Part shown: in pieces, positions 1 through 64,000 of the stretch
Position numbering within the stretch: the first letter of the stretch is position 1
Layout: the number at the start of each line of letters is the position of its first letter
Source of the DNA: an uncultured Acidobacteriota bacterium
GTDB lineage: Bacteria; Acidobacteriota; Thermoanaerobaculia; UBA5066
DNA length: 64,000 bases
Assembly (NCBI GenBank): GCA_963836285.1
Contig: CAWIIN010000002.1
Span: forward strand, 2,016,021-2,080,020
Direction of reading: 5' to 3'
Translations under genes and position numbers: made by a program
The notes under the pieces: model-generated
What the model was told of the DNA's origin: nothing
Seen by the model: the letters and a program-made list of their open reading frames with translations, nothing else
Database searches by the model: none

Positions 1-174
1 CGGGTCCGTCATGATCGTCGCCGGGTTGGAGTTCACGAGGACGACCCGGTACCCCTCGCGGCGCAGGGCGCGGCACGCCTGGGTCCCGGAGTAGTCGAAC
101 TCGCACGCCTGGCCGATCACGATCGGGCCCGAACCCAGCACGAGAATCGACTTGATGTCGGTCCGTTTCGGCAT
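1..174 (-). CDS. carB: Carbamoyl-phosphate synthase large subunit, N-terminus (runs off the window)
   Basis: Manual translation from ATG at 174: [58 protein letters not shown], the canonical CarB N-terminus. Not in the ORF track. Confidence 0.97.
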
Positions 175-285
175 CGGTCGCGGAGTTTACGGGAAGCGAC
201 CGGCCCTCCGCTGGCGCGCCGCAGGCGCGCGAGATAGAGTCTCGCGAGAGCGAGAACCGAAGGAAGAGCAAGGAGATTTCTGCGA

Positions 286-1062
286 ATGAATAAGACGTTT
301 TTCCGAGCCTTCGGCGCGCTGGGCGTCGCGGCGGCATTCGTTTGCGCCGCGCCCTCCGCCCATTCATCTTCCAGGAAGAAAACGCCGACTCCCGCCGCCG
401 AGACGGCGTCCACGAAGACTGCCTCGTCCGACAAGGCCAAGACCGAGAAGGTCAACCTGAACACGGCCGACGAGAAGAACATCGCCGCCGCCAAGGGTGT
501 CGGCGCGAAGCTCGCGAAGGCGCTCGTGGCGGGCCGCCCCTACAAGACGTGGGACGACGTCTCGAAGGTCAAGGGCGTCGGCACGGGCAAGAAGCTCGAC
601 GCGCTCCGAAAGGTCCTGAAGCTCACGGAAGGGGTCGCCGCAAAGGACGAGACGGCCACGGAGACGAAGGCGAAGGGAAGGAAATCGAAGAGTTCTTCGA
701 AGGTGAAAGAGGCGGCGGCGTCCGCGGGGGGTGGCGCGGCGGCCGGTGACGCCGCTACGGGAAGCTCCGCCACCACGGACAGGGCGGCGGCATCGCCTTC
801 GCCCTCTTCACCCTCTAAGAGATCTTCCGCTTCCTCCTCTTCTTCTTCCGAGAAGCTCGCCCCCGGGACGAAGATCAACATCAACACGGCGTCCGCCGAG
901 GAGCTCGACAAGCTGCCCGAGATCGGCCCCGTGAAGGCGCAGGCGATCGTCGACTACCGCAAGGCCAACGGCCCCTTCGCGTCGCCCGAGGACATCGAGA
1001 AGGTCAGAGGCATCAAGGCGGGGACGTTCTCGAAGATCAGGGACTACATCGTCGTCCGGTGA
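286..1062 (+). CDS. comEA: ComEA-like helix-hairpin-helix DNA-binding protein with two HhH modules and a signal peptide
   Basis: KVNLNTA...KGVG and KININTASAEELDKLPEIGPVKAQAIVDYRKANGPFASPEDIEKVRGI, separated by a Ser/Ala/Lys-rich linker. Confidence 0.85.
   Translation: MNKTFFRAFGALGVAAAFVCAAPSAHSSSRKKTPTPAAETASTKTASSDKAKTEKVNLNTADEKNIAAAKGVGAKLAKALVAGRPYKTWDDVSKVKGVGTGKKLDALRKVLKLTEGVAAKDETATETKAKGRKSKSSSKVKEAAASAGGGAAAGDAATGSSATTDRAAASPSPSSPSKRSSASSSSSSEKLAPGTKININTASAEELDKLPEIGPVKAQAIVDYRKANGPFASPEDIEKVRGIKAGTFSKIRDYIVVR
687..828. repeat. Imperfect palindromic repeat, copy inside the comEA linker
   Basis: Left arm GAAGAGTTCTTCGAAGGTGAAAGAGG (687-712); right arm CCTCTTCACCCTCTAAGAGATCTTC (~803-827). 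Matches the arms at 3.56, 22.6, 23.2 and 27.1 kb. Confidence 0.65.
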
Positions 1063-1075
1063 GGGGGAGCCTGCC

Positions 1076-1486
1076 ATGGGCCTGATCGATGACGTCCTCA
1101 GGGGAGTGAGCGGAGCGTCCGGCGGCGCCGTGGACCCGTCGCACCACAGCCTCGCGACCGAGCTCATGGGCATCCTCTCGGGCGACGGGACGTCGAAGGG
1201 CCTCGGCGGGCTCGTCGAGATGTTCAACGAGAAGGGCCTCGGGGACGTCGTGAGCTCGTGGGTGTCCACGGGGAGGAACCTCCCGATCTCGGCGGAGCAG
1301 ATCCAGGCCGTGCTCGGAAGCGCGCAGGTTCAGGCCCTCGCGGCGAAGGCGGGGATCGATCCCTCGGCCGCGCGTGCGGCGATCGCCCGGATCCTCCCGC
1401 AGCTCGTGGACCGCTGCACGCCGAACGGCCAGATACCGGCCAGCGGCATCCTCGACACGATTTCGGGGTTCCTCCGGAAGACCTGA
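1076..1486 (+). CDS. YidB/DUF937-family protein
   Basis: GLGGLVEMFNEKGLGDVVSSWVSTGRNLPISAEQIQAVLG...LPQLVDRCTPNG pattern. Confidence 0.85.
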   Translation: MGLIDDVLRGVSGASGGAVDPSHHSLATELMGILSGDGTSKGLGGLVEMFNEKGLGDVVSSWVSTGRNLPISAEQIQAVLGSAQVQALAAKAGIDPSAARAAIARILPQLVDRCTPNGQIPASGILDTISGFLRKT

Positions 1487-1489
1487 AGC

Positions 1490-2113
1490 CTAGAACGTCC
1501 TCGAATACACGTACGTGAAGGCGGACACCTTGCACCGGCGCACGGGCGGCTGGAACTTCACGGTCATGACCTCTGCCTTGACGGCCTCGGCACGCTCCTC
1601 GGACCCCGTCTCGTTCGTGACGACGCGGACGGTCTTCACGGCGCCCGACTCGTCGATGTCCGCCTCCACGACGACCTTACCCTTCGGTCCGGGCGCGTCG
1701 CTCATCCGGAGCATCGGGGGCTCGAGCAGGACTTCCTTGCGGTCCGGGAGACAGCCGTCGTCCTTCCGGAGGAGGTCCTTCCGGATCCACCCGGTGCGTG
1801 TGTCGGGGAGCCTCACGCGAACCCATCCCTCCCTTTCTTCGAATGACGTCAGGCGGGAGCCCTTCGTCGCCTTCGCAACCGTCCTGGCCCTCGTCGACGG
1901 CGTATCCCGCACGTTCACCGTTCTCGGAACGATCCAGGGGACCTCCACGGCCTGAGGAGCGGGCGGCTCCTCGGCGGCCTGCGCGGGCTCCGGAGCCGGA
2001 GCCGGCGGCGGCGCCGAGGCGCAGCCGCCCAGTCCGGCGAGAAGGGCAAGGGCGGCGGCGGCCGCGCCGACGCGCCGCGCGACCTCGGCGATGCGCGGAT
2101 CCTGGAGACGCAT
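1490..2113 (-). CDS. Lipoprotein with a bacterial SH3 domain and TonB C-terminal-like domain
   Basis: C-terminal 208 codons of ORF 1490..3643: lipobox LAGLGGC, SH3 (VNVRDTPS...GWVRVRLPDTRTGWI), TonB_C-like (GKVVVEADIDESGAVKTVRV). ATG at 2113. Confidence 0.75.
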   Translation of the reverse strand: MRLQDPRIAEVARRVGAAAAALALLAGLGGCASAPPPAPAPEPAQAAEEPPAPQAVEVPWIVPRTVNVRDTPSTRARTVAKATKGSRLTSFEEREGWVRVRLPDTRTGWIRKDLLRKDDGCLPDRKEVLLEPPMLRMSDAPGPKGKVVVEADIDESGAVKTVRVVTNETGSEERAEAVKAEVMTVKFQPPVRRCKVSAFTYVYSRTF

Positions 2114-2158
2114 CCGCGGATCGTACCGCGGCGCCGCGAGCGGTACGATCCGCGCTCC

Positions 2159-3532
2159 ATGTCCGTGAGAGTCTCGATCCACAAGTTCGGCGGCACCTCG
2201 CTCGGCGACGCCGACCGCATCCGCAACGCCGCCCGCCTCCTCGCCGCTGCGCGGAAGAGAGGCCGTGTCGTCGCCGTCGCGTCCGCGATGGGTGGCGTGA
2301 CGGACGTCCTCCTCGCGGCCGCCCGCGAGGCCGAGCGGGGGCGCGGCGGGCCCGCCCGCGCCGCCGTCGAGACGCTGCGCGAGCGCCACGCGTCCGCGGC
2401 GCTCGCGCTCGGCGTGCGCTTCGACGCCGGGCCCCTCCGCGAGCTCTCTGCCGTTCTCGAAGGGGTCGCCCTCCTCCGCGAGCGGACCGCGCGCGTCACG
2501 GACCTCGTCTCCTCCTTCGGCGAGCGGCTCTCGGCGCCGCTCCTCGCCGCGACGCTCGTGAAGGCGGGGGTCCCGGCGCGCGCCGTGGACGCCCGCGAGC
2601 TGCTCGTGACGGACGATCGCCACGGTGCCGCGACGTGCGACCGCGCGAAGAGCGACCCGCGCGTACGGCGCCGCCTGCGGCCGCTCCTTTCGGGCGGCGT
2701 CCTGCCCGTCGTGACGGGTTTCATCGCGAGGAGCGCACAGGGCGAGACGACGACGCTCGGCCGCTCCGGCTCCGACACGACGGCCGCGCTCCTCGGCGCG
2801 GCGCTCGCGGCGAAGGAGGTCGTGATCTGGACCGATGTGGACGGCGTCCTCTCGGCGGACCCGCGCCTCGTGCCGGGCGCGAGGCTGCTCCGGCGCCTCT
2901 CCTACCGCGAGGCCGCGGAGATGACGTACTTCGGAGCGAAGGTCCTCCATTTCCCCGCGGTGCTGCCGGCGATCGCCGAGGGGATCCCGCTCGTGATCCG
3001 CAACTCGTTCCGGCCGGAACGGCCCGGCACGACGATCGCGGCCAAGGGGGACGGGGCCCGCGGGGTCCGCGCGGTGACGGCGATCTCCGGGATGTGCCTG
3101 CTCTCGCTCGACGGGAAGGGCATGACCGGAATTCCCGGCATCGCCGCGCGCGTCTTCGGGGCGACGGCGCGGCTCGGCGTCTCGGTCGTCATGTTCTCGC
3201 AGGCTTCGTCGGAGCAGAACATCGCGCTCGTCATCCCCGAGGGCGACCGCGCGCGCACGGTCGCGGCCCTCGAGCAGGAATTCCGGTTCGAGCGGCTCAC
3301 CGGCGGAATCGACGCCGTCACCGCGCGCACCCCGATCGCGGTCGTCGCCGCCGTCGGAGACGGTATGCGCGGGACGCCCGGAATCGCCGCGAAGGTCTTC
3401 GCGGCGGTCGCGCGGGCGAGCGTCAACGTCGAGGCGATTGCGCAGGGAAGCTCCGAGTGCAACATTAGTTTTGCGGTGGCGGGACAGGACCGGGAGATGG
3501 CCGTGAAGGCCCTCCATCGCGTGGTCGTGTGA
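2159..3532 (+). CDS. Aspartate kinase with two ACT domains and no fused homoserine dehydrogenase
   Basis: HKFGGTS, SFGERLS, TTTLGRSGSDTTA, IWTDVDGV, SYREAAEM, QGSSECNIS. Confidence 0.95.
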   Translation: MSVRVSIHKFGGTSLGDADRIRNAARLLAAARKRGRVVAVASAMGGVTDVLLAAAREAERGRGGPARAAVETLRERHASAALALGVRFDAGPLRELSAVLEGVALLRERTARVTDLVSSFGERLSAPLLAATLVKAGVPARAVDARELLVTDDRHGAATCDRAKSDPRVRRRLRPLLSGGVLPVVTGFIARSAQGETTTLGRSGSDTTAALLGAALAAKEVVIWTDVDGVLSADPRLVPGARLLRRLSYREAAEMTYFGAKVLHFPAVLPAIAEGIPLVIRNSFRPERPGTTIAAKGDGARGVRAVTAISGMCLLSLDGKGMTGIPGIAARVFGATARLGVSVVMFSQASSEQNIALVIPEGDRARTVAALEQEFRFERLTGGIDAVTARTPIAVVAAVGDGMRGTPGIAAKVFAAVARASVNVEAIAQGSSECNISFAVAGQDREMAVKALHRVVV

Positions 3533-4632
3533 GCCGCGCCCGCATGGAAGAAGAAGAAGAGAAGAAGAATCTCCTAGAAGGTAAGAGGGGCCGGGAGAGG
3601 GATCGGTCCACTCCGCGCGGGGCGCGCCCCGTGCGCTCTTCACCTTCTCAGAAAATCTTCTCTGCCTCTTCTGCTCTTTCTTCTTTTTCCGCTTCCGTCA
3701 CCGTCTTCGCCCCCGCGTCCGTCGCGAACTTCGGCGTCGGGTACGACGTCCTCGGCGCCGCGCTCGACGGGCCGGGCGACGTCGTCCGCGCCCGCCTGAC
3801 CCGCGAGCCGGGCGTGCGGCTCCTCGCCGTCACGGGCGACGGTGGGCGGCTGCCGCGCTCGGCGCGCCGCAACACGGCCGCCGTCGCCGCCGCCGCGGTC
3901 CTCGGGGGCGCGGGGGAGCGGCGCCGGGGCATCGAGTTGACGCTCGAAAAAGGCCTCCCGCTCTCGAGCGGCATGGGCTCGTCCGCGTCCTCGGCGGCGG
4001 CGGGCGCGCTCGCGGCGGGCCTTCTCCTGGGAATCACCGACCGCGCGTCGCTCCTGCGGCCCGCGCTTCTCGGCGAGCACGTCGCGGACGGCGCCTGGCA
4101 CGGCGACAACGTCTTCGCCTCTCTCCTCGGCGGCCTCGTCCTCGTGCCGTCCTCCGATCCCGAGGGGCCGCTGTCTCCGCTCCGGCTCCGGGTGCCGACG
4201 CGTCTGCGCCTCGTCCTCGTGCACCCCGCCCTCGAGCTCCCCACGCGCCGCGCCCGGGCCGTCGTGCCGCGCTCCGTGCCGATGGCGAGCCACTCCGCGC
4301 ACGCCGCGGCTCTCGCGGTCCTCGTGGCCGGCCTCGCGGCGGGCGACCTCGCGCGCGCCGGCCGCGCGCTCCTGGAGGACCGTCTCGTCGACCCCGCGCG
4401 CCTGCCGCTCGTCCCGGGCGCACCCGCCGTGCGCGACGCGATCCTCGGCGCGGGTGCCCACGGGGCCTGCCTCGCGGGCGCCGGCCCGTCGCTCCTCGCG
4501 CTCACGGAGGAGGGACCCGTCCCCGGGCGCATCGCGCGCGCGGCCGAGACCGCCTGGCGGCGCGCGGGGATCACGGCGCGCGCGTCCGTCCACCGCCTCG
4601 ACACGCGGGGCGCGCGCCGCGTCCGCTCATAA
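3529..4632 (+). CDS. thrB: Homoserine kinase with an atypical N-terminal extension
   Basis: APASVANFGVGYDVLG, GHMP motif KGLPLSSGMGSSASS, HGDNV, AGAGPS. GTG start overlaps the aspartate kinase stop (GTGA). Confidence 0.92.
   Translation: MSRARMEEEEEKKNLLEGKRGRERDRSTPRGARPVRSSPSQKIFSASSALSSFSASVTVFAPASVANFGVGYDVLGAALDGPGDVVRARLTREPGVRLLAVTGDGGRLPRSARRNTAAVAAAAVLGGAGERRRGIELTLEKGLPLSSGMGSSASSAAAGALAAGLLLGITDRASLLRPALLGEHVADGAWHGDNVFASLLGGLVLVPSSDPEGPLSPLRLRVPTRLRLVLVHPALELPTRRARAVVPRSVPMASHSAHAAALAVLVAGLAAGDLARAGRALLEDRLVDPARLPLVPGAPAVRDAILGAGAHGACLAGAGPSLLALTEEGPVPGRIARAAETAWRRAGITARASVHRLDTRGARRVRS
3547..3690. repeat. Imperfect palindromic repeat, copy at the thrB 5' end
   Basis: Purine run plus GAAGAATCTCCTAGAAGGTAAGAGG ... 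GCTCTTCACCTTCTCAGAAAATCTTC plus pyrimidine run. Confidence 0.75.
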
Positions 4633-4639
4633 TCGCCCG

Positions 4640-5944
4640 ATGGCCGCCCCGAGAGTCGCCGCCCTCTTTCGCTGCCTCGGGTGCGGAGCGGAGTTCCCTC
4701 TTGTCGAGCCACGAACGGCCTGCGCTTCGTGCGGCGAGCTCCTGGACGTCGTGCCCGACCTCGGGGCCTTCGGATTTTCGGGCGCGGCCTGGCGGGACCT
4801 CTTCGACCGCAGGCGTGCCGCCCCGGCCTCGCCCGAGACGCGCGCGTTCGAGCGGAGCGGCGTGTGGCGCTACCGCGAGCACGTCCTCCCGGGCCTCGAC
4901 ACGGAGGCGCTCGTGAGCAAGCCGGAAGGCGTGACGCGACTCTACGCGGGTGGCGCGCTCGGCGACGAGCTCGGTCTCGCGCGCCTCTTCGTGAAGCACG
5001 AGGGGGAGAATCCGACGCTCTCCTTCAAGGACCGCGGGATGGCGGCGGGCGTCACGTGGGCGAAGGCCTGCGGCTTCCCGGTCGTCGGCTGCGCCTCGAC
5101 GGGCGACACGTCCGCGGCGCTCGCGGCGTACGCCGCCGAGGTCCCGGCCATGCGGGCCGTCGTCCTGCTCCCGCACGCGAAGATCACGGACGAGCAGCTC
5201 TCCCAGGCTCTCGCCTACGGCGCGACGACCCTCGGCCTCGACACGGACTTCGACGGCTGCATGAGGATCGTCGCCGCGCTCGCGGACGAGGGGCGGGTCT
5301 ACCTCCTGAACAGCAAGAACCCCGTGCGCCTCGAGGGGCAGAAGACGATCGGCTTCGAGGCGATCCACGATCTCGGCTGGACGGTGCCGGACTGGTTCGT
5401 CGTGCCCGTGGGCAACGCGGGAAACGTCTCGGCGATCGGAAAGGGCCTGCGCGAGTGGCTCTCGCTCGGCATCCTCGACAAAAAGCCGCGGATCGCGGGC
5501 GTCCAGTCCGACGCCGCGGATCCGTTCTACCTGTCCTACCGGGGCGGATTCGCCGAGCGGGTCACGCGCGTCGCGGGCGACACGGCGGCCTCCGCGATCC
5601 GGATCGGGGCCCCCGTCTCGCATCCGAAGGCGCGCCGCGAGGTCGGCTTCTTCGACGGCGTCGTCGAGCGCGTGACCGAGGCCGAGCTGCTCGACGCGTT
5701 CGCCCTGGCGAACCGGCACGGCCTCGCGATCTGCCCGAACTCCGCCGTGGCGCTCGCGGGCGCTGCAAAACTCCGGAAGGAAGGCGTCATCAAGAAAGGC
5801 GACCTCGTCGTCGTCGTCGCGACGGCGCATGCGCTCAAGTTCTCGGGCGCGATGGCCGCCTATCAGCGGAGCGCGGGCCGCCTGGCGAACCCGCCGCGGC
5901 GCGTTCCCGCGACGCTGGACGCGGTCCGTGCCGCGCTCGTCTGA
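4640..5944 (+). CDS. thrC: Threonine synthase
   Basis: N-terminal Zn-ribbon CxxC pairs, ENPTLSFKDRG (PLP lysine), CASTGDTSAA, RLEGQKT, PVGNAGN. ATG at 4640. Confidence 0.95.
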   Translation: MAAPRVAALFRCLGCGAEFPLVEPRTACASCGELLDVVPDLGAFGFSGAAWRDLFDRRRAAPASPETRAFERSGVWRYREHVLPGLDTEALVSKPEGVTRLYAGGALGDELGLARLFVKHEGENPTLSFKDRGMAAGVTWAKACGFPVVGCASTGDTSAALAAYAAEVPAMRAVVLLPHAKITDEQLSQALAYGATTLGLDTDFDGCMRIVAALADEGRVYLLNSKNPVRLEGQKTIGFEAIHDLGWTVPDWFVVPVGNAGNVSAIGKGLREWLSLGILDKKPRIAGVQSDAADPFYLSYRGGFAERVTRVAGDTAASAIRIGAPVSHPKARREVGFFDGVVERVTEAELLDAFALANRHGLAICPNSAVALAGAAKLRKEGVIKKGDLVVVVATAHALKFSGAMAAYQRSAGRLANPPRRVPATLDAVRAALV

Positions 5945-5954
5945 GCCCGCCGGC

Positions 5955-6683
5955 TCAGCTCCCCGGGGGCTGGTTCTCGTGCGGGCCGCCGCTCCGGATG
6001 AGCATGAGCGTCGTCGTGCCGATCTCGAACTCCGTGCGGCTCTCGAGCTCGGTCCGGCCGACCCGCTGATCGTAGACGTACGTGCCGTTCGTCGAGCCGA
6101 GGTCGACGAGGAACACGTGCTCGTCCTGGACTTCGATCGCGGCGTGCTGGCGCGAGCACTGGATGTCCGAGACGACGATGTCCGCGTTCGCACGGCCGAT
6201 CACGACCCGCGGCTTGTCGATCTCGAAGATGCGGCCCGAATCCGGCCCCGAGATGCACGCGAGGGACAGGCGCACTCCGTCGGGCAGGCGGAGGGGCCGG
6301 GCCATGCTCCGCGTGTTCGGCTGGATCGGTACGCGGTCCGTCGTCCGGGCCTGCCCGCCGGCGGGCGGAGGTCCCGACGGGCCGGCCGTATCACCCGGGT
6401 CGGTGGACGTGAGCATCCCGGACCGCGCGGGCCCTCCGGGAATCTTCCCGGCCTGACGCCTCTTGCTCGCCTCGGTCATGGCCGTCTCGTCCAGCGAGAA
6501 CTCGTCGGGGCCGATCGAATTCGGGCGCGCCGGCACCGTCGCTCCCGGGAACGCCATCGCCGGATTCCGGATCTCGAAGACGTTCGCACACTTCGTGCAC
6601 TTGATGCGTTTCGCGGGGGCGCCGGCGAAACGCGTCTCGTCGTAGTGGTAGCGCGCCTGGCATGCCGTGCACTGGATGATCAC
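5955..6683 (-). CDS. Zinc-ribbon (MJ0042-type) plus FHA domain protein
   Basis: VIIQCTACQARY...IKCTKCANVF and FHA motifs IGR, SRQHA, DLGSTNGT. GTG at 6683. Confidence 0.88.
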   Translation of the reverse strand: MIIQCTACQARYHYDETRFAGAPAKRIKCTKCANVFEIRNPAMAFPGATVPARPNSIGPDEFSLDETAMTEASKRRQAGKIPGGPARSGMLTSTDPGDTAGPSGPPPAGGQARTTDRVPIQPNTRSMARPLRLPDGVRLSLACISGPDSGRIFEIDKPRVVIGRANADIVVSDIQCSRQHAAIEVQDEHVFLVDLGSTNGTYVYDQRVGRTELESRTEFEIGTTTLMLIRSGGPHENQPPGS

Positions 6684-6744
6684 GCGATGGTGCTGTCTCC
6701 GGGCCGATTTTAGCCGGGATTCGCTTGGCGCGCCCGATCGGCGC

Positions 6745-7926
6745 TCAGGAGCGGCTCGCGAGGCGCGTGCGCGCGACCATCCGGGGAATCGTCTCGAGGA
6801 GGCGCTCGACGTCCTTCTCGGAGGTCGCGCGCCCGAACGAGATGCGCAGCGTCGCCTTCGCGTCGGCCGGGGAGAGGCCGAGAGCGAGGAGGACGCGGCT
6901 CGGGGCCGTCGCCCCGGCGTGACAGGCCGAGCCGGCCGAGACGGCGATTCCCTCGAGGTCGAGAGCCGCCACGAGAAGCTCGGCCGGGGCGTCGGGGAAG
7001 ACGACCGACACCGCCGTCGGGAGCCGCGCGCCGTCCGCCGCGTTGATCCTTGCGCCGGGCACCTCCCCGAGGAGGCCCTCCTCGAGCCGGTCCCGCAGGG
7101 CCGCCACCCGCGCGCCCTCGTCGGCGAGCCGCGGGCGGGCGACCCGCGCGGCCTCACCGAGCCCGACGATCGCCGCGACGTTCTCCGTCCCGCCGCGCCG
7201 GCCGCGCTCCTGGCCGCCGCCGGGCGCGAGCGCGAGGATCCGGACCCCCTCCCGGACCCAGAGGGCTCCCGCTCCCTTCGGGCCGCCAAACTTGTGCGCC
7301 GAAAGAGAGAGGAGGTCGACTCCGAGCGCGCACACGTCCACGGGGATCTTGCCGACCGCCTGGACGGCGTCCGTGTGGACGAGAGCCCCCGCCCCGCGGG
7401 CCGGGGCTGCGAACGCGGGAAGGCCGTCGAAGACCGCGCCCGTTTCGTTGTTCGCGAGAACCACCGAGACGAGAGCCGTGCTCGTGCCGGCCGGTGCCGG
7501 CCCTCGTGGAACTCCACGGGAGTTCACCGGGATCTCGGCGACCTCGAAGCCCTCGGATGCGAGCCCGAGCGCCGCTTCGCGGACGGCGGCGTGCTCGGCG
7601 GCCGTGTAGAAGACGCCGAGCCGCGACGCATCCGCCTCGTGCGCCGCGCGGGCGCCCCCGCGCACGGCGAGGCTGTCTGCCTCGGTCCCGCCGCTCGTGA
7701 ACACGACGCCCCTCGGGTCGGCGTTCAGGAGCCGGGCCACCTCCTCGCGCGCCCGCTCGACGGCTGCCCGGGCGGCGCGTCCCGGGCCGTGGACGGACGA
7801 GGGATTCCCGGCGAGGCCGGCGAGCCACGGACGCATCGCCTCGAAGACCGCCGTGTCGAGGTGGGTGGTCGCGTGGTGATCGGCGTAAACCGGAGCGCGC
7901 TCGTCCAGAAAGAGCCTCGGTCGCAT
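6745..7926 (-). CDS. iscS: Cysteine desulfurase, IscS/NifS type
   Basis: YADHHATT, GNPSSVH, FTSGGTE, HTDAVQ, SAHKFGGPKG, SAGSAC (catalytic Cys), LRISFGR. Confidence 0.92.
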   Translation of the reverse strand: MRPRLFLDERAPVYADHHATTHLDTAVFEAMRPWLAGLAGNPSSVHGPGRAARAAVERAREEVARLLNADPRGVVFTSGGTEADSLAVRGGARAAHEADASRLGVFYTAAEHAAVREAALGLASEGFEVAEIPVNSRGVPRGPAPAGTSTALVSVVLANNETGAVFDGLPAFAAPARGAGALVHTDAVQAVGKIPVDVCALGVDLLSLSAHKFGGPKGAGALWVREGVRILALAPGGGQERGRRGGTENVAAIVGLGEAARVARPRLADEGARVAALRDRLEEGLLGEVPGARINAADGARLPTAVSVVFPDAPAELLVAALDLEGIAVSAGSACHAGATAPSRVLLALGLSPADAKATLRISFGRATSEKDVERLLETIPRMVARTRLASRS

Positions 7927-8020
7927 TCTAAGAGGGACGAAACCCAAATTCCCGTCGCCTGCGTACGACGGAGAGGACGGAAGGGGCTGGAATCCCTCTT
8001 GCAGTTATGGTGGCGGGGAG

Positions 8021-11000
8021 GTGCGCCCACCCATGGAATTCCGCAAAATGGGGCGCATGAGATCGGTTGGGGCTCTCTTTGGAGGGGTCCTCGCGATGGC
8101 GGCGTCCATTGCGATGGCCGCCGGGCAGGCGACGCCCGCTCCCGCTCCGGCCGCCGGTTCGCCTTCCACCGCCGGCATCGTGCCGAAGGCCTTGCCGACG
8201 ACACCCCCGCTCGTGGCGGCGGGGCCACCGGTTCCCGAGGCCCAGATGGCGCGCAGCCCCGAAGCCCTCCGGCTGTTCGGTCGGCTGGACGACGACCGGG
8301 CGGTCGTCTACATCGCGTCGGGTCCTCCCGACGCGCGCGTCACGGTGCGATGCGCCGATCTGTTTCGGCCCGTCGAGATCTGGACCTACCTCGAGCATCC
8401 GACCCTCGGGAAGAACGCCCGCATCCTCTTCTATCCCGAGACGCCCACGGGGTCCTACCGGTACTGGACCGTCCTCGAGGGCGAGCCGGTGCTGTTCCCT
8501 CCGTCCGACAAGCCCACGACGCTCGCCGACCTCGAGAAGAGCCCCGGATCCTGTCCGGACGTCGCGCTCGTCGCCTCGGTCGTGCGCGACATCGCGCGCC
8601 GCCAGGGCGACAACAACGGCGGGCTCGCCGAGCGCGGGGCTCTCGCAGTGCCGCATCTCGTCCCGCCCTCGGGCGCCAAGGTCGAGGCGCCGGCGCCGGT
8701 TCTCGTCTCGAACAAGCCGCTCACGGGGAAGGAGCGCAAGAAGCTCACGGCCGAGCTGCCGGAAAAGTACCGGCAGTTTCTGCAGGACGTCGACCCGATC
8801 ATCACGGACGTGGAGCGTGACACCCTCCTGAAGCTCGGCGAGGACTACCAGCGCCAACGCTTCATCGACGAGTTCTGGAAGCGCCGCTCGACGACGCCGG
8901 ACGGGATGCGCACGCCGTTTCAGGACATCTACGAGATGCGGCTCGCGGAGGCGAAGGAACGCTTCCGGAACATCAACACGGACATGGGCCGGATCTTCCT
9001 CCTGCACGGCCCCCCGGACGGCGTCCGGAAGATCGACTGCGACAACGTCTACTGGCCCATTCAGATCTGGTACTACGAGCGCATCGACGAGCTCCGGATG
9101 TCGAAGGTCCTGCTCCTCTTCTACCAGCAGCTCGGCGTCGGCGACTACCGGCTCTGGACGCCCCTCGACGGGCAGGCCGCGCTCCTCGTCGGGAACATCG
9201 CGGGCGGGCTGAACGGGATCGGCGGCATGCGCGTGGACGTGACGCGATGCGCCGAGTACCGGGAGGTCATCGCGGCCGTGAACACGGTGGCCGCGACGTT
9301 CGGGACGATCGGCGGCATGAAGATGGCCGACGACCTCAAGACGGCGGCCAAGCCGGACGTGGAGGGCGCCGACCGCATCCTCCAGATGACCACCGACCTC
9401 CAGTCGGGCTCCGCGACGCTCCCGGTGCAGCGCGTCTTCCGCTTCCCGGAGCTCGTCGGGAGCCGGATGCGGATGGAGCTCGCCGTTCTCCTCGAGCGCG
9501 AGTCGCTCACGAAGAAGCAGATCGGCGACGAGAGCTTCTTCGACGTCGACCTCGTCGGGGAGGTCGTCCGCGACGGACGGCTCGTCGACAACTTCCGCTA
9601 CCGTTTCGACTTTCCGACCTCCAGCGTGAGCGGCCCGTTCGTCCCCCTGACGATCGAACGCGAGATCTACCCCGGCGACTACCAGCTCCGCGTGAAGGTC
9701 CAGGACGCGAACCGCAACGCGGCCGCCCTCATCAAGGAGCACCTCAAGGTCCCGGACACGCCCGAGCTCGCGATGACGGCCGAAGAGAGGGCCGCGCGCG
9801 AGGCCGCGAAGAAGGCCGTGACCGAGCTCGTCGAGAATCAGGGGGCGCCGAAGGGGAGCCTCTCGATTCTGCCGATCGCACGCGAGATCGCGACCGGCCT
9901 CATCCGATTCGAGACGCGGACGACGTCGCCCGACGTCGCGTTCACGGAGTTCTACCTGAACAACACGCGCGTCGTCACGAAGCGGCGCCCGCCGTTCTCG
10001 GCCGACCTCGACCTCGGCGAGCTTCCGCGCAAGCAGCTCGTCAAGGTCATCGGCTACTCGAAGGACGGAAGGCCGATCGCGCAGGACGAGATGATCCTGA
10101 ACGAGGGCCGCGAGGCGTTCCGCATCCGGATCACGAGCCCGAACAAGGGGATTCCCCTCTCGGGACCGGTACGCGTCGTCGCGGACCTCGCCGTGCCCGA
10201 GACGAAGCGCCTCGAGAAGGTCGAGTTCTACGTGAACGACCGGCGCGCCGCGACGCTCTACCAGGAGCCGTTCCAGCAGCTCGTCGACGTCCCGAAGAGC
10301 AAGGACCTCGGGTTTCTGCGCGTCGTCGCGACACTCGACGACGGGACCTCGACGGAGGACGTGCGCTACTACAACGCGCCGAAGTACCTCTCCGAGGAGA
10401 ACGTCAAGGCGATCGAGCTCTACACGTCCGTTCTCGCGAAAGGCCGGCCCGTCACGGGCCTCAAGAAGGAGAACTTCCGGGTCCTCGAGGACGGCGTGCC
10501 ACAGGACGTCGACGGATTCGAGATCGTCACGAACCTCCCGCTCTCGCTCGGGATCGGCGTCGACACGTCGGGCTCGATGGAGGAGTCGATCGTGGAGGCG
10601 CAGAAGGCCGCGGTCGAGTTCCTGCGCGACGTCATGACGAAGAAGGACCGGAGCTTCCTCGTCACGTTCGACAACGAGCCCCAGCTCGTGTCGCGCTTCA
10701 CGACGGACCGGGACAAGCTCGCGCAGGCGCTCGCGGGGCTCCGGGCGCAGGGCTCGACGGCGCTCTGGGACGCGCTCGTCTACGGCCTCTACCAGTACCA
10801 GGGGACGAAGGGCCGCAAGGCGTTCGTGATCCTGACGGACGGCGAGGACCGCTGCTCGCACTTCACGTTCGATGCCGCGCTCGACTACGCGAAGAAGACG
10901 GGCGTCGCCGTGTACTTCATCGGCCTGAGGATCGGGGCGACGCAGCTCGACGTGCGCCACAAGCTCGGGCGCATCGCGCGCGAGACGGGCGGGACCGTGT

Positions 11001-11185
11001 CCTACGTCGATAGCGCGAAGGGGCTCGGGCGGATCTACGCCCAGATCAACGAGGAGCTGAGGAGCCAGTACCTGCTGTCGTACGTCCCGCAGAACAAGTC
11101 CGTGTCGAACCAGTGGCGGAAAATCGAGGTCAAGATGACCCCGTCGCACCTCACGGCGCGGACGATTTCGGGGTATTACCCCTGA
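8021..11185 (+). CDS. Secreted GWxTD-like plus VWA domain protein
   Basis: Signal peptide; RFIDEFWKRR...TDMGRIFLLHGPPD...IWYY (GWxTD-like); VWA MIDAS DTSGSM, TALWDA, LTDGED, ELRSQYLLSY. The true start may be slightly downstream. Confidence 0.85.
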   Translation: MRPPMEFRKMGRMRSVGALFGGVLAMAASIAMAAGQATPAPAPAAGSPSTAGIVPKALPTTPPLVAAGPPVPEAQMARSPEALRLFGRLDDDRAVVYIASGPPDARVTVRCADLFRPVEIWTYLEHPTLGKNARILFYPETPTGSYRYWTVLEGEPVLFPPSDKPTTLADLEKSPGSCPDVALVASVVRDIARRQGDNNGGLAERGALAVPHLVPPSGAKVEAPAPVLVSNKPLTGKERKKLTAELPEKYRQFLQDVDPIITDVERDTLLKLGEDYQRQRFIDEFWKRRSTTPDGMRTPFQDIYEMRLAEAKERFRNINTDMGRIFLLHGPPDGVRKIDCDNVYWPIQIWYYERIDELRMSKVLLLFYQQLGVGDYRLWTPLDGQAALLVGNIAGGLNGIGGMRVDVTRCAEYREVIAAVNTVAATFGTIGGMKMADDLKTAAKPDVEGADRILQMTTDLQSGSATLPVQRVFRFPELVGSRMRMELAVLLERESLTKKQIGDESFFDVDLVGEVVRDGRLVDNFRYRFDFPTSSVSGPFVPLTIEREIYPGDYQLRVKVQDANRNAAALIKEHLKVPDTPELAMTAEERAAREAAKKAVTELVENQGAPKGSLSILPIAREIATGLIRFETRTTSPDVAFTEFYLNNTRVVTKRRPPFSADLDLGELPRKQLVKVIGYSKDGRPIAQDEMILNEGREAFRIRITSPNKGIPLSGPVRVVADLAVPETKRLEKVEFYVNDRRAATLYQEPFQQLVDVPKSKDLGFLRVVATLDDGTSTEDVRYYNAPKYLSEENVKAIELYTSVLAKGRPVTGLKKENFRVLEDGVPQDVDGFEIVTNLPLSLGIGVDTSGSMEESIVEAQKAAVEFLRDVMTKKDRSFLVTFDNEPQLVSRFTTDRDKLAQALAGLRAQGSTALWDALVYGLYQYQGTKGRKAFVILTDGEDRCSHFTFDAALDYAKKTGVAVYFIGLRIGATQLDVRHKLGRIARETGGTVSYVDSAKGLGRIYAQINEELRSQYLLSYVPQNKSVSNQWRKIEVKMTPSHLTARTISGYYP

Positions 11186-11370
11186 TCGGGGGTACGTCGT
11201 CCCAGAATTCGTCGTTAGCTCGACCGGCGCATCGTCGTCCTCTTTAACCACGAAGAGACATTTCATAGGACTGGCAAGCATGCAGGTGAGGACGTTGATT
11301 CTGTTCCGCTGGCGCTCGATGACGCCGCGCTCCCGGGCGCACCTGCACCTCGGCCGACTCTCCGCGTGAT

Positions 11371-11606
11371 TTACCGCCACATGGTGTTGCGCCTCATTTT
11401 CAGCTCCCGGGCGATCCTCTTGGCGTCCCAGCCCATCGAGCGTAATCCCCTGATGCTCGCCACCTGCTCCGACTCCACCACCGCCACCTCGCAAAAGGGA
11501 GAGTGCGCTCCTCAACTCCTCAACAATCTCGTCCTCCTTCTCTGAAGGACCGTCGAGGGGGGCGATTTTCGTGACGTAAGGGGGTCAGTTTAGGTGACGC
11601 CTGAAA
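11371..11606 (-). mobile_element. IS21-family remnant: left end plus truncated istA HTH
   Basis: Minus strand begins T(T)TCAGGCGTCACCTAAACTGACCCCCTTACGTCACGAAAATCGCCCCCC (IS21-like end with tandem boxes), then encodes VVESEQVASIRGLRSMGWDAKRIARELKMRRNTMWR*. Confidence 0.7.
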
Positions 11607-11721
11607 GCCCATAGCCCGGCTGGCCGACCCACTGCTCGTCGCCCCAGACAAGCCTCCGGGACATCACGGGACAGCCGCTCGCCGCCGCTCTCCAGTCGGG
11701 AACACCTGTGATCCTGTCACC

Positions 11722-12360
11722 CTACTCCAGAATCTGAACATAGAAACGATGCGACTGAAATTGCGACCGCGTTTCCCTTGTCGTGTTCTGCACCGTCGCC
11801 TCGGAACCAACCAGCGCATATCCCGTACGCGCATCGCGCTTCACACGGAGCCGTGCGGTGAATCCTAGGTGCGAGCCCGCACCGAACCTCGCTCGGCTAA
11901 CGACAATATCCCAGGCGCCTGTTTCTGCGGTTGGAGGTGTCTGGCCGATTGAGTCTCCGTCGAAGTATACAAAGGCCCCATCTGCAACGAAGCCGTCGAA
12001 GAATGTCCAGACAAGGAAACCCTTCTCCCATTCCTCGATCGCCGGATTCCCGGTCATGCTCACCGAAAACGTAAACTCCTGCCCTCTCCTAAGCTGCAGA
12101 GGGAGATCGTCGCTCAGCGTGCAGCAAGCGACCTGACCGGGAAGAGGCGTTGGTGTCGGTGGTGGGGCAGGGATCGGGCTGACTGCCGGTGTTACGGTGG
12201 GCGTCGGCGTCGGTTGGTTGGGTTCAGTCGGGGTGCTCCGGTTACAACCTGTCAAGCCGACCGAAAACAGGCCAGCGAGGGACCAGATAGTAAGTCGAGC
12301 CACCCTGTGGCAAGTGGGAGGGCACGCGCGGCCGCTCGTGCCCTCCGACAGATACATCAT
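11722..12360 (-). CDS. Hypothetical lipoprotein with a Pro/Thr-rich linker
   Basis: Lipobox GLTGC followed by PTPTPTVTP; lower GC; start overlaps the upstream gene's stop. Confidence 0.6.
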   Translation of the reverse strand: MMYLSEGTSGRACPPTCHRVARLTIWSLAGLFSVGLTGCNRSTPTEPNQPTPTPTVTPAVSPIPAPPPTPTPLPGQVACCTLSDDLPLQLRRGQEFTFSVSMTGNPAIEEWEKGFLVWTFFDGFVADGAFVYFDGDSIGQTPPTAETGAWDIVVSRARFGAGSHLGFTARLRVKRDARTGYALVGSEATVQNTTRETRSQFQSHRFYVQILE

Positions 12361-14071
12361 TCTGCGACGTTTAACCCGTTTACCGTCCGGATTCCAGGAA
12401 CGGCGGGGCTAAAGAGGCCTCGACTCTGGAAACTGTCATAGAAGGCCGGGAACGACGAGTACGAAGTCCAGTTCTGCAGGAAACTCAGCGAATAGCCGAC
12501 GGTGTCGATGCTGCCATCGTGCGACGCGGAGTTCGTTGAGTCGAAGAGATCCCAGAAGAAGGCCTGGACGTTACCTTCGTAGCGCCAGCCCGAGGGGCAT
12601 TGCGTGTAGCATTCACCGCCTTCGCAGGGGACTATAAAGTCGCGCCCATCGGTCTCCCACCAAGCGCCGTGCCAATCGGCAAATCCTTCTATGAACGCCG
12701 TCGTGTCGCCCGAATTTCCGCAGTACGAGTGCTGACCGCCCCCGTCGAGCGACCCTCCCTGAAGCCTGTACTGGAAGAAGTGACCAAACTCATGCGCCAT
12801 GATCCACTTGATGGTGTATCTCCCATCGTCGTTGAATGCCACGAGCCCGGGGGACGCGATGATGAAGGCTGCGGTGCTCGGCAAGGAGCCGTCGTAGCCA
12901 GCGGTGAACGGCGTGAAGTACGAGCCGAATCCGTTGTCCGCCCACCTAGACCGAAGGCTCTCGATTTCTGCGTTCCAACGAAAGAGGAAGCTATAGAAGG
13001 CGTTGTTCGGGTCGAAGAGCGGATACATTCGCCAGGTTGAGCCCTGCCATGAGCCGTAGTGATAGCCCGGCGTGAGAGATTGGCTGACGGGAACAAAGCC
13101 GGCGGCGCCGGACCTGACCCCCGCGTCGGGGGCAACTGCCAGGAACGAAACCACGGGGTTTCCCGTCCCTGGGGCAACAGAGCTGCTCACCGTCATCGAA
13201 TAGTCCCCATAGGCGCCTGTCGTCCCATAGTAGCGCGTCGTTCGATAGTCCTCGTTATTGCAGAGGTCCGTCCACAGCACCTGCGTGTCAACGGCGATTG
13301 CGTATCCACTGCCGAGAGGAAGGCTGGCCTGTTCATGCGGGTCGTAGTAATACCCCTGCCCTACGACCGGAATCGAGTAGTTGTTGTTTCTCGGCTGGAA
13401 CTGACCGCACTCGTCCGGCGGCCGCATCGGCTGAACCTTCGACGAGGCGAGCGCAAGCCGGTCCCACGCGACCTGGCTCGGCGAATCGGCGACGAACTCG
13501 CCTTCGCTCGAGACGGGCGTAGGGACGACGGATGAGGCCACGGGCGTGCCGCCGCGTGCGCGAGTGTCCTTCAGGAGTCGGCGGGCGGTGGCGTCGGCAT
13601 CGGCAGTTGCTTCCGCGACGGCATGGCTCTCTGAAAGCTCCTTGAACTCCTTCGAACTGATGACCGAAATGGCCTTGGGCGCCCCCCACACGACGTAGAA
13701 CACGTTCGTGACGATCGGACCACCTGACTTCGACAGCACGCGAACGACCACGGGAGCTGCCCCGTCTGAAGCGTAGTCCGCCACGGAGAGACGTACAGAA
13801 AACTTCGCCGGCACACCAGAATAGACGTTGAAGGCCGCGGGGAGAACCGCTGCGCTAAGTCCGCCGCCGAGGGCTCTTGCATCGAGGCTGAGACTCTTGA
13901 AGTCGCGCGTTGATGCTTCCAGCGTAACGGCTAGCGTGCCACTGCCTACGCCTGCTCCTCGACGACCCCTTTGACAACCAGCGGCTGGGCGGTCTCCGGT
14001 TTCGCTGAGAAGGAGAATTGGGCGGTGGCGATCCCGATCACCAGAAATGAGATGGAGCGGGCTTTTCGCAT
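12357..14071 (-). CDS. Secreted zinc metalloprotease-like protein (HExxH...E), frameshift near 13950
   Basis: Signal peptide MRKARSISFLVIGIATAQFSFSA (ATG 14071) lies in one frame and the mature body in another; the body has AHEFGHFFQY and downstream AFIEGFADW. Confidence 0.7.
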
Positions 14072-14249
14072 GAAAACTCCTCGTGCGGCATTGCCGCAGA
14101 AGAGACCATGGGATCCGGACCAGCCCGGGGGCACTGATACATCTGCATGCCGACACACTGTCGAAAAACGCGTCTCAAAACCGTCTATTAAGAGGGGGTG
14201 TGTCGTTCTGGGAAAGCCGGCGATCCCTTGGGTCATCCGTTGGAGAACG

Positions 14250-14856
<607 letters not shown>

Positions 14857-15499
14857 TCTAGAGCTTTTCACGGAAGAGTGTGGGTGAAGCAGCCGACGAC
14901 GAACGCCGCGAGCCGCTCTGGGAGTGAACTTGAGCGCGACGCGTCTTCTACGAAAGCACCGAGCGAAAAGTGCGGGACCTGTCGTGCGCGGGCACGAGGG
15001 TCTTGCTGCGAATCCAGGTTCGCGGGATTCTCTGCCGGAGGTGCCAGGAAGGTGAAGCGCGAGAAGTAGCGTTCGGCTACAAGCGTGACACACGTCCGGC
15101 CTGCGCCTGATGGGGCCGCTCGTGGCGGAAGATCTGATGGCGAAGGCCGAGATGGGCCTTGTCCACTACGCCCATTTCCGCCCACATCAAGGAATTCCGT
15201 AATGCGACGCCGGCAGAGTTCTACTTCGGACGAGCGCCGTCGCACCTGTCTGCGATTCGGCCTCCCCGTGGCCGGCCGGGCGAAGGCCCAGTGGATTCAC
15301 CGTTTCGCGTCGAATCCCTCGACGCGGAACGGATGCTGCCGTTGCTGTTTCGAAAAGCAGCCTGAAGGGCCGCCCGGAAGTTCTGCGGAGGGCCCTGGAG
15401 TCGGGTGCGGTGCGTGCAGGCCGCGCGGACGATCGCGAGGCCCCTGGCCTGTCCGCGCCAGGACCCGCCACAATCTCCATTGCGCCCCTTCAGGGCCCT

Positions 15500-18400
15500 C
15501 TAATCCTTGCCGTGCAGCCGGCCGACGGGCACGGGCGCGCCGAACAGGAAGCCCTGCGCCTGCCTGCAGCCGTTCGCCATCAGGAAGGCGAGCTGCTCCT
15601 CCGTCTCGACCCCCTCGGCGATGACGCGCAGGCCGAGGCCCCGCGCCATCTCGAGGATCGCCATCACGAGCGACGTGTCGGCGCCGGTCCCGGGAACGGC
15701 GGCGACGAACGTGCGGTCGATCTTGATCGCGTCGAGCGGGAGGCTCTTGAGGTAGGCGAGCGACGAGTGCCCGGTGCCGAAGTCGTCCAGGACGACGCGG
15801 ATGCCCATCTCGCGCAGGCGCTTCAGCGTCGCGATCGCCTCCTGGATGTCGCCCATCGCGACGCTCTCGGTGATCTCGAGCTCGAGCCGGCCGGGCGGAA
15901 GTCCCGACGCGGCGAGCGCGCCCTCGACCGTCTTCACGAGATTCCCGCGGTGGAACTGCCTCGCCGAGAGGTTCACGGCGACGAACCAGGCGCTCTCTCC
16001 CTGCGACGGGAAGTTCGCCGCGTGCGCGCACGCCTCGTTGAGGATCCACTCGCCCATCGGGACGATGAGGCGCGTCTCCTCGGCGAGCGGGATGAACGAG
16101 TCGGGCGCGAGAAGGCCGCGCGACGGGTGCTGCCAGCGCACGAGAGCCTCGGCGCCGACGATCCTCCGCGACGGGAGCACGACCTCGGGCTGGAAATAGA
16201 GGACGAACTCGCGGTTGTCGACGGCGCGTCTCAGGCCCGACTCGAGCGCGAGGCGTTCACGGATCGCCGCGTTGAGCGCCGGCGTGCAGAGCTGGAAGTT
16301 GTTTCGGCCCCGCTCCTTCGCACGGTAGAGCGCGATGTCCGCATTGCGCAGGAGAGCGTCCGCGTCGGCGCCGTCCTCCGGGAAGAGGCTGATCCCGACG
16401 CTCGTCGTCATCGTGAGTCTGTGGGACTCGACGACGAGGGGCTCGGAGACCGCGTCGAGCATCTTGCGGGCGAGGGGGACGACACTCTCCTTCTCGACGC
16501 TCGAGAGGACGAGGACGAACTCGTCGCCCCCGACGCGCGCGACCGTATCGCCCGCCCGGACGCATCCCCTCAGGCGGGCCGCGACCTGGCGGAGGACCTC
16601 GTCGCCGACGCCGTGGCCCATCGTGTCGTTGACGAGCTTGAAGCGGTCGAGGTCGAGGAAGAGGACGGCGAGCTTCGAGCCGTTCCGCTGCGCCTGCGCG
16701 AGCCCGAGCTCCATGTGGTCCTTGAGGCACTTGCGGTTCGGGAGTCCCGTGAGCGCATCGTGGTAAGCGAGGTGCTCGATCTCCTCCTCCGCGCGCTTGC
16801 GGTCCGTGATGTCGACGCACGTGCCCTCGATCACGGGGGGGCGGCCCGGCTCCTCGACGATCGCGGAGCTCTCGAGCGTCCAGATGGGCGAGCCGTCCTG
16901 CCGCCGGCCGCGGCACTCCTGGTTCATGAACGCGCGGTCCCTGAGGAGGCGCCCGATCCACGCCTCTCGATCCGCTTCCGCCCCGTAGAACTCGTGGGCC
17001 GGCGTGTCGAGGACGTCCTCCGGGGACGCGTACCCGTAGATCCGGGCGAAGCTCTCGTTGCACTCCAGGATCTGTCCGTCGACGGTGGATCTGAAGAACC
17101 CCGCCGGATTTCGCTCGTAGAGGCTCCGGAAACGCCGCTCGGACGTCCGCAGGCCCTCCTCGGCACGGACACGCGCCGTCGCGTCGCGGAAGCTCCAGAC
17201 GCGGCCGACGGGCTCTCCATCCAGGCGCTGGGGGAGCGAGTACCGCTCGAAGATCCGGCCGTCGCGGAAACGCAGGACGTCGAAGCTCTCGGCGTCCGGC
17301 CTTTCGTACAGCTCGTGCACCTTCCGGAGGAAGCCGTCGGGGTCCGCGAGCTGGCCGAGGACGTGCCCGATGATGCGCTGGTCGTCCCGGGTCTCGAGGA
17401 CTCCGTCCGGGATCGACCAGAGCTCGGTGAAGCGCCGGTTGTAGGAGATGACGCGGCCGCGGAGGTCCACGACGAGGATGCCGTCGGTGGTCGACTCGAG
17501 CGTGGACTCGAGGAGCGAGAGTGAGCGCCGGAGCGAGGCATCCGCGTGCTTGCGTGCGATCGCGGCCGCGATGTGCTGCGAGACGTCCGTCAGAAGCGTC
17601 GTCTCGCGCTCTCCGAACCGGATCGAGCGGCTGTAACTCTGGACGACGACGGCTCCGAAGATGCGCCCCCCCGACTTCAGGGGGACCCCGATCCAGTCGA
17701 GCGAGGGGGCGCCGATCTCCTCGACCTCGCCGCGGGTCACGAGATCGGCGAAGAGCTCGGGCGAGGCGAGGAGCGGGCGGCCTGTCCGGATGACGTACTC
17801 GGTGAGACCGCGCCCGAGCGGCTTCGGCGCGGGCGTCGGATCGAACTCGTCGACGAAATAGGGAAAGCGCAGCAGGCGGTCGTCGGCGTCCCAGAGCGCA
17901 ATGTAGAAGTTCCTCGCGTCGATGAGGTCCCCGACGAGCCGGTGAACGGCGGCGTAGAACTCCTCGAGGTCACGTGCCCTGTCGGCGGCCTCGGCGACGC
18001 GCACGCGGGTCTCCTGCAGCGCCGCGGCGCGCTTGCGCTCGAGCGCGCTCCCGAGGACCTGCGCGAGAAGCGGGAGCGCGCGCACCGTCTTGTCGTTCCA
18101 GTCGGCTTCCCGGCGGAGCGCCACGAAGCTCACGACCCCGAGGAGCTGCTGCGGGGTGCGGATCGGAACGAAGACGAGGGACTTCACGCCGAGGGCCTCG
18201 GACATCGCGCGCTCGCCGGCGGCCTCGGGTGGGAGGTCGGCGACGCGGGGCGCGTAAACGACCTCGTGCTGTCGCATCTTTCCGACGGACCACCGAAGGG
18301 CGTCCAGCGGAAAGGCTTCGAGCGGCGGCGGGGTGACGTCGCGGTCGTGCCAGCGCGCCGACGGGGCGAGCCGCGCGCCGTCCTCGGACACGAGCCAGAG

Positions 18401-18637
18401 CGTGACGCCGTCCGCGCCGAGAAAGAGCCCGAAGGCCTCGAGGGCGCGCTCGATCTGGGCGTCGATCTCCGTCGCCGTCGCGCGGACGAACGCGTTCGAG
18501 GTCTCGAGCACGAGGTCCGCGAGGGCGGCGCCCCGCTCGAGCGCCGCCTCGGCGGCCGCGAGCCGGGCGGCCGGGGCGAGCGCGGGCAGCGTCCCGCTCC
18601 GTGCCCTCCGGGTCCCGGCCGAGCTCTTCTGCGGCAT
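15500..18637 (-). CDS. GAF-GAF-PAS-PAS-GGDEF-EAL diguanylate cyclase/phosphodiesterase
   Basis: [52 protein letters not shown]. Confidence 0.95.
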
Positions 18638-18692
18638 GCCGCATTATGGTCCCCGGGGCCGGCGCGTGGGGCCTTCGGCTAAGCTCGGCGCC

Positions 18693-19271
18693 GTGCCGAA
18701 GCCGCGCATCCTGCTTGCGTCCTCGTCGCCCCGGCGGCGGGAAATCCTCGCCGCGATCGGTCTTTCGTTCGCCGTCCACGCTTCGGACGTCGACGAGACG
18801 CTCCGGGAAGGCGAGTCTCCGTTCGACGGGGCCGAACGGCTCGCCCGCGAGAAGGCTGCCGCGGTCCTCGCGACGGCGGGGGACGCCCTCGTCGTCGCGG
18901 CGGACACGCTCGTCGTGTGCGACGGGGAGGCCCTCGGCAAACCGAAGGACCGGGCGGACGCACGGCGCATGCTCACGCGGCTCTCGGGGCGCGCGCACGA
19001 CGTCGTCACGGGCGTGGCCCTCGGCCTCGGCGGCCGCCTCGAATCGGGCCGCGAGGTCTCGCGCGTCGTGTTCGCGCCGATGACGGAAGCCGAGGTCGAC
19101 GCCTACGTCGCGAGCGGCGAACCGGACGACCGCGCGGGGGCCTACGCGATCCAGGGCATCGGCGGCCTCTTCGTGACGCGCGTCGAGGGGAGCCCGTCGG
19201 CCGTCGTCGGCCTGCCGGTGCGCCTTCTCTACACGCTCGCGTCGGGGATGGGAATCGACCTCAAACCCTGA
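18693..19271 (+). CDS. maf: Maf-family nucleoside triphosphate pyrophosphatase
   Basis: LLASSSPRRREIL, AADTLV, GKPKD, AGAYAIQG, VVGLP. GTG at 18693. Confidence 0.93.
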   Translation: MPKPRILLASSSPRRREILAAIGLSFAVHASDVDETLREGESPFDGAERLAREKAAAVLATAGDALVVAADTLVVCDGEALGKPKDRADARRMLTRLSGRAHDVVTGVALGLGGRLESGREVSRVVFAPMTEAEVDAYVASGEPDDRAGAYAIQGIGGLFVTRVEGSPSAVVGLPVRLLYTLASGMGIDLKP

Positions 19272-19755
19272 CGACGGGCATCTCGCCGGACGTGTCGCGG
19301 GCGGCCTGACGGGACATCTGGAGGACCGCCGGGAACACGATGCCCGGGCCCAGGACGCCGGCGCCCACGCGCACCCTGAGGCTCTGGGGCAGGGGGCCCT
19401 TGCCGTCCCGCCAGGGTCGGAACGTGGCGGCGAGGCGCGCGACCTTCACCTTGCAGCCCTCGAGATTCGCCTCGACGAGGAGCGCGATGAACTCGTCCTC
19501 CTCCCAGCGGAAGAGATAGTCCGTGAGCCTCAGGTTCGCCTGGAGCGTGTTCGCGAGAGTGTGGACGGCGCTTTCGAGCGCCGCCGGAGGCATGGATGCC
19601 GCGAACTCGGCCCAGTTTACGAGGACGATCGAGAGAATGGACAGGACCGAGCCGTGCCGCTTGGACCGTTCGACCTCCCGGTCGACGATCTCGTCGAAGA
19701 AGGCGCGGCTGTAGGCTCCCGACTGCGGATCGCGGATCGGAAACGAAGCGCTCAC
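19261..19755 (-). CDS. Stand-alone degenerate GGDEF-domain protein
   Basis: RDPQSGAYSRAFFDEIVDREVERSKRHG...NLRLTDYLFRWEEDEFIALL (EEDEF in place of GGDEF). Confidence 0.75.
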   Translation of the reverse strand: MSASFPIRDPQSGAYSRAFFDEIVDREVERSKRHGSVLSILSIVLVNWAEFAASMPPAALESAVHTLANTLQANLRLTDYLFRWEEDEFIALLVEANLEGCKVKVARLAATFRPWRDGKGPLPQSLRVRVGAGVLGPGIVFPAVLQMSRQAARDTSGEMPVVRV

Positions 19756-19816
19756 CGTCCCTCCGGTCCCGCCAGTGTATCGCGGGAGGAGGCGGTCTGT
19801 CGTACGCTGTCGGCAT

Positions 19817-21559
19817 ATGGGGGAACTGACGAAGCCGCTCGCGCTGGCCGATTTCGTCGCGGCGGCCCGGGGCGCCGTCCCGGCCGATCTCGTCCTGAAG
19901 AACGCCCGCGTCGTGAACGTCCTGACCGGGGAGATCCACGACGGGACGGTCGGCGTCAAAGGGGACCGGATCCTCGGCTTCGGCGACTACCGCACGGAAC
20001 GCCCGGAGGACACCGTGGACCTGGGCGGAGGCTACGTCGCCCCCGCGCTCTGGGACGCGCACCTTCACATCGAGTCCACGATGACGACGCCCGGCACGTT
20101 CGCCCGCCTCGCGGCCGCGCACGGGACGGCGGCGGCCGTGACGGACCCGCACGAGATCGCGAACGTCCGCGGAGTGGCCGGCATCCGCGACTTCCTCGCG
20201 GCGGCGGCGCCGCTCCCCGTCGATGTCTTCGTGATGCTTCCGTCGTGCGTCCCGTCGACGCACCTCGAGACGGCCGGCGCCACGCTGTCCGCCGAAGACC
20301 TCGCGCCGCTCTACGCGCTCCCGAACGTCCTCGGCCTTGCGGAGATGATGAACGTTCCGGGGTTTCTCTTCGGCGACCCGGGCGTCGTCGCGAAGGTCGA
20401 GGACGCGCGGAGGCGGCGCGTGCCGATGGACGGGCACTCGCCGCTCCTCTCCGGCCTCGACCTGAACGCGTACGTCGGCGCCGGCATCCGCTCGGACCAC
20501 GAGTGCCTCTCGCGGGCCGAGGCGCACGAGAAGGTACGTCTCGGGATGGACATCTGGATCCGCGAGGGCACGGCCGCGAAGAATCTCGACGATCTCCTGC
20601 CGCTCGTGACGGCCGCGAACTCCGAGCGCTTCGCGTTCGCGACGGACGACCGGCACCCTTGGGATCTCCTCCGACACGGCCACCTCGACCACCACGTGCG
20701 GCGCGCGATCGCACTCGGGCTCGACCCCGTTCTCGCGCTGCGTCTCGCGTCCTGGTCCTGCGCCCGGCACTACGGCTTTACGGATCGCGGGGCGCTGGCC
20801 CCGGGCTTCCGAGCCGACCTCCTCACGTTCGAGCGGCTCGACGACTTCCGACCGGATCTCGTGGTCCTCGGCGGCCGGCGTGTCGCAAAGGGCGGGAAGC
20901 TGCTCGTCGACGTCACGGCTGCGCGCATGGAGGAAGGTCCGGCGTTCCGGGTCGAAGGCTTCGACCGCACGCGGCTGAGGCTCACGGCCGGGGAGGGCAC
21001 CTCGCTGCGAGTCATCGAGGTCCGCGCGGGCTCGCTCGCCACGGGCGCCTCGACGGAGCGCGCGGCCCTCGCGGGCGGCACCGCCGTGCCGGACGTTTCT
21101 CGCGACCTCCTGAAGCTCGCGGTCGTCGAGAGGCACCGCGGGACTGGCAACGTCGGCGTCGCGTTCGCCCGCGGCTTCGGCCTGAAGAGGGGCGCGGTCG
21201 CCTCGTCGGTCGCGCACGACTCGCACAACGTCGTCGCGGTCGGGGCCGATGACGCGTCCATGGAGACGGCCGTCCGGCGCGTGGCCGAGATCGGTGGCGG
21301 GATCGTCGTCGCAGACGGCGCTCAGGCCCTCGCAGAGGTCGCGCTGCCGGTCGGCGGCCTCATGTCGAACGCCCCCATGGCGGACGTCGACTCCGCCGAG
21401 CGCCGCGCGAACGCGGCCGCCGCGACGCTCGGCGGCACGATGGACCACCCGTTCATGACGCTCGCGTTCCTCGCGCTGCCCGTGATCCCCGATCTCAAGC
21501 TGACGGACAAGGGCCTCGTGGACGTCACGAAGTTCGACTTCGTGGCCCCCGTGGTCTGA
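19817..21559 (+). CDS. ade: Adenine deaminase
   Basis: DAHLHIES, DPHEIANV, LAEMMN, DGHSP, SDHEC, TDDRHP, SVAHDSHN, LALPVIPDLKLTDKG. Confidence 0.96.
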   Translation: MGELTKPLALADFVAAARGAVPADLVLKNARVVNVLTGEIHDGTVGVKGDRILGFGDYRTERPEDTVDLGGGYVAPALWDAHLHIESTMTTPGTFARLAAAHGTAAAVTDPHEIANVRGVAGIRDFLAAAAPLPVDVFVMLPSCVPSTHLETAGATLSAEDLAPLYALPNVLGLAEMMNVPGFLFGDPGVVAKVEDARRRRVPMDGHSPLLSGLDLNAYVGAGIRSDHECLSRAEAHEKVRLGMDIWIREGTAAKNLDDLLPLVTAANSERFAFATDDRHPWDLLRHGHLDHHVRRAIALGLDPVLALRLASWSCARHYGFTDRGALAPGFRADLLTFERLDDFRPDLVVLGGRRVAKGGKLLVDVTAARMEEGPAFRVEGFDRTRLRLTAGEGTSLRVIEVRAGSLATGASTERAALAGGTAVPDVSRDLLKLAVVERHRGTGNVGVAFARGFGLKRGAVASSVAHDSHNVVAVGADDASMETAVRRVAEIGGGIVVADGAQALAEVALPVGGLMSNAPMADVDSAERRANAAAATLGGTMDHPFMTLAFLALPVIPDLKLTDKGLVDVTKFDFVAPVV

Positions 21560-21569
21560 GAGGACGCCC

Positions 21570-22541
21570 GTGATCGTCGACTGCGGCATCTACGACCAGG
21601 GAGTGAGGCGCCCGGGTATCCACACGTTCGCAGAGGCGTTCGAGGCCTCGAAGGTCCCGGGCACGTTCGTCTGGCTGGGCATCCACGAGCCGACCGAGGA
21701 GGAGTTCGCCTCCGTGAGGACCGCGTTCGAGCTCCACGAGCTCGCGGTCGAGGACGCGCTCAAGGCCCACCAGCGCCCCAAGCTCGAGGTCTACGACGAC
21801 ACCCTCTTCGTCGTGATCAAGACGGCGCGCTACGTCGACCGGGAGGAGGCGGTCACGCTCGGGGAGATCCTCCTCTTCGTCGGCGAGCACTTCGTGGTCG
21901 CCGTGCGCCACGGTGAGGCGAGCCCCCTCATCGAGACCCGCAGGAGCATCGAGAAGCGGCCCGAGCTGCTCGCGTGCGGACCGGGCGCCGTCCTCTGGGC
22001 GATCGCCGATCACGTCGTCGACGGCTACCTCCCCGTCCTGCACGGCCTCGAGCTCGACATCGACGAGGTCGAGGACGCGGTGTTCTCCACGAACGAGGAA
22101 AACCCGGCGGAACGGATCTACTTCCTCAAGCGCGAGCTCATGGGGTTCCTGCGGGGAGTACGTCCGCTCCTCGACCCGCTCGACCGACTTGCCCGCGGAA
22201 CGTTCACGCTCCTTCACGAAGACGTGCGCCCGTACTTCCGCGACGTCGACGACCACCTCGTTCGTGTCGTCGAGCAGCTCGAGGGCGACCGCGACCTGCT
22301 CACGAGCATTCTGCAGTCCAACCTGACGCAGCTCTCGATCCGGCAGAACGAAGACATGCGGAAGATCTCCGCGTGGGCCGCGATCTTCGCGGTCCCGACG
22401 ATGATCGCCGGCATCTACGGCATGAATTTCCAGCACATGCCGGAGCTGAAATCCCCCTGGGGATACCCCTTCGCGCTCGGGCTCATGGCCGCCGTGTGTA
22501 CCGGCCTCTGGAAGGCGTTCAAGAAGTCGGGCTGGCTGTAG
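21570..22541 (+). CDS. corA: Magnesium/cobalt transporter CorA
   Basis: HQRPKLE, YFRDVDDH, PTMIAGIYGMNF signature. Confidence 0.95.
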   Translation: MIVDCGIYDQGVRRPGIHTFAEAFEASKVPGTFVWLGIHEPTEEEFASVRTAFELHELAVEDALKAHQRPKLEVYDDTLFVVIKTARYVDREEAVTLGEILLFVGEHFVVAVRHGEASPLIETRRSIEKRPELLACGPGAVLWAIADHVVDGYLPVLHGLELDIDEVEDAVFSTNEENPAERIYFLKRELMGFLRGVRPLLDPLDRLARGTFTLLHEDVRPYFRDVDDHLVRVVEQLEGDRDLLTSILQSNLTQLSIRQNEDMRKISAWAAIFAVPTMIAGIYGMNFQHMPELKSPWGYPFALGLMAAVCTGLWKAFKKSGWL

Positions 22542-22544
22542 GAC

Positions 22545-22737
22545 GAAAAACGAGAGGAAGGGAAGAGGATAGAAAGAAAAAGAGGAAGATTCGGATTTCT
22601 TGGAAGGGTGAGTGAGCGTAGCGCCGCTGCGTGGGGCCGGCGCGAAACGGATCGCCCCGGCCCCTCTCAACCTTCTAAGAAAATCTTCTCTTCTCTTTCT
22701 CTTACCTTCTTCTTCCTGTTCTTCTTCTCTCGTTTTG
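22545..22737. repeat. Longest palindromic repeat copy, between convergent corA and Spy-like genes; may also act as a bidirectional terminator
   Basis: Outer arms AAAACGAGAG / CTCTCGTTTT, purine and pyrimidine tracts, inner arms GATTTCTTGGAAGGGTGAG / CTCAACCTTCTAAGAAAATC. Confidence 0.8.
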
Positions 22738-23220
22738 TCAGTTCGCCGGAGGCGGGCCGCCGAAGCCGCGTATCGCGGCGCGGCGCTGCTGGCGGTGGGC
22801 GGCGACCCAGCCGTCGAGTTTCGCCTTCTGCTCCGGCGTGAGAACCGCGTCGATCTCGGCGCGCACCGCCTTGACCTTCGCGGCAGCCACCCTGGCGTCC
22901 GCGCGCACCTTCAGGAACGCCGATCCCACGGTGGCGGGGTCGGGCGTCTCCGCGGAGGCGGCGGCCTTCAGGGCCGCGCGGTCGGCCTTCATCTGGGCAT
23001 GAAACGCCATCGCCTCGTCCTTGTGGGAGGCGAAGATGGCCTTGACCTGGTCCTGCTGGTCGGCCGAAAGGTCGAGGGTCGCCATCGCGGCGCGGATCCC
23101 GCGGGCGAATCGGCCCGCACCCGGCGCGGGCTGGGCGAGCGCGACGCCCGCCGCGAGCCCGCCGGCGAGAACGAGGGAGGAGATGCCGAAGATTTTCTTT
23201 TGAAAGGAGATAGCGGACAT
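22738..23220 (-). CDS. Spy/CpxP-family periplasmic chaperone
   Basis: Signal peptide, LDLSADQQDQVKAI and VLTPEQKAKL (LTxxQ motifs). Confidence 0.85.
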   Translation of the reverse strand: MSAISFQKKIFGISSLVLAGGLAAGVALAQPAPGAGRFARGIRAAMATLDLSADQQDQVKAIFASHKDEAMAFHAQMKADRAALKAAASAETPDPATVGSAFLKVRADARVAAAKVKAVRAEIDAVLTPEQKAKLDGWVAAHRQQRRAAIRGFGGPPPAN

Positions 23221-23335
23221 TTGTTCGATCCTCCGGGCGGTGTTTCTCGTCCGCCCGCGGGATCAGACGCCGAATGTCGGGCCGGCGTTTACAGATGAGG
23301 GCGTTCCCCTCTTACTTTCAAGGAAAATCCTCTTC
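23188..23335. repeat. Degenerate palindromic repeat copy straddling the Spy-like start codon
   Basis: GAAGATTTTCTTTTGAAAGG (23188) and CCTCTTACTTTCAAGGAAAATCCTC (~23308) are mutually inverted and match the family arms. Confidence 0.55.
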
Positions 23336-23369
23336 GAACCTCGCGTTCCGCCGCGGCCTGCCTCGAGAT

Positions 23370-24101
23370 TCAGAACCTCTCCCCGGCGAGGACGATCGCG
23401 CCCGTGGGGGACGGGACGCCGCCCTTCGGCTCCACCGAGACGGCGAACTTCACGGGCGCCTCGCCGAGCGACTCCTGTCTCGAGATCGGGATCACGGTCG
23501 CCGCGTCGCTCTTCGCGTCGAACGTCCCGGCGGGAACGGGCTGGTCGCCGACGAAGGCCCAGAGTTCGTAGCTCTTCTCGAGCGGGAGCGGAGGCAGGCC
23601 TGAGACCCACAGGATTCCCTGTTTCGTCCCGGGGTTCCAGAGGAGTTTCGCGCGCGCGGCCGCGTTGCCCTCGAGGCCCTTCAGGAGAGCGACCTGAACG
23701 CGCGGGTCCTTGAGCCAGGCGACCTCCTGCGACGCGAGCGCCGCCTGCCGATCGCGCTCCTGGACGGTTGCCTCGAGGCGCGCGACGCTTTCGCGCGCCG
23801 CGGCGAGGTCGGCCCGTGTCGCGTACCACAGGGCGCCGAACGCGGCCGCGAGCATGAACGACGCGGCGACGCCGAGGGCCCAGAACATCGTCGCGAGCCC
23901 GCGATCCGGCCCCGCCGCGGCAATCGCGCGCGCGGCGGCCTCGGCGCCGGGCCCGCGGATCTCCCACAGGACGCGGTCCCTCACGGCGACCGGCGGCTCG
24001 ATCCGCGCGCCGGTCTCGAGCGCGTCGAGCTCGGCCTCGAGAGACTCCGCCCAGAAAGCGGCTTCGTCTGCGGCCCGGGGGGTCGGGCGCTCGTCAGCCA
24101 C
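23370..24101 (-). CDS. Anti-sigma factor, RskA (anti-sigma-K) family
   Basis: EPPVAVRDRVL, a TM helix, LPPLPLEKSYELW, FAVSVEPKGGVPSPTG. Confidence 0.9.
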   Translation of the reverse strand: MADERPTPRAADEAAFWAESLEAELDALETGARIEPPVAVRDRVLWEIRGPGAEAAARAIAAAGPDRGLATMFWALGVAASFMLAAAFGALWYATRADLAAARESVARLEATVQERDRQAALASQEVAWLKDPRVQVALLKGLEGNAAARAKLLWNPGTKQGILWVSGLPPLPLEKSYELWAFVGDQPVPAGTFDAKSDAATVIPISRQESLGEAPVKFAVSVEPKGGVPSPTGAIVLAGERF

Positions 24102-24657
24102 GTCCGGCCTCCTTCTGCGCGGCCGCCGTGATCGTCCGCAGCTTCGAGAGCCCCGAGCGGGTGCGGCTCTTGACGGTCCCGAGGGGCTCGTTCAGGCGAA
24201 GGGAGATCTCCTCCTGGGTCAGCCCCTCGAAGTAGGCGAGGCGCAGCACGGCCTGCTCGTTCTCCCCGAGCCGGGCGAGGGCCCGCTCGACGAAGTCCTT
24301 CACGTCGGCGGTCGCGGCGGCATCCGAGGAGCCGGCGACCTGCTCGAGTACGGGGGTGTCCGCGGCCGTGATTCTCTTTTCGATCGAATGACGGCTCCGC
24401 CAGCGGTCGAGCGCGCGGCTGCGCGCGATCGTGAACAGCCAGCCGCGAACGGACGCGCGAGCCGCGTCGAATCGGCGCGCGTCGCGCCAGGCCTGGACGA
24501 AGGTCTCCTGGAGCACGTCTTCCGCATCCCTCGCGTCCTTCAGGATACGGACGCAGAAGCCGAAAAGGACCGCTGCGTGCTCGTCGTAGAACGCGCCGAA
24601 GGCCTCGCGGTCGCCCGCGACGATGCGCGCGAGGAGATCCGTCCCGGATTCGTCCAC
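24094..24657 (-). CDS. ECF RNA polymerase sigma factor (SigK-like)
   Basis: AEDVLQETF, WLFTIARSRALD, LAYFEGLTQEEI, PLGTVKSR; overlaps the anti-sigma gene. Confidence 0.93.
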   Translation of the reverse strand: MDESGTDLLARIVAGDREAFGAFYDEHAAVLFGFCVRILKDARDAEDVLQETFVQAWRDARRFDAARASVRGWLFTIARSRALDRWRSRHSIEKRITAADTPVLEQVAGSSDAAATADVKDFVERALARLGENEQAVLRLAYFEGLTQEEISLRLNEPLGTVKSRTRSGLSKLRTITAAAQKEAGRG

Positions 24658-24782
24658 GTTCCGGGCCGAGCCTGACGGCGTGCCCCGGGCCTGTCAAGCG
24701 GGAGCCCCGCCCGACATGATTTGACGCCGTCGGGCCGTGCCGCTAGCTTGCGGGAGACGCGCCTCGCGCGCCCGGAGCACGC

Positions 24783-27096
24783 ATGACACGAAAGAAGGTA
24801 GCCGCCTCGGGCGGCCAGCCGCCCCTGCCGTTCGACGCAGAGATTCCCCTGCCGGAGGAAGCCCGGCGGCGATACCTGAACTACGCGCTCTCCGTCATCA
24901 CGTCGCGCGCGCTGCCGGACGTCCGCGACGGCCTCAAGCCCGTCCAGCGCCGGATCCTCTTCGCGATGTTCCAGAACCTCCACCTGACGCCCGACGCGAA
25001 GTTCAAGAAGTCCGCGACGGTCGTCGGCGACGTCATCGGCAAGTACCATCCGCATGGCGACGTCGCGATCTACGACGCGATGGTCCGCATGGCGCAGCCG
25101 TTCTCGCTGCGCGCCCCTCTCGTGGACGGGCACGGCAACTTCGGCTCCCTCGACGGCGACGCGGCGGCCGCGTACCGGTACACGGAAGCGCGCCTCAAGC
25201 CGCTCGCGATCGAGCTGCTTTCCGAGATCCGCAAGAAGACCGTCGACTGGCGGCCGAACTTCGACGGCGTCCACTTCGAGCCGGTCGTCCTGCCGGCGCG
25301 CTTCCCGAACCTCCTCGTGAACGGCGCGACGGGAATCGCGGTCGGCATGGCGACGTCCATCCCGCCGCACAATCCCGTCGAGGTCCTCGACGCGGCCATC
25401 GCGGCGGTGGACGACGCCGACGCGGACCCGCTGAGGCACATCAAGGGCCCGGACTTCCCGACCGGCGGCCTCCTCCTCGGGGGCAAACGCGAGCTGCGCG
25501 CCCTTTACGAGAGCGGCCAGGGCACGCTCAAGCTGCGCGCCGAGTGGGAGGTCGAGGAGGGGCCGCGCGGCGCCCAGACGATCGTCGTCACGTCCATCCC
25601 GTACGCGCAGGAGAAGGCGTCCCTCGTCGCGAAGATCGCGGACGTCATCGTCGAGCGGCGCCTCCCGGTCCTCGTCGACGTCAGGGACGAGTCGACGGAC
25701 GACGTCAGGATCGTCCTCGAGATCAAGCGCGAGACGGATCCTGCGCTCGTCATGACGTATCTCTTCAAGCACACGCCGCTCGAGACGACCGTCCCCGTGA
25801 ACCTCACGTGCCTCGTCCCGACCGCGAAGACGGACGTCTGCGAGCCCGCCCGGCTCCCGCTCAAGGCGATGCTCCGGTATTTCCTCGACTTCCGGCTCGA
25901 GACCGTCAGGCGGCGGTTCACGTTCGACCTCGAGGAGCTGCGGCGCCGCATCCACGTCCTCGAAGGGTTCGTCGTGATCTACGACGCGCTCGACGAGGCG
26001 ATCCGGATCATCCGCAAGTCCGACGGCAAGGCGGACGCGGCCGGAAAGCTCATGAAGCGCTTTGGCCTCGACGAGGAGCAGGTCGAGGCGATCCTCGAGA
26101 CGAAGCTCTACAAGCTCGCGCGGCTCGAGATCGACGCCATCCGCGCCGAGCTCAAGGAGAAGCTCGCCGAGGCCGCGATCATCGAGGCGATCCTGAAGTC
26201 GACGAAGAAGCTGTGGAACGAGGTCCGGGGAGAGCTCGTCGAGGTCCGCGAGACCCTCGCCGGGGAAAAGCGCCGCACGAAGGTGCTCTCGAGCGTCGAC
26301 GAGCCCACGTACGACGCCGAGGCGTTCATCCAGCACGAGGACACGTTCGCCGTCGTGACCGTGGACGGGTGGCTCAAGCGCCTCGCGCCAGCTGAAGGAC
26401 CCGAAAACCACGCGCATGCGCGAGGGCGACGAGGTGCTCGCCGTGCTCCAGGGCTCGACGAAGGAGCCCGGCGTCCTGTTCTCGAACCACGGTGCGGCGT
26501 ACGTCCTGCGCCTGAACGACGTGCCTCCTTCGACAGGCTACGGCGAGCCCGTCCAGAAGCTCTTCAGGTTCGGGGACGGCGAACGCGTCGTCGCGGCGCT
26601 GTCCCTCGACCCGCGCGTCGCGCGGCCGAAGAATCTCACGCTCCTCGCCGTGACGCGGCGCGGTCTCGTCTTCCGCTTTTCCGCGGATCCGTTCCGCGAG
26701 CCGACGACCCGCGCGGGCCGGCGATTCGCGCGGCCCGCGAAGGGCGACGAGGTCGCGCACGTCTTCGTCTGCGAGGTGAAGGACCTCGTCGCGCTCGCGT
26801 CCGAGAGGGGGCGCGCGATCCTGTTCGCGGCGTCCGAGGTCCCGGTCCTCTCGGGACCGGGGAAGGGCGTCCTCGGCTTCAAGCTCGCCCCGGACGACCG
26901 GCTCGTCGGCGCCGCCGTCTTCGGCGAAGACGAGAAGAGGGCGACGCTGACGCTCGTGAACGGCAAGGGCACCGAGCACACCATCACGAAGCGCTACACG
27001 CCCGTCTCACGAGGAGGGAAGGGCTTCGAGCTCATCAAGCGCGACCGCCTCGTGAAGATGCTCCCGCAGGACATCGAGCTGATTCCGTTCGGATGA
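24783..27096 (+). CDS. parC: Type IIA topoisomerase subunit A (ParC/GyrA family), one frameshift near 26385
   Basis: [27 protein letters not shown] active site, [15 protein letters not shown]. Removing one base in CTC-G-CGC-CAG-CTG joins it to ORF 26416..27096 (beta-pinwheel CTD). ParC versus GyrA is inferred from the short CTD. Confidence 0.85.
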
Positions 27097-28052
27097 GACA
27101 ACGTCGCAGAGAGATAAGATCGAAGAGGAGGATTTCTATGAAAGTGAATAGGACAGGGGGAGCGGCCCTCGATTCGAGGCGTCTGCTCGCCGCGTGCGGG
27201 GTCGGCGCCCTCTTCACCTTCACAGGCTCTTTTTCTTCCGCCGCTCCCGTCGAGCTGCCGCGGCCGAGCCCGGCGGCGTCGGTCTTCGAGAAGATCGGGA
27301 CGGCGAAGGTGACCGTCACGTACTCGCGTCCGGGTGTGAAGGGCCGCGAGATCTGGGGCGGCCTCGTTCCCTACGGGCAGGTCTGGCGGCTCGGCGCGAA
27401 CGACGCGACGACGCTCGAGATCTCGGAGGCCGCGAAGATCGCGGGGCACGAACTCCCGGCCGGCGCGTACGCGCTCTTCGCGATCCCCGCGAAGGACAAG
27501 TGGTCGATCGTCGTCAATTCCCAGTCGAAGCAGTGGGGGGCCTACTTCCGGGACCCGAAGAAGGACGTCCTCACGTTCGACGTGACGCCCTCCGCCGGGC
27601 CGCACCAGGAGTGGCTCGAGTTCCGGATGCACCCGGAGTCCGCGCGCGCCGTGAAGGTCGAGATGGCGTGGGAAAAGCTCCGGGTCTCGTTCGACGTCGA
27701 CGTCGACGTGAACGGGATCGTCTGGAAGAACCTCGACGCGGCGCGCGCGGCGGCCGGAGAGAAGGACTACGTCGACTTCTACCAGTCCGCGCGCTTCGCC
27801 CGCGAGACGGGCGAGCACAGGGCCGAGGCGATGGGCTGGCTCGACGAAGGGATGAAGCGCGGGAAGAGCTTCTGGATGGACGAGCTGAAGGGCGACCTCC
27901 TCGCCGACGACGGAAGGTACGCCGAGGCGGCGCCGCACCTCGAGCGCGCGATCGAGGCCTCGAAAAAGGCGGGGGCGCCGGAGGAGTGGCGCGACGGCGC
28001 CAGGAAGAAGCTCGCGGAGTGGGCCGCGAAGGACAAGGCGAAGAAGGGCTGA
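27093..28052 (+). CDS. DUF2911-family protein with C-terminal helical (TPR-like) region
   Basis: PRPSP...[32 protein letters not shown]...[12 protein letters not shown] 27093 overlaps the topoisomerase stop (alternative ATG at 27138). Confidence 0.85.
27108..27240. repeat. Palindromic repeat copy at the DUF2911 gene 5' end
   Basis: GAGGATTTCTATGAAAGTGAATAGG ... CCCTCTTCACCTTCACAGGCTCTTTTTCTTCC. Confidence 0.55.
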
Positions 28053-28900
28053 TGGACGTCGTTCTCGCCGAGAAGTATGGGTTCTGCGCGGGCGTGCGCG
28101 TCGCGGACAAGCTCGTCCGGCTCGCGGCGCAGCGCGGCGAGAAGGGTGCGATCCTCGGCCAGGTCGTCCACAACGAGAGCGTCGAGTCCGAGATGGCCGG
28201 CCTCGGATTCCCGACGGTGAACGCGCTCGAGGACGCGCGCACGCACGACGCGCGGATCGTCTTCTCGGCGCACGGCGTCGCGCCGTCCGTGCGCGCGAGG
28301 GCCGCGTCGCTCGGCCTTTCGGCGATCGACACGACGTGCAAGTTCGTGACGGACATCCACAAGGAGATCGCCCGCTCGCTCGCGGAGGGCGCGTTCCTCG
28401 CGATCCTCGGCCAGGCGGACCACCGCGAGGTCGTCGGCTACACGAAGGACCTCGACCCGGGGTCGTACGCCGTCTTCTACCGGCTCGAGGACGTGCAGGC
28501 GTTCGACTGGTCGCGGGTGAGAGTCGTCAAGGTCATCTTCCAGACGACGATCAACGCCGAGACGTTCGCCGAGCACGTCGCGGAGATCCGCCGGCGCGTG
28601 CCGGACACGCGGATCGCGAACACGATCTGCTACGCGACCAAGGAGAACCAGGACGCGCTGCGCGTCCTCTGCGACGACCCGACGATCGACGCGATCGTCG
28701 TGATCGGCGGGAAGAGCAGCAAGAACACGAAGGAGCTCGCGCACATCGCGGCGGCAAAGAAGCCGACGCTCCTCATCGGCACGGCGGACGAGCTCGACCC
28801 GGCGAAGATCGCCGGCGCCCGGAGGGTCGGCGTTTCCGCCGGTGCCTCCACGCCCGACTACGACGTCGACGCGGTCGTCGCGAAGCTCCGGTCCCTCTGA
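28052..28900 (+). CDS. ispH: 4-hydroxy-3-methylbut-2-enyl diphosphate reductase
   Basis: GFCAGV, VVHN, SAHGV, DTTCKFV, HREV, QTT, TICYATKENQ, SSKNT, AGASTP. Confidence 0.95.
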   Translation: MDVVLAEKYGFCAGVRVADKLVRLAAQRGEKGAILGQVVHNESVESEMAGLGFPTVNALEDARTHDARIVFSAHGVAPSVRARAASLGLSAIDTTCKFVTDIHKEIARSLAEGAFLAILGQADHREVVGYTKDLDPGSYAVFYRLEDVQAFDWSRVRVVKVIFQTTINAETFAEHVAEIRRRVPDTRIANTICYATKENQDALRVLCDDPTIDAIVVIGGKSSKNTKELAHIAAAKKPTLLIGTADELDPAKIAGARRVGVSAGASTPDYDVDAVVAKLRSL

Positions 28901-28995
28901 ACCCCGCGGAGCCGAGGAGCGACGGGCGCGCCAACCTGATGCAGCTGCACTAGATACGGGTCCTTTCGTCGAGGCCGGGCGGATAATCCTTCGCG

Positions 28996-30363
28996 ATGGA
29001 CGCCGAGGTTGCACACATTCCCGGTTGGTCGAATCTCGAGGCGGTTTTCGAGTCGCTCGGCCGGGTGATCATTTCGCTCGACGACGAATTCCACGTCCTG
29101 CGCGCGAGCCATACGCTCGACGCCCTCGCGGGGGCGGGCGCGTCCGCGGCCGTGATCGGCAAGCCGATCGAGACCCTGATCGGCGCGCGCCTGTTCGGCC
29201 CGGAGGACTCGTTGCGCGAGGCGCTCCGGGACGGCCGCCGCGAGGAGGGACGCCGGGGCGTCCTGCGTTGCGGCGAGGACGCCGCGCGGCTCGTCTCCGT
29301 CACGACCGCGCCGGTTGCCGCGAACGTCATGAGCATGTGCGACCCGCGGGCGCGGTACCTCGTCGTGGTCCGGCCCGCCGAGGACGACGACTCGATGCTC
29401 CAGAGCGCGATCGCGACGCACGGCCTCGTCGCCCGGTCGCGCCCGATGATGCGGATCGTCCATCTCGTCGAATCGCTCCACCGGAGCGACGCGACGGTCC
29501 TGATCACCGGCGAGAGCGGGACGGGGAAGGAGGTCATCGCGCGGGCTCTTCACGCGCAGTCGACGCACGGCGGAGGGCCGTTCGTTCCCGTGAACTGCGC
29601 GGCCCTCCCGGCCGACCTCCTCGAGAGCGAGCTCTTCGGACACGTGCGCGGGGCGTTCACGGGCGCCGTGAAGGACCGCGTCGGCCGTCTCGAGATGGCC
29701 GCCGGGGGCACGCTCTTCCTCGACGAGGCCGCGGAGATCCCCCCGAACATCCAGGTCAAGCTTCTCCGGGTCCTGCAGGAACGCGTGTTCGAGAGGGTCG
29801 GGGAAAGCACGTCCCGGCGTCTCGCCGCCCGGATCATCGCGGCGACGAACGCGGACGTGCCGGCGGCGATCCTCAGCGGGAAGCTCCGGGAGGATTTCTA
29901 CTACCGGCTCCGCGTCGTGCCGATTCACATTCCGCCGCTGCGCGAGCGGCCGACGGACATCGAGCTCATCGCCCGGCACCTGCTCGCGCACATCGGAGGG
30001 CGCGAGGGTCGCTCGCTGCGCCTCTCCCCGGACACGCTCGCTCTCCTCGAGGCCCATGCGTGGCCGGGGAACGTCCGCGAGCTCGAGAACGCCCTCGAAT
30101 ACGCGGTCGCGGTCTGCCGCGGCCAGACGATTCACGTCGAGGACCTCCCTCAGGAGCTGCTCTCTCCGCGGCGCGAGGCCGCCGAGACTCCAGCGCCCGG
30201 GACGCGCGTGGAGGAAACGGCGGGGACGGACGGGGAGGCGCACAGGATCCGCCTCGCGCTGGAGCGAAACATGTGGAACCGCTCGAAGGCTTCTGCCGAG
30301 CTCGGGATGAGCCGGACGAAGCTCTGGCGCCGGATGCGCGAGCTTCGCATCGGGTTTGCCTGA
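28996..30363 (+). CDS. Sigma-54-dependent enhancer-binding activator (PAS-like, AAA+, Fis HTH)
   Basis: GESGTGKE, ESELFGHVRGAFTGA, LFLDE, WPGNVRELEN, C-terminal HTH. Confidence 0.95.
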   Translation: MDAEVAHIPGWSNLEAVFESLGRVIISLDDEFHVLRASHTLDALAGAGASAAVIGKPIETLIGARLFGPEDSLREALRDGRREEGRRGVLRCGEDAARLVSVTTAPVAANVMSMCDPRARYLVVVRPAEDDDSMLQSAIATHGLVARSRPMMRIVHLVESLHRSDATVLITGESGTGKEVIARALHAQSTHGGGPFVPVNCAALPADLLESELFGHVRGAFTGAVKDRVGRLEMAAGGTLFLDEAAEIPPNIQVKLLRVLQERVFERVGESTSRRLAARIIAATNADVPAAILSGKLREDFYYRLRVVPIHIPPLRERPTDIELIARHLLAHIGGREGRSLRLSPDTLALLEAHAWPGNVRELENALEYAVAVCRGQTIHVEDLPQELLSPRREAAETPAPGTRVEETAGTDGEAHRIRLALERNMWNRSKASAELGMSRTKLWRRMRELRIGFA

Positions 30364-30450
30364 CCCGAATTCAGGCTCACCGAGCCGAGGTCGAGAGCGG
30401 TGATGTCGGGGCTCCCGATTGGCGCCGGGACGTCGAAAGGAAGAAGCGAG

Positions 30451-30897
30451 ATGAGTCACAAGGAGAAGATCGGGATCGTCATCTGCGGCCGTTACGGAAC
30501 CTGTGGGGGCGGGAAGTGCTTCCGCGCCCTCCGCGAGCGCGAGGGGGCGTTTGCCGCCTATGCCGGGCGGGACGTGGAGCTCGTCGGCTTCACGACCTGC
30601 GGCGGCTGCCCGGGCGGCAACGTCGAATACGCCCCCGAGGAGATGAAGCGGAACGGCGCCGAGGTGATCCACCTCGCGACGGGCTTCGTCGTCGGCTATC
30701 CGCCTTGCCCGTACCTCGACCACTTCGTCCGGATGATCCCGGAGAAGTTCGGCCTCAAGGTCGTCGTGGGGACCCACCCGATCCCGCAGAAGTACTACAC
30801 GATCCACCAGAGTCTGGGAACGTGGGAAGACCCGCGCTGGCCGGAACTCCTGAAGCCGACGGTCGGCGAGGAGTCCGTCCGGCTCGCGTACGACTAG
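30451..30897 (+). CDS. CGGC-domain protein (putative metal/Fe-S binding)
   Basis: IVICG..CGGGKC, GFTTCGGCPG, HLATG, YPPCP, VVGTH. Confidence 0.88.
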   Translation: MSHKEKIGIVICGRYGTCGGGKCFRALREREGAFAAYAGRDVELVGFTTCGGCPGGNVEYAPEEMKRNGAEVIHLATGFVVGYPPCPYLDHFVRMIPEKFGLKVVVGTHPIPQKYYTIHQSLGTWEDPRWPELLKPTVGEESVRLAYD

Positions 30898-30899
30898 AG

Positions 30900-32099
30900 T
30901 CAGCAGCCGCCCTGGATCTTCTTTTCCTTCCTGGGTTTCTTCTGTCCCGAGGCCTTCGCCTCCTGGACCATTCGGAGGATCTGCGACCGGGCCGAGTCCC
31001 GGAACTTCAGGACGTCTCCGTCCCAACGGCCCGGCGCGTTCGAGACGACGAGGACGGGCCGGAGGATCGTCCTGTCGAACGCGGGGAAGCCGCCCTCGAG
31101 CACGGCGACGTTCTCGTAGCCGAGCTCCCTGAGGAGAAGCGCCGCCATCCGCTCCCCGGCCTCGTCGGTTCCGACGATCACCTTCTTCACGTGCCGCGGG
31201 GAGAGGACGTCCCGCCATTCCTTGCCGAAGAGGTCGCGGACGGGCGCGTTCACGGCGCCGGGCAGCGTGGATGCCGCGAAGGTCTTCGCGTCCCGGACGT
31301 CGACGATCCTGAGACGCGGCTCGCGGTCGACGATCCGGAACGCGAGTTCGTCGGCCGTCATCACGTTCACCGGGTGGGCGGCCGCGTACGCCGGGTTGGA
31401 CACCTTCGCGAGGAGCCGCCCCTTGTAGTCGGGGACGAAGAGCAGGCCGATCCCGAGGGCGAGAAGGCCGGCGGCCGCCCAGCGGTGCGAGGCGACGGGG
31501 AAGAGGAGGGACGGGGCGCCCGTGGAATCCACCTTCCGCTCGATCCACGTCGTCGCGGCGAAGGCGCCGACGGCGATCGCGATGAGAAGGAAGGCGAAGA
31601 CGCCGGCGGACATGTGAAGGGACTTGTGGACCATCAGCGGACCGAGGAAGGTCGAGTCGTTGAACGTCTCGATCTTCGGGTAGATCTCGGCGAACCCGAA
31701 GATGCCGAGGAGCCCGCCGCCGACGAAGAACATCCCGTCCACCTTCCCGATCGCGGCGGCGCAGACGCTGGTTCCGGGGCAGTAGCCGCCGAGGAGGAAG
31801 CCGACGCCCATGATGGCGCCTCCCACGACGGCCGGGACGAGCCACGTGGGGTTGACGAAGATGACGTCGAGGTCGAGGAGCCCCGTCGACCCGAGCAGGA
31901 GCACGCCCGCCATCGCCGTGGCGGCTGCGGTGAAGAAGACCCTGAGGACGGTAAAGTCGTAGCCGTAGAAGACACCGGCGAGCCGCCTCGACGAGGAGAA
32001 GCCCGCCTGCTCGAGGACGAAGCCGAAGCCGATCCCGAGGAAGAGGGCGACGACGAGGTTGAGCTGGTCCGAGATGAGGTCGGGGACGAACGGAGCCAT
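30900..32099 (-). CDS. YeeE/YedE sulfur-compound transporter domain fused to a rhodanese domain, with a C-terminal GGC tail
   Basis: GIGFGFVLEQAGF, GYCPGT, then IVDVRD...LPGAVN...LGYENVAVLEGGF; ends KKIQGGC. Confidence 0.88.
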   Translation of the reverse strand: MAPFVPDLISDQLNLVVALFLGIGFGFVLEQAGFSSSRRLAGVFYGYDFTVLRVFFTAAATAMAGVLLLGSTGLLDLDVIFVNPTWLVPAVVGGAIMGVGFLLGGYCPGTSVCAAAIGKVDGMFFVGGGLLGIFGFAEIYPKIETFNDSTFLGPLMVHKSLHMSAGVFAFLLIAIAVGAFAATTWIERKVDSTGAPSLLFPVASHRWAAAGLLALGIGLLFVPDYKGRLLAKVSNPAYAAAHPVNVMTADELAFRIVDREPRLRIVDVRDAKTFAASTLPGAVNAPVRDLFGKEWRDVLSPRHVKKVIVGTDEAGERMAALLLRELGYENVAVLEGGFPAFDRTILRPVLVVSNAPGRWDGDVLKFRDSARSQILRMVQEAKASGQKKPRKEKKIQGGC

Positions 32100-32103
32100 C
32101 GCC

Positions 32104-32634
32104 TCACCTCTCCGTCTTCTGTCCGAGCCAGAGGCCGCGGACGAACCAGGCCACGAGGTAGCCCGTGCCGAAGATCGCGAGCATCGTGACGAAGCCCGCG
32201 GTCGACAGGACGGCCATCCCGCTCAGCGCCGCGCCGCTCGTGCAGCCGCGCGCGAGCTGGGCCCCGATGCCGAAGAGCGCACCCCCGGCGGCCGCGAAGG
32301 CCCAGCGCGCCTTGCGGGAGACGCGGGGACCGGCTTCCGTCACGATTTTCAGGCGGTCGGAGACGAGGCCCGAGAGGAAGGCTCCGATCAGGACGCCCGC
32401 CACCTCGAAGACGAGCCACGACTTCAGCGGGCTCTCCGGAGAGGACCCGAGAACGTGCGCGTAGAACGGCGACGCCTGCGCGTGGGCCGGCGCCGCCCCG
32501 TCGACCGCCGCGACGACGACGCTTTTGAGCGCGCCGCTCGCGCCCAGCCCCCGCCCGGTGACGAAGATCGTCCCAAGGAGAACCAGGCCGAGCAGGAACC
32601 CGGCGAGGTAGGGGTCCATGTATTTCGTTTTCAC
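32104..32634 (-). CDS. YeeE/YedE-family sulfur-compound transporter subunit
   Basis: PYLAGFLLG, GRGLGASG, GAQLARGCTSGAALSG. Confidence 0.9.
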   Translation of the reverse strand: MKTKYMDPYLAGFLLGLVLLGTIFVTGRGLGASGALKSVVVAAVDGAAPAHAQASPFYAHVLGSSPESPLKSWLVFEVAGVLIGAFLSGLVSDRLKIVTEAGPRVSRKARWAFAAAGGALFGIGAQLARGCTSGAALSGMAVLSTAGFVTMLAIFGTGYLVAWFVRGLWLGQKTER

Positions 32635-32644
32635 GGCATGCCTC

Positions 32645-33316
32645 TCATTTGGACGGGACGGGCGCTTGCAGCGGCGCCGCGGGCGCCTCGACCCGGGATG
32701 GGGACGGCGAATCCGCGTCCAGATCCTCGTAGCCGGTGATCATCGCCTTGAGGTTGGACGTCACGGTGCGGCCGGTCGTCATCAGGTAGAGGTGGGCGAC
32801 GAGGAACGTCACGAGGAGGAAGGCTCCCGCCGTGTGGAGGACCGCGATCGTCCCAAGGCCGCGGACGTTCAGGCCGAGCACCTCGTAACGCTGCGGGTAG
32901 CGGTAGAACATGTAGAGGAGTCCCGAGACGACGACGACGGGGATCACGAGGAGCTTCAGGCCGGCGTACGTCAGCTTCTGGAGCGGGTTCAGCTTCGAGA
33001 GAACGGTCTTCTTCGTCGGGTGGGGCGCGTTCCGGAAGATGCCGAAGATGTAGTAGTCGGCCTGGTCTGTGAGGTTCTTCCACGTCGGGACGTACTGCCG
33101 CCACTCGCCGGTCGTGAAGTGCCAGAAGATCGCGAAGACGATGAGGACGAGGAAACTCCAGGCCGCGAAGGCGTGGTAATGGACCGCGTGCTCGAACCCG
33201 AAGAACCGGAGCGAGCCGTGGATCTCGAAGCCCGTGACGGCGAGGAAGAGAATGAGGGCGGCCTGCGTCCAGTGCCAGAACCTCTCGAACGAGCGGTAGA
33301 CGTATTCGCGCTTCAT
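32645..33316 (-). CDS. Di-heme cytochrome b (PhsC/Ni-hydrogenase cytochrome b type)
   Basis: FERFWHW, FWHFTTGEW, KLNPLQKLTY, LHTAGAF...AHLYL. ATG at 33316. Confidence 0.88.
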   Translation of the reverse strand: MKREYVYRSFERFWHWTQAALILFLAVTGFEIHGSLRFFGFEHAVHYHAFAAWSFLVLIVFAIFWHFTTGEWRQYVPTWKNLTDQADYYIFGIFRNAPHPTKKTVLSKLNPLQKLTYAGLKLLVIPVVVVSGLLYMFYRYPQRYEVLGLNVRGLGTIAVLHTAGAFLLVTFLVAHLYLMTTGRTVTSNLKAMITGYEDLDADSPSPSRVEAPAAPLQAPVPSK

Positions 33317-33317
33317 C

Positions 33318-34883
33318 TCAGTGTCCCTTCCCGTTTCCCCGGAGCGCGATCCGCGCCCCGCCGTGGACGACGACGCCCGCAAGGGTGAAGGCGAGGAGGC
33401 CGAGGCCGAACCGGTCGACCCACGGATTCCGGTCCCGTCCCGGCATGTAGAAGCCCCCGAGCTGCGCGAGCCGCCCGCCCGAACGCGCGTGGCACTCGTT
33501 GCAGGTCACGGCCTTCCCCTTCGGGGCGATCATGTGGTTCAGGGGCCAGTACATTTCCGTCCGCGCGAAGCCGTAATGGCCGCTGTACGGGAGGCCGACT
33601 TCCTTCATCCCCTCTTCGGCCGCCCGCTCCCAGTCGAACTCCCCCCAGTAGCCGCCGTCGCCCGGGTGCGACGAGTACAGCTTCGGCTGGATGAGCGTGC
33701 GGTTCTCGGTGTCGTAGATCTGCCTGGCCCGGTGGATCTTGACGGGGACGATCTTCGCGTCGGGGTCGTCGTAGCCGCCGGCGAGCGGATTCAGCACGAG
33801 GGGCTGCGACGGGTCGAACGTATCGCCGATGAGGTAGTGCGACGCCGTTCCGTTGAACCAGACGTAGTCGGGCTTCAGGTTCTTGCCCCAGACGAACGAG
33901 CCCTTGATCGACATGTAGACGTCGGTTCCGGCGGCGTCCTTCTCCTCGTAGGGCTTGCCGTCCTTCAGCTTCCCGGCGGTCGACCAGTCCCACGCGAGCT
34001 TCGTCGGATTGACCTTCGCGTACGTGGGGATGTGGCACGTCTGGCAGGCGACCTTGTACGTGTGGTCGTTCAGGACGTTGTCGGCGTGCGGCATCGCCGC
34101 GTGACAGGTCTCGCACTCCACCCGGTTGCGATTCATGGAAGAGACGGCGTAGTCCTTCCCGAGAATCTGGTGCCTGTTTGCCGTGTGGCAGTCGACGCAC
34201 TGCATGTCGACGCCGTCGGAGGCCATGTGGACGTCGACGTCGCGCGAGGGATCGAACATGGACTTCTCGAGGTCGCCGTGCTTGACGTTGTTTCCGCCGC
34301 CGCCGAAGAAGTGGCAGGTGCCGCAGTCCGCCCGCTGCGGCCGACCGACGTGCTGGGCGACGTTCGTGAGGTCGACCGACGGGTCGGGCATCCCCGCGGC
34401 GCCGGCGGCCTTCACGTACGTCGAGGTGTTGTCGTGACAGGCGAGGCAGTCGACGTTCAGCGGGTTCCTGAGGTCGAAGGAGGCGTCGGCCCAGCCGTAG
34501 CCGATGTGGCACTTGTCGCAACTCCGCTGGCTGCCCGAGACGCCGATGCAGAAGTTGTTCAGGACATTTCTCTTCCCGACTTCCCGGATTCCCTTGCCCT
34601 CGACGTATTCAGTCCGGTCCCAGTTCCAGTGCGTCGAGGCCATGACCTCGGCGGCCCGCCCGTTGTGGCAGGAGATGCACGCGGCCGTTACGTCCTGGGG
34701 CTTCTTGAAGGCGACCCTGAGCTGGGCAAACTTCGAGTGGTCGACCGAGGCGCTCGCCTTGTGCGAGAAGCGGTCCTTCAGTTTCGCGAGGGGCGTAACC
34801 CCGGAGTCGTTCTTCCTCAAGGCGGTGTAGGCCAGGCCGAGGATCGCGGCGAGGGCCAGGAGGATTGCGAAGATTCGTCTCAT
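33318..34883 (-). CDS. Octaheme c-type cytochrome, tetrathionate reductase (OTR) family, with C-terminal membrane anchor
   Basis: Eight CxxCH (CISCH, CDKCH, CLACH, CGTCH, CVDCH, CETCH, CQTCH, CNECH); GKRNVLNNFC, GGGGNNVKHGDL, WDWSTAG, WPLNHM. ATG at 34883. Confidence 0.92.
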   Translation of the reverse strand: MRRIFAILLALAAILGLAYTALRKNDSGVTPLAKLKDRFSHKASASVDHSKFAQLRVAFKKPQDVTAACISCHNGRAAEVMASTHWNWDRTEYVEGKGIREVGKRNVLNNFCIGVSGSQRSCDKCHIGYGWADASFDLRNPLNVDCLACHDNTSTYVKAAGAAGMPDPSVDLTNVAQHVGRPQRADCGTCHFFGGGGNNVKHGDLEKSMFDPSRDVDVHMASDGVDMQCVDCHTANRHQILGKDYAVSSMNRNRVECETCHAAMPHADNVLNDHTYKVACQTCHIPTYAKVNPTKLAWDWSTAGKLKDGKPYEEKDAAGTDVYMSIKGSFVWGKNLKPDYVWFNGTASHYLIGDTFDPSQPLVLNPLAGGYDDPDAKIVPVKIHRARQIYDTENRTLIQPKLYSSHPGDGGYWGEFDWERAAEEGMKEVGLPYSGHYGFARTEMYWPLNHMIAPKGKAVTCNECHARSGGRLAQLGGFYMPGRDRNPWVDRFGLGLLAFTLAGVVVHGGARIALRGNGKGH

Positions 34884-35053
34884 CGTTTCATGGTCCTCTC
34901 CGGCGGTCCGCGTTTTCGAGCGACTTCGGCCTCTCCCATTCAAGAAGGGCGCCAGAGGGCTCGAGGGCAGCTCGAGCGCGAAAATCACCCGTGACCGGGC
35001 CGGAAGGCTGCCGCTCCGGATCGGAGCCGCGGCGCCGTGCCCTTCGAGGAGCC

Positions 35054-35087
35054 CGAAACGTTTCGACGTGAACAGGGTGTTGCAACA
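35054..35087. promoter_or_regulatory. Paired palindromes in the divergent intergenic region; candidate activator-binding sites
   Basis: Perfect palindromes CGAAACGTTTCG (35054-35065) and TGTTGCAACA (35078-35087). Function is inferred. Confidence 0.4.
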
Positions 35088-35237
35088 GATTGCCCGGCCG
35101 GCATTCGCCTGCGTCATTGAAATGGACAGGCGCGAGGCGAAGGATTGCGGCCCCAGGGAAGGGCCTCCCGAAGAAAACTGGCCCGTTCCGCGCCTCCCCG
35201 GGACGGCGAGGCCGGATGCGACCGAAAGGAATCCCCC

Positions 35238-35642
35238 ATGAATCTCTGTCTTCCCGTCACCCGAAACCTCGGACTGAAGAGCCCCCTCAGCGCGCACTTC
35301 GGCTCGGCGCCGCTCTTCCTCGTCGTGGAAACCGAAAACGGGAAGTGCCGCGAGATCCCGAACGGCAACCAGCACCACGCCCACGGCATGTGCCAGCCTC
35401 TTCAGGCGCTCGCGGGCGAGCGCTTCGACGGGATCGTCGTCGGAGGAATCGGCCAAGGGGCGCTCGGAAAGCTCCGGGCGGGCGGTGTCCGGGTCTTCCG
35501 GGCGAACGCCGGAACCGTCGAGGACGCGGTCGCCGCGCTCACGGCGGGCGCCCTCGAGGAGGTCACCCCGGCCTCGGCGTGCGCCGGCCACGCGCACGAG
35601 CCCGCGGACCACGTCCATCCGTCGAACCTGCCGACGCACTAG
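35238..35642 (+). CDS. NifB/NifX-family (FeMo-cofactor-binding-like) protein
   Basis: SAHFGSAPLFLVV, HHAHGMCQP, VGGIGQGA, GVRVF; His/Cys-rich tail. Confidence 0.85.
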   Translation: MNLCLPVTRNLGLKSPLSAHFGSAPLFLVVETENGKCREIPNGNQHHAHGMCQPLQALAGERFDGIVVGGIGQGALGKLRAGGVRVFRANAGTVEDAVAALTAGALEEVTPASACAGHAHEPADHVHPSNLPTH

Positions 35643-35673
35643 GAGAAGAGCGCGCTCCCGGGTTGGTGCGCGC

Positions 35674-35689
35674 TGGTACGCATCTCGCA
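35674..35689 (+). promoter_or_regulatory. Candidate sigma-54 (-24/-12) promoter
   Basis: TGGTACGCATCTCGCA has GG-N10-GC spacing and is close to TGGCACGnnnnTTGCW; ~200 bp upstream of the outer-membrane channel gene. Confidence 0.55.
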
Positions 35690-35886
35690 AGACGGGGAGC
35701 GTGAACGCGCAGAACCTGGTTTCGGGCGAGCGCCGGGGGAGGCTCCGAGTGAAAGGCATGCGCGGTCATCGCGGAGGTCGCGGGGATGGCGCTCCCGGAA
35801 GGGGCGGAAGGCCCGGCGACCTGACCTGAATTCCAACGATCGAATCGCGGGTTCGAAACGGCCCGCCTGTGAGAGGAGTGCCCGAA

Positions 35887-37137
35887 ATGAGAAACCGGAG
35901 CGGCATCGCGCTCGTCGCGCTGCTCGCCGTGACCGCCGCGCCCGCCCTCGCGACGGACGGCTACTTCCAGCTCGGCTACGGAACGGCGCAGAACGGAATG
36001 GGCGGCGCCGGCGTCGCGCTGTCCCTCAACACGATGTCCCCGGCGACGAACCCCGCGGGGAACGCGTGGGTGACGGGCTACGACCTGAGCCTCGCCGTCT
36101 TCAACCCGAACCGCGAGTTCACGGTGACCGGCGCTCCGTCCGGCTACCCGGGCACGTTCGGACTCGCGCCCGGCACGGTGAAGAGCGGCAGCTCGGTCTT
36201 CCTCATGCCGTCGATCGGCGCGAACTGGAGGCTGAACGACAGGATGACGCTCGGCGTCGCGGTGTACGGCAATGGCGGCATGAACACGAACTACGACGCG
36301 TCCGTCTTCTACGCGGGCCGCACGGGCGTCGACCTCATGCAGCTCTACGTCGCGCCGACGCTCACGTACAAGCTCGGCGAGAACCACGCGTTCGGCATCA
36401 GCCCCGTCCTCGGCTGGCAGAGCTTCCAGGCGGAGGGCGTCGGGAGCTTCGCGCCGTACTCGTCCTCGCCGCAGAACCTCTCGAACAACGCGCACGACAC
36501 GTCGCTCGGCTGGGGTGTCCGCATCGGGTACCTCGGCAAGCTCACGCCGTGGCTCTCGGTCGGCGCGTCGTACCAGACCGAGATGGAGATGCAGAAGTTC
36601 TCGAAGTACGAGGGGCTCTTCGCGGAGCAGGGCGACTTCGACATTCCCAAGAACTGGACCGTCGGCGTCGCGATCAAGCCTGCGGAGTCGTTCACGGTCG
36701 CGTTCGACGTGCAGAAGATCTACTACAGTGACACCGAGTCGATCGGGAACCCGCTCCTTCCGAACCTCATGACGGCGCGCCTCGGCAACGACAGCGGCGC
36801 GGGCTTCGGCTGGAGAGACGTCACGGCGTACAAGCTCGGCCTCCAGTGGGTCGCGAGCCCGGGCCTGACGCTCCGCGCCGGCTATGCGTACGCGAAGGAG
36901 CCGATCCCGGAAATTGAGGTCCTCTTCAACATCCTCGCGCCCGGCGTCATCGAGCAGCACGTCACGGTCGGCGCGAGCGCGAACGTGGGCGCGAAGACGA
37001 AGCTCAATCTCGCGATCGTCCGCGCGCTCTCGAAGTCCGTCACGGGCCCGAACCCGCTCGAGGCTCCCGGCCAGCAGACGATCACGCTCAAGATGGACCA
37101 GTGGGTCTTCGACCTCGGCCTCTCGGTTGGGTTCTGA
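35887..37137 (+). CDS. OmpP1/FadL/TodX-family outer-membrane channel
   Basis: Signal peptide then TDGYFQLGYG...GMGGAGVA...NPAG, YGNGGMNTNY, TLRAGY; C-terminal Phe. Confidence 0.9.
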   Translation: MRNRSGIALVALLAVTAAPALATDGYFQLGYGTAQNGMGGAGVALSLNTMSPATNPAGNAWVTGYDLSLAVFNPNREFTVTGAPSGYPGTFGLAPGTVKSGSSVFLMPSIGANWRLNDRMTLGVAVYGNGGMNTNYDASVFYAGRTGVDLMQLYVAPTLTYKLGENHAFGISPVLGWQSFQAEGVGSFAPYSSSPQNLSNNAHDTSLGWGVRIGYLGKLTPWLSVGASYQTEMEMQKFSKYEGLFAEQGDFDIPKNWTVGVAIKPAESFTVAFDVQKIYYSDTESIGNPLLPNLMTARLGNDSGAGFGWRDVTAYKLGLQWVASPGLTLRAGYAYAKEPIPEIEVLFNILAPGVIEQHVTVGASANVGAKTKLNLAIVRALSKSVTGPNPLEAPGQQTITLKMDQWVFDLGLSVGF

Positions 37138-37267
37138 GAACGCGGTGAGACGCCACTTCGCGTTCCCGGCCATCGGCCTGCGGGACCGCGACGGCGGAGG
37201 TCGATGGCCGCGATCGGCCGATGACCTGATGCAGGTGTCTCATGCCGCGGCGGGGCTCGGGCGCGTA

Positions 37268-37289
37268 CATTTCGTCTTGTTCCGAAATG
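37268..37289. promoter_or_regulatory. Inverted-repeat operator, probably for the downstream ArsR
   Basis: CATTTCG-TCTTGTTC-CGAAATG overlaps the permease start codon. Confidence 0.65.
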
Positions 37290-38363
37290 ACGAACGCCAC
37301 GCTCTCCCTCCCGACTTACGGCCCCGTTGAATCCCCGAGGGTCCGTCTGCGCCCGCGGACGATCCTTCTCCATCTCGCCGCTCTTGCCGCATGGGTCGGC
37401 GCCTACGCGGCCAACGGAGGAGTCGCGCGGTTCGTCACGACGCGCCTCGTCGGCCTCAGGCCCGGGACGCCTCTCGGCTCGGCGGTCGAGTTCTTCGTCT
37501 TCGAGGTTCCGAAGGTCCTCCTCCTCCTCACGCTCGTCGTCTTCGTCGTCGGCATCGTCCGGAGCTTCTTCACCCCCGAACGGACGCGCGGTCTCCTCGC
37601 GGGCCGGCGGGAGACCGCCGGCAACGCGCTCGCCTCGCTCCTGGGCGTCGTCACCCCGTTCTGCTCGTGCTCGGCGGTCCCGATGTTCATCGGATTCGTG
37701 ACGGCCGGCGTCCCGCTCGGCGTGACGTTCTCGTTCCTCGTCGCCGCGCCCATGGTCAACGAAGTGGCTCTCGCGCTCTTGTTCGGCCTGTTCGGCTGGA
37801 AGGTCGCGGGGCTGTACCTCGGCACCGGCCTCGTCATCGCCTTCCTGGCCGGCTGGGTCATCGGACGGCTGAAGCTCGAGGGGTGGGTGGAGCCGTGGGT
37901 CTACCGGAGCCGTGGGCCCGTGGCTGGGCCCCTCGGGGAGAAGCCCGGCTGGGAGCGGCGTCTCGCGATCGGCCGCGAGGAGGTCCGCGAGATCGTCGGA
38001 AAGGTGTGGCTTTACGTGATCCTCGGGATCGCGATCGGCGCGGGGATCCACGGCTGGGTGCCCGAAAACTTCATGGCTTCGATCATGGGCAAGGGCGCCT
38101 GGTGGTCCGTTCCTCTCGCCGTCCTGATCGGGATCCCCATGTACTCGAACGCCGCGGGGATTCTGCCCGTCGTCCAGGCGCTCCTCGGCAAGGGGGCGGC
38201 GCTCGGTACGGTCCTCGCCTTCATGATGTCCGTCATCGCGCTCTCTCTTCCGGAGGCCGTGATCCTGCGCAAGGTGCTCACACCGCGCCTCATCGCCGTC
38301 TTCATCGGCGTCGTCGGGACGGGGATCCTCGTCGTGGGATACGTGTTCAATGCGCTCCTCTGA
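37287..38363 (+). CDS. ArsP/DUF318-family permease
   Basis: TPFCSCSAVP, GVPLGVTFSFL, PMVNE, GIPMYSNAAG, ALSLPE. Confidence 0.92.
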   Translation: MTNATLSLPTYGPVESPRVRLRPRTILLHLAALAAWVGAYAANGGVARFVTTRLVGLRPGTPLGSAVEFFVFEVPKVLLLLTLVVFVVGIVRSFFTPERTRGLLAGRRETAGNALASLLGVVTPFCSCSAVPMFIGFVTAGVPLGVTFSFLVAAPMVNEVALALLFGLFGWKVAGLYLGTGLVIAFLAGWVIGRLKLEGWVEPWVYRSRGPVAGPLGEKPGWERRLAIGREEVREIVGKVWLYVILGIAIGAGIHGWVPENFMASIMGKGAWWSVPLAVLIGIPMYSNAAGILPVVQALLGKGAALGTVLAFMMSVIALSLPEAVILRKVLTPRLIAVFIGVVGTGILVVGYVFNALL

Positions 38364-38775
38364 AACGACCGGGTCGGGCCTCTTCGCCGCGACGGCGGTC
38401 GCCAAGGCGCTCGCGCACCCGGCGCGGCTCCGGGTCCTCGCGATGCTCTCGGACGGGCCTCTTTGCGTCTGCCAGCTGACCGCCGTCCTCGGCTCCGCGC
38501 CGTCCACCGTCTCGGAGCATCTCCGGGAGCTCAAGCGCGCGGGCCTCCTTGCCGAGGAGAAGGACGGCAAGTTCGTCTTCTACCGACTCACGCCGTCGCC
38601 CGACATGGTCCGCTGGCGGGAGGCCGTTCGGCTCGGCTTGACCGGCGATCCCGTCGCGCTCGCCGACGCCGCGCTCGTGGCCCGGCTCCGGCGCGTTCCC
38701 GTCGAGGAGTTCGCCGCGACGGGTGGCCGGATTCCGCCGCCCCGAAGGACTCGCCCGGGAGGTTCACTTCCATGA
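38350..38775 (+). CDS. ArsR/SmtB-family repressor with an alpha-3 CxC metalloid site
   Basis: KALAHPARLRVL, LCVCQL, STVSEHLRELKRAGL, GKFVFY. Confidence 0.92.
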   Translation: MRSSETTGSGLFAATAVAKALAHPARLRVLAMLSDGPLCVCQLTAVLGSAPSTVSEHLRELKRAGLLAEEKDGKFVFYRLTPSPDMVRWREAVRLGLTGDPVALADAALVARLRRVPVEEFAATGGRIPPPRRTRPGGSLP

Positions 38776-39188
38776 CGTTCCTCTTCTCCTCGTTGATCGT
38801 CGCCGCCGCGCTCGCGGCCGTGCCTACGGGCCGCGCTCCCGCGGCCACGCCCGCGGCCGAAGCCCGGATTCCGGCGCTGTCCCCGGCCGAGCTCGACTCC
38901 GCCCTCAAGGCCGGGGTCCCCCTCGTCGTCGAGTTCGGTGGAGAGACCTGCATTCCGTGCCTGCACATGCAGCCGGTCCTGAAGAGTCTCCAGGCGCGTC
39001 TCGGCAAGCGCGCGCGTGTCTCCAATTTCTGGATTCAGCCAAACCCGGAGGTGGCCCGGCGGCACCAGATCATGGTGATGCCGACGCAGATCATCTTCGA
39101 CGCCAAGGGGCGGGAGATCTTCCGGCACATGGGCTACTTCGACGAGCCGGATTTCGAGAGGGTCCTCAAGGAGAAGGGACTCCTCTGA
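38772..39188 (+). CDS. Exported thioredoxin-family protein
   Basis: Signal peptide, EFGGETCIPC, MPTQIIFD..G.EIFRHMG. Confidence 0.88.
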   Translation: MTFLFSSLIVAAALAAVPTGRAPAATPAAEARIPALSPAELDSALKAGVPLVVEFGGETCIPCLHMQPVLKSLQARLGKRARVSNFWIQPNPEVARRHQIMVMPTQIIFDAKGREIFRHMGYFDEPDFERVLKEKGLL

Positions 39189-39892
39189 TGGAGGGTTTTC
39201 TGGCCGGCCTCGCCGCGCAGGCCGCCGCCGCCCCGGCCCCGGTCATGCTCGCCCTCGTGTTTCTCGGGGGCGTCCTCTCGTCCGCGAGCCCCTGCGTTCT
39301 CGCGGCGGTCCCCCTCGTGGTCGCGGCCGTCGGCGGTGCCGGAACGACGCGGGCACGTGCCGCGGCGCTCACGGTGGCATTCGCGGCGGGTCTCGCCGTC
39401 TGCTTCACGGCGCTCGGCGCCGCAGCGGCCCTTTCGGGGCGACTCCTCGGCGACATCGGAGCGGCCTGGCCTCTGCTGCTTTCTGCGGTCCTCGCCGCCA
39501 TGGGCCTTCACCTCGCGGGTGTCCTCCATCTCCCGATGCCGCGCGTCGACGCGGCCAGACTCGGCAAGGCGGGGATCGCGGGCGCGTTCGCGCTTGGCGC
39601 CCTCACGGGAACCCTTTCGTCTCCGTGCGCGACGCCGATCCTCGTCGTCATCCTCTCCCTCGTCGCGTTCGAGCAGAAGGTCCTTTGGGGGACGACGCTG
39701 CTCCTGGCCTATTCCGCGGGTCACGTCGTGCTGCTGCTCGCCGCGGGTGTCGCGACCGGGTTCGTCACGGCCTTCGTCGGGAGCCGCGCCGCCGCTTGGG
39801 CCGGGCGGCTACAGCGGGCTTTCGGATGGGTCCTCGTCGTCCTCGGCGTCGGCGTCGGGGCCACGACGCTTCGCCGCGTGCTCGCGGCGTGA
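39188..39892 (+). CDS. ccdA: CcdA/DsbD-type transmembrane disulfide reductase
   Basis: GGVLSSASPCVL and SSPCATPIL; about six TM helices. Confidence 0.88.
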   Translation: MEGFLAGLAAQAAAAPAPVMLALVFLGGVLSSASPCVLAAVPLVVAAVGGAGTTRARAAALTVAFAAGLAVCFTALGAAAALSGRLLGDIGAAWPLLLSAVLAAMGLHLAGVLHLPMPRVDAARLGKAGIAGAFALGALTGTLSSPCATPILVVILSLVAFEQKVLWGTTLLLAYSAGHVVLLLAAGVATGFVTAFVGSRAAAWAGRLQRAFGWVLVVLGVGVGATTLRRVLAA

Positions 39893-40171
39893 ATGCACGG
39901 AAACAAGGAGAAGGTCATGGAAGACATCGCGCGCAGGAAGATCGAGGTCCTCGGCCCGGGCTGCGCCCGCTGCAAGGAGACGTACCGCGTCGTGCGCCAG
40001 GTCGTCGAGACCGACCACCTGCAGGCCGACGTCACGAAAGTCGAGTCGGTCGAACGGATGATCGAGCTCGGCCTCCTCGCGACGCCGGGCGTCGCCGTCG
40101 ACGGCAGGGTCGTCCTCTCGGGCCGCATCCCGAAGGTGGACGAGATCCGCAGGCTCCTCGGGGGCGGCTGA
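39893..40171 (+). CDS. Small redox-active disulfide protein (MTH895/thioredoxin_3 type)
   Basis: IEVLGPGCARC...TPGVAVDGRVVLSGRIP. Confidence 0.9.
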   Translation: MHGNKEKVMEDIARRKIEVLGPGCARCKETYRVVRQVVETDHLQADVTKVESVERMIELGLLATPGVAVDGRVVLSGRIPKVDEIRRLLGGG

Positions 40172-40181
40172 GCCGGCCGAC

Positions 40182-41135
40182 GTGGCACTCCGCCGCGGGA
40201 ACCGCGCACACGACGACGCGCTCGGGGATGGGGCGATGGACTCCCGCCTCTGGGCAAGCGCGGGGCTCAACGCGGCGATCACCGCCGCGGAGGTCCTCGG
40301 GGGGATCGCCTCGGGCAGCGTGTCACTCCTCTCCGACGCCGCGCACAACGCGAGCGACGTCATGGCCGTCGCCCTCGCGCTCGTGGCCCGGAAGCTGGGC
40401 CGCCGCCCTCCCACCGCCCGCCACACGTACGGATTCCGAAGGGCTGAGGTGGTGGCGGCGCTCGCCAACGCCGTCACGCTGATCGTGGTGACCGCCCTGA
40501 TCGCCCGCGAGGCCGTTCAGCGGTTGGTCCATCCCGAGCCGGTGGCTCGCGGCCTGATGCTCGCCGTGGCCCTCGGCGCGTTCGTCGCAAACGTCGCCTC
40601 GGTCTTCCTGCTCCGCCGCCACCGGGAGGAGGACGTGAACGTCAGGAGCGCGTTCCTCCACATGGCGCAGGACGCTCTCGCCTCGCTGGCGGTGGTCGTG
40701 GCGGCCCTCCTGGCCGGAACCGCGGTGGGGCCGTGGGTCGATCCCGCCGCGGCGCTCCTGGTCGGCCTCGTCGTGCTCCGGAGCGCCGTCTCCCTCGTGT
40801 GGGAGACGGTCTCGACGCTGCTCGAGGGAGTCCCCGCGGGCGTCGACGTCGAGGAGCTGGCCGCGAGCGTCGCCCAGGCGTTCGGCGACGGGCGACTGCA
40901 CCACGTCCACGTTTGGCAGGCCGGCCCGGGCCAGCTCCTCCTCACGGGGCACGTAGCGGTAGACGCCGAGGAGAGCGCGAAGGCCGTCGAGGGTCTGCTC
41001 GGAAGAATCAAGACGTTCCTCCACGAGAGATGGGGCGTGAGCCACGCGACCCTCGAGCCCGAGGTGACGGCGTGCGGGTCGAACGGGCTCCTCGGCGGCT
41101 GGGAGGCGAAACCTCCGCTGCCCTCGAAGCCCTAG
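40182..41135 (+). CDS. Cation diffusion facilitator (CzcD/ZitB-like)
   Basis: SLLSDAAHNASD, TYGFRRAE, NVRSAFLHMAQD, HHVHVW, HATLEPE. Confidence 0.93.
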   Translation: MALRRGNRAHDDALGDGAMDSRLWASAGLNAAITAAEVLGGIASGSVSLLSDAAHNASDVMAVALALVARKLGRRPPTARHTYGFRRAEVVAALANAVTLIVVTALIAREAVQRLVHPEPVARGLMLAVALGAFVANVASVFLLRRHREEDVNVRSAFLHMAQDALASLAVVVAALLAGTAVGPWVDPAAALLVGLVVLRSAVSLVWETVSTLLEGVPAGVDVEELAASVAQAFGDGRLHHVHVWQAGPGQLLLTGHVAVDAEESAKAVEGLLGRIKTFLHERWGVSHATLEPEVTACGSNGLLGGWEAKPPLPSKP

Positions 41136-42136
41136 CGGGACGGGAGAGCGGGTCTCGCGGCGCCGGCGGCGGGCGGGGCCGTGCCGACTGGTTCGAGCCA
41201 TTCGCGATTGGCGAACAGCTCGTCCGGGATGAGAACGTCGAAGTGGTTGAAGAGCGCCGTGACGAAGTGCGAGGCTGCCTCGTCGAGGGCCACGGGACGC
41301 TCGAGTACGAGCGCGCGCTGTCGGGAATGGTGGAACCTCGGGACGCGGTGCGGAACGAGGCGGCCCGCCGCGAGGTGATCCTGCAGCACGTCCCGCGACA
41401 GGAACGAAATGCCCTCTCCGTCGAGGATTGCCCGGACGATGAGGTGCAGGTCGTCGTGGACGATGACTCTCCGGAACTCTCCGAGGTCGTGTCCGGCAGC
41501 GCGCAGGTTGTTCTCGAGCAGGAGGCGGGAGCAACAGCCTTCACGACGGACGAAGAACGGCACGTCGAAGAGCGCCTCGAGCGTGGCGTCCGGTGAGGCG
41601 AGGCCGAGCGCGGGGGCGCTCGCGAAGATCACCTCGTCGCCGGGCAGGGAGAACGAGGCGAGATCGGAAAGGTCGAATGCCTCACACAGCTCCATGACCG
41701 CGAGGTCGAAGGAGTGGGCCGTGATGCCCGCGAGGATCTGGTCGGGGCTGTTGAAGACGAACTTGAGGTCCGCCGAGTCCGGGCAGGCAAGCATGAAGTC
41801 CTTGAGGACCTCCGGGAGGTGGGCGATTCCGAAGGACGCCGTGCAGGAGAACGAGATCCTCGTCTTTCCCCCGAGAACGCGGAGGCCCGACATCAGGTTC
41901 TGCTCGACGCCGAGAAGGGTCCGGGCCGCGTCGAAGACGAGCTTGCCGGCCGGAGTGGGCCGGAGCACCCGGCCGGACCGGTCGACGAGCTCGCAGCCGT
42001 ACTGCTCCTCGAGAATCCTGATGCGGCGCGAGACTCCGGGCTGGGTCAGGTTCAGGTTTTCCGCCGCGCGCGAGAAGGTTCCGGCGTTCACGACTTCGAC
42101 GAACGTTTTCAGGTAGGTCGACTCCACCGGCATCAC
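41132..42136 (-). CDS. LysR-family transcriptional regulator, divergent from the porin-cytochrome operon
   Basis: LKTFVEVV..GTFSRAAENLNLTQPGVSRRIRILE; CysL-like effector domain. Confidence 0.95.
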   Translation of the reverse strand: MMPVESTYLKTFVEVVNAGTFSRAAENLNLTQPGVSRRIRILEEQYGCELVDRSGRVLRPTPAGKLVFDAARTLLGVEQNLMSGLRVLGGKTRISFSCTASFGIAHLPEVLKDFMLACPDSADLKFVFNSPDQILAGITAHSFDLAVMELCEAFDLSDLASFSLPGDEVIFASAPALGLASPDATLEALFDVPFFVRREGCCSRLLLENNLRAAGHDLGEFRRVIVHDDLHLIVRAILDGEGISFLSRDVLQDHLAAGRLVPHRVPRFHHSRQRALVLERPVALDEAASHFVTALFNHFDVLIPDELFANREWLEPVGTAPPAAGAARPALPSR

Positions 42137-42148
42137 CTCGGGAGGGCG

Positions 42149-42167
42149 CCATGACGAGTCGTTATGG
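42149..42167. promoter_or_regulatory. LysR-type T-N11-A palindromic operator
   Basis: CCATGACGAGTCGTTATGG is a near-perfect inverted repeat with T-N11-A spacing, just upstream of the lysR start. Confidence 0.65.
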
Positions 42168-42271
42168 AGCCCATGCGGCCCGCGCAGTGTACCTGAGACG
42201 GGCGGCGCCCTAGGTTGTGGGCGTCGCCCTCGTGGCGACGTCTACCAGTCCAATTATCTTCAGGAGGTTGC

Positions 42272-43603
42272 ATGACATTCACACGGGTCCGAGTGCGCAC
42301 CGCACTCGCCACCGCCGCGGTGGCGGCCGTTCTGACGGCCGCCTCACCCGCCATCGCCATCGACCCCACCTTCGAGTTCCAGGTCAAGGGTCAGGTCTTT
42401 TCCGAGACCACGGATTTCGGCACAGGCGTGGATCGCTCCGGCTCGCGGACGGACATCCATTTCCAGCGCCTGCGGCTCGTCGTCACGGGCATGCTGGACG
42501 ACACCTACGGCTTCAAGTTCCAGACCTGCGGCGCCTGCGGGACCAGCAAGCAGGGTTCCCTCGGCTATGCCGTCACCCTCCAGGACGTCGACTGGAACGA
42601 TCGCGACATCCGCATCATCGACGGCTACGCGATCGCGAACTACTCCGACAAGCTGAACCTCAAGATCGGGTTGACCAAGATCCCCCTCACGCGCGCGAAC
42701 CTGGACGACTGCTTCGCGCCGTTGTCGCAGGACCGCTCGATGTGGGTCTACACGGCGTACGGCACGTCGCCGGCGAAGTTCAGCCGGGACCTCGGGGCCG
42801 TCGTCTGGGGGAACTTCCTCGACGACAGGCTGCGGTACTACGCCGCCCTGTTCCAGGGACGCGAAGGAATCGTGAAGACGACCCATCCCTTCAGCGGCGC
42901 CACGGTAACGTCCTCGCCGGAGCCCGAGAACTCGTTCGAGTACGTCGGCCGGGTTCACTACGCCTTCCTCGATCCCGAGCCCGGGTCCGGATATGAGGGA
43001 ACGTACTTCGGCGACTTGAAGGTCCTGACGCTGGGCGGCGGCGTCGCCTACGAGCCGAACGCCGTCTACAGGAACGTGACGAGCACGGGAGTCGTCCAGA
43101 ACCTGGATACCGTCGCCTACACGGCGTACGCGGCCGACCTCCTCTTCGAGTATCCGACGAAGGCGGGCGTGTTCACGGTCGCGGCGCAATACCTCAAGAC
43201 CGATTTCGACGACGCCTACAAGACGAACTTCAACCCCGGCGACCGCCTCGTCAACATCACCGGGCTGAACGGCCAGAAGAACGGCGGGTACGTGAAGGCT
43301 GGCTACATTCTCCCGCTCAAGATCGGAAAGAAAGGGCTCCTGCAGCCGTACTTTCTGACCGAAAAATGGAAGTTCGCCCACCTGCTCGGAATCGACAACC
43401 AGAAGGTCACGCAGACCGGTGGCGGCCTCAACTACTACGTCAGGCGGCAGAACATCCGGCTGACCGTCGAGTACCTCAGCACCAACTTCGACAAGCCGAC
43501 GGGCTTCATCGGTGCCCGGGTCGACCCGGTCACGTTCGCCCCCATCGACAAGCTGAAGAGCTTCGACACGTTCCGGCTCATGGTCCAGCTCGGCGTCTTC
43601 TAG
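42272..43603 (+). CDS. extI: Outer-membrane porin, ExtI-like (phosphate-selective porin O/P superfamily)
   Basis: Signal peptide, FQRLRL, KIPLTRANLDDCFAPLSQDRS, SRDLGAVVWGN, GRVHYAFLDPE..GYEGTYFG, terminal Phe; synteny with ext-like genes. Confidence 0.8.
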   Translation: MTFTRVRVRTALATAAVAAVLTAASPAIAIDPTFEFQVKGQVFSETTDFGTGVDRSGSRTDIHFQRLRLVVTGMLDDTYGFKFQTCGACGTSKQGSLGYAVTLQDVDWNDRDIRIIDGYAIANYSDKLNLKIGLTKIPLTRANLDDCFAPLSQDRSMWVYTAYGTSPAKFSRDLGAVVWGNFLDDRLRYYAALFQGREGIVKTTHPFSGATVTSSPEPENSFEYVGRVHYAFLDPEPGSGYEGTYFGDLKVLTLGGGVAYEPNAVYRNVTSTGVVQNLDTVAYTAYAADLLFEYPTKAGVFTVAAQYLKTDFDDAYKTNFNPGDRLVNITGLNGQKNGGYVKAGYILPLKIGKKGLLQPYFLTEKWKFAHLLGIDNQKVTQTGGGLNYYVRRQNIRLTVEYLSTNFDKPTGFIGARVDPVTFAPIDKLKSFDTFRLMVQLGVF

Positions 43604-43636
43604 ACAGCCACAGGAAATAACGAGGAGAGACATCTC

Positions 43637-43957
43637 ATGTTGAAAAGAATGACCATCACGCTCTTCGTGGCCGTGGCGCTCGTCGCCGCCGCCACCGTGT
43701 TCGCGGCGCCCGCGACGAACGGCAAGATTCTCGCGATCGACGGCACGTCCGTGAAGATCGCGATCGACGGGGAGAAACCCTCATGGATCAGGGTGGGCGC
43801 GCCTGTGAAGTTCAAGGACGGCGTCGGAAAGGTCCTCGAGGTCTCCGAGGAAGGTGTCACGCCGGTCGTCATCACCGTCAAGACGAAGAAGTCGCCGGAG
43901 ATGAAAGCCGGGGAGGCCGTCTCCTTCGAAAAGGGAAAGTCGACGGCGGGTTGCTGA
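43637..43957 (+). CDS. extJ: Small periplasmic ExtJ-like protein ending in Gly-Cys
   Basis: Signal peptide, GKILAIDG.SVKI..DGEKPSWIRVG, C-terminus KSTAGC; directly follows the porin. Confidence 0.7.
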   Translation: MLKRMTITLFVAVALVAAATVFAAPATNGKILAIDGTSVKIAIDGEKPSWIRVGAPVKFKDGVGKVLEVSEEGVTPVVITVKTKKSPEMKAGEAVSFEKGKSTAGC

Positions 43958-43991
43958 GACCTTGGATCTCCAGAGAAAGGAAGAGGATCCC

Positions 43992-44903
43992 GTGAAGTCG
44001 AAGCGCCTTGTCGTTCCGGTTCTCCTCGTCGGGCTGTTCACGCTGGGGGCGACTCCCATTTTCGCGGCGACTGCGGTAGAGGGCCTTCCGCCGGTCGTCT
44101 CGCCTTCGGTTCTCGCCGAACGTCTTGCGGCCGCGCCGGGCAGCATGGTGCTGCTGGACGCGCGTCCGGCGATCAAGGCGTATCTCGCGGGTCACCTGCC
44201 GGGCGCGCAGTTCGTCGTCGCCGACAGCCTCCGGTCGACGGCGGGCGGCGTGCCCGGCACCCTTTTTCCCTGGGAGACGATCCACCTCGTCGCCCACCGC
44301 CTGGGCGTCACGAGTGACGTTCCCGTCGTCGTGTACGGCGAGGAGAGCGACGTCGATGCGACTTACGTCGCGTCGGTGCTCCGACTGGCCGGCGTCAGAC
44401 AGGTCTCGATCCTCGACGGCGGCTTCGGGCGCTGGACGGCCGAGAAGCGTCCCGTGACGCCCGGGCGCAAGCCGGTGACGCCCTCGACGGAGACATTCAC
44501 ACCCCGGCCGGCCGACCTCGTCCGGCTCGACGAGGTGAAGAAGGCCGTCGAGGAGAACAGCGCCGTCCTCCTCGACGCGCGCCCTGTCGGTGCCTACAAC
44601 ACGGGTCACATCCCCGGCGCGAAATCGCGGTCCTGGGCGAAGGACATCGTCCCGGAAGGACAGCCGAACGCCGGCTCCTTCCGGCCCGACGCCGACGTCA
44701 GGGCGGACTTCGAGGCCGCGGGCGTGACCGCCGCGACGCCGGTCATCGTCTACTGCACGTCGGGCCATCAGGCCTCGCATCTCTTCTTCACGCTCCGCTA
44801 CCGCCTCGGCTACTCGAACGTCCGCCTCTACGACGGCTCCTGGCTCGAGTGGTCGATCACTCCCGGGCTGCCGAAGGAAGTTACTCCGCTTCCCGCGTCC
44901 TGA
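43992..44903 (+). CDS. Exported tandem-rhodanese sulfurtransferase (ExtH-like role)
   Basis: Signal peptide, two LLDARP..Y..GH(L/I)PGA domains, catalytic loop YCTSGHQAS, YDGSWLEW. Confidence 0.9.
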   Translation: MKSKRLVVPVLLVGLFTLGATPIFAATAVEGLPPVVSPSVLAERLAAAPGSMVLLDARPAIKAYLAGHLPGAQFVVADSLRSTAGGVPGTLFPWETIHLVAHRLGVTSDVPVVVYGEESDVDATYVASVLRLAGVRQVSILDGGFGRWTAEKRPVTPGRKPVTPSTETFTPRPADLVRLDEVKKAVEENSAVLLDARPVGAYNTGHIPGAKSRSWAKDIVPEGQPNAGSFRPDADVRADFEAAGVTAATPVIVYCTSGHQASHLFFTLRYRLGYSNVRLYDGSWLEWSITPGLPKEVTPLPAS

Positions 44904-44941
44904 TCTGCTGTCCCGCGGGCGGCGCAACGAGGAACGCCAGA

Positions 44942-47183
44942 ATGAAGAACGAGATCACCCGAAGGCGTTTCCTCGGAACCGCCGCCACGCTGGGCGCAGG
45001 TGCCGTCGCGGCGCCCGCTGTCGCAAGTCCGGGCGGTGCACCCGCCTGGATGGAGCGGCACCGAGCGAGTCGAGAAGATCGCGACGACCTGCGAGATGTG
45101 CTTCTGGCGCTGTGGCGTCCTCGCCTCGGTCGCTGGGCGGGAAGGTCGTTCGGGTCGAGGGGAATCCCGACCATCCCCAGAACCATGGCCGCCTGTGCGC
45201 CCGCGGAAACGCGGGCACCGGGCTGCTCTACGACCCCGACCGGCTGAAGACCCCGCTGCTGCGGATCGGAGAGCGCGGCGAAGGACGCTTCCGGCCCGTC
45301 GGCTGGGACGAGGCGCTCGACTTTCTCGCTGGCCGCCTCGTGAGGCTGCGCGACGAGCACGGCCCGGAAAGCGTCGCCCTCTTCCCGCACGGCAACGGCG
45401 CGCGCTTCTTCGCGACGCTGATGCGCGCATACGGCACGCCGAACAGCGCCGAGCCGTCCTTCGCCCAGTGCCGCGGCCCGCGGGAGGTGGGCTACTCGCT
45501 CACGTTCGGGCAGGGCCTCGGCTCTCCCGAGCCGGTCGATCTCGAGGAGGCGAGGCTCATCGTCCTGATCGGAAGCCATCTGGGCGAGAACGTCTTCACG
45601 TCCCAGATCACCGCGTTCGCGACGGCCTCTCTCGCGGCGCAAAGCTGATCGCGGTCGATCCGCGCTTCTCGACCGCCGCGTCCAAGGCCGACTGGTGGCT
45701 GCCGATCCGGCCCGGCACCGACATCGCGCTGCTCCTCGCGTGGATGAACGTCCTGATCGCCGAGGATCTTTACGACCGGGAATACATCGAGACGTACGCC
45801 ACGGGGTTCGATCGGCTCGTAAAGCACGTCCGGGAGTTCACGCCGGAGTGGGCCGAGGCGATCACGGAGATTCCCGCCGCGAAGATTCGCGAGACGGCGC
45901 GGGCGATGGGCAAGGCGAAGCCGGCCGTCGCCGTTCACCCCGGGCGGCACGTTACCTGGTACGGCGACGATACGCAGCGCGCCCGGGCGATGGCCATCCT
46001 CACGGCTCTGCTGGGGAGCTGGGGGCGAAAGGGCGGCATCTTCCTCCCCACGCCGGTCGCGCGCGGGAGCTTCGATCTCCCGGACTTCCCGGAGTCCAAG
46101 CGGGGCCGCGCAGATGGCGCGGGGAAGCGTTTCCCGCTCGCCATCGAGGAGCTCGGCGTCACGAACGGGCTGATCGACGCGACGCTGTCCGGCGATCCCT
46201 ACCCGATCAAGGCGTGGATCGTCTACGGGCAGAACGTGCTGGAGAGCATCCCGCAGCCGGCCCGGACGATCGAAGCGATCGGGAAGCTGGACCTGATGGT
46301 CGTCGTCGACGTGCTGCCGGTCGAGCAGATCAGGTTCGCGGATCTGGTGCTGCCGGAAGCGACTTATCTCGAGCGCTACGATCCGCCGACGATCGTGGAA
46401 TCCGCCAAGCGGCCGTTCATCGCGGTCCGCTCTCCGGCTTGCGAGCCCCTCTACGAGTCGAAGCCAGGATGGTGGATCGCGAAGGAGCTGGCGAAGAGGC
46501 TGAAGCTGGAGGCGTTCTTCCCGTGGGAGACGCCCGAAGAGCACTCGAGACGATCCTGGAGCCGACCGGGTTCGCGCCCGGGAGCTCGTGAGCCGCGGGG
46601 CGGTGGCCTTCCCGGGCAAACCGTACCTGGAGGACCGCGCCCTGGACGATCGCACCTTCGACACGGCGAGCGGGAAGATCGAGCTCTACTCGGAGGCGCT
46701 CGCGAAGATCGGCGCGGATCCGCTGCCGCGGTACACGGCGCCCCTGCGAGCCGCCGCGGGGCTTCGTCCGGCTGATCTACGGCCGCGCGCCGGTGCATTC
46801 GTTCGCGCGGAGCCAGAACAACGCGGCGCTCGACGCCCTGATGCCCGAGAACGAGGTCTGGCTCGCGCACGGCCGTCGCCCGCGACCTGGGGCGTGCGGC
46901 GGGTCAGCGGATCGTCCTCGAGAACAGCGAGGGCGTGAAGAGCAGCCCGGTCCGGGTCAAGGTCACCGAAGGAATTCGCGCCGATTGCGCCTACCTCGTC
47001 CACGGCTTCGGCCACACGTCGCGAGCTCTGCGCCGCGCCTTCGGCCGGGGAGCCTCCGACAACTCGCTCACGAGCCGGGTGAGCGTCGATCCGCTGACGG
47101 GCGGAACCGGGATGCGCGTGAATTTCGTGCGTCGCGGCCCGGGCGTGAAGGGAGAAGACGAGTGGCCCGATACGCGATGGTGA
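44942..47183 (+). CDS. Tat-exported molybdopterin oxidoreductase catalytic subunit (PsrA/PhsA family), multiply frameshifted
   Basis: Pieces across frames: TRRRFLG (Tat), CEMCFWRC, GRLCARG...YDPDRLKTPL, FAQCRGP, DPRFS...ADWWLPIRPGTD, ADLVLPEATYLERYD, TASGKIE, HSFARSQNN, VHGFGH. About 7 frame switches; the 3' end is approximate. Confidence 0.88.
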
Positions 47184-47893
47184 CGGACCTGCGCAAGTGC
47201 GTGGCCTGCCAGGCCTGCACGGTCGCGTGCAACGCCGAGTGGGACTGTTCCGGCCGGGTACGCGCGGACGCATGTGCGGACGACGCCTCTGGCCGGGACC
47301 TTCCCGCAGCTGACTTCAGCCTTCACGTCGCCCAGTGCAACCAGTGCGACCGCCCGCCCTGCGTCGAGCCGTGCCCCTCGGGCGCGACGTATCGGGACGC
47401 CGGCGGGATCGTGCGCGTCGACCGCGATGTCTGCATCGGCTGCGGCTTCTGCGTCGAGGCCTGCCCCTACGAGGCGCGGTTCATCAACCCGGTACGAAGA
47501 AAGTGGACAAGTGCGACTTCTGCGCGGCCGCGAATCGCGCGCGGCGAGGAGCCCGCCTGCGTCGCGACCTGCACCGGCCACGCCAAGTACTTCGGCGACC
47601 TCGAGGATCGCGACAGCGAAGTGTCACGGCTCGTGTTCCGCGACGGGGCCCGCCGGATGGAGACCCGGACGGTCGCCGTGGGGCCGAACGTCTACTATCT
47701 CGGGCGGCCCGAGCATCTCGACCTGGTCCTCAGCAGCTTCCCGCCCCGGCCCCCGCGGCTCCTCACGGCCGGCGCGGCATGGACGAGGCTCCTGAAGCCG
47801 CTCGTCCTCGCCATGGTGGGGATGACGTTCGCGGGCCAGGCCGTGGCGTTCTTCACGCAGCTCCGAAAGGGGGAGGGCAACTTTGAGGAGTGA
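47162..47893 (+). CDS. 4Fe-4S electron-transfer subunit (PsrB/PhsB-like) with C-terminal TM helix, compensating frameshifts
   Basis: CVACQACTVAC, CNQCDRPPCVEPCP, CIGCGFCVEACPY, KCDFC (shifted frame), PACVATC. Confidence 0.88.
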   Translation: MARYAMVTDLRKCVACQACTVACNAEWDCSGRVRADACADDASGRDLPAADFSLHVAQCNQCDRPPCVEPCPSGATYRDAGGIVRVDRDVCIGCGFCVEACPYEARFINPVRRKWTSATSARPRIARGEEPACVATCTGHAKYFGDLEDRDSEVSRLVFRDGARRMETRTVAVGPNVYYLGRPEHLDLVLSSFPPRPPRLLTAGAAWTRLLKPLVLAMVGMTFAGQAVAFFTQLRKGEGNFEE

Positions 47894-48729
47894 CGCCATC
47901 CCGCTCGTGCCGGTGCCGCTCACCTCGGAGCAGGCCGAGACGATGCTCCAGCGGCAGATCAAGAAGCACCACGTCGCGATCATGCTCCTGCACTGGTTCA
48001 ACGCGGTGACTGGATCTTCGAGGTCTCGACCGGAGCCGCGCTCATCTCCTCGCCGACTCTTTTCGCGTCGCCCCCGAGTGGTATCTCGCGATCCTCAAGG
48101 GCCTGTTCGGCACGCGCGCCAATCTGCTGCGCTTCCACATCGCCCTGGGCCTCACCTGGATGGGCGTCTTCCTCGTCTACGGAGTCTTCGGTTTCCGCAC
48201 GTACTTGCGCGGCGAGGTGCTGAAAAGGAGATCGCACTGGACAGGGACGACGTGCGCTGGCTGATCGTCCGCGCACTGCGCATCCTCGGCACGCACCGAC
48301 GAGGCCCTTCCGCCTCAGGGGATCTACAACGCCGGGCAGAAGCTATTCGCCATGGTGGTCTACGCGATGCTGCCGGTGGTGATGGTGACCGGCGCGATCA
48401 TGACGTTCCGGCTCTTCTCGCCGCGCGTGGTCGGATGGGCGGTGGTTCTCCACTTCACCGCCGTCGGCATGGTCGTGTCCGGGCTGATCGTCCACGTCTA
48501 CATGGGTGCCGTCTTCCCGGAAGAGAAGCCGGCGTTCTTCTCCATGATCACCGGAACCGTCAACGAGCTCTACGCCTACAACCACCACTTCAAGTGGTGG
48601 AGGGAGATGAAGACGGAGCAGCTGGCCTGGGACCGGCGGCGCGAGCCGGTGGCGGAAGCGGCCGGCACCGAGGAACCGACGAGCGGCGACGGAGCCGCAC
48701 CCGGACCGCCGCAAGGGCACGCGGGCTGA
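47883..48729 (+). CDS. FdnI/PhsC-type cytochrome b membrane anchor, frameshifted
   Basis: MLLHWFNA, LLRFHIALG (other frame), PQGIYNAGQKLF, VLHF...IVHVYM...SMITG.V...YAYNHHFKW. Confidence 0.82.
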
Positions 48730-48746
48730 GTCGTGGCCGTGGCGAC

Positions 48747-50588
48747 GTGAGAGGTCCCTGCGTCTTTCTTCTGGTCGTCGCGGGGTTGCTCGCCGGGTGC
48801 GTGAGAGCCGCCGGCAGAGGAGAAGGGTGCATCGGCTGCCATAGCGCCCTCGAGGTCGCCTCGCGCTCCCACGCGGGCTGCGTTTCCTGCCACGGCGGGG
48901 ACGCGACCGCGACCGCCGCGGCGGCGGCGCACCGGGGAATGTACGGACGCAGGGATCGCTCGAGCCCCGACCGCTGGCAGCTCGCGTGCGGCTCCTGCCA
49001 CCGCGATCAGGTCGACCGTATGACGAGCGGCCAGATGTTCACGAACGCGGGGATGATCGCGCAGATCCAGGCCACCTGGGAGGGCGAGCGGCCGGGCGTC
49101 CGCTTCGGCGCCGCGGACGCGCGCCCGTATCGGCCCGACGGCTCCGAGGTCGCGGTCGCCTCGGTCGCCGGCCTCGACGGCCTCTCGGGCGAGCTGTACC
49201 GCAAGTTCTGCTCTCGCTGCCATCTCGGCATGGCGGACGACGATCCCACCGAGCCGCGCCATCCCGCGGGCTGCGCGGCCTGTCACTTCCCCTACGGTGA
49301 AGGCGCGGTATACCGGGGTGGCGACGGGACGGTTCGCGGCCGGAGTCCGCACAGCGCCACCCACGAGCTTCAGGGGCTGCCCCCGATGGAGGCCTGCGCG
49401 CGCTGCCACGACCGGAGCGGCCGGACGGCGCTCACCTACCAGGGACTCATGGACGGCAACAACGCTCTCGTGCCGACGAGGCTCGGGCTGGCCGGGCCGG
49501 TGAAGGGCACCGAGGAGCGCTCGTTCACGCACATCGCCGCGGACGTTCACTTCGACGCCGGCATGGAGTGCATCGACTGCCACACGTCGCGCGAAACGAT
49601 GGGAGACGGCTTTGCCCACGCGAACATGGAGGGCCAGCTCGAGATCCGCTGCGAGGACTGCCACGGCGACGGGAAGCGGCCGCCGCGCTTCGTCGAGGCG
49701 ACGCGCGAGAGCGACTCTCCCGTGCGCGAGTCGCGCCAGTACGCCCGCCCCGTGAGCCCCGGCGCGCGGATGGCGCTGACGAGCAAGGGGCGGCCGTACT
49801 CGAACGTCTTCGAAAGCAGGGGCGAGGTGATGCTCGCGGTCAAGCGGACCGGCAAGCTCCTCAGGAGCCCCGTCATCACGGGAACGCCCGCCCATACGAT
49901 CGCCGGCCACGAGCGGATGGAGTGCTCGGCCTGCCACTCGCGTGCGGTGCCGCAGTGCTTCGGCTGTCACACGAGCTACGACAGGCGGGTCTCGAGCTGG
50001 GACGTCATCAAGGACGAGGACAGTCCCGGAGAGTTCGCCGAGACCGAGGACGTCCGCACCCTTTACCCGTTCCCCCTGGCCGTCAACGGCCGCGGCGGCA
50101 TCGCGCCGGTGACTCCCGGCTGTCAGACGTTCGTGACGGTGATCGAGACGGACGGGCGCCGCTCGAAGGACGAGGCCGTGGCCCGCTACAGGGGAAAGCC
50201 GCAGATGCGATTCGCGCCCTTCTATTCCCACAACACCGGCCGCCGTGCCGTGGGGTGCGCCGAGTGCCACGGCGATCCGGCGTTCCTCGGCTTCGGACAG
50301 CATGTCCTGGAGGGCGGTGCGATTCGCGGCACGCTCCTCTGCGAACGCAACCCGAAGAAGGCGCTCGACGGATTCCTCTCGATGGAGGCCGGCCGCGTCG
50401 TGTCCTACGCGGCAATCTCGCGAACGGGAGCCCGGCCCCTGAATCACAAAGAGGTGTTCGGCGTCCTCGCGGTCAATCTCTGTCTCGTCTGCCACGAGAA
50501 GGCCGACGACCCCGTCTATCGAAAGAGGCTCGACCATGGCGCGCTCGACGACGCTCTTCATCGCCGCCTGCTGGCTGCTCGCCGCTAG
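48747..50588 (+). CDS. extM: 12-heme c-type cytochrome, ExtM-like
   Basis: GTG at 48747, lipobox-like LLAGC; twelve CxxCH (CIGCH, CVSCH, CGSCH, CSRCH, CAACH, CARCH, CIDCH, CEDCH, CSACH, CFGCH, CAECH, CLVCH). Confidence 0.8.
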   Translation: MRGPCVFLLVVAGLLAGCVRAAGRGEGCIGCHSALEVASRSHAGCVSCHGGDATATAAAAAHRGMYGRRDRSSPDRWQLACGSCHRDQVDRMTSGQMFTNAGMIAQIQATWEGERPGVRFGAADARPYRPDGSEVAVASVAGLDGLSGELYRKFCSRCHLGMADDDPTEPRHPAGCAACHFPYGEGAVYRGGDGTVRGRSPHSATHELQGLPPMEACARCHDRSGRTALTYQGLMDGNNALVPTRLGLAGPVKGTEERSFTHIAADVHFDAGMECIDCHTSRETMGDGFAHANMEGQLEIRCEDCHGDGKRPPRFVEATRESDSPVRESRQYARPVSPGARMALTSKGRPYSNVFESRGEVMLAVKRTGKLLRSPVITGTPAHTIAGHERMECSACHSRAVPQCFGCHTSYDRRVSSWDVIKDEDSPGEFAETEDVRTLYPFPLAVNGRGGIAPVTPGCQTFVTVIETDGRRSKDEAVARYRGKPQMRFAPFYSHNTGRRAVGCAECHGDPAFLGFGQHVLEGGAIRGTLLCERNPKKALDGFLSMEAGRVVSYAAISRTGARPLNHKEVFGVLAVNLCLVCHEKADDPVYRKRLDHGALDDALHRRLLAARR

Positions 50589-51693
50589 CGCGGCCCGGCT
50601 CGCGGACGCGAGTCCCGGCCCGGTGGAAGCCGGGTCGGCGGCGGCGGCCTGCCTGCGCTGCCACGAGTCCGCTCGAGGCGTGCTGGAGGGCCGGATGGCC
50701 ACACGGTCCGGCGAACGCGCATTAGCGCGGCGGGCGTTCGGAGTCGAAGGCGACCGTTTCTTCGCTTCGGCCTGCGCCGGATGCCACGTCGCGAAGTGCG
50801 CCGATTGCCACGGAGAGGAACCGCACCGCGCCGGCCGGCCGAGGAACGAGGCCTGCCTGCGTTGTCATAACGGGTACTCGGCGGGCTGGGAGTACGAGGG
50901 CCGCGCGCCGCGCGAGGATCACGCCCGTTACCGGCGCGGAGCGACGGCCCAGGGAGAGCCGTTCCTCAGGATGCTTGCCGACGTCCACTTCGAGCGCGGG
51001 ATGAGCTGCGCGGATTGCCACACGATGAAGTCGCTTCAGGAAGGGAAGCGCGCCGCGCGGGGCTGCCGGGACTGCCACACGCCGGCGGCGTCCTCGAGCC
51101 CGGAGCACGCGATCGCGGCACACCTCGAGAAACTGTCCTGCGTCGCCTGTCACGCCTCCTGGGCGGCCCAGGAGTACGGGACGTTCCTGATCCGGCCCGC
51201 GAACGCGGAACAGGAGGAGAGCGTTCTCTCCGTTCCCTAGTGGGGGCCGTGGCGCAAGAGCGCCCACCTGAAGCGGCAGGACGCGCCGCCTCTCGGGCTC
51301 GACCGGGAAGGCCTCGTGTCGCCGATCCGCCCGCGCTTTCTGCTCTTCGTGACCGATCCGAAGAACGGCGTCGAGAACCGGCTCGTGGCGGCGGAGTGGC
51401 GCGCCTTCTCGCCGCACACGGTGCGCCGCGGGACCGTCGCCTGCGGCGGCTGCCACGACAACCGGCGGCGCTTTCTCCTCGAGCGGGACGACGAACGGCT
51501 CTATCGGCTCGAGAAGGACGGTCTGCCGCTGCGGTCGTACTGGAATCGCGACAGGCAGATCGTCGTCAACGGCTCGTTCTTTCCGCCCGGACGCTACGTC
51601 CGGATGAACGTCAGGTCTCCCGAATACGCCCGACAGGTCGTGAACCGATGGCAGAAGCTCCTCGCTCCCGCCGCTCCGCGCTCGAAGCGCTAG
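50536..51693 (+). CDS. Multiheme c-type cytochrome (8 CxxCH) interrupted by an in-frame TAG at 51238-51240
   Basis: ORFs 50536..51240 and 51316..51693 share a frame; seven CxxCH before the TAG and CGGCH after it; coding-like sequence continues directly past the TAG. Confidence 0.8.
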
Positions 51694-52106
51694 GCCTCTT
51701 CGTGCTCGGGGCGGCCGGGCTCTGGCGTTTTCTCACTCCGCGCAGCGGGGCGGGAGGATCGCGGCCGGCGTTCGTCCGGATCGCCGAGCGGGAGATTCCG
51801 GAGAACGGCGCGCTCGTCCTGCCCGAGTCGGGCGTCGCCGTCGTGCGCGAGGGCGAGGATCTCCTCGCGCTCGACGTCGGCTGCACCCACCTCGGGTGCA
51901 CGGTGACGGCCAACGCGAACGGCTTCGCCTGCCCGTGCCACGGCAGCCGCTTCGGCACCTCGGGCCAGGTGCTCACGGGGCCCGCGCCGCGCCCGCTCGG
52001 CCGACTGGCGATCCGGAGGGAAGGAGGCTCCATCCACGTTCCGCGCGGACGGGGTGCCGGTCTCGAGGCTCCCGGCGGCGTGCGAAACCCCGTCGAGGCC
52101 GGATAG
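51648..52106 (+). CDS. Rieske 2Fe-2S protein
   Basis: SRRSAL plus TM segment, [24 protein letters not shown] at 51648. Confidence 0.92.
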
Positions 52107-52111
52107 GCGTC

Positions 52112-52732
52112 ATGTTCAAGGAGCTCGCGAAGCACCTCTTCCCGCGGATGGTCCTGGGCGACAACCTGCGGATCCGATACACGTTTTGCCTCGGAGGCCT
52201 CGCGTTCACGTGCCTCCTCGTCCTCGCAGGAACCGGTCTCCTTCTCCTCTTCTATTACAGCCCGTCTCCCGCCGGCGCCCACGCCTCGATTCAGTTCCTC
52301 GAAAACGCCGTCTGGGGAGGGGGCTTCGTCCGGAGCCTGCATCGGGTCGCGTCGCACGTCCTTCTCGTTCTCGTCGCGTTTCACACGCTGCGGGTGCTCC
52401 TGACCGGAGCGTTTCAGCGGCCCCGAAGGCTGAACTGGGTCGTCGGGTGTCTCCTGCTGTTCCTGTGCGTCCTCGAGGCCTACACCGGCTACCTGCTTCC
52501 GATGGACCAGCTCGCGTACTGGGCTACGCAGACGGGCATGGAGCTGCTGCGGACGCTCCCGTTCGGGGACTCCGCGCGCTCCGTCCTGGTTCCGGACGCG
52601 GTGGGTGGGCCGCTGTCGCTGCTCCGGTTCTTCGCCCTCCACGTCGCGGTCGTTCCGCTCGTTCTGTTCGTTCTGTCGATGCTCCACTTCTTCATCGTTC
52701 GCAGGCAGAAAGGCCTTCTCCCTTACCTGTGA
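52112..52732 (+). CDS. extP: Cytochrome b6-like N-terminal subunit, ExtP-like
   Basis: YTFCLGG, GLLLLFYY.P, RSLHRVASH, HTLRV, NWVVG, TGYLLPMDQLAYWA, RFFALHV, LHF. Confidence 0.88.
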   Translation: MFKELAKHLFPRMVLGDNLRIRYTFCLGGLAFTCLLVLAGTGLLLLFYYSPSPAGAHASIQFLENAVWGGGFVRSLHRVASHVLLVLVAFHTLRVLLTGAFQRPRRLNWVVGCLLLFLCVLEAYTGYLLPMDQLAYWATQTGMELLRTLPFGDSARSVLVPDAVGGPLSLLRFFALHVAVVPLVLFVLSMLHFFIVRRQKGLLPYL

Positions 52733-53139
52733 GCGGATTCGTCCCCAGCTCCCCGCACCTCTTCAGGCCGCTCGAGCGGGCGCTTCTCGGCGGCGTCGCT
52801 CTGCTTTTCCTCCTCGCCGTCTTCTTTCCCGCGCCCCTCCAGATCGCGGCCGACCCGGCGCACCCGCCGAATCCAGCCAAGTCCGCTTGGTTCCTCCTGT
52901 GGATCCAGGAGCTCGTGAGCCACGACACGCTCGCGATTCACGCGGCGCTCGCGCTCGCGATCCTGCTCGTGGCGCTCCCGTGGCTGCCGATCCGGCCGGT
53001 CGAACGGGCCTCGTGGTTTCCGCGCCCGCAGAGGACGCTCGCCGTGATCGTCGTCGTCGTCTGCGGTGTTCTCGTCGCCCTCACGGCGACGGGACTGTTC
53101 TTCCGGGGGCCCGATTGGCATCTCGTCTCGCCCTTCTGA
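52729..53139 (+). CDS. extQ: Cytochrome b subunit IV-like membrane protein, ExtQ-like
   Basis: PAPLQIAADPAHPPNPAKSAWFLLWIQELVS, LPWL, FFRGPDW. GTG overlaps the previous stop. Confidence 0.82.
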   Translation: MSGFVPSSPHLFRPLERALLGGVALLFLLAVFFPAPLQIAADPAHPPNPAKSAWFLLWIQELVSHDTLAIHAALALAILLVALPWLPIRPVERASWFPRPQRTLAVIVVVVCGVLVALTATGLFFRGPDWHLVSPF

Positions 53140-53996
53140 TCGCGCCGCTTCTCCTCGTGGCGGGAGGCTGCGCGAAGACGCACGCGGAGGCCCGCGCCGG
53201 CGAGGGCTGCCGCGGCTGCCACGTGACGCGCCATGCGGAACGAGGGCCATGCGCGTCCTGCCACGGCGGCGATCCGGCCGCCGCGCGCGAGGAGCTCGCG
53301 CACCACCGCCTGATCACCGGAAGGGCCGCCGAGCACGGCATGCCGGACTCTCGGGCTGTGGCCGAGGGGCGCGACCGAGTCGAGCGACTCGCGTGCCGCA
53401 GATGCCACACCATCGGCGCGTCGGGCAATCGGCTCGCGACGAACCTCGACCGCGTCGCCTGGAGACGCGATCAGGCCGAGCTCGCGCGCTCGATCGGCAC
53501 GCCCGTCGAGAACATGCCGCGGTTCGGCCTCGATCGAGGTCAGGTCGAAGCCGCGATCGCGTACCTCCTGCATTCGGCGGACCCGAGCCTCGGAACGGAG
53601 ACGTACCGCGTCCGGTTCGCGAAGCGGGAAAGTGCTCGTGATTCGAGCCTCGAGACCCGATGCGGCGGATGCCACCGGACTCTCGGTGCCGGGAGCCCGC
53701 TCGGGAGAGGATCGGCCGGCCCCAACCTCTCGGGCGTCTTCACGGCTTTCTATCCGCCGACGGCGCCGGGAAGACGACCCTGGACTCCGTCGACGCTCCA
53801 AAGATGGCTCGAAAACCCCCGGGTGCTGCGGCCCGGAACGGCCATGCGCCCGGTCCGCGTCGCAGCCGCAGACTTCCGGGTCCTCGTCGAGGAACTCGGT
53901 GGGGCCTCATCTTGCTCGAAGGGGAGCCGCCGGGTGGGCGCCCGTCAGGGCGCGGGCGACTTCGAGCCGCAGGTGTTCAGCCCGAACAGCGAATAG
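53115..53996 (+). CDS. extS: c-type cytochrome lipoprotein with 4 CxxCH, ExtS-like
   Basis: TTG at 53115, lipobox VAGGC, CRGCH, CASCH, CRRCH, CGGCH, GPNLSG, WLENPR..RPGTAM. Confidence 0.75.
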   Translation: MASRLALLIAPLLLVAGGCAKTHAEARAGEGCRGCHVTRHAERGPCASCHGGDPAAAREELAHHRLITGRAAEHGMPDSRAVAEGRDRVERLACRRCHTIGASGNRLATNLDRVAWRRDQAELARSIGTPVENMPRFGLDRGQVEAAIAYLLHSADPSLGTETYRVRFAKRESARDSSLETRCGGCHRTLGAGSPLGRGSAGPNLSGVFTAFYPPTAPGRRPWTPSTLQRWLENPRVLRPGTAMRPVRVAAADFRVLVEELGGASSCSKGSRRVGARQGAGDFEPQVFSPNSE

Positions 53997-54079
53997 GCCG
54001 GACAGTTCCCCGCGAGCCCGGTCACGAGGGGATGAGGCCGCGGTGACTCCTTCCGGCCGCCCAACGTCCGGCGGGGCTC

Positions 54080-55219
54080 TCAGACGAGACGGAACTCCCA
54101 GCCACAATGCCCCTGCGCACCGGCGTCCGGCGGGCACGAGAGGCAGCGCGTCGTGATGCGCGGGTCGACGGTGCGCGCGAAGGTCTCGAACTCCACCTCG
54201 CCGACGGGCCTGCACGGGAAGTCGGGCAGGCCCTTGCGCCGGCGCGTCTCCTGTACGCGGCAGGACGTCATGAAGAAGCGCAGGACCGCGCCCTCCCGCT
54301 CGACCCGGCTGGGGTTCACGAAGCTGTAGGCCCGGAAGGAGAGCGCCCGCGCGAGCGCGTCGAGGCCGCCGTCCTTCGGGATCGCGTACGTCTCCATGAT
54401 CCGCCGCGCCTCGGCCGCCGCGAAGCGCCGCCACGCTCCAGCGTCGAGCTCCATTGCCACGTCCATCCCGAAGCGCTCCTCGGCGGCGAGGAACCAGCTT
54501 CCGTCGTGGGCGAGCCAGTTCTTCGCGAAGACGTCGAGTGCCTTGAGGAGGCCCGGGCGGTCGAGCGCTCCGAACGCGGGCGGCACCGCGGCATCCGCGG
54601 CGGCGGGAGCCGAGAAGGTCGCGAATCGCTCGTGGTGAGCCTCCCCCGCGGCGGTCTCCACCAGGCCGAGCGCGGACAGGAACCCGCGGGTCCAGTCCAG
54701 GGTGACGGGACCCTCCGGGTGGATGCGCTCCTCGGCCGCGTGGACACGCGCCGCGAACGCGAAGCCCTCGGGCGAGAAATCCGCGAGGAGGAGAACGCCG
54801 CCGGGCCGGACGACGCGCACGACCTCGCGCAGGACGGACGCGCCCTCGGCGAGGTGGTGGAGGACGTTGAACGAAACGGCGGAGGCGAAGGCGCCGTCGG
54901 GGAAGGGGAGCGCGGCCCCGTCTGCCGGCGTGAAGCGGATCGCGGCCTCGAGGCCCGTTCCGAGGGTGAGAGACGCGGCGACCTCCTGGTCCCCGGCGTT
55001 CACGTCCACGCTCTCGACGGTGAGTCCGCGCCGCGCGAGCTCGCGCGCCATGCCGCCCATCCCGGTGCCGAGATCGAGGACCGGCCCGTCGAGCGGGCCC
55101 GCCGCGTCGAGGACGAGCGCCGCGGCGCGCGCGCCGTCGTGTCCGAGAGCCGCGAAGGCCGCGCGCCGCTTCCGGAACGACTCTTTCCGACGCTCGATCT
55201 CGTCGGAGGCCAGCGTCAC
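54080..55219 (-). CDS. Class I SAM-dependent methyltransferase fused to a DUF6125-like Cys-rich domain
   Basis: VLDLGTGMG, LPFPDGAF, VVRPGG; then KNWLAHDGSWF, CRVQ..RRRKGL..FPC, CLSCPPD...CGWEF. GTG at 55219. Confidence 0.82.
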   Translation of the reverse strand: MTLASDEIERRKESFRKRRAAFAALGHDGARAAALVLDAAGPLDGPVLDLGTGMGGMARELARRGLTVESVDVNAGDQEVAASLTLGTGLEAAIRFTPADGAALPFPDGAFASAVSFNVLHHLAEGASVLREVVRVVRPGGVLLLADFSPEGFAFAARVHAAEERIHPEGPVTLDWTRGFLSALGLVETAAGEAHHERFATFSAPAAADAAVPPAFGALDRPGLLKALDVFAKNWLAHDGSWFLAAEERFGMDVAMELDAGAWRRFAAAEARRIMETYAIPKDGGLDALARALSFRAYSFVNPSRVEREGAVLRFFMTSCRVQETRRRKGLPDFPCRPVGEVEFETFARTVDPRITTRCLSCPPDAGAQGHCGWEFRLV

Positions 55220-55389
55220 GCGTCCGTTTCCTTCTTCGCCTCCGGCCCCGTCGGCCTCGAGCAGCTCGCCCCGCCTCCGGCGGGACCCGGAGCCCCTCAC
55301 GTCGGGACGCCGAGGCGCGGGAGGACGAACTTCTGGAGGAGTACCCAGACGAGGAGGGCGCCCCACAGCCATGCGGCGTCGGCGGTCAT
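55216..55389 (-). CDS. Small membrane protein with an in-frame UGA; candidate selenoprotein (57 aa with readthrough, 30 aa without)
   Basis: MTADAAWLWGALLVWVLLQKFVLPRLGVPT-UGA-GAPGPAGGGASCSRPTGPEAKKETDA*. Fills the gap between two operon genes; its final stop overlaps the next GTG; a hairpin follows the UGA. Confidence 0.6.
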
Positions 55390-55396
55390 GGCGGAC

Positions 55397-56629
55397 TCAG
55401 CCCCGGATCCCGAGCGCGCCGGCCCCGGCCGGAACGACCTGCGCGGCCTTCTCGAGCGCCTGCCCGACGTCGGCGATCAGGTCGCGCACATCCTCGCAGC
55501 CAACGGAGAGTCGCACGAGGTCGTCGGAAATCCCGGCGGCCTCGCGCTCCGCTTTCGGCATTCCCGTGTGCGTCATCGAGGCCGGGTGCTCGATCAGGGT
55601 CTCGACGCCGCCGAGACTGACGGCGAGCGTCGCGAGGCGCACGGAGTCGATGAGCGCCTTGCCCGCCTCGAGCCCGCCCTTGACGCCGAACGAGAACACG
55701 GCGCCCGGCCCGGACATCTGCCGCAGCATGAGCGCGTGCTGGGGGTGGCTCGGGAGGCCGGGGTGGAGCACCCACGCGACGCCGGGGTGCGCCTCGAGGA
55801 AGAGGGCGATCTCGAGCGCGTTTGCCTGGGCGCGCTCCATCCTGAGCCCGAGCGTCTTGACGCCGCGCAGGACGAGCCACGCCTGGTGCGGGTCCATCGT
55901 CCCCCCGAATGCGGTGTGGACCTTCCGGAGCCTCTCGTGGAGCGCGGGCGAGCCGGAGACGATCGCGCCGCCGACGACGTCCGTGTGGCCGTTGATGTAC
56001 TTCGTGAGGCTGTGGACGACGACGTCGGCCCCGAGCGAGAGCGGCTGCTGGAGGACGGGCGAGGCGAACGTGTTGTCCACGACGAGGAGCGCTCCGTTGG
56101 CATGCGCGATGTCGGCGCAGGCCGCGAGGTCCGTGAGCTTCATCGTCGGGTTCGCGGGGGTCTCGATGTAGACCATCCTCGTGGAGGGGCGCATCGCCGC
56201 CGCGACGTTCTGCGGATTCGAGGAGTCGACCCACGTCGAGGCGACGCCGAAGCGACGATACTCGTTCTCGAGGACCAGCCGGGACGGGCCGTAGACCGAG
56301 TCCGTCCCGACGACGTGGGCACCCTCGCCGAGGAACGTGACGTAGACCGTGTTGATCGCGGCCATGCCGGTCGCCGCGCCGAGCGCGCCGCAGCCTCCTT
56401 CGAGGGTCGCGAGGCACTCCTCGAGCGCCGCGACCGTCGGATTGCCGAGGCGCGTGTACTTGTAGCCCGGGTCGCGCCCCTGGAAGCGGGCGGCTCCCTC
56501 GTCCGCATTGCGGAATGCGAAGGTGGAAGTCTGATAGATGGGCGTCGAGACGGCGCCCGTGGCGGGGTCGGGGTGCTGTCCCGCGTGGATGATGCGGGTG
56601 GCCGGATGCATCTTGCGGAGGTCGGTCAT
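55397..56629 (-). CDS. Methionine gamma-lyase / Cys-Met metabolism PLP enzyme
   Basis: PIYQTSTF, YTRLGNPT, TGMAAI, ETPANP, VDNTF, HSLTKYINGHTD, AVSLGGVETLIEHPASMTH. ATG at 56629. Confidence 0.92.
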   Translation of the reverse strand: MTDLRKMHPATRIIHAGQHPDPATGAVSTPIYQTSTFAFRNADEGAARFQGRDPGYKYTRLGNPTVAALEECLATLEGGCGALGAATGMAAINTVYVTFLGEGAHVVGTDSVYGPSRLVLENEYRRFGVASTWVDSSNPQNVAAAMRPSTRMVYIETPANPTMKLTDLAACADIAHANGALLVVDNTFASPVLQQPLSLGADVVVHSLTKYINGHTDVVGGAIVSGSPALHERLRKVHTAFGGTMDPHQAWLVLRGVKTLGLRMERAQANALEIALFLEAHPGVAWVLHPGLPSHPQHALMLRQMSGPGAVFSFGVKGGLEAGKALIDSVRLATLAVSLGGVETLIEHPASMTHTGMPKAEREAAGISDDLVRLSVGCEDVRDLIADVGQALEKAAQVVPAGAGALGIRG

Positions 56630-58155
56630 GGTGCGTCCTTTCCGTGCGCGGGGGCGGCCGTGCGGGGCGCCCACTCGCCGGTGTCGTCTTTCTGGGAGTA
56701 ATCCTCCGCGAGCTCGTGGCCGCGCCGCGCGACGTGGTCGACGCCCTCGAGGAGGGCCTGGAACTCGTCCTCGCTCACGGTCGGCGCGAGGCTGATGCGG
56801 ACCCAGCCCGGCTTCTCGCCGAGGTGGCCCTCGTCGAGCCGATGGCGGATCGACTTCGAGCGCGCCTCGTCGATGTTCAGGAGGAGGTGTCCGTACGGGC
56901 CCGCGCACATGCAGCCGGCCCGGACCTGGATTCCGAAGAGGTCGTTCAGGAGCCGCGCCGCGAGGTTGTGGTGCACGCGGCGGAAGATGACGGAGAGGAC
57001 GCCGAGGCGCCGCGTCTCGAGGTTCCCGAGGAGATAGAGGTCGTCGCGGCCCTGCCACGCGCGGATCGCGCGGCCGAGGTATTCCTGCTCGACACGCTCC
57101 GTGCGCGCGGCGCCGACGGCCGCCTTGAGGTCGAAGGCGAGGCCGGCCTGGATCGTCTGGACGATCGGCGGCGTCCCGCCGGTCTCGCGCGACTCGATCG
57201 CGCCGAGGTAGCGGTGGTCCCACGGCGACGTGTAGAGCACCGTCCCGCCGCCCGGCTCGGCCGGGACACGGTTCGTGAAGAGCCTGCGGTGCGCGACGAG
57301 AATTCCCGGCGTCCGAGGGCCGCCGAGGAACTTGTGGACGGAAAAGAAGACGGCGTCGAGCGCGCTCCCGGGGTCGCCGGCAGGATGCATGTCCACGTCC
57401 ACGTAGGGTCCCGCCGCCGCGTAGTCGAAGAACGCGAGCGCGCCGTGCCGGTGGAGGACGCGCGCGAGGCCGTGGACGTCGTTCAGGATCCCCGTCACGT
57501 TCGACGCGGCGCTGAAGGTCCCGATCTTCCAGGGCCGGCTCCCGTGCGCCGCGAGCTTGCGGTCGAGGTCCTCGAGGCTGATCCGGCCGTCGGCGTCGAA
57601 CTCGACGTAGACGGAGTCGCCGACCGTCTCGCGCCACGCGATGTCGTTCGAGTGGTGCTCCATGAGCGACCGGAAGACGACGGGCCGGCCTTCCGGGGGG
57701 ATGCGGGCGGCGAGCCCGAAGCGCCCATCGAGCTGGTCCGGGAGCCTCAGGCCGAGGACGTGGATGAGCCGGTTGATCGCGCCGGTCGAGCCCGAGCCGA
57801 CCGGGATCACGGCGTCGTCCCCGGTCGCGCCCACGTACGCGCCGATCTTGCGGAGCGCTCCCTCGTAGAGATCCGTCATCCGGCGGGACGTGAAGTTGCT
57901 TTCCGTGTGCGTGTTCGCCATGAACGGGAGGACGCGCTCGTTCAGCTCGTCCTCGACGTCCCGGTGGAAGCGGCCCGAGGCGATGAAGTCGAAGTAGCGG
58001 AGCGGCACGTCGCCCGACGGGCCCGGGAGGACGGCGCCGGCGCCGATGACGCGGTCGCGGAGGTGCCCGAGGAACGCGGCCTCCTCGGCGGGCGCGGACG
58101 TGACGACGGGGCCGCGCGGCGCTGCGGAGGACGTGTCGACGAGACGGGGCGGCAC
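56626..58155 (-). CDS. Class V PLP aminotransferase, cysteine desulfurase/selenocysteine lyase-like
   Basis: YFDFIASG, ANTHTE, MEHHSN, AASNVTG, FDYAA, SVHKFLGGP, RAGCMCAGPYGH, KPGWVR. Confidence 0.88.
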   Translation of the reverse strand: MPPRLVDTSSAAPRGPVVTSAPAEEAAFLGHLRDRVIGAGAVLPGPSGDVPLRYFDFIASGRFHRDVEDELNERVLPFMANTHTESNFTSRRMTDLYEGALRKIGAYVGATGDDAVIPVGSGSTGAINRLIHVLGLRLPDQLDGRFGLAARIPPEGRPVVFRSLMEHHSNDIAWRETVGDSVYVEFDADGRISLEDLDRKLAAHGSRPWKIGTFSAASNVTGILNDVHGLARVLHRHGALAFFDYAAAGPYVDVDMHPAGDPGSALDAVFFSVHKFLGGPRTPGILVAHRRLFTNRVPAEPGGGTVLYTSPWDHRYLGAIESRETGGTPPIVQTIQAGLAFDLKAAVGAARTERVEQEYLGRAIRAWQGRDDLYLLGNLETRRLGVLSVIFRRVHHNLAARLLNDLFGIQVRAGCMCAGPYGHLLLNIDEARSKSIRHRLDEGHLGEKPGWVRISLAPTVSEDEFQALLEGVDHVARRGHELAEDYSQKDDTGEWAPRTAAPAHGKDAP

Positions 58156-58169
58156 GGCGGTGGTGTCTC

Positions 58170-58532
58170 TCAGCGCCGGCCGCCTCGGCGCGTGCGCCCG
58201 AGGATCGCGTCGGCCTTCTGCCGCGCGTCGCGCTCGACGCCGTCGCAGACGATCGAGCAGATCTTCAGAAGCGTCGGATCGGCGATCCGGTACACGGTGC
58301 GCGTGCCGTCCTTGCGCCGCTCGACGAGCGCGGATCCGTGCAGGACCGAGAGATGCTTGCTCACGTTCGCCTGCGTGCCGCCGACCTCCTCGAGGATCTC
58401 GCCGACGGACGCCTCGCCCTGGAAGAGCCGCCTCAGGATCTTGAGGCGCATGGGCTCGGAGAGCGCCCGGAAGCGCATCGCGACCTCTTCGCAGCCCGCG
58501 TCCGTCAGCGGGAGGTGCGCATGGATCGCCAT
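58170..58532 (-). CDS. ArsR/SmtB-family repressor with C-terminal CxxxC
   Basis: RFRALSEPMRLKIL, QANVSKHL, RRKDG..TVY, KICSIVC. ATG at 58532. Confidence 0.9.
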   Translation of the reverse strand: MAIHAHLPLTDAGCEEVAMRFRALSEPMRLKILRRLFQGEASVGEILEEVGGTQANVSKHLSVLHGSALVERRKDGTRTVYRIADPTLLKICSIVCDGVERDARQKADAILGRTRRGGRR

Positions 58533-58563
58533 ATGACGATCATGGGCCGGCCCCCCGGGGGGG

Positions 58564-59085
58564 TCAATGATGCCGATTGAGGGGGGAACCGGGGGATCGG
58601 CGGCGGGCCCTCGGGCCACCGGCCGGCGCGGACTCCTCGAGGAGCGCCACCGCCATGGCCGCGAGGAGGTCGGCGGCGGGCTGGAGGCGGCTCGCGGGAA
58701 TCCCGGCGAGGACGCGCGCGACGACGGCCTCGACCGTGCCCGTGGACGGCGCGTCGAGCTTCCGGCCGCGGGGGGTGAGCTCGAGACGCGTCCGGCGCCG
58801 GTCCCGGGGGTCGTGGGTGCGGTGAACGAGCTCGCGCCGCTCGAGGCGGTGAAGGATTCCCGTCAGCGTGCTCGGGTGCAGCCGGAGAATCTCCGCGAGG
58901 GTGCCCGCGGAAATTCCCGGTCTGCGGCCGAGCACCCGGAGCGTCACCCGCTGCGGGCCGGTGAGCCCGAACGAGGATTGCATTCGCTTCGAGAGGGACT
59001 GCAGCCCGTGATCGAGCGCCCAGATGAGGCGCATGAACTCGAGGACCCTCCCGAAGCGCTTCTCCGATGCGGGCGTCGCCGCCAT
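58564..59085 (-). CDS. MarR-family regulator
   Basis: GLTGPQ, LHPSTLTGILHRLE, DPRDRRR..LELT..G. Confidence 0.9.
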   Translation of the reverse strand: MAATPASEKRFGRVLEFMRLIWALDHGLQSLSKRMQSSFGLTGPQRVTLRVLGRRPGISAGTLAEILRLHPSTLTGILHRLERRELVHRTHDPRDRRRTRLELTPRGRKLDAPSTGTVEAVVARVLAGIPASRLQPAADLLAAMAVALLEESAPAGGPRARRRSPGSPLNRHH

Positions 59086-59160
59086 GGGACGATGATCGCA
59101 CGGATATTAATTTGACCTCAAACAAAAAATGCGGGAGACTCCACGAGAAAGGAGCAACGA

Positions 59161-59715
59161 ATGTCTCCGCACATCCGGCCTCTTCCCCTCGCCGCGCTCG
59201 CCGCCGGCCTCCTTGCCGCCGCCGCCTGCTCTTCGAAGCCGCCGGTGAAGGCGACGGCGCCCGAGCCCACGCCGACGCCCACGGAGGTCCGGCTCGAGCC
59301 CACGCCGGCGCCGACGCCGGCGCTGCCGCGGGTCGCGGAGGACGTGCTTCCGAATTCGGTCGACGAGATCAACCGTCGCGGGTACCTCAAGGACGCGTTC
59401 TTCGAGCTCGACAGGTACGCGATCGAGGCCGCCCAGCGGGACGCCCTCGCCGGGGACGCGACGTGGCTGAAGGCGCACCCCACCGTGCGTGCGACAATCG
59501 AGGGGCATTGCGATGAGCGTGGAACGTCGGACTACAACATGGCCCTCGGGGAGCGTCGGGCGGCCGCGGCGCGGGACTACCTCGCGAGCCTCGGGGTCGA
59601 CGCGACGCGGCTCCGAACCATCTCGTACGGCAAGGAGCGCCCGTTTGCGACAGGCCACGATGAGTCGGCCTGGGCCCAGAACCGGCGGGCGCACTTCGTC
59701 GTGACGGCACGCTGA
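59161..59715 (+). CDS. pal: Peptidoglycan-associated lipoprotein (OmpA-like domain)
   Basis: Lipobox AAAC, IEGHCDERGT..YNMALGERRA, ISYGKERP, WAQNRRA. Confidence 0.93.
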   Translation: MSPHIRPLPLAALAAGLLAAAACSSKPPVKATAPEPTPTPTEVRLEPTPAPTPALPRVAEDVLPNSVDEINRRGYLKDAFFELDRYAIEAAQRDALAGDATWLKAHPTVRATIEGHCDERGTSDYNMALGERRAAAARDYLASLGVDATRLRTISYGKERPFATGHDESAWAQNRRAHFVVTAR

Positions 59716-59717
59716 CG

Positions 59718-61166
59718 GTGCCTGCCGAGCAGCCGCCGCCGAGACTCGTCGACGAGACGCGCTGGTACACGGAGCACACGGCGCTCCTGATCAGCACGCT
59801 CAAGTGGACGATTCTCGGCGCCGTGGCCGGCCTCTGCGTCGGCTACGGGACGCGCGCCTTCCTGTGGTCGCTCGCGGCATCGGGGGAGTGGGTCAGGCGC
59901 GTCACGCCGGGCGGGATCCACCCGGCCTGGCTTCTGCCCCTGGCGCTTCCCGTCTGTGTGTTCCTGATCCGCACGTTCGCGCCGACGGCGCGGGGGCACG
60001 GAACGGAGGCCGTCATCGCGGCGATCCATCGCGACTCGGGACGGATACCGTGGAAGGTCGCGCCGATCAAGCTCCTCGCGACCGTCGTGACGCTCATGTT
60101 CGGCGGCTCGGTCGGCAAGGAAGGGCCCTGCGCCCAGATCGGCGCGGCGATCTCGAGCTTTTTCGCGGACATCCTGCGTCTGAACAACGAGGACCGCCGC
60201 CGGCTCGTGATCTGCGGAATCGGCGGCGGATTCGCCGCCGTGTTCGGCACGCCGATCTCCGGGGCGCTCTTCGGGATCGAGGTGCTCTACCTCGGACGGA
60301 TCGAGTACGCGGTTCTCTTCCCGTGCCTCGTCTCCGGGATCGTCGCTCACCTCGTCTGTGGGGTGCAGGCCCCGGTGCCGGCCCTCCTCGGCGGTATCGG
60401 CGCCCTCGGACACTCCGAGCTCGTGGGCCTCTCGATCGTTTTCGGGGCGGTGTTCGGCCTCGTCGCGCTCCTCCTGATCGAGACGATGCGTGGGATCGAG
60501 CACGGCCTGCGCCGATTCGAGAATCACCCGTACCTCGTCGCGGCCGCGGGGGGAGTCTTCCTCGCCATCTTCTATGGTGTCGTCGGCGACGAATACGCGG
60601 GGCTCGGCATCCCGACGATCGAGAGCGCGCTCGCGGCCACCGGGTCGATCGCGATCCTGGCCTTTCTGTGGAAGATCGTCGCGACGGCCGTGACGCTCGA
60701 GTCCGGCGGAAGCGGGGGAATCGTGACGCCGCTCTTCTTCATCGGGGCCACGAGCGGCGCGGCCCTCGCAAGGCTCCTGCACCTCCCGCCCGGCCTCTTC
60801 GCGGCGTTCGGGTTCGTGAGCGTCGTGGCCGGTGCCGCGAACACGCCGATCGCGGCTGCCGTCATGGGCATCGAGCTGCTCCCGCGGGAAGTGGGCGTCT
60901 ACGCGGCTCTCGCCGCGGGCACGGCGTTTCTCCTCGTCGGGCACCGGAGCGTCTATGCGAGCCAGAAGATCGGGCTCTCGAAGTCCGCGGGGCTGAACGT
61001 GCGGATGGACGTCGACATCGGCGATCTCACGCGCTCGGGCATGCAGATCCGTCCGGGGAGCCTGCTCGAGCGGGTCCAGCGCGCGTCGGCCCGGCCGGGC
61101 CCGCGTCGGCCGGGCGAAGCCCCGCCCGAGAGCGGGTCCGACCCGGGGCCCGGGGCCCCCTCCTGA
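59718..61166 (+). CDS. ClC-family chloride channel/antiporter
   Basis: GHGTE, GGSVGKEGP, FGTPISGALF, GGIVTPLF, ANTPIAA. Confidence 0.93.
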   Translation: MPAEQPPPRLVDETRWYTEHTALLISTLKWTILGAVAGLCVGYGTRAFLWSLAASGEWVRRVTPGGIHPAWLLPLALPVCVFLIRTFAPTARGHGTEAVIAAIHRDSGRIPWKVAPIKLLATVVTLMFGGSVGKEGPCAQIGAAISSFFADILRLNNEDRRRLVICGIGGGFAAVFGTPISGALFGIEVLYLGRIEYAVLFPCLVSGIVAHLVCGVQAPVPALLGGIGALGHSELVGLSIVFGAVFGLVALLLIETMRGIEHGLRRFENHPYLVAAAGGVFLAIFYGVVGDEYAGLGIPTIESALAATGSIAILAFLWKIVATAVTLESGGSGGIVTPLFFIGATSGAALARLLHLPPGLFAAFGFVSVVAGAANTPIAAAVMGIELLPREVGVYAALAAGTAFLLVGHRSVYASQKIGLSKSAGLNVRMDVDIGDLTRSGMQIRPGSLLERVQRASARPGPRRPGEAPPESGSDPGPGAPS

Positions 61167-61211
61167 GCGCCCCGGCCGGCGGCAACGCCCGACGGCGTCG
61201 CCGCCGCGGCG

Positions 61212-61667
61212 TCAGGGCTTCTCGGCGGGCTTCGCGACCTTGAAGGGGAGCGTCTTGGACAGCGCGTCGCCGATGAAGAGCTCGACGCGGTAGGAACCGG
61301 TCGGCCAGCCGTTCGCGGGCTTCAGCGCGGGAATCGCGCCCATGAACTCGCCCTTCTCCGAGATCGTCGCCGTCTTCTCGAGCAGCTTCGTCTTCGTGTC
61401 GACGCCCTCGATTCCGTCGGCCCAGAAGACGACCTTGACCTTCGCCGGTCCCGCCGCGACGATCCGGTAGATCGCGTAGATTGCGGGGGCATCCGGGTTG
61501 AAGACGGTCTTCTCGTCCCGCGAGTACTTGTCGCCTGTGAGCATGGCGACCTTGAACCACGTGCCGCCGTGAGCCGGCTCCTTCTCCTCGGCGCGCAGGT
61601 GCGCCGGGAGAGCGAGTCCGACCGCCACCGCGAGGAGAACCAGCGCCCTGTGCCACGTCCGTCGCAT
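61212..61667 (-). CDS. Hypothetical secreted beta-rich protein
   Basis: Signal peptide; P.NGWPTGSYRVELFIG motif; host-like codon usage. Confidence 0.75.
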   Translation of the reverse strand: MRRTWHRALVLLAVAVGLALPAHLRAEEKEPAHGGTWFKVAMLTGDKYSRDEKTVFNPDAPAIYAIYRIVAAGPAKVKVVFWADGIEGVDTKTKLLEKTATISEKGEFMGAIPALKPANGWPTGSYRVELFIGDALSKTLPFKVAKPAEKP

Positions 61668-61724
61668 CTCTTTGCATCTCCTTGGATCAAGTGTAGTGCG
61701 CGCGAGTCCCCGTGGCCAGCGGAG

Positions 61725-64000
61725 TCATTCCTGCCGAACGGTCGCCGCGAGCGGCAGGAACTGCAGCCGGTAGAGCACCTGCAGGTAGCGTTTTGTCTCC
61801 TCGCGCTGGAGGTCCGTCACGAACTTCCAGAAGCCGTAGATCCGCGAGAGCGTCATGACGCGCGCGGCGTAGCTCGTCCACGTGTAGCGGGCGGCCACGC
61901 GCGCGAGAGCCTCGCGCGAGATGCGCTCCCACCTCCCGGGATCCGTCGCGCAGCGCTCGAGGAACTCCGCGATCGCGGCCGCGGCCTGGTCGCCCGCGAG
62001 CGGGTCGATGTGGAAGCCGGACCTGCCGTTCTGGATGATCTCCGACGGGCCACCGTGGCGCGTCGCGAAGGTCGGCAGGCCGGACGCCATCGCCTCGACG
62101 ACCGTGAGGCCGAAGGCTTCGAAGAGCGCGGGCTGGACGAAAACGCCCCGCCGGTCCGCGATCCAGCGGTAGAGCTCGCCCGCGAGGTTCCGTTCGAGGC
62201 GCATGCCGAGCCACCGGACCGAGTCGCCGAGGCCGTGCTCGTCGAAGAGGGCGTGCATCCGCTCGATCTGGGCCCGCTCCTCGTGGTCGGACGACGCGGC
62301 CGGATCGAGGCTGCCGCCGACGACGAAGAGGTTCGCGATCCGCCTCAGGGGCTCCGAACGCGCGTACCACTCCACGAGCCCGGCGAGGTTCTTGACGCGG
62401 TCGAGCCGCGCCATCGTGAAGATGATCGGCTTGCCCTTCTCCGCGAGGCGGCCCCGGGCGGACGGGAGCGGATCGTCGCCGAGGACGAGCGCCTCGATCC
62501 GGGGCGTCAGGCTCGTGAGGCGGCGCGCGGAGTCCGAGTACGGGAAGTAGACGTCGGCGTCCGCGCCCGGCGACACGATGTTGAACTTCGGGTCGAACAC
62601 GTCGATCCCGTTCACGACGCGGAAGAGGTCGGGCATCGTGAACGACTGGTAGCTCTCGTACTGCCCGACGGTCTCCTCGGTTCCCGCGATCTCCTGGAAC
62701 GTGCTCGTGATGATGAAGTCCGCCGCGTTCATCGTGATGAGGTCCGCGGTGTACTGGCACGAGAAGTGGTACTGGGGCTCGAGTTCCTTCCAGTGCAGCG
62801 CCGAGAGGAGGTACTTCGTTTTTTCGAGGGCGTGGGCGACGTGGCATTGCGTCACCCCGAGCCTCTTCGAGAGGAGGGTCGCGACGAGTCCGCCGTCGGA
62901 ATAGTTTCCGATCACGAGGTCGGGCCGCCCGCCGAGCTCCGTCGGCGCCTCGCGCTCGACCTCGCGTGCGAAGCGCTCGAGATAGGGCCAGAGATGAAAG
63001 CGCGAGATCCAGTGCGGGAGGATCTCCCCGCTCGGCTTGCGGAAGGGGATGCGCAGGATGTGTGTGGACTGGCACCCCGCGACCCGCTCGAGGCGCTGCC
63101 CGCACGTCGTGCCGGCGGAATCCGGGATGAGCCGGGTCACGATGAGGATGCGGGGCTCGACGGCGACGCCCTGGCCCGAGAGCCGGGCGCGCATTTCCTT
63201 CTCGAGGGCCCGCACCTGGTCGAGGATGTAGACGACCTGGCCGCCCGTGTCCGGAAGGCCGAGCACCCCGTCCTGGCCGAAGAAGCCGTGCGGCGAGACC
63301 ACGAGGACGCGGGAGATCATCGGGATCCGGGCGAGGAACGTCTCGAGGGCGCCCGGCGACGGCGCCTCGAACAGATCGGAGAGAAGGCCCATCGTCTCCG
63401 CCGCGCGGGCGGCCGTGTCGCCCCAGCCCGGTGCGAAGCCCAGCCGACCGAGCATCCCCTCGAACGCGGCCCACGGCGTGTCCTCGGGCAGCGCCTCCAC
63501 CGCGAGGATCGCCCGACGCAGCGTCGCACGAAGCGCCGCCGTCGTCGGGAACCGGCGCTGGAGGAGCATCTGCTGCCCGTCGATCGCGTGGAGCCCGAGG
63601 AACTCGTGGAGCTTCTCTCCGCCCTTCTCGGCGTCGTTGAACATCCGGCTCGCGAGCTGCCGGTTCAGGAAGGCGAGGCCCTGCCCGACCGAGCGCGGCT
63701 CGGTCAGCTTCGGGAAGTCCCGGTTGAACGGGCCGAAGTCGATCTCGAGGATGCCGTTGTCGCCGGCCCCTCCGGTGACGAGCGCCTCCTTGAACCCGAG
63801 AAAGTCCGCGACGGGGATCTCCTCGGGGACGAGCCGCTCGCGGTGGATGCGGACGTAACGCCAGCGGCCGAGGGCCTCCCGGAGGGAGAAGTGGAACCAC
63901 GGGTCGCGGATCTCCGCTTCCTGCGCGGCCCGCGCGAAGTCCGCGAGCGGTGTCGTGTCGAGATCGACCTTGTCGTACGCCGCCCGGACCTCCTCGTAGC
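61725..64000 (-). CDS. Sucrose synthase (GT4); the 5' end lies beyond the window
   Basis: Frame open to the window edge ([13 protein letters not shown]...GQGLAFLNR); [64 protein letters not shown]. Confidence 0.95.

Follow-up and report, generated by a model that had tools for sequence, protein, structure and literature searches.

A genus-restricted family of short inverted arms, inserted between and within genes and overlaid on native codons, in an uncultured Acidobacteriota

Introduction

REP sequences are among the closest described counterparts of the repeat reported here. In the cited portions of two accounts (PMC3733652, PMC3116915), REP dimers, BIMEs and REPINs are short conserved units that occur as singletons and mainly as inverted dimers in one preferred orientation, are biased toward extragenic sites, some copies lying inside housekeeping and genome-maintenance genes, and vary in copy number among relatives; our family resembles them in each respect. 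The first account (PMC3733652) describes intragenic REPs as well as dimers with variable spacers; there, the spacers of 20–100 bp may vary both in sequence and in size, which is again a likeness. Unlike a REP, however, the present arm has no GTAG or CGTC tag and, judged from its letters, would not itself form a stem-loop or stable palindrome; it has purine-rich flanks, and some arms were born in place. RAYT was found nowhere in this genome and in 4 of 29 genomes of the genus, never with arms on both sides. Paired arms are no better conserved than solo arms, the reverse of what the cited portions report for REPINs (PMC3733652, PMC3116915).

MITEs such as Correia/NEMIS are small, carry terminal inverted repeats of about 26 nt, reach hundreds of copies and sit at gene boundaries, as our repeat does; unlike them, it has no shared internal sequence, and no parent IS with these ends was found here. 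Copies of the Rickettsia palindromic element (RPE) share a full-length consensus of about 100–150 bp. Here sharing is confined to the 26–28-nt arms, with unrelated cores between them, and some copies take the place of native codons instead of extending the gene. The likeness to RPEs, an element named in the cited part of PMC3733652, is that of an old, lineage-restricted palindromic repeat that lies in frame in genuine conserved genes, with the extra segments translated.

The uptake signals of Pasteurellaceae (USS) and Neisseriaceae (DUS) resemble our arms in several ways: one lineage-wide motif is used on both strands, arises in place within genes in tolerated frames, frequently forms inverted pairs between genes, and matches its consensus independently from copy to copy. 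USS and DUS occur about once per kb and are evenly spread. By comparison, the present arms are about ten-fold sparser (297–436 in 3.87 Mb) and unevenly distributed, with long purine-rich flanks and clear 110–190-nt insertions.

Results

The arms form an abundant, lineage-restricted family

A first-pass annotation of the window (the whole stretch of 64,000 nucleotides analysed) had proposed a dispersed family of palindromes with shared arms. An nhmmer arm profile (consensus aggaagaGaagattttCTTaGAAGGtgaAgaGgGg) found 297 arms at E ≤ 0.1 in the 3.87-Mb genome and none in the reversed genome; at E ≤ 1, the counts were 436 and 7. With the reversed pattern as a control, we obtained 0–1 matches per genome in sets of 31 and 61 genomes. 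The repeat family is real and far above chance, and scanning the genome and its relatives, as the annotation had advised, returned many further copies.

The arm consensus is GAAGATTTTCTTAGAAGGTGAAGAGG; in the profile consensus the only dyad is of 4+4 nt (TTCTTAGAA). The arm follows a purine-rich tract (purine fraction 0.71–0.73 over the 20 nt preceding the arm), in keeping with the purine-rich left and pyrimidine-rich right flanks first described. The arm ends abruptly on its inner side and grades into the flank on its outer side. Arms occur on both strands equally (210 vs. 226), at about one per 9–13 kb, with a density of 101 vs. 47 per Mb in the two halves of the genome.

The motif was present in all 26 genomes of the genus scanned, which are uncultured soil Acidobacteriota, and, for one sister genus, in 5 of 8 genomes (1–4 matches each). 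It was absent from 26 genomes of eight other genera of the family and from 12 genomes of two other families of the order (including two unpublished genomes, G019 and G024). Among 185,579 species genomes, an exact 22-mer gave 78 matches, all in Acidobacteriota/Thermoanaerobaculia MAGs. The proposed lineage specificity therefore holds. Copy number at ≤3 mismatches ranged from 8 to 75 among congeners, and exact 26-mers were found in many species beside degenerate partners.

Copies in the window

Of the five copies and possible sixth originally listed in the window, the profile supported three strongly (e1–e3 in Table 1) and one marginally (e4); the fifth (e5) and the sixth were unsupported. As the annotation had stated, the redox region at 29–58 kb has no copy (28–64 kb gave no match at E ≤ 10) and one copy, e3, is fully intergenic. 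The homology, with opposite orientation, that it had seen between the 3.6-kb and 22.6-kb cores could not be sustained beyond about 10 nt adjoining the arm.

Table 1. Repeat copies and arm matches in the window, with arm-profile E values.
Feature	Position	Strand	Context	Remark
e1	660..850		comEA linker (ORF 286–1062, +)	between two HhH domains; translated in frame
e1 L arm	682–707			E 0.081
e1 R arm	801–831			E 9e-4
e2	3544..3692		between aspartate kinase stop (3532) and conserved ThrB start (~3698)
e2 L arm	3560–3589			E 0.0085
e2 R arm	3635–3663			E 6e-6
e3	22545..22737		intergenic, between convergent genes ending at 22541 (+) and 22738 (−)	190-nt long hairpin
e3 L arm	~22585–22612			5-nt insertion; unscored by profile
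e3 R arm	22662–22693			E 3.5e-6
e4	23188..23335		over 5′ end of Spy-like gene (22738–23220, minus strand)	marginal member
e4 R arm-like stretch	23307–23333			E 0.62
e4 other arm	23188–23213			unscored by profile
e5	27108..27240	+	DUF2911 gene start (ATG 27138, read from sequence)	doubtful member
e5 R arm-like match	27207–27225			E 3.6, not significant; the single match
258–382	258..382	+	comEA ribosome-binding site and signal peptide	non-member: no match at E ≤ 10

The claim that copies lie in frame inside genes was upheld for comEA. Element e1 has a GC-rich core between its arms and a Ser-rich tail after the R arm, Pfam HHH_3 matches in two stretches, one on each side of it, and all six relatives compared keep it. 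In G011, ComEA has the R arm and Ser run only, and the ComEA in the window is 31 aa longer. Because e4 and e5 are weak members, their in-frame status says little; the e4 arm is retained in G006 and G014, and e5 overlaps the ribosome-binding site, start codon and signal peptide of its gene.

At thrB, an ATG at 3544 reads in frame through e2. In G001, the thrB ATG overlaps the ask stop codon and, in our own reading, the R arm reads in frame; the ask–thrB junction is the same in G002, G031 and G014. It is plausible from these reading frames that the thrB element is in frame, with the true start uncertain in this genome. The site has both arms in G006, the R arm only in G001, G002, G014 and G031, and a different long core in G039. 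It is empty in G010 and G034, though occupied in the distant G007 and G012. The R arm is near consensus in nine species, and the cores are wholly different.

Element e3 is present in G006 and absent in G014, where the site measures 32 nt (237 nt here). Elements e2 and e3 both fold strongly: −71.6 kcal/mol for e2 as RNA (z −4.2), and −97.2 kcal/mol for the whole of e3 (z −7.95 as RNA, −8.3 as DNA).

Arms are paired in one orientation around unrelated cores

Arm pairs within 400 nt at E ≤ 1 comprised 96 L..R, 4 R..L, 11 R..R and 1 L..L (35 L..R vs. 1 R..L at E ≤ 0.1). Inverted doublets are thus over-represented, with one preferred, outward-facing orientation, and the elements are palindromic as to layout. 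Their cores, 20–350 nt long, were unstructured (fold z −0.05). An all-against-all comparison of the 96 cores gave only 13–21-nt GC-rich chance matches, and alignments of the copies agreed with this; no two were alike, and no donor sequence was found for them.

The two arms of a pair showed no sign of having been kept complementary. Agreement between L and the reverse complement of R was 15.49 of 26 positions, compared with 15.73 ± 0.15 for shuffled partners. Mismatch counts of paired arms were uncorrelated (r = −0.02), and flanks and core ends had no pair specificity (z 0.0 and 0.7). At E ≤ 0.1, solo arms had the higher mean bit score (21.4, compared with 20.2 for paired arms; p 0.04). No pair had both arms near-perfect, and there were no young copies by either arm match or core sharing.

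Units favor intergenic positions and the 3′ sides of genes

Units were intergenic in 143 of 340 cases, compared with 8.3% of random intervals; because the gene calls are from a rough caller of our own, the numbers of copies given as lying within genes are maxima. Per kb, the gaps between divergent genes contained 2.5-fold fewer units than tandem or convergent gaps, and units favored the 3′ sides of genes. Start codons followed L arms in 65 of 297 cases, with no excess over random places (~82). Of 80 L arms within genes, 48 use the one naturally open frame.

Some copies add segments to proteins and others replace native codons

In-frame copies sit in housekeeping genes, where they add 30–70 residues and translate as Glu/Lys-rich ... 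Ser-rich loops. In 15 of 20 host proteins, Pfam domains run across the element or lie on both its sides. Relative to solved homologues, the gain is about 60 aa in RNase R and about 68 aa in MurE; in an acyl-CoA synthetase it comes to about 48 aa, with a further 16 aa. These proteins, together with ComEA (31 aa over G011), bear out the idea that the repeat adds peptide segments. Between genes, the ymdB junction is about 170 nt here, while the genes overlap by GTGA in G001 and G014.

Other copies are overlays. In mnmA and in kinase paralogues, native codons have been replaced by arms at near-equal length, and several cores there are essential coding sequence. The mnmA gene is armless in G009; in G013 the R arm is present and the L arm half-formed; in the other genomes both are present. 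Codons in the mnmA arms have a GC3 of 0.53, compared with 0.88 over the rest of the gene. At synonymous codons, third-position identity was no higher in the arms (0.657) than in the rest of the gene (0.643), so any argument for constraint at the nucleotide level in mnmA depends on the A/T-ending codons that it has kept. No insertion process explains these near-equal-length overlays, and a motif-drive model fits them at least as well.

Arms are better conserved than their surroundings. Compared with G006, the nearest relative (~86% identity), the arms were more similar than the core or inner sequence at 11 of the 12 sites (identity ~0.90 vs. 0.75 in our own tally, from related species that are not independent). 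Arms keep about 20 of 26 consensus letters while the cores are fully randomized, and these A/T-rich arms persist in a genome of 70% G+C.

The sites document past insertion, not present mobility

The filled and empty sites document past insertions, but not present mobility. All 12 sites compared are shared with G006; recent insertion was therefore not seen. Filled-versus-empty comparisons at ymdB, e3 and thrB gave no clear target-site duplication, and the outer boundary of the element is diffuse.

A cognate transposase, which the first-pass annotation had recommended looking for, was found neither in this genome nor bracketed by arms in the genus. Y1_Tnp (PF01797) had no match in this genome (92% complete) and occurred in 4 of 29 genomes of the genus; arms bracket none of these four genes, though one arm match lies about 450 nt away from one of them and another about 1.3 kb away from a different one. 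Five of six transposase-like loci had no arms within 3 kb, and the sixth had one weak match. We listed 22 long-range L..R pairs (400–5000 nt), none tightly flanking a transposase-sized single gene: Pfam identified two single-gene candidates as ETF-alpha and an aminotransferase, and a third pair encloses thrS. No autonomous parent with the same ends was found, either among the long-range pairs or at the transposase-like loci. Nor does the family behave as an active MITE would: there are no shared cores and no arm covariation, no cognate transposase was found, solos are kept as well as pairs, and arms in mnmA and the kinases took the place of native codons. The earlier term ‘mobile palindrome’, in the MITE/RPE sense, is not supported for a repeat in which only the arms are conserved.

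Discussion

The family is abundant and lineage-restricted; it has a paired layout, insertions, equal-length overlays, no covariation, and arms better conserved than cores. What seems to be retained is the sequence of the arms, rather than a hairpin or a transposon that is still active. We give about an even chance to an old, genus-restricted family with a REP-dimer layout and an RPE-like effect on proteins, whose arms are kept by sequence-specific recognition. The unit would be a 26–28-nt arm (GAAGATTTTCTTAGAAGGTGAAGAGG) with a purine-rich stretch of about 30 nt ahead of it, and the usual arrangement two arms, outer ends outward, around 20–350 nt unrelated between copies. Many copies probably originated as 110–190-nt insertions, between genes or in frame within them, and other arms would have formed in place by substitution of native codons. 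A putative trans-acting factor may recognize each arm by its sequence; retention across the genus would then reflect neither a need for arm–arm pairing nor the youth of copies. The initial spread may have been by a transposition-like process that has stopped, or nearly so.

It is conceivable, if rather unlikely, that the arm is what a putative system recognizes, and that this system actively drives a single 26-nt motif into the chromosome or writes it there, as inverted pairs and even within essential genes, whose length stays unchanged. If so, insertions and in-situ overlays would be two outcomes of a single mechanism, and the repeat would be neither transposon nor structural RNA. Such a system might work by template-directed patch conversion, or it might be an uptake-signal-like drive, the first outside Proteobacteria.

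We consider it unlikely that the arm is simply an uptake signal like USS or DUS, under molecular drive by preferential uptake or recombination of arm-bearing DNA, which would spread it by point substitution and allele replacement rather than transposition. Arms do form in situ within conserved genes (mnmA, kinases), whose length changes little or not at all, and each matches a single genus-wide consensus independently of its partner. Equal use of the strands, enrichment between genes, tolerance in permissive frames, and the presence of ComEA, ComEC and DprA are all as this explanation would have it. Competence genes, however, are near-universal (10–11 of 14 control genomes), the density is about ten times below that of known uptake signals, and the two-fold difference between genome halves and the spread in copy number among congeners also count against it. 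Nor does it predict clean 110–190-nt insertions, purine-rich flanks or a 96:4 orientation bias.

Still less likely, in our judgment, are selfish relics, that is, decaying and functionless copies left by a burst of a MITE/RPE-like palindrome in the ancestor of the genus, with no recognizing factor. Such relics would account for the insertions (ymdB, RNase R, MurE, acyl-CoA synthetase), the sites held in common with G006, the lack of young copies and shared cores, and losses of the kind seen at thrB. They would not account for arms that stay near consensus, A/T-rich and better conserved than their neighborhood while cores are randomized, for exact 26-mers persisting next to degenerate partners in many species, for uncorrelated decay of an element's two arms, or for arms formed in situ.

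A cis-acting RNA or DNA hairpin (a bidirectional terminator, mRNA stabilizer or RNase III site, with a functional arm–flank stem) is very improbable. Single elements do fold strongly, units prefer the 3′ sides of genes, and against the genome's own 16S 3′ end the L arm is Shine-Dalgarno-like and the R arm anti-Shine-Dalgarno-like. Yet partner arms, flanks and core ends lack covariation, solo arms are kept at least as well as paired ones, cores are unstructured, and start codons are not in excess after L arms; Rfam gave no match at the gathering score over 64 kb and none at E ≤ 1 over 1–28 kb.

Least credible of all are invertons, in which a master invertase would recombine at the inverted arms and so flip the cores. 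Inverted 26-nt arms around 20–350 nt, some in genes, a single consensus at many loci and the small dyad TTCTTAGAA are what one would expect. Against this, the one resolvase-like frame that the genome has is split, arms without a partner are frequent and well conserved, several cores encode essential protein sequence (MnmA, kinases), and at 12 sites in 5–11 species every core is colinear.

A large family of arms, mostly in outward-facing pairs

The first-pass annotation had described a dispersed, mobile palindromic repeat lying partly in frame inside genes, and a profile scan of the whole source genome (G000; 3.87 Mb, 70% G+C, in three contigs, C1–C3) bore out a large family. A fuzzy search with a 26-mer found 49, 81, 135 and 202 places at up to 3, 4, 5 and 6 mismatches, respectively, and an nhmmer profile made from such places found 297 arms at E ≤ 0.1 and 436 at E ≤ 1, vs. 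0 and 7 in the reversed genome. The conserved block of the arm is about 28 nt long (profile consensus aggaagaGaagattttCTTaGAAGGtgaAgaGgGg), with a sharp inner edge (GAGG, then GC-rich DNA) and an outer edge that grades into about 30 nt of purine-rich sequence. Arms occur in two orientations, L and R; within 400 nt of one another they formed 96 L..R (outward-facing), 4 R..L, 11 R..R and 1 L..L arrangements, and at E ≤ 0.1 there were 35 L..R vs. 1 R..L pairs. The DNA between two arms, the core, spans 20–346 nt (median 76); unpaired arms are termed solos. Arm density was about 101 per Mb where GC skew is negative (C1, C3 and C2:0–700 kb) and about 47 per Mb where it is positive, with no strand bias; the minimum lay immediately to the right of the change of sign near C2:700 kb (Table).

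The copies proposed earlier for the window fared unequally. Three (e1–e3) stood, e4 is marginal, and e5 and a possible sixth copy were unsupported (Table). The absence of copies from the redox region, also noted at first pass, agrees with the arm profile, which has no match in 28–64 kb.

Table. Arms in the window and other features of the source genome and its relatives (plain coordinates are positions in the window, which is G000:C2:2016021-2080020).
Feature	Location	Remark
e1, comEA	L 682-707, R 801-831	strong, arm profile
e2, ask-thrB	L 3560-3589, R 3635-3663	strong, arm profile
e3, intergenic	R 22662-22693	strong, arm profile; whole element folds at -97.2 kcal/mol, z -7.95
e4, Spy-like gene		one arm, marginal, E 0.62
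e5, DUF2911 gene		not significant, E 3.6
possible sixth copy	258-382	no arm-profile match
comEA, compared stretches	286-1062; L240:252-1022 (G011)	
long open frame	24783-28052	1089 aa; alternative frame of gyrase/topoisomerase-like gene into DUF2911 gene
DUF2911 gene	27138-28052	wrongly joined by our caller; real start ATG 27138
intergenic insertion	G000:C2:631137	about 170 nt
Ser/Thr kinase paralogues	G000:C2:427659-457629 and 495266-497851	ten, ~630-926 aa, minus strand; outside the window
16S 3' end	G000:C2:1900089-1900119 = L237:1495-1525	
lowest arm density	G000:C2:700000-1800000	
resolvase-like frame	G000:C3:2903-3231	two overlapping pieces
Y1_Tnp-like gene	L206:916-1878 (G039); also L207, L208, L209	320 aa; one copy per genome

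Taxonomic range

At up to 3 mismatches, the motif was present in every same-genus genome searched (18 of 18, then 26 of 26; 8–75 matches each). One sister genus had it in 5 of the 8 genomes searched (1–4 matches each), and it was lacking in eight other genera of the family (0 of 26 genomes) and in two other families of the order (0 of 12), the latter tally resting partly on two unpublished genomes (G019 and G024). An exact 22-mer occurred at 78 places among 185,579 species (one genome each), all 78 in MAGs of Acidobacteriota/Thermoanaerobaculia. The arm is usable as a genus marker. A phage origin was rejected, as the exact 22-mer had 0 matches in viral contigs. No Rfam family matched the elements, and a literature search at the level of titles and abstracts found no published account of such a repeat in Thermoanaerobaculia.

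Constrained behaviour of the arms, and unrelated cores

Cores stand outside the repeat proper. Among 96 cores, no two were alike beyond GC-rich chance matches of 13–21 nt, and the homology suggested earlier for the cores of e2 and e3 (at 3.6 and 22.6 kb) was unsupported on comparison. Nor did the cores look like captured DNA, with no donor elsewhere in the genome save for kinase paralogy, or like hairpins (mean z −0.05 for 34 cores vs. 0.02 for random genomic DNA).

All 12 compared sites were common to the nearest relative, G006 (~86% identity); because even this genome is ~14% diverged, recent events are invisible. Among sequencing runs, four DNA runs, all in contig form, shared 5–8% of the sampled words; they yielded short stretches of relatives with no usable signal on excision, inversion or expression, and no RNA run came up. 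Arm identity to G006 exceeded that of the core or inner side at 11 of the 12 sites (~0.90 vs. 0.75; our own tally, in which related genomes are not independent), and pooled over all species, identity was 0.855 in arms, compared with 0.773 in cores and 0.754 on the inner side of solos. Throughout a genus with 70% G+C, these A/T-rich arms stay near one consensus. Partner arms did not match each other in particular: L/R complementarity was 15.49 of 26 within elements vs. 15.73 ± 0.15 between different elements, non-consensus letters in common showed no excess (0.36 vs. 0.45), mismatch counts were uncorrelated (r = −0.02), and no pair-specific match was found in the flanks or core ends (z = 0.0 and 0.7). 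Paired arms scored no better than solos (20.2 vs. 21.4 bits). Arms act as independent, constrained motifs.

Insertions and replacement in place

Insertion and overlay were classified in eight hosts. The proposal that the repeat adds peptide segments to proteins was upheld against solved homologues, relative to which RNase R carries ~60 extra residues within its RNB domain, MurE ~68, and acyl-CoA synthetase ~48 and, as a solo half-element, a further 16; for RsmH, no solved homologue reached E ≤ 1e-50. Presence and absence among ComEA and ThrB orthologs, an early suggestion, told the same way. ComEA of G011 is shorter by 31 aa, with an R arm and a Ser run only, and the ask-thrB junction exists in four states: empty (G010, G034), R arm alone (G001, G002, G014, G031), full (G000, G006) and R arm with another core (G039). 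The e3 site measures 237 nt here vs. 32 nt in G014, where e3 is absent, and at C2:631137 the inserted DNA lies between two genes whose counterparts in G001 and G014 overlap by GTGA. Judged from these comparisons, the insertions are genuine. At the comEA and thrB sites, the R arm occurs in nearly all species, and the L arm and core in some species only.

Some arms, in mnmA and protein kinases, arose in place, by near-equal-length replacement. The two mnmA arms flank 158 nt of conserved coding sequence, and in 12 of 12 outgroup genes, drawn from sister genera and another family, the arm sites are equal in length and have unrelated codons. Within the genus, the L arm is present in 8 of 10 genomes and the R arm in 9 of 10; G009 lacks both, and in G013 the R arm is accompanied by an L arm that is half formed. 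Aligned to solved MnmA, the L arm is gap-free and the R arm shows a gap of 2 aa. Likewise, in nine to ten kinase paralogues the L arm aligns gap-free to PknB, and the R arm does so with an inserted 6-aa Ser run. GC3 of the mnmA arm codons is 0.53 vs. 0.88 elsewhere in the gene, and third-position identity at synonymous codons is no higher in the arms (0.657) than elsewhere (0.643). The R arm of mnmA seems older than the L arm. In each kinase paralogue, arm-like codons (LPEEFFEGEE ... SFEEIPSSSS) surround the alphaC-beta4 segment, and the Ser runs vary in length.

Search for a mobilizing enzyme

The cognate transposase envisaged at first pass did not emerge from genome scans for Y1_Tnp, resolvase, DDE_Tnp_1, rve and DDE_3. 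Y1_Tnp (RAYT family) is absent from G000; of 29 genus genomes, 4 have it. Arms bracket none of these four genes, two of which have one arm match each in the vicinity, at ~450 nt and ~1.3 kb. The transposase-like genes of G000 are one split resolvase frame, in which a frameshift or assembly indel could be responsible, one DDE_Tnp_1 and four rve over the family cut-off, with no DDE_3; apart from one weak match, no arm lies within 3 kb of these loci. An autonomous element between distant arms was also rejected: two single-gene candidates were ordinary genes by Pfam, and another pair encloses thrS.

Position relative to genes

The view that copies lie in frame inside genes holds for part of the family. 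By our own crude codon-bias gene caller, 143 of 340 units (arm pairs or solos) are intergenic, vs. 8.3% of random intervals, and 170 lie inside genes, which is an upper bound because the caller mis-joined at least one gene (DUF2911); 71 units have coding signal in frame on both sides. Units are spaced at 0.45 per kb between tandem, 0.43 between convergent and 0.17 between divergent genes. In a Pfam scan of 20 host proteins, 15 had domains across or on either side of the element (GcvT-like protein, RNase R, NuoG, allantoicase/OHCU decarboxylase, LigD, class I tRNA synthetase, MurE, DUF2400, ABC-F ATPase, acyl-CoA synthetase, Lhr helicase, CHAT protein, RsmH, SH3-NlpC/P60 protein and ComEA). The single naturally open frame of the L arm reads (E)DFLEGEEG and is used by 48 of 80 genic L arms; the others have lost the stop, partly a consequence of the gene-calling method. 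Intergenic arms keep an intact TAG in 107 of 133 cases, genic arms in 69 of 145.

Recognition of the arm as a proposed explanation

Transposition or hairpin function is the usual explanation of small dispersed palindromes (REP, RPE, MITE). This family passed the tests of neither, having unrelated cores, no transposase that we could find, no covariation between partner arms, and solos as well conserved as pairs. REP dimers are described by Di Nocera et al. (PMC3733652) as having one preferred orientation, spacers differing in sequence and size, and intragenic copies, and on these points the arm layout agrees. REPINs are defined (PMC3116915) by a RAYT, a tag and doublets better kept than singlets; by that description our family fails all three tests. 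It resembles RPEs in its effect on proteins but lacks their shared full-length sequence, and it differs from MITEs in having neither a shared full-length sequence nor a parent element.

We consider it an even bet that this is a REP-dimer-like family maintained by recognition. The simplest reading that covers insertions and constraint alike is threefold: palindromic insertions would have struck the genus ancestor in an old burst; cores would since have decayed freely toward genomic G+C; and arms would have been retained, and occasionally created de novo, because a putative factor recognizes their sequence. Motif drive of the kind seen with uptake signals would also yield equal-length overlays and the stepwise mnmA series, but as the whole story it is unlikely given the low, uneven density, the flanks and the clean insertions, and ComEC and DprA, although present, are near-universal. 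That the units are functionless relics we think improbable for arms under constraint. Folding, proposed earlier as a check, did give e3 as a whole a marked structure (Table); a structural hairpin as the function of the family is very improbable, since partner arms do not covary and solos are kept as well as pairs. Invertons we dismiss almost entirely. A family maintained by recognition would offer a clean natural case of how sequence recognition alone could maintain and multiply a long motif, and the elements bear on repeats that add disordered loops to housekeeping enzymes (RNase R, MurE, DnaX, LigD and class I tRNA synthetases).

Effects on gene prediction

Automated gene calls and predicted start codons in Thermoanaerobaculia MAGs will go wrong at these elements. 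As a Shine-Dalgarno or start-site signal, the L arm was rejected: starts lay downstream of 65 of 297 arms vs. ~82 at random places, with no excess, and the start-codon peak at −9 after L arms comes from the GTG that stands behind TAG in the arm itself. The 16S 3' end of this genome reads GGATCACCTCCTTTCTAAAGGA; the L arm (AGAAGGTGA) matches a Shine-Dalgarno site almost perfectly, and the R arm resembles the anti-Shine-Dalgarno tail. Long spurious frames, such as the 1089-aa frame in the window (Table), abound at the 70% G+C of this genome and led our own gene caller astray.

Follow-up and report, generated by a model that had tools for sequence, protein, structure and literature searches.

Gene content of the operon

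The window analysed here, a stretch of 64,000 nucleotides from an uncultured Acidobacteriota bacterium, contains a plus-strand operon of 12 tightly packed or overlapping genes (positions 42272-53996). Every gene of the single plus-strand run listed in a preliminary description of this DNA was found where it had been placed. Judging by sequence comparison, the joint arrangement of Ext and Mo genes is far beyond chance, because the same order is found in relatives at 79-87% DNA identity and also across phyla. The proposed match to the Ext families was borne out by the NCBIfam Ext models: ExtI, ExtM, ExtN, ExtQ and ExtS pass their cut-offs, and ExtJ, ExtP and the rhodanese (against ExtH) score below them. 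A divergent gene upstream of the operon (41132..42136, minus strand) encodes a LysR-family regulator (Pfam HTH_1, 79 bits; LysR_substrate, 94 bits). ArsP, ArsR and CDF genes are found in the vicinity; next to the corresponding cluster of G009, a genome of the same genus, there is likewise an ArsP homologue.

The first three genes, all on the plus strand, encode exported or outer-membrane proteins. ExtI (42272..43603) is an outer-membrane porin of the phosphate-selective porin O/P family (NF040900 porin_ExtI, 298.3 bits, cut-off 150; Pfam Porin_O_P), sharing 71-77% identity with the porins encoded in Acidobacterial loci L019, L021, L023 and L037. No ExtI above the cut-off was detected in the nearest relatives G009, G026 and G030, and thus the porin is a non-obligatory part. 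The small exported ExtJ-like protein (43637..43957) misses its family cut-off (NF040942, 39.8 bits against 52.5) and has a C-terminal Gly-Cys. This ending is present in 40 of 41 homologues, and G105 and C106 are the sole invariant columns in an alignment of 28 sequences; an AlphaFold model predicts a six-strand beta barrel with a tail of low confidence. The third gene (43962..44903) encodes an SseA/TST-like, tandem-domain rhodanese (sulfurtransferase) with a visible hydrophobic signal at its N-terminus. It matches Pfam Rhodanese in two stretches (108.7 bits) and the NCBIfam 3-mercaptopyruvate sulfurtransferase model (112 bits), with the rhodanese 1uar_A as the best PDB match. Its assignment as an ExtH equivalog was ruled out (66 bits, cut-off 200).

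A three-gene Mo module, also plus-strand, is located between ExtJ/rhodanese and ExtM. As assembled, none of the three genes is an open frame, and single-base indels were called against the G009 orthologues. The first gene (44942 to about 47160; 10 indels) encodes a PsrA/PhsA-type Mo-bisPGD catalytic subunit with the Tat signal RRRFLG and the Pfam domains Molybdop_Fe4S4 and Molybdopterin. PhsA is its best NCBIfam model, although the intact G009 orthologue, with 509.7, misses the equivalog cut-off of 694. The same orthologue aligns to Thermus thermophilus PsrA (2vpw_A) over residues 6-734 with 769 bits (E 3e-230) and with the Mo-ligand Cys aligned; its stretch SFAQCRGPREV is also present in the Mo gene of the window. 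ArrA scores 159 bits, and among the references compared Thermus PsrA is by far the nearest characterised relative. Assignment as a formate dehydrogenase was rejected on the basis of the Cys ligand, the Psr context and an Fdh-alpha score of only 249. The second gene (47162 or 47177..47893; 4-5 indels) encodes a PsrB-like, four-cluster FeS subunit with a C-terminal hydrophobic tail (Pfam Fer4_11, 68.7 bits), whose G009 orthologue matches PsrB (2vpw_B, 156.6 bits) and also aligns to FdnH (1kqf_B) up to residue 227. The third (47943..48729; 5 indels, with visible frame hops) is matched by a G009 orthologue and encodes an FdnI/PhsC-type dihaem cytochrome b membrane anchor. This orthologue reaches 77 bits with the formate dehydrogenase gamma model TIGR01583 (cut-off 116) and aligns to FdnI (1kqf_C) at E 2.6e-11, including both helix-4 His residues.

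The remaining six plus-strand genes form the ExtM-ExtS chassis. ExtM (48747..50588) is a lipoprotein cytochrome c with 12 CxxCH motifs, hence 12 haems, and an LLAGC lipobox (NF040943, 901.9 bits, cut-off 800). ExtN (50536..51693) is an 8-haem cytochrome c, with 8 CxxCH on read-through, and its first 234 aa match NF040967 with 265.7 bits (cut-off 200). A Rieske 2Fe-2S protein (51648..52106; Pfam Rieske, 44 bits; NCBIfam PetC-like matches below cut-off) occupies the ExtO position, as it does in G009. The cytochrome b6-type subunit ExtP (52112..52732; Pfam Cytochrome_B, 125 bits) has NF040969 ExtP as its best hit, at 224 bits below the cut-off of 290. It is followed by the subunit IV-like membrane protein ExtQ (52729..53139; NF040970, 154.1 bits, cut-off 150) and by ExtS (53115..53996), a 4-haem lipoprotein cytochrome c with 4 CxxCH (NF040971, 254.5 bits, cut-off 100).

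Exchange of ExtKL for a Mo module

The PsrA/PhsA-type module was confirmed in the slot proposed for it, that of ExtKL, and is kept in related clusters. Three relatives carry it, and the copy inspected, that of G009, is intact. ExtKL itself was not found by tblastn in the window or in the whole genome, and its profile NF040886 gave a match above cut-off in 0 of 4 genomes. All four genomes checked carry SelD with an in-frame TGA, and therefore the swap is not explained by a want of selenocysteine machinery.

The genome survey for ExtKL versus Mo enzyme was based on the best 80 ExtM loci, 64 of them informative. Among these 64, 39 carry a Psr-like Mo module, 11 carry ExtKL and 14 neither; the two are mutually exclusive, with no locus containing both. 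On the ExtM tree the two states interleave, requiring at least six changes, and the ExtKL-type locus L020 is nested in the Mo clade of the window. At least three designs of the module recur, in two positions. The FdnI-type design is found upstream in Acidobacteria and likewise downstream of ExtS in two Eisenbacteria loci; Desulfuromonadales-type MAGs have an NrfD-type design with a trihaem c7. For reference, the Geobacter-type locus L061 shows the order ExtH-ExtI-ExtJ-ExtKL(Sec)-ExtM.

This comparison of loci shows that the Mo module replaces ExtKL within a conserved chassis, and we infer a function common to both. The arrangement had been thought undescribed, especially in Acidobacteriota. 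Our literature search indeed found no published description of a Mo variant of the ext cluster. The variant is, however, no rarity peculiar to this genome or to Acidobacteriota: the Mo context is the commonest among the best 80 ExtM loci, including many Desulfuromonadales-type MAGs. Environmental genomes thus show the swap commonly, and it suggests that the cluster works in sulfur (or selenium) respiration.

Proposed function and state of the reading frames

A recent preprint shows that ExtKL, there named MccSep, is a polysulfide reductase which Geobacter needs for S0 respiration and which is less active on selenite (bioRxiv 10.1101/2025.11.18.688581). We therefore interpret the swap as one polysulfide reductase taking the place of another that is not its orthologue, and in the light of this preprint the selenite/tellurite frame in which the preliminary description had set the ext cluster is dated. 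On balance we favour the view that the locus is a respiratory operon of the Ext type (extHIJ...MNOPQS) whose acceptor is a periplasmic chalcogen, most likely S0-derived polysulfide, with the Mo module as non-orthologous terminal reductase and with frameshifts that are consensus errors. The anion porin ExtI would admit the soluble substrate, and the exported rhodanese and ExtJ, with its invariant C-terminal cysteine, may handle sulfane sulfur. By homology, the Tat-exported PsrA-like Mo-bisPGD enzyme, with its PsrB-like FeS subunit and FdnI-type anchor, would reduce the substrate with menaquinol electrons. ExtMNOPQS could serve the same pathway as a Rieske/cytochrome b6-type quinol:multihaem-cytochrome oxidoreductase. 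Both quinol-interacting modules once suggested to feed the Mo enzyme are present, namely the FdnI-like cytochrome b and the Rieske/b6 complex. Feeding by both is conceivable, and the anatomy does not require coupling to ExtMNOPQS, as the Mo module comes with a separate quinol anchor.

The substrate of the Mo enzyme cannot be told from sequence. The PsrA/PhsA/SrrA lineage is described as including polysulfide, thiosulfate and selenite reductases (PMC7331816), and it is possible, with lower probability, that the module acts mainly on another chalcogen, being Srr-like for selenite/tellurite or Phs-like for thiosulfate, and that the operon serves respiration or detoxification of these. NCBIfam titles the Ext families 'selenite/tellurite reduction operon', and G. 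sulfurreducens lacking extI is reported to be impaired in reducing selenite and tellurite (PMC5877670). SrrA is placed within the PsrA/PhsA lineage (PMC7331816), and an adjoining rhodanese is considered to mark selenite reducers (PMC8528874). The ArsP, ArsR and CDF genes and the ArsP homologue beside the G009 cluster would also fit, as would a cytochrome b anchor of the FdnI/PhsC kind rather than NrfD. PhsA is the best NCBIfam model, but its cut-off is missed, and Thermus PsrA far outscores ArrA in a comparison without SrrA. Moreover, the replaced enzyme, though also able to reduce selenite less well, is said in the preprint to favour polysulfide and is reported there without thiosulfate activity (bioRxiv 10.1101/2025.11.18.688581).

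Of 24 single-base indels relative to G009, 20 (12 insertions and 8 deletions) fall between 45036 and 48290, a span nearly identical to the three module genes. In ExtN, a +1/-1 pair at 51219/51230 leads to an in-frame TAG at 51238-51240; no indels were detected in rhodanese, ExtM, ExtP, ExtQ or ExtS. The guided frame of the Mo subunit has no stops and is 91.1% identical in amino acids to G009, the maximum for the cluster. On the branch of this genome (G000), 59 of 87 changes in the Mo gene affect codon position 3, with an N/(N+S) of 0.36 compared to 0.30-0.41 on sister branches; the values for the FeS (0.51) and cytochrome b (0.50) genes are somewhat above those of sister branches, on small counts. 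Dense frame hops were also noted elsewhere in this genome (completeness 91.9%, 3 contigs), in a sigma-54 activator, a four-gene ABC transporter and a fimbrial usher. Altogether there are 284 candidate frameshifts genome-wide, with at least three in 22 of 968 4-kb bins. The synonymous-biased substitutions, the stop-free guided frame and the similar patches in ordinary genes indicate that the 20 module indels and the ExtN pair are most likely consensus errors of the assembly, not gene decay.

It is unlikely, in our estimate, that the Mo-FeS-cytochrome b module and ExtN are real pseudogenes of a strain that is losing its terminal reductase from an otherwise intact ext cluster. The concentration of indels almost exactly in the three module genes could fit such a recent loss of function, the genome has no paralogous copy that could explain mis-polishing, and the only public run with part of the stretch has no same-strain cover at the indel sites. 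However, every indel is exactly 1 bp, in both directions, the substitutions on the G000 branch retain a purifying pattern, the guided frame is free of nonsense codons in what is the best-conserved protein of the cluster, and comparable patches affect ordinary genes. Very improbable is a role as an outer-membrane electron conduit in the reduction of extracellular metals, the function originally suggested for extHIJKL, with the Mo enzyme a functionally unlinked neighbour or insertion: large multihaem cytochromes are encoded, the module has its own quinol anchor, and extHIJKL reportedly aids reduction of Fe(III) citrate, Fe(III) oxide and Mn(IV) oxide in multi-deletion backgrounds (PMC6148476), but the operon lacks an outer-surface cytochrome, the preprint assigns ExtKL to periplasmic polysulfide reduction (bioRxiv 10.1101/2025.11.18.688581), and the Psr-like module is linked to ExtM in most informative loci, across three labelled groups, several designs and two positions, always to the exclusion of ExtKL.

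Comparison with known systems

The operon shares with extHIJKLMNOPQS of Geobacter sulfurreducens (GSU2940-2930), as described for that cluster, the ExtI porin, a small ExtJ ending in Gly-Cys, a rhodanese, the 12-haem ExtM, a multihaem ExtN, a Rieske protein, the cytochrome b6-type ExtP, ExtQ and the lipoprotein cytochrome ExtS (PMC5877670). A divergent LysR regulator is likewise reported for Geobacter ext (PMC6148476). ExtN has 8 haem motifs here compared to 10 reported for GSU2934 (PMC5877670). Unlike the Geobacter cluster, the window lacks ExtKL and has the PsrA-FeS-cytochrome b module instead, its ExtJ and ExtP score below the family cut-offs, and its rhodanese is short, SseA-like and placed after ExtJ, whereas the Geobacter one is an ExtH before ExtI. 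We take Cbc6 to be another name for the ExtM-S part of the Geobacter cluster.

ExtKL/MccSep, absent from the genome of the window, occupies the same slot, after ExtJ and before ExtM, in loci of the ExtKL type, some of them Acidobacterial and with the TGA codon retained, and would have the same role of periplasmic terminal reductase. It is soluble, without a membrane anchor of its own, and unrelated to the Mo enzyme, being described as a pentahaem cytochrome that contains Sec but not a Mo cofactor (bioRxiv 10.1101/2025.11.18.688581). The Desulfuromonadales-type Mo variant (for example locus L057) likewise has no ExtKL, and ExtMNOPQS is immediately preceded in it by ExtJ, a rhodanese domain, a PsrA-like protein and an FeS subunit. 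Its PsrA is only 46% identical, scoring 730 phmmer bits where Thermus PsrA scores 769. It differs in an NrfD-type anchor, the gene order A-C-B, an extra trihaem cytochrome, a rhodanese carrying a fused cytochrome c domain and a large outer-membrane protein of another kind.

In Thermus thermophilus PsrABC (PDB 2vpw-2vpz) the catalytic subunit is alike in its Tat signal, FS0 cluster motif and Mo-ligand Cys, and PsrB matches the FeS subunit with 157 bits. In contrast, the FeS subunit here has an FdnH-like C-terminal hydrophobic tail, the anchor is an FdnI-type dihaem cytochrome b and not PsrC, which is of the NrfD type, and the module forms part of an ext operon. ExtM occurred in 0 of 14 control genomes; one control genome list, given for another family, includes T. 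thermophilus. Salmonella PhsABC resembles the module through PhsA, the best yet sub-threshold NCBIfam model. Srr of Bacillus selenitireducens, as described, belongs to the same lineage as the Mo subunit and is rhodanese-associated (PMC7331816, PMC8528874). Finally, through its FdnH-like tail and FdnI-like cytochrome b the module has the alpha-beta-gamma redox-loop layout of E. coli FdnGHI.

Gene content and surroundings of the ext operon

The source genome (G000) consists of 3 contigs totaling 3.87 Mb with a G+C content of about 70%. Twelve plus-strand genes, overlapping or closely packed, occupy positions 42272-53996 of the window, and their Pfam and NCBIfam identities and CxxCH counts bear out the preliminary description of this run. 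Five of the encoded proteins score above the NCBIfam cut-offs for their Ext families, which NCBIfam labels 'selenite/tellurite reduction operon', namely the ExtI porin (NF040900, 298.3 bits, cut-off 150), ExtM (NF040943, 901.9 bits, cut-off 800; 12 CxxCH motifs), ExtN (NF040967, 265.7 bits for the 234 aa preceding an in-frame TAG, cut-off 200; 8 CxxCH motifs if the TAG is read through), ExtQ (NF040970, 154.1 bits, cut-off 150) and ExtS (NF040971, 254.5 bits, cut-off 100; 4 CxxCH motifs). The proposed membership in the Ext families thus stands for these five proteins, while those at the ExtP, ExtJ and ExtH models fall below the cut-offs. Cytochrome b ExtP has NF040969 as its best match and lies in the right position (224.0 bits, cut-off 290). 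The ExtJ-like protein, exported and 106 residues long, reaches 39.8 bits against NF040942 (cut-off 52.5), and despite this score it shares position, size, signal peptide and a C-terminal Gly-Cys with ExtJ of Ext clusters. It is followed by an exported tandem rhodanese of the SseA/TST-like type (SseA-like, 112 bits), which attains 66.4 bits with the ExtH model NF040901 (cut-off 200).

The ExtO position is taken by a Rieske protein (51669-52103; Pfam Rieske, 44 bits). The NCBIfam model NF040968 ('FeS_ExtO', iron-sulfur subunit; 416 positions) matches neither this protein nor the Rieske protein of the related genome G009 (L014:16074-16532), and gives 266.8 bits on the ExtN cytochrome (50536-51237). 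It appears to describe ExtN-like cytochromes rather than ExtO, and is therefore unusable as a test for the ExtO Rieske protein.

Directly ahead of ExtM are three genes that form the Mo module: a Mo-bisPGD subunit with a Tat signal (best NCBIfam model PhsA; Pfam Molybdop_Fe4S4), a four-cluster ferredoxin-type FeS subunit (Pfam Fer4_11) and a cytochrome b as membrane subunit. No tblastn match to ExtKL was found at E <= 1e-3 in the window or genome, and the best G000 match to the ExtKL model NF040886 scores 21.8 bits (cut-off 250). The placement of a Mo enzyme in the ExtKL position, as first suggested, is upheld. The Tat signal RRRFLG and the N-terminal 4Fe-4S motif CEMCFWRCG of the Mo subunit are both present in the window. 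Against Thermus thermophilus PsrA (2vpw_A), its intact 734-aa orthologue in G009 gives 769 bits (E 3e-230) over residues 6-734, and the same protein scores 509.7 bits with the PhsA equivalog PRK15488 (cut-off 694). Arsenate reductase identity is ruled out by a score of 159 bits for ArrA vs 769 for PsrA. The cysteine in SFAQCRGPREV of the G009 protein, a stretch also present in the window, shares its alignment column with the PsrA cysteine of T. thermophilus, and we take it to be the Mo ligand. A cysteine Mo ligand is stated for the PsrA/PhsA/SrrA lineage in PMC7331816. The Mo subunit is the only PsrA-like gene product of G000 at E <= 1e-20.

A LysR regulator (41132-42136, minus strand; Pfam HTH_1 and LysR_substrate) is divergently oriented upstream of the operon, and a divergent LysR regulator has been reported for extHIJKL-like clusters (PMC6148476). 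A scan of 41500-54600 returned 0 promoter-like sites and 7 terminator-like sites vs 6.0 expected. Between a second respiratory pair on the minus strand (32651-34862), composed of a multihaem cytochrome (Pfam Cytochrome_cB, 229.7 bits) and then a cytochrome b561-type protein (Ni_hydr_CYTB, 88 bits), and the ext operon lie plus-strand genes (37395-41183) for an ArsP-type permease, an ArsR regulator and a cation-diffusion-facilitator efflux protein, together with thioredoxin-like and CcdA/DsbD-like proteins recognized by eye. A close ArsP homologue also flanks the G009 cluster. Downstream, minus-strand genes (54083-58574) encode a SAM methyltransferase-DUF6125 fusion, a Cys/Met-metabolism PLP enzyme (503 bits) and a class-V aminotransferase/desulfurase-like protein, as well as an ArsR-like regulator recognized by eye; they may represent sulfur/selenium amino-acid chemistry beside the operon. 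Elsewhere in the window, the segment 11167-14252 departs from the GC3 periodicity of the genome (G+C 0.62-0.64), carries minus-strand ORFs at 11722-12360 and 12357-14156, the latter with a zinc-protease-like HEFGH motif, and gave no Rfam match over 9000-16000. This segment may be foreign DNA.

Mo module and ExtKL among ExtM loci

Three of the 61 genomes encode ExtM above the cut-off, namely G000 itself and the related genomes G009 and G030; in another relative, G026, the ExtM copy is split. G009, G026 and G030 have the corresponding Mo-FeS-cytochrome b module directly upstream of ExtM, with all module genes intact in G009, and the module is thus not an insertion confined to the window. A wider scan with one genome per species gave 397 ExtM relatives, of which the best 80 loci were retained and classified, together with the window, by tblastn with G009 proteins, proteins of L057 (a Desulfuromonadaceae MAG) and Geobacter-type ExtKL. 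Excluding 17 of these 81 loci that were too short to judge, the survey of ExtKL vs Mo enzyme called for in the preliminary description yielded a PsrA-like gene in 39 of the 64 informative loci, ExtKL in 11, neither in 14 and both in none. Hence a classical Psr-type molybdoenzyme replaces ExtKL in most environmental relatives examined among the best 80 of 397. By our own grouping from record titles, the 39 Mo-type loci comprise 11 from Acidobacteria/Thermoanaerobaculia/Vicinamibacteria including the window, 25 of Desulfuromonadales/Geobacteraceae type (one of them, L082, is doubtful at 35% identity and on the opposite strand), 2 Eisenbacteria and 1 unlabelled.

On a FastTree phylogeny of the 81 ExtM sequences, a quick method with an unknown root, the Mo/ExtKL states need at least 6 changes, and the ExtKL-type locus L020 nests within the otherwise Mo-type clade of the window with a local support of 96-98%. 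In Acidobacterial ExtKL genes the TGA codon is preserved (GHGIPDG-U-PTPNRLV), and five CxxCH motifs are present. SelD with one in-frame TGA is encoded in all four related genomes (G000, G009, G026 and G030; G000:C3:406479-407456, minus strand), so these Acidobacteria use selenocysteine despite the absence of the selenoprotein ExtKL from their ext clusters, and missing selenocysteine machinery is ruled out as the reason for the loss.

ExtJ is common to both cluster types. Its homologues end in Gly-Cys in 40 of 41 cases (window and loci L017-L094), in Mo-type and ExtKL-type clusters and across phyla; the single exception, L023, looks like a frame problem. The terminal Gly and Cys are the sole invariant columns in a 28-sequence alignment. 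In the AlphaFold prediction (mean pLDDT 78.5; about 90 in the core), six strands form a small beta barrel, and confidence is lower for the C-terminal tail. Foldseek found 0 PDB matches at E <= 0.001, and phmmer against the PDB gave nothing meaningful. A SoxY-like fold is unsupported, as the best Foldseek matches are generic small beta barrels of F1-ATPase subunits. There are hints in the alignment and model that the terminal cysteine could act as a sulfur/selenium carrier.

Few cytochrome clusters of Geobacter are as well conserved as the ext/Cbc6 cluster, and an ExtK-type cytochrome was reported in 6 of 6 genomes (PMC2825233). Its role was unclear until ExtKL was identified as a polysulfide reductase. 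That work (bioRxiv 10.1101/2025.11.18.688581) gives ExtKL the new name MccSep and shows it to be a pentahaem selenoenzyme of the periplasm that is induced by S0 and required for S0 respiration in G. sulfurreducens; it reduces polysulfide preferentially and selenite more poorly, but not thiosulfate, tetrathionate or sulfite. Given this role and the recurrent, mutually exclusive exchange, the substitution of a Thermus-PsrA-like enzyme for ExtKL is most simply read, from sequence comparison, to mean that the terminal polysulfide reductase underwent non-orthologous replacement. The terminal reductase would have been exchanged, and the porin, ExtJ, rhodanese and Rieske/cytochrome b-multihaem parts otherwise kept.

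A serious, if somewhat improbable, rival is that the true substrate is selenite/tellurite or thiosulfate. Deletion of extI impairs the reduction of both selenite and tellurite (PMC5877670), SrrA belongs to the same lineage as the Mo subunit (PMC7331816), and a neighbouring rhodanese, such as adjoins the Mo module in the window, has been taken as a marker criterion for Srr (PMC8528874). The polysulfide reading, on the other hand, draws on the preference of MccSep for polysulfide over selenite and on its inactivity with thiosulfate. The exchange itself provides independent genomic support for a role of the whole cluster in sulfur/polysulfide (or selenium) metabolism.

Frameshifts in the module genes

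The Mo, FeS and cytochrome b genes change frame repeatedly, and as assembled they do not form open reading frames. Alignment to the same-genus G009 orthologue (locus L014; 86% DNA identity over 9 kb) places 20 indels of one base each within 45036-48290 (12 insertions and 8 deletions), with 10 in the Mo gene, 1 at the Mo/FeS junction, 4 in the FeS gene and 5 in the cytochrome b gene. The adjoining 48291-53902 differs from G009 only by multiple-of-three changes and two compensating pairs, one of which (51219/51230) creates the in-frame TAG of ExtN.

The main argument for a true and recent inactivation of the module in this strain is that the indel patch nearly coincides with the three module genes. 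We consider it quite unlikely. With G030 as outgroup, 59 of 87 changes on the G000 branch of the Mo gene fall at codon position 3, and N/(N+S) equals 0.36, similar to sister branches (0.30-0.41) and very different from what neutrality would give. In the reading frame guided by G009, the three genes have 0 stop codons, and the Mo subunit is 91.1% identical to that of G009 (666/731 residues), making it the best-conserved protein of the cluster. Bacterial pseudogene decay, with its deletion bias, usually does not yield solely one-base indels in both directions. Similar patches also occur in ordinary genes: a GC3-periodicity HMM predicted 284 candidate frameshifts across G000, with at least 3 in 22 of 968 4-kb bins, a count to be taken as a lower bound because only 4 of the 20 known module indels were recovered. 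Candidates inside the window are located at 676, 14469, 14706 and 26384. Inspection of three top patches outside it (C1:61148-62701, C1:77582-81539 and C3:473109-475346) revealed a sigma-54 activator, a four-gene ABC transporter and a fimbrial usher, each split into many frames, and gene calls in this assembly therefore need care. Genome completeness, at 91.9%, is low for three contigs.

Taking together the purifying-type substitutions, the stop-free guided frame, the two-way one-base indels and the same defect elsewhere, the 20 module indels and the ExtN pair are probably consensus errors, not decay. Paralogue-driven mis-polishing as their source is ruled out, since G000 has no second module copy. 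Among public sequencing runs, no RNA run containing the stretch was listed, and one soil DNA run (0.06 of words; 85% likeness) provided short contigs only. Those identical to the window all lie outside the module, and those inside it each differ at 11 letters and hence derive from relatives; one contig lacks the G at 48010/48011 but also has a relative's substitution.

Cluster layouts and comparison with known reductases

The front of the operon is variable. G009, G030 and G026 (loci L014, L015 and L016) have the order rhodanese-ExtJ-Mo and no porin, and ExtI above the cut-off was not found anywhere in these three genomes. Other Acidobacterial loci show porin-ExtJ-Mo without the window-type rhodanese. 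The window joins both fronts (porin-ExtJ-rhodanese-Mo), and compared with its three relatives this implies rearrangement of the operon front within a genus. In G009, ACR3/ArsC-like and ArsP genes lie directly upstream of the cluster. In two Eisenbacteria MAGs (L031 and L036) an FdnI-type Psr module, whose Mo subunit is about 70% identical to the window type, follows ExtS downstream instead of lying upstream of ExtM; ExtH and ExtI precede ExtM in both, and ExtJ was seen there in L031 only.

The Desulfuromonadales-type variant is built differently, with ExtJ, a cytochrome c-rhodanese fusion, PsrA, an NrfD-type subunit, an FeS subunit and a trihaem cytochrome before ExtM. For instance, in L057 (1013-9556, all directly before ExtM) a 686-aa outer-membrane protein without an NCBIfam match precedes ExtJ, the rhodanese part of the fusion is triple, and the trihaem cytochrome has 118 aa. 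Compared with the G009 Mo subunit, the Desulfuromonadales-type PsrA gives 730 phmmer bits, below the 769 of Thermus PsrA, and a third kind of PsrA (L078, L092 and L094) gives 684. This sequence divergence and the different module build suggest that Psr modules may have been recruited into ext clusters more than once.

No description of ext clusters in Acidobacteriota, or of an ext cluster with a Mo enzyme, was found in a literature search whose scope was main texts outside subscription journals, in keeping with the preliminary claim that the arrangement is undescribed, notably in Acidobacteriota. The string 'molybd' is absent from PMC5877670 and PMC6148476, the Mo variant is unmentioned in PMC11976967, PMC10553843 and PMC7399161, and the main text of bioRxiv 10.1101/2025.11.18.688581 contains neither 'gene cluster' nor 'Acidobacteri' and mentions Psr solely as one more known class of enzyme. 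Our results extend the ext system to peat and soil Acidobacteriota, and one conserved operon now ties together two unrelated polysulfide reductases, so that the role of the shared ext parts becomes testable. The authors of the MccSep study describe the polysulfide route over the outer membrane and possible sulfur-transfer components as unknown; ExtI, ExtJ and the rhodanese are nominated here as candidates for these missing substrate-entry and sulfur-transfer parts.

In a possible, tentatively held reading, the ext cluster would be a modular chassis for chalcogen respiration, with an anion porin, ExtJ as a carrier with a Cys tail, a rhodanese and a Rieske/cytochrome b-multihaem quinol oxidase as its parts. 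Terminal polysulfide/selenite reductases that are unrelated to one another, namely the haem-Sec MccSep and Psr with either an FdnI-type or an NrfD-type anchor, would have been fitted to this chassis repeatedly and interchangeably. ExtJ would represent a new kind of sulfur/selenium carrier, and in the Mo variants the Rieske/b-type complex and multihaem cytochromes would act with a Mo-bisPGD enzyme. If true, electron input via a Rieske/b complex would be new for this enzyme family.

In the window-type module, the FeS subunit is closest to PsrB (2vpw_B, 156.6 bits), and its C-terminal tail can be aligned with FdnH. A dihaem cytochrome b of the FdnI type (E 2.6e-11 to 1kqf_C, with the helix-4 histidines aligned; 77 bits with TIGR01583) serves as membrane subunit. 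In contrast to the Psr complex, which has an NrfD-type PsrC anchor, the PsrA-like subunit is accompanied here by an FdnI-like cytochrome b.

Follow-up and report, generated by a model that had tools for sequence, protein, structure and literature searches.

SELENOK and SELENOS are eukaryotic single-pass membrane selenoproteins, small in size, in which a single membrane helix is joined to a cytosolic tail that is disordered, charged, and rich in Gly and Pro and bears the selenocysteine (Sec). The bacterial redox selenoproteins with UxxC or CxxU motifs, listed in Table 1 of a 2026 review (PMC13188914), have an in-frame UGA, a SECIS element just downstream within the coding region, homologs with Cys, and a nearby partner Cys. 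The review also gives a bacterial SECIS model, a hairpin just past the UGA in which G is the first or second nucleotide of a small apical loop located 16 to 37 nt from the UGA, and its Table 1 includes short proteins of earlier screens (OS_HP3, GOS_B, GOS_C, DG, DW, and DF) that bear function-less names and are known by their Sec/Cys pairs plus SECIS. The locus described here resembles all of these systems in the features named. It lies in a stretch of 64,000 nt from an uncultured Acidobacteriota bacterium (the window), where a sequence-only reading had proposed a hidden small membrane open reading frame (ORF) with an in-frame UGA as a candidate new selenoprotein. The refutation tests that accompanied it were run on the genome and on homologs, and none refuted that reading. 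We assign a probability of about 0.85 to the locus encoding a small membrane-anchored protein whose in-frame UGA would be read as Sec.

Gene anatomy and coding potential

The coordinates first proposed for the hidden ORF, those of its ATG, UGA, terminal stop, and GTGA overlap, were all confirmed on the minus strand (Table 1). The stop of the lyase gene is at 55399 to 55397, and the ATG of the small gene sits 7 nt beyond it, at 55389. From this ATG, 30 sense codons (MTADAAWLWGALLVWVLLQKFVLPRLGVPT) lead to the in-frame TGA at 55299 to 55297, and the frame past the TGA runs for 26 further codons (GAPGPAGGGASCSRPTGPEAKKETDA) to a TGA at 55218 to 55216. In relatives, tblastn matches to the methyltransferase start at the GTG residue of the GTGA overlap. 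The ORF is a genuine gene whose product would have about 57 residues. In the 30 codons before the UGA, GC content by codon position is 0.73/0.47/0.93, which is gene-like when compared with the 0.70/0.49/0.94 of the lyase. After the UGA it is 0.69/0.81/0.85, an ambiguous pattern without the usual periodicity of the genome. We also compared the openness of the three frames past the UGA, and the other frames were open too; openness is uninformative here because the neighboring genes hold other frames open.

Table 1. Positions of the small gene, its parts, and its neighbors in the window
Feature	Position	Strand	Detail or basis
Small selenoprotein gene (candidate)	55216..55389	-	57 sense codons, Sec = codon 31, plus terminal TGA
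Predicted single membrane helix, residues 3-25	55315..55383	-	AlphaFold2 model and Kyte-Doolittle
Conserved juxtamembrane motif P-R-L-G-V-P-T, directly before the Sec codon	55300..55320	-	
In-frame UGA, inferred Sec	55297..55299	-	TGA in 127/127 loci
SECIS-like hairpin core, 8-bp stem and GGA apical loop	55268..55286	-	Fold and covariation
Cys43, 12 residues past Sec; clade-specific site of the partner cysteine	55261..55263	-	
GTGA overlap of the terminal TGA with the GTG at which the next gene starts (55219-55217)	55216..55219	-	
Downstream neighbor, SAM methyltransferase fused to DUF6125	54080..55219	-	Pfam PF08241, E 3.9e-18; PF19620, E 4.6e-59
Upstream neighbor, Cys/Met-metabolism PLP enzyme, methionine gamma-lyase-like	55397..56596	-	Pfam PF01053, E 2.8e-150
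Class-V aminotransferase, cysteine desulfurase/selenocysteine lyase type, further upstream	56626..58155	-	Pfam PF00266, E 2.4e-37
MarR-family regulator, head of the same-strand gene row	58564..59085	-	Pfam PF01047, E 6.5e-16

The in-frame UGA and its homologs

The main competing explanation is that the UGA is an ordinary stop, so that the gene would make a 30-residue membrane micropeptide and the hairpin would, for example, stabilize the mRNA or couple the gene to the next one. Public gene calls do end there, many proteins of 29 or 30 residues match positions 1 to 30 of the family profile, and P0005 ends at T30. The homolog set, however, comprised 127 loci from 126 genomes, each with an N-terminal part of 29 to 31 codons followed by a TGA and a tail, and the internal codon was TGA throughout, whereas their terminal stops were mixed. 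In favor of an ordinary stop, TGA was also the commonest codon at the terminal position (79/126), followed by TAG (29) and TAA (18), with one gene running off its contig. Thr directly precedes the UGA in all 127 loci, and P24, L26, and T30 are invariant in alignment A2. In the named genomes, where the search pattern admitted TGA, TGC, or TGT at the Sec position, there were 119 family loci, 117 with TGA and 2 with TGC. TAA or TAG at this position, as an ordinary stop might have in homologs, was looked for and occurred in 0/127 loci and 0/119 named loci. A match in G262 was discarded as spurious since it was inside a long ORF without a stop, and a second match in G343 (L139) was not confirmed as a family locus.

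Homologs with UGA or Cys at the Sec position and with the downstream coding kept had been named as support for a selenoprotein, and both kinds were found. P0004 is 76% identical, with Cys at the UGA position and the same tail. Out of 1.84 billion representative proteins, 646 matched the family profile at E<=0.001; in the 60 that were fetched, the Sec position held Cys in 42, W in 9, and G in 3. A second search returned 459 proteins at E<=0.001, with Cys at the Sec position in 60/60 fetched. Metagenomic Cys homologs number in the hundreds and show the motif PTCMSGAC, with the Cys exactly at the UGA position. Among 32 Cys-codon loci seen as DNA, TGC and TGT were the only replacements. These Cys codons stand in homologs whose frame runs on, which argues against an ordinary stop.

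Conservation past the UGA, the absence of which had been named as evidence against the selenoprotein, was found at two levels, as a hairpin with compensatory changes and as amino acids. Ser at U+2 is drawn from two codon families (TCN in 33 cases, AGC in 12), a further argument against an ordinary stop, and Cys at U+5 is encoded by TGC (53) or TGT (23). In the window subtype outside its own genus, Val at U+2 is GTC, GTT, or GTG in 7 cases each, and Pro at U+3 is CCC (11), CCG (11), CCA (2), or CCT (2). The post-UGA tail is under constraint as protein; beyond the conserved residues it is poorly conserved. The common form of the family is T-U-M-S-x-x-C, with the signature T-[U/C] where the helix ends and then the partner Cys. 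The clade of the window has T-U-[A/G]-[V/A]-P-x-P, then hairpin-encoded residues, then S-C. The first Cys past U is at +5 in 76/127 loci and at +11 to +15 in 34/127, and 9/127 have no tail Cys. The Cys noticed earlier at 12 residues past the UGA was confirmed as Cys43, with the refinement that this position is particular to the clade, whereas Cys at U+5 is the majority state in the family.

The downstream hairpin

The window hairpin, CCCGCC-GGA-GGCGGG, extends to 8 bp, with arms GUCCCGCC (55286 to 55279) and GGCGGGGC (55275 to 55268) around a GGA loop at 55278 to 55276. The UGA and the loop are separated by 18 nt, and the loop begins 21 nt from the U of the UGA, which is within the range of the bacterial model. 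The sequence-only reading had cautioned that hairpins form easily at such GC content, and this holds for the window hairpin taken singly, with a fold z-score of -1.4 and 16/200 shuffles folding equally well. At 69% GC, hairpins arise readily and the single-sequence signal is within chance, in line with an ordinary stop. Comparison with relatives raised the signal far above chance. A strict hairpin (a stem of 6 bp or more and a 3- to 6-nt loop that has G as its first or second nucleotide and starts 16 to 37 nt from the U) was present in 105/115 members, with 10/115 failing the 6-bp test, compared to 756/7496 (10.1%) of the other TGA triplets of the same loci. There were 69 distinct stem sequence pairs across the members. 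In alignment A1, 89.5% of cells were paired and 5/8 pairs changed on both sides, which 0/500 shuffles reached.

The hairpin is also largely lost where Cys replaces the UGA, contrary to what an ordinary stop would explain. The strict hairpin occurs in 89/117 TGA forms from named genomes, the other 28/117 missing the 6-bp test, compared to 3/32 Cys-codon forms; when stems of 5 bp are also accepted, the counts are 111/117 and 6/32. The proposed fit to the general bacterial SECIS model is thus borne out in distance, loop, frequency against controls, and compensatory changes. Judged by position, loop, and covariation, the hairpin is in all probability a SECIS element.

Selenocysteine machinery and distribution

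The genome of the window, for which the Sec machinery had been suggested as a check, has selA (433.5 bits), selB (326 bits summed), selD (347.7 bits, a gene that also contains an in-frame TGA), and a tRNA-Sec (62 bits, anticodon tca). Genuine carriers of the small gene made up 99/401 sampled genomes of the phylum of the window. By a tally made by eye from two tables, in which related genomes are not independent, selA was found in 98/99 carriers and in 203/302 of the other sampled genomes. The carrier in which selA was not found (G287, 95% complete) has selB (363 bits) and a tRNA-Sec (71.6 bits). The 401- and 61-genome tallies include four unpublished genomes (G037, G042, G108, and G210), 0 of which carry the gene. 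Further carriers bear the labels Desulfobacterota, Acidobacteriota, Planctomycetota, Armatimonadota, and others. Carriers are without exception Sec users. This distribution likewise speaks against an ordinary stop, which we consider improbable. A truncated product is nevertheless likely to exist too, because SelB-dependent recoding is described as only partly efficient in E. coli in the abstract of PMC4513850.

Read-through of the UGA without Sec, by near-cognate insertion of Trp or Cys or through some other recoding signal, is less probable still. Translation past the UGA is supported and the residue inserted there is one that we infer, and W and G stand at this position in 9/60 and 3/60 database proteins. 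These W and G forms, however, would be the expected output of gene calling under code 4 or 25, and the natural replacement in DNA is Cys (TGC or TGT only), not Trp or Gly. The distance and loop of the hairpin also fit the SECIS model given in PMC13188914, and the family is limited to genomes that have Sec machinery. A chance open frame in a GC-rich spacer is hardly credible: the window has many spurious ORFs in all six frames, but the first 30 codons have a gene-like composition, conservation extends over several phyla, with P, G, and T residues that do not vary, and the profile matches number 646.

Membrane anchor, gene neighborhood, and proposed function

The AlphaFold2 model on alignment A2 placed a helix at residues 3 to 25, with a mean pLDDT of 78 and 87 in the first two ten-residue blocks, and the Kyte-Doolittle 17-residue maximum was 1.74. 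The tail was modelled as disordered (pLDDT <50 from residue 38). Mean K+R was 0.2 in the N flank versus 1.8 in the C flank, and the C side was higher in 75/85 members. The membrane anchor of the original proposal is therefore supported by the modelled helix and by the charge bias of the flanks. By the positive-inside rule, the Sec/Cys pair would lie at the membrane surface that faces the cytoplasm.

The small gene had also been placed in an operon for S/Se amino acids. This setting holds for the genus of the window but not for the family at large. Neighboring genes were clustered with overlap resolution to remove shadow frames of the GC-rich DNA, and genes for thioredoxin-like, persulfide-dioxygenase/rhodanese, DUF302, TauE, and ArsR proteins recurred beside family members. 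No universal partner gene was found, the top partner occurring in no more than about 1/5 of the family loci. In one wetland metatranscriptome run, 5% of the sampled words were present, and the fitting contigs were all from relatives, 22/32 of them less than 90% alike. One 151-nt contig among these covered 55305 to 55381, and no cover was seen over 55062 to 55304.

In the mechanism that we propose, SelB with Sec-tRNA(Sec) would bind the hairpin beginning 11 nt past the UGA and Sec would be inserted, whereas failure of recoding would release a 30-residue peptide. The full product would consist, in order, of a short N-terminus, the membrane helix, P-R-L-G-V-P-T, Sec, and a charged, disordered tail containing a single cysteine. 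The Sec/Cys pair would most likely act as a selenenylsulfide redox couple or bind a chalcogen or soft metal. Across the family its partners could be the products of the recurring genes, and in the genus of the window those of the adjacent desulfurase, gamma-lyase, and methyltransferase genes. The protein may accordingly be described as a presumed juxtamembrane Sec/Cys redox or chalcogen-handling peptide, a functional proposal that is weak because the gene neighborhoods are heterogeneous.

A much wider reading is tentative and, in our estimate, rather unlikely to hold in full. The locus would represent an undescribed multi-phylum class of juxtamembrane T-U-x4-C micro-selenoproteins of about 50 residues, the counterpart of SELENOK/SELENOS in architecture. 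Its members would be membrane-tethered carriers or reductants of persulfide, selenide, or soft metals, acting, within stress islands under ArsR control, at transporters and thioredoxin-like partners; in the genus of the window, they would link the breakdown of selenocysteine and methionine to methylation. Since gene callers end the frame at the UGA, such a class would have been overlooked in hundreds of genomes.

If the Sec reading is correct, the bacterial selenoproteome would gain a common rather than a rare family, whose members would rank among the shortest selenoproteins. It would also expose an annotation blind spot, since the Sec forms are in public databases as "hypothetical proteins" of 29 to 30 residues, some of them apparently mistranslated, the UGA being rendered as W or G. 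Matched Sec and Cys forms and the recurring sulfur, thiol, and metal-stress neighbors would give a handle on the value of a selenol at the membrane face.

Comparison with known systems

Scanned against Pfam and NCBIfam, P0001 together with 8 Sec forms and 10 Cys forms fell into no family and gave only chance rows (E 0.06 to 0.32), those from NCBIfam being three unrelated matches (E 0.07 to 0.32). None of the selenoprotein models of NCBIfam release 20.0 matched P0001, the 8 diverse Sec forms, or the 10 Cys forms at E<=10, and neither did models NF041197, NF041374, NF045500, NF049953, and NF049942, which represent the small families of earlier screens (OS_HP3, GOS_B, GOS_C, DG, DW, and DF). The Tso and MduS families, which reportedly stem from Haft and Tolstoy 2025, were compared through NCBIfam models only. 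The database names of the homologs are "hypothetical protein", and in the ESM Atlas the nearest cluster to one Cys form was likewise an unnamed "hypothetical protein" (score 0.87, below the lead threshold of 0.9). Table 1 of the 2026 review (PMC13188914) lists 119 selenoprotein families and nothing similar among them, and the deep-Sep, BSepDB, and Haft and Tolstoy 2025 tables might include the family. Judged by that table, ours would be the sole single-helix membrane micro-protein among selenoproteins. The proteins form a large, widespread, and unnamed family of single-pass micro-proteins.

The YgaP-like TM domain (PF11127, formerly DUF2892) shares the helix-end motif L-G-x-x-T-C. Homology to it was rejected, as hhalign gave a probability of 14% over 13 columns and hmmscan gave no match, and the resemblance is a lead rather than homology. 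At one family locus (L036), a gene for a YgaP-like TM domain is directly downstream. The motifs listed in Table 1 of PMC13188914 for OS_HP3, GOS_B, GOS_C, DG, DW, and DF are RxU, UxxC, GUxG, and GxU, in contrast to the T-U-x4-C of this family. Compared to the UxxC and CxxU selenoproteins, the spacing is U-x4-C, or U-x10-14-C in the clade of the window, and the protein is predicted to have no thioredoxin-like or other fold, with about 50 to 60 residues, one membrane helix, and a disordered tail. With SELENOK and SELENOS the likeness is one of architecture alone, no Pfam match having been obtained at E<=10. Unlike in those proteins, Sec would be located at the membrane interface and not near the C-terminus, and the SECIS would be of the bacterial in-frame type.

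A small gene interrupted by UGA

The small gene starts 7 bases past the stop codon of a methionine-gamma-lyase-like gene on the minus strand and contains one in-frame UGA, the putative selenocysteine (Sec) codon. The sequence-only reading had claimed that the terminal stop overlaps the GTG of the next gene and that a hairpin follows the UGA. Both were borne out: the terminal TGA lies on GTG 55219 of a methyltransferase-DUF6125 gene, and the hairpin has an 8-bp stem and a GGA loop. On its own, however, this hairpin and open reading frame (ORF) prove little. The single-sequence fold of the hairpin had a z-score of -1.4, and the GC content by codon position was gene-like in the first 30 codons (0.73/0.47/0.93) and ambiguous in the codons past the UGA (0.69/0.81/0.85). 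A 430-codon ORF overlaps the small gene in a different frame; its N-terminal extension is probably not translated, because methyltransferase homology in relatives starts only at GTG 55219. Just past the methyltransferase gene, an ORF on the opposite strand encodes two cytochrome c domains.

Features in and around the small gene in the window
Feature	Position	Strand	Remarks
Small gene, N-terminal part	ATG 55389 to UGA	minus	MTADAAWLWGALLVWVLLQKFVLPRLGVPT
In-frame TGA	55299-55297	minus	directly after MTADAAWLWGALLVWVLLQKFVLPRLGVPT
Small gene, post-UGA part	ends TGA 55218-55216	minus	26 codons, GAPGPAGGGASCSRPTGPEAKKETDA
Methionine-gamma-lyase-like gene	stop 55399-55397	minus	PF01053, E 2.8e-150
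430-codon ORF	54080-55372	minus	ATG 55372
ORF with two cytochrome c domains	52605-53996	plus	PF13442, E 1.1e-10

Distribution of the family and conservation of the UGA

When 60 related genomes were searched with the UGA read through, the family gene was recovered in 21 of the 28 other genomes of the window's genus, 8/8 genomes of other genera of its family, and 2/24 genomes of its order. The gene was not found in seven genomes of the genus (56 to 95% complete), and two of the 60 genomes without it were the unpublished G037 and G042. The homologue check proposed earlier favored read-through, as each match in these genomes had exactly one in-frame TGA with the frame running on beyond. All 32 loci, including the window, had 29 to 31 codons encoding the same helix and a P-R-L-G-V-P-T motif before the TGA.

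A profile built from the close relatives matched 100/401 sampled genomes of the phylum (64/227 genera). The match in G262 was spurious on inspection, leaving 99 true carriers. Judging by similar sequences, this phylum is probably Acidobacteriota. When all 127 loci (126 genomes) were pooled, TGA was the internal codon in every one and was always directly preceded by Thr, while the terminal stops were TGA (79), TAG (29), and TAA (18), with one off the contig end. We additionally scanned one genome per species with a DNA pattern allowing TGA, TGC, or TGT at the Sec position, which covers the common subtype only because it requires Met at U+1 and Cys at U+5 (U+n being the nth residue after the putative Sec). 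This yielded at least 120 stretches; among the matches listed, 119 were evaluable and all were family members, 117 with TGA and 2 with TGC. Their labels included Desulfobacterota/Thermodesulfobacteriota, relatives of Geobacter and Syntrophobacter, Acidobacteriota, Planctomycetota, Armatimonadota, KSB1, Spirochaetes, and others, and one was the cultured strain Geomobilimonas luticola JCM 17780.

Association of the hairpin with the UGA

The strict hairpin test was based on the bacterial SECIS model as quoted in a 2026 review (PMC13188914) and required a stem with 6 or more contiguous pairs, a 3- to 6-nt loop with G at position 1 or 2, and a loop start 16 to 37 nt from the U. Such a hairpin was present in 105/115 members, compared to 756/7496 (10.1%) other TGA triplets of the same loci. 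The stems comprised 69 distinct sequence pairs, and the loops were chiefly GGC, GGUC, GUC, and GGA. When the window's clade was aligned, 89.5% of the stem cells were paired, with four rows with 4-nt loops out of register and scored as unpaired, and both sides had changed in 5 of 8 pairs; none of 500 shuffles matched the observed pairing or covariation.

Among the matches listed from the named genomes, 89/117 TGA forms had a strict hairpin and 111/117 had at least 5 bp. In contrast, the corresponding numbers were 3/32 and 6/32 for the Cys-codon forms (2 genomic loci and 30 evaluable of 33 metagenomic loci). The GC contents of the two groups were alike. The hairpin and the UGA thus go together, and the hairpin is the predicted SECIS element.

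Evidence for translation past the UGA

A metagenomic protein of 59 residues (P0004) is 76% identical to the window's product, with Cys exactly where the UGA stands and the same tail. A HMMER search of 1.84 billion representative proteins gave 646 matches at E<=0.001, which fell into two size classes: proteins of 29 to 30 residues ending at profile position 30, and proteins of 44 to 90 residues in which the frame runs through. In 60 examined longer matches, the Sec position held Cys (42), Trp (9; P0006, P0012, P0027, P0028, P0067, P0073, P0109, P0118, and P0119), Gly (3; P0022, P0030, and P0056), or another residue (6). The Trp and Gly forms are probably from metagenome contigs on which TGA was translated under genetic code 4 or 25. 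A second profile matched 459 proteins at E<=0.001, with Cys at the Sec position in 60/60 examined and P-T-C-M-S-G-A-C as the usual motif.

Codon usage also supports the continuation of translation beyond the UGA. Cys at U+5 occurs in 76 members, collected without any condition on the tail. They encode Ser at U+2 by TCN (33) or AGC (12) and the Cys by TGC (53) or TGT (23). In 29 loci of the window's subtype outside its genus, Val at U+2 is encoded by GTC, GTT, and GTG (7 each) and Pro at U+3 by four codons.

Sec machinery

As the sequence-only reading had proposed to check, the window's genome was searched for Sec machinery. It encodes selA (433.5 bits), selB (326 bits), selD (347.7 bits), and a tRNA-Sec with anticodon tca, and the organism is therefore able to make selenoproteins. 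The selD match lies outside the window (contig C3, 406479-407456) and has one TGA in frame; the selenophosphate synthetase is therefore probably itself a selenoprotein.

Across the 401 sampled genomes, selA was present in 301: 98/99 carriers of the family gene versus 203/302 noncarriers. The two tables were matched by eye, and we report counts without a P value because kin genomes are nonindependent. These tallies include the unpublished genomes G037, G108, and G210, none of which has the family gene. The one carrier in which selA was not found, G287 (95% complete, 8.7 Mb, 6 contigs), has the family gene with TGA, selB (363 bits), and tRNA-Sec (71.6 bits), and its congener G306 has selA.

Architecture, gene neighborhoods, and possible role

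AlphaFold2, run on the family alignment, predicts a single helix (residues 3 to 25), with pLDDT below 50 for all residues past 38. The mean number of Lys and Arg residues was 0.2 before the helix versus 1.8 in the 16 residues that follow, and the C side had more of them in 75/85 members. By the positive-inside rule, this points to an N-out/C-in topology with Sec at the cytoplasmic face. In subtype 1 (T-U-M-S-x-x-C), the first Cys is at U+5 (76/127 loci) or U+6 (2 loci). Subtype 2, that of the window (T-U-[A/G]-[V/A]-P-x-P), has it at U+11 to U+15 in 34/127 loci, with the hairpin nearer the UGA than in subtype 1. The first Cys is further on in 6/127 loci, and the tail has no Cys in 9/127.

The genes lined up on the small gene's strand in the window are MarR, class-V aminotransferase, gamma-lyase, the small gene itself, and methyltransferase-DUF6125. 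The proposed S/Se amino acid operon is for the most part limited to the window's genus. The lyase was present at 11/127 and the methyltransferase at 18/127 pooled loci; among the matches listed, they were present at 3 and 0 of 119 named loci.

Other neighbors from separate clusterings of the 127 pooled loci and, among the matches listed, the 119 named loci
Neighbor	Pooled loci	Named loci	Remarks
Thioredoxin-like/TlpA-like redoxin	22/127		median gap 55 nt
Thioredoxin		11/119
DUF302	20/127	8/119
ArsR regulator	13/127	16/119
Metallo-beta-lactamase fold	14/127	24/119	often with rhodanese
TauE/SafE	10/127
RND efflux pump	23/127
Zn-ribbon (FmdB type; Zn_ribbon_8)		14/119
ECF sigma factor		12/119

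At locus L066 (1213-1641, minus strand), the read-through frame continues over 113 codons and into an FmdB-type Zn-ribbon sequence (MPLYEYRC...), and at L112, in another genome, such a gene begins a few codons past the family-gene stop, close to position 1587 when read on the minus strand. At L036, a YgaP-like transmembrane domain gene (1259-1513, minus strand; PF11127, E 8.7e-22) lies directly downstream, followed, from reading the translations alone, by TauE-like and permease-like genes.

Taken together, the neighbors point to a theme of thiol, sulfide, chalcogen, or metal stress, and no universal partner gene was found in the pooled loci or among the named loci listed. We therefore propose with only modest confidence that the product is a membrane-tethered selenol/thiol couple. 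Such a couple might cycle via a selenenylsulfide recycled by a thioredoxin-like protein, or it might carry a persulfide, selenide, or soft metal.

Comparison with known families

Pfam and NCBIfam had no matching model for the window's product, for 8 diverse Sec forms, or for 10 Cys forms. Homologues are named "hypothetical protein" in databases, except that 1 of 120 listed is an "uncharacterized protein HemY." None of the 119 selenoprotein families in Table 1 of PMC13188914 has the motif or form of this family, passages on deep-Sep and BSepDB do not mention a membrane microprotein, and the papers found on membrane-anchored or transmembrane selenoproteins concerned only eukaryotic SELENOK/SELENOS. 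Within Pfam, NCBIfam, that table, and these passages and papers, the family looks undescribed. Public collections hold its members cut to 29 to 30 residues and others with Trp or Gly in place of Sec. The predicted recoding mechanism is the ordinary bacterial one.
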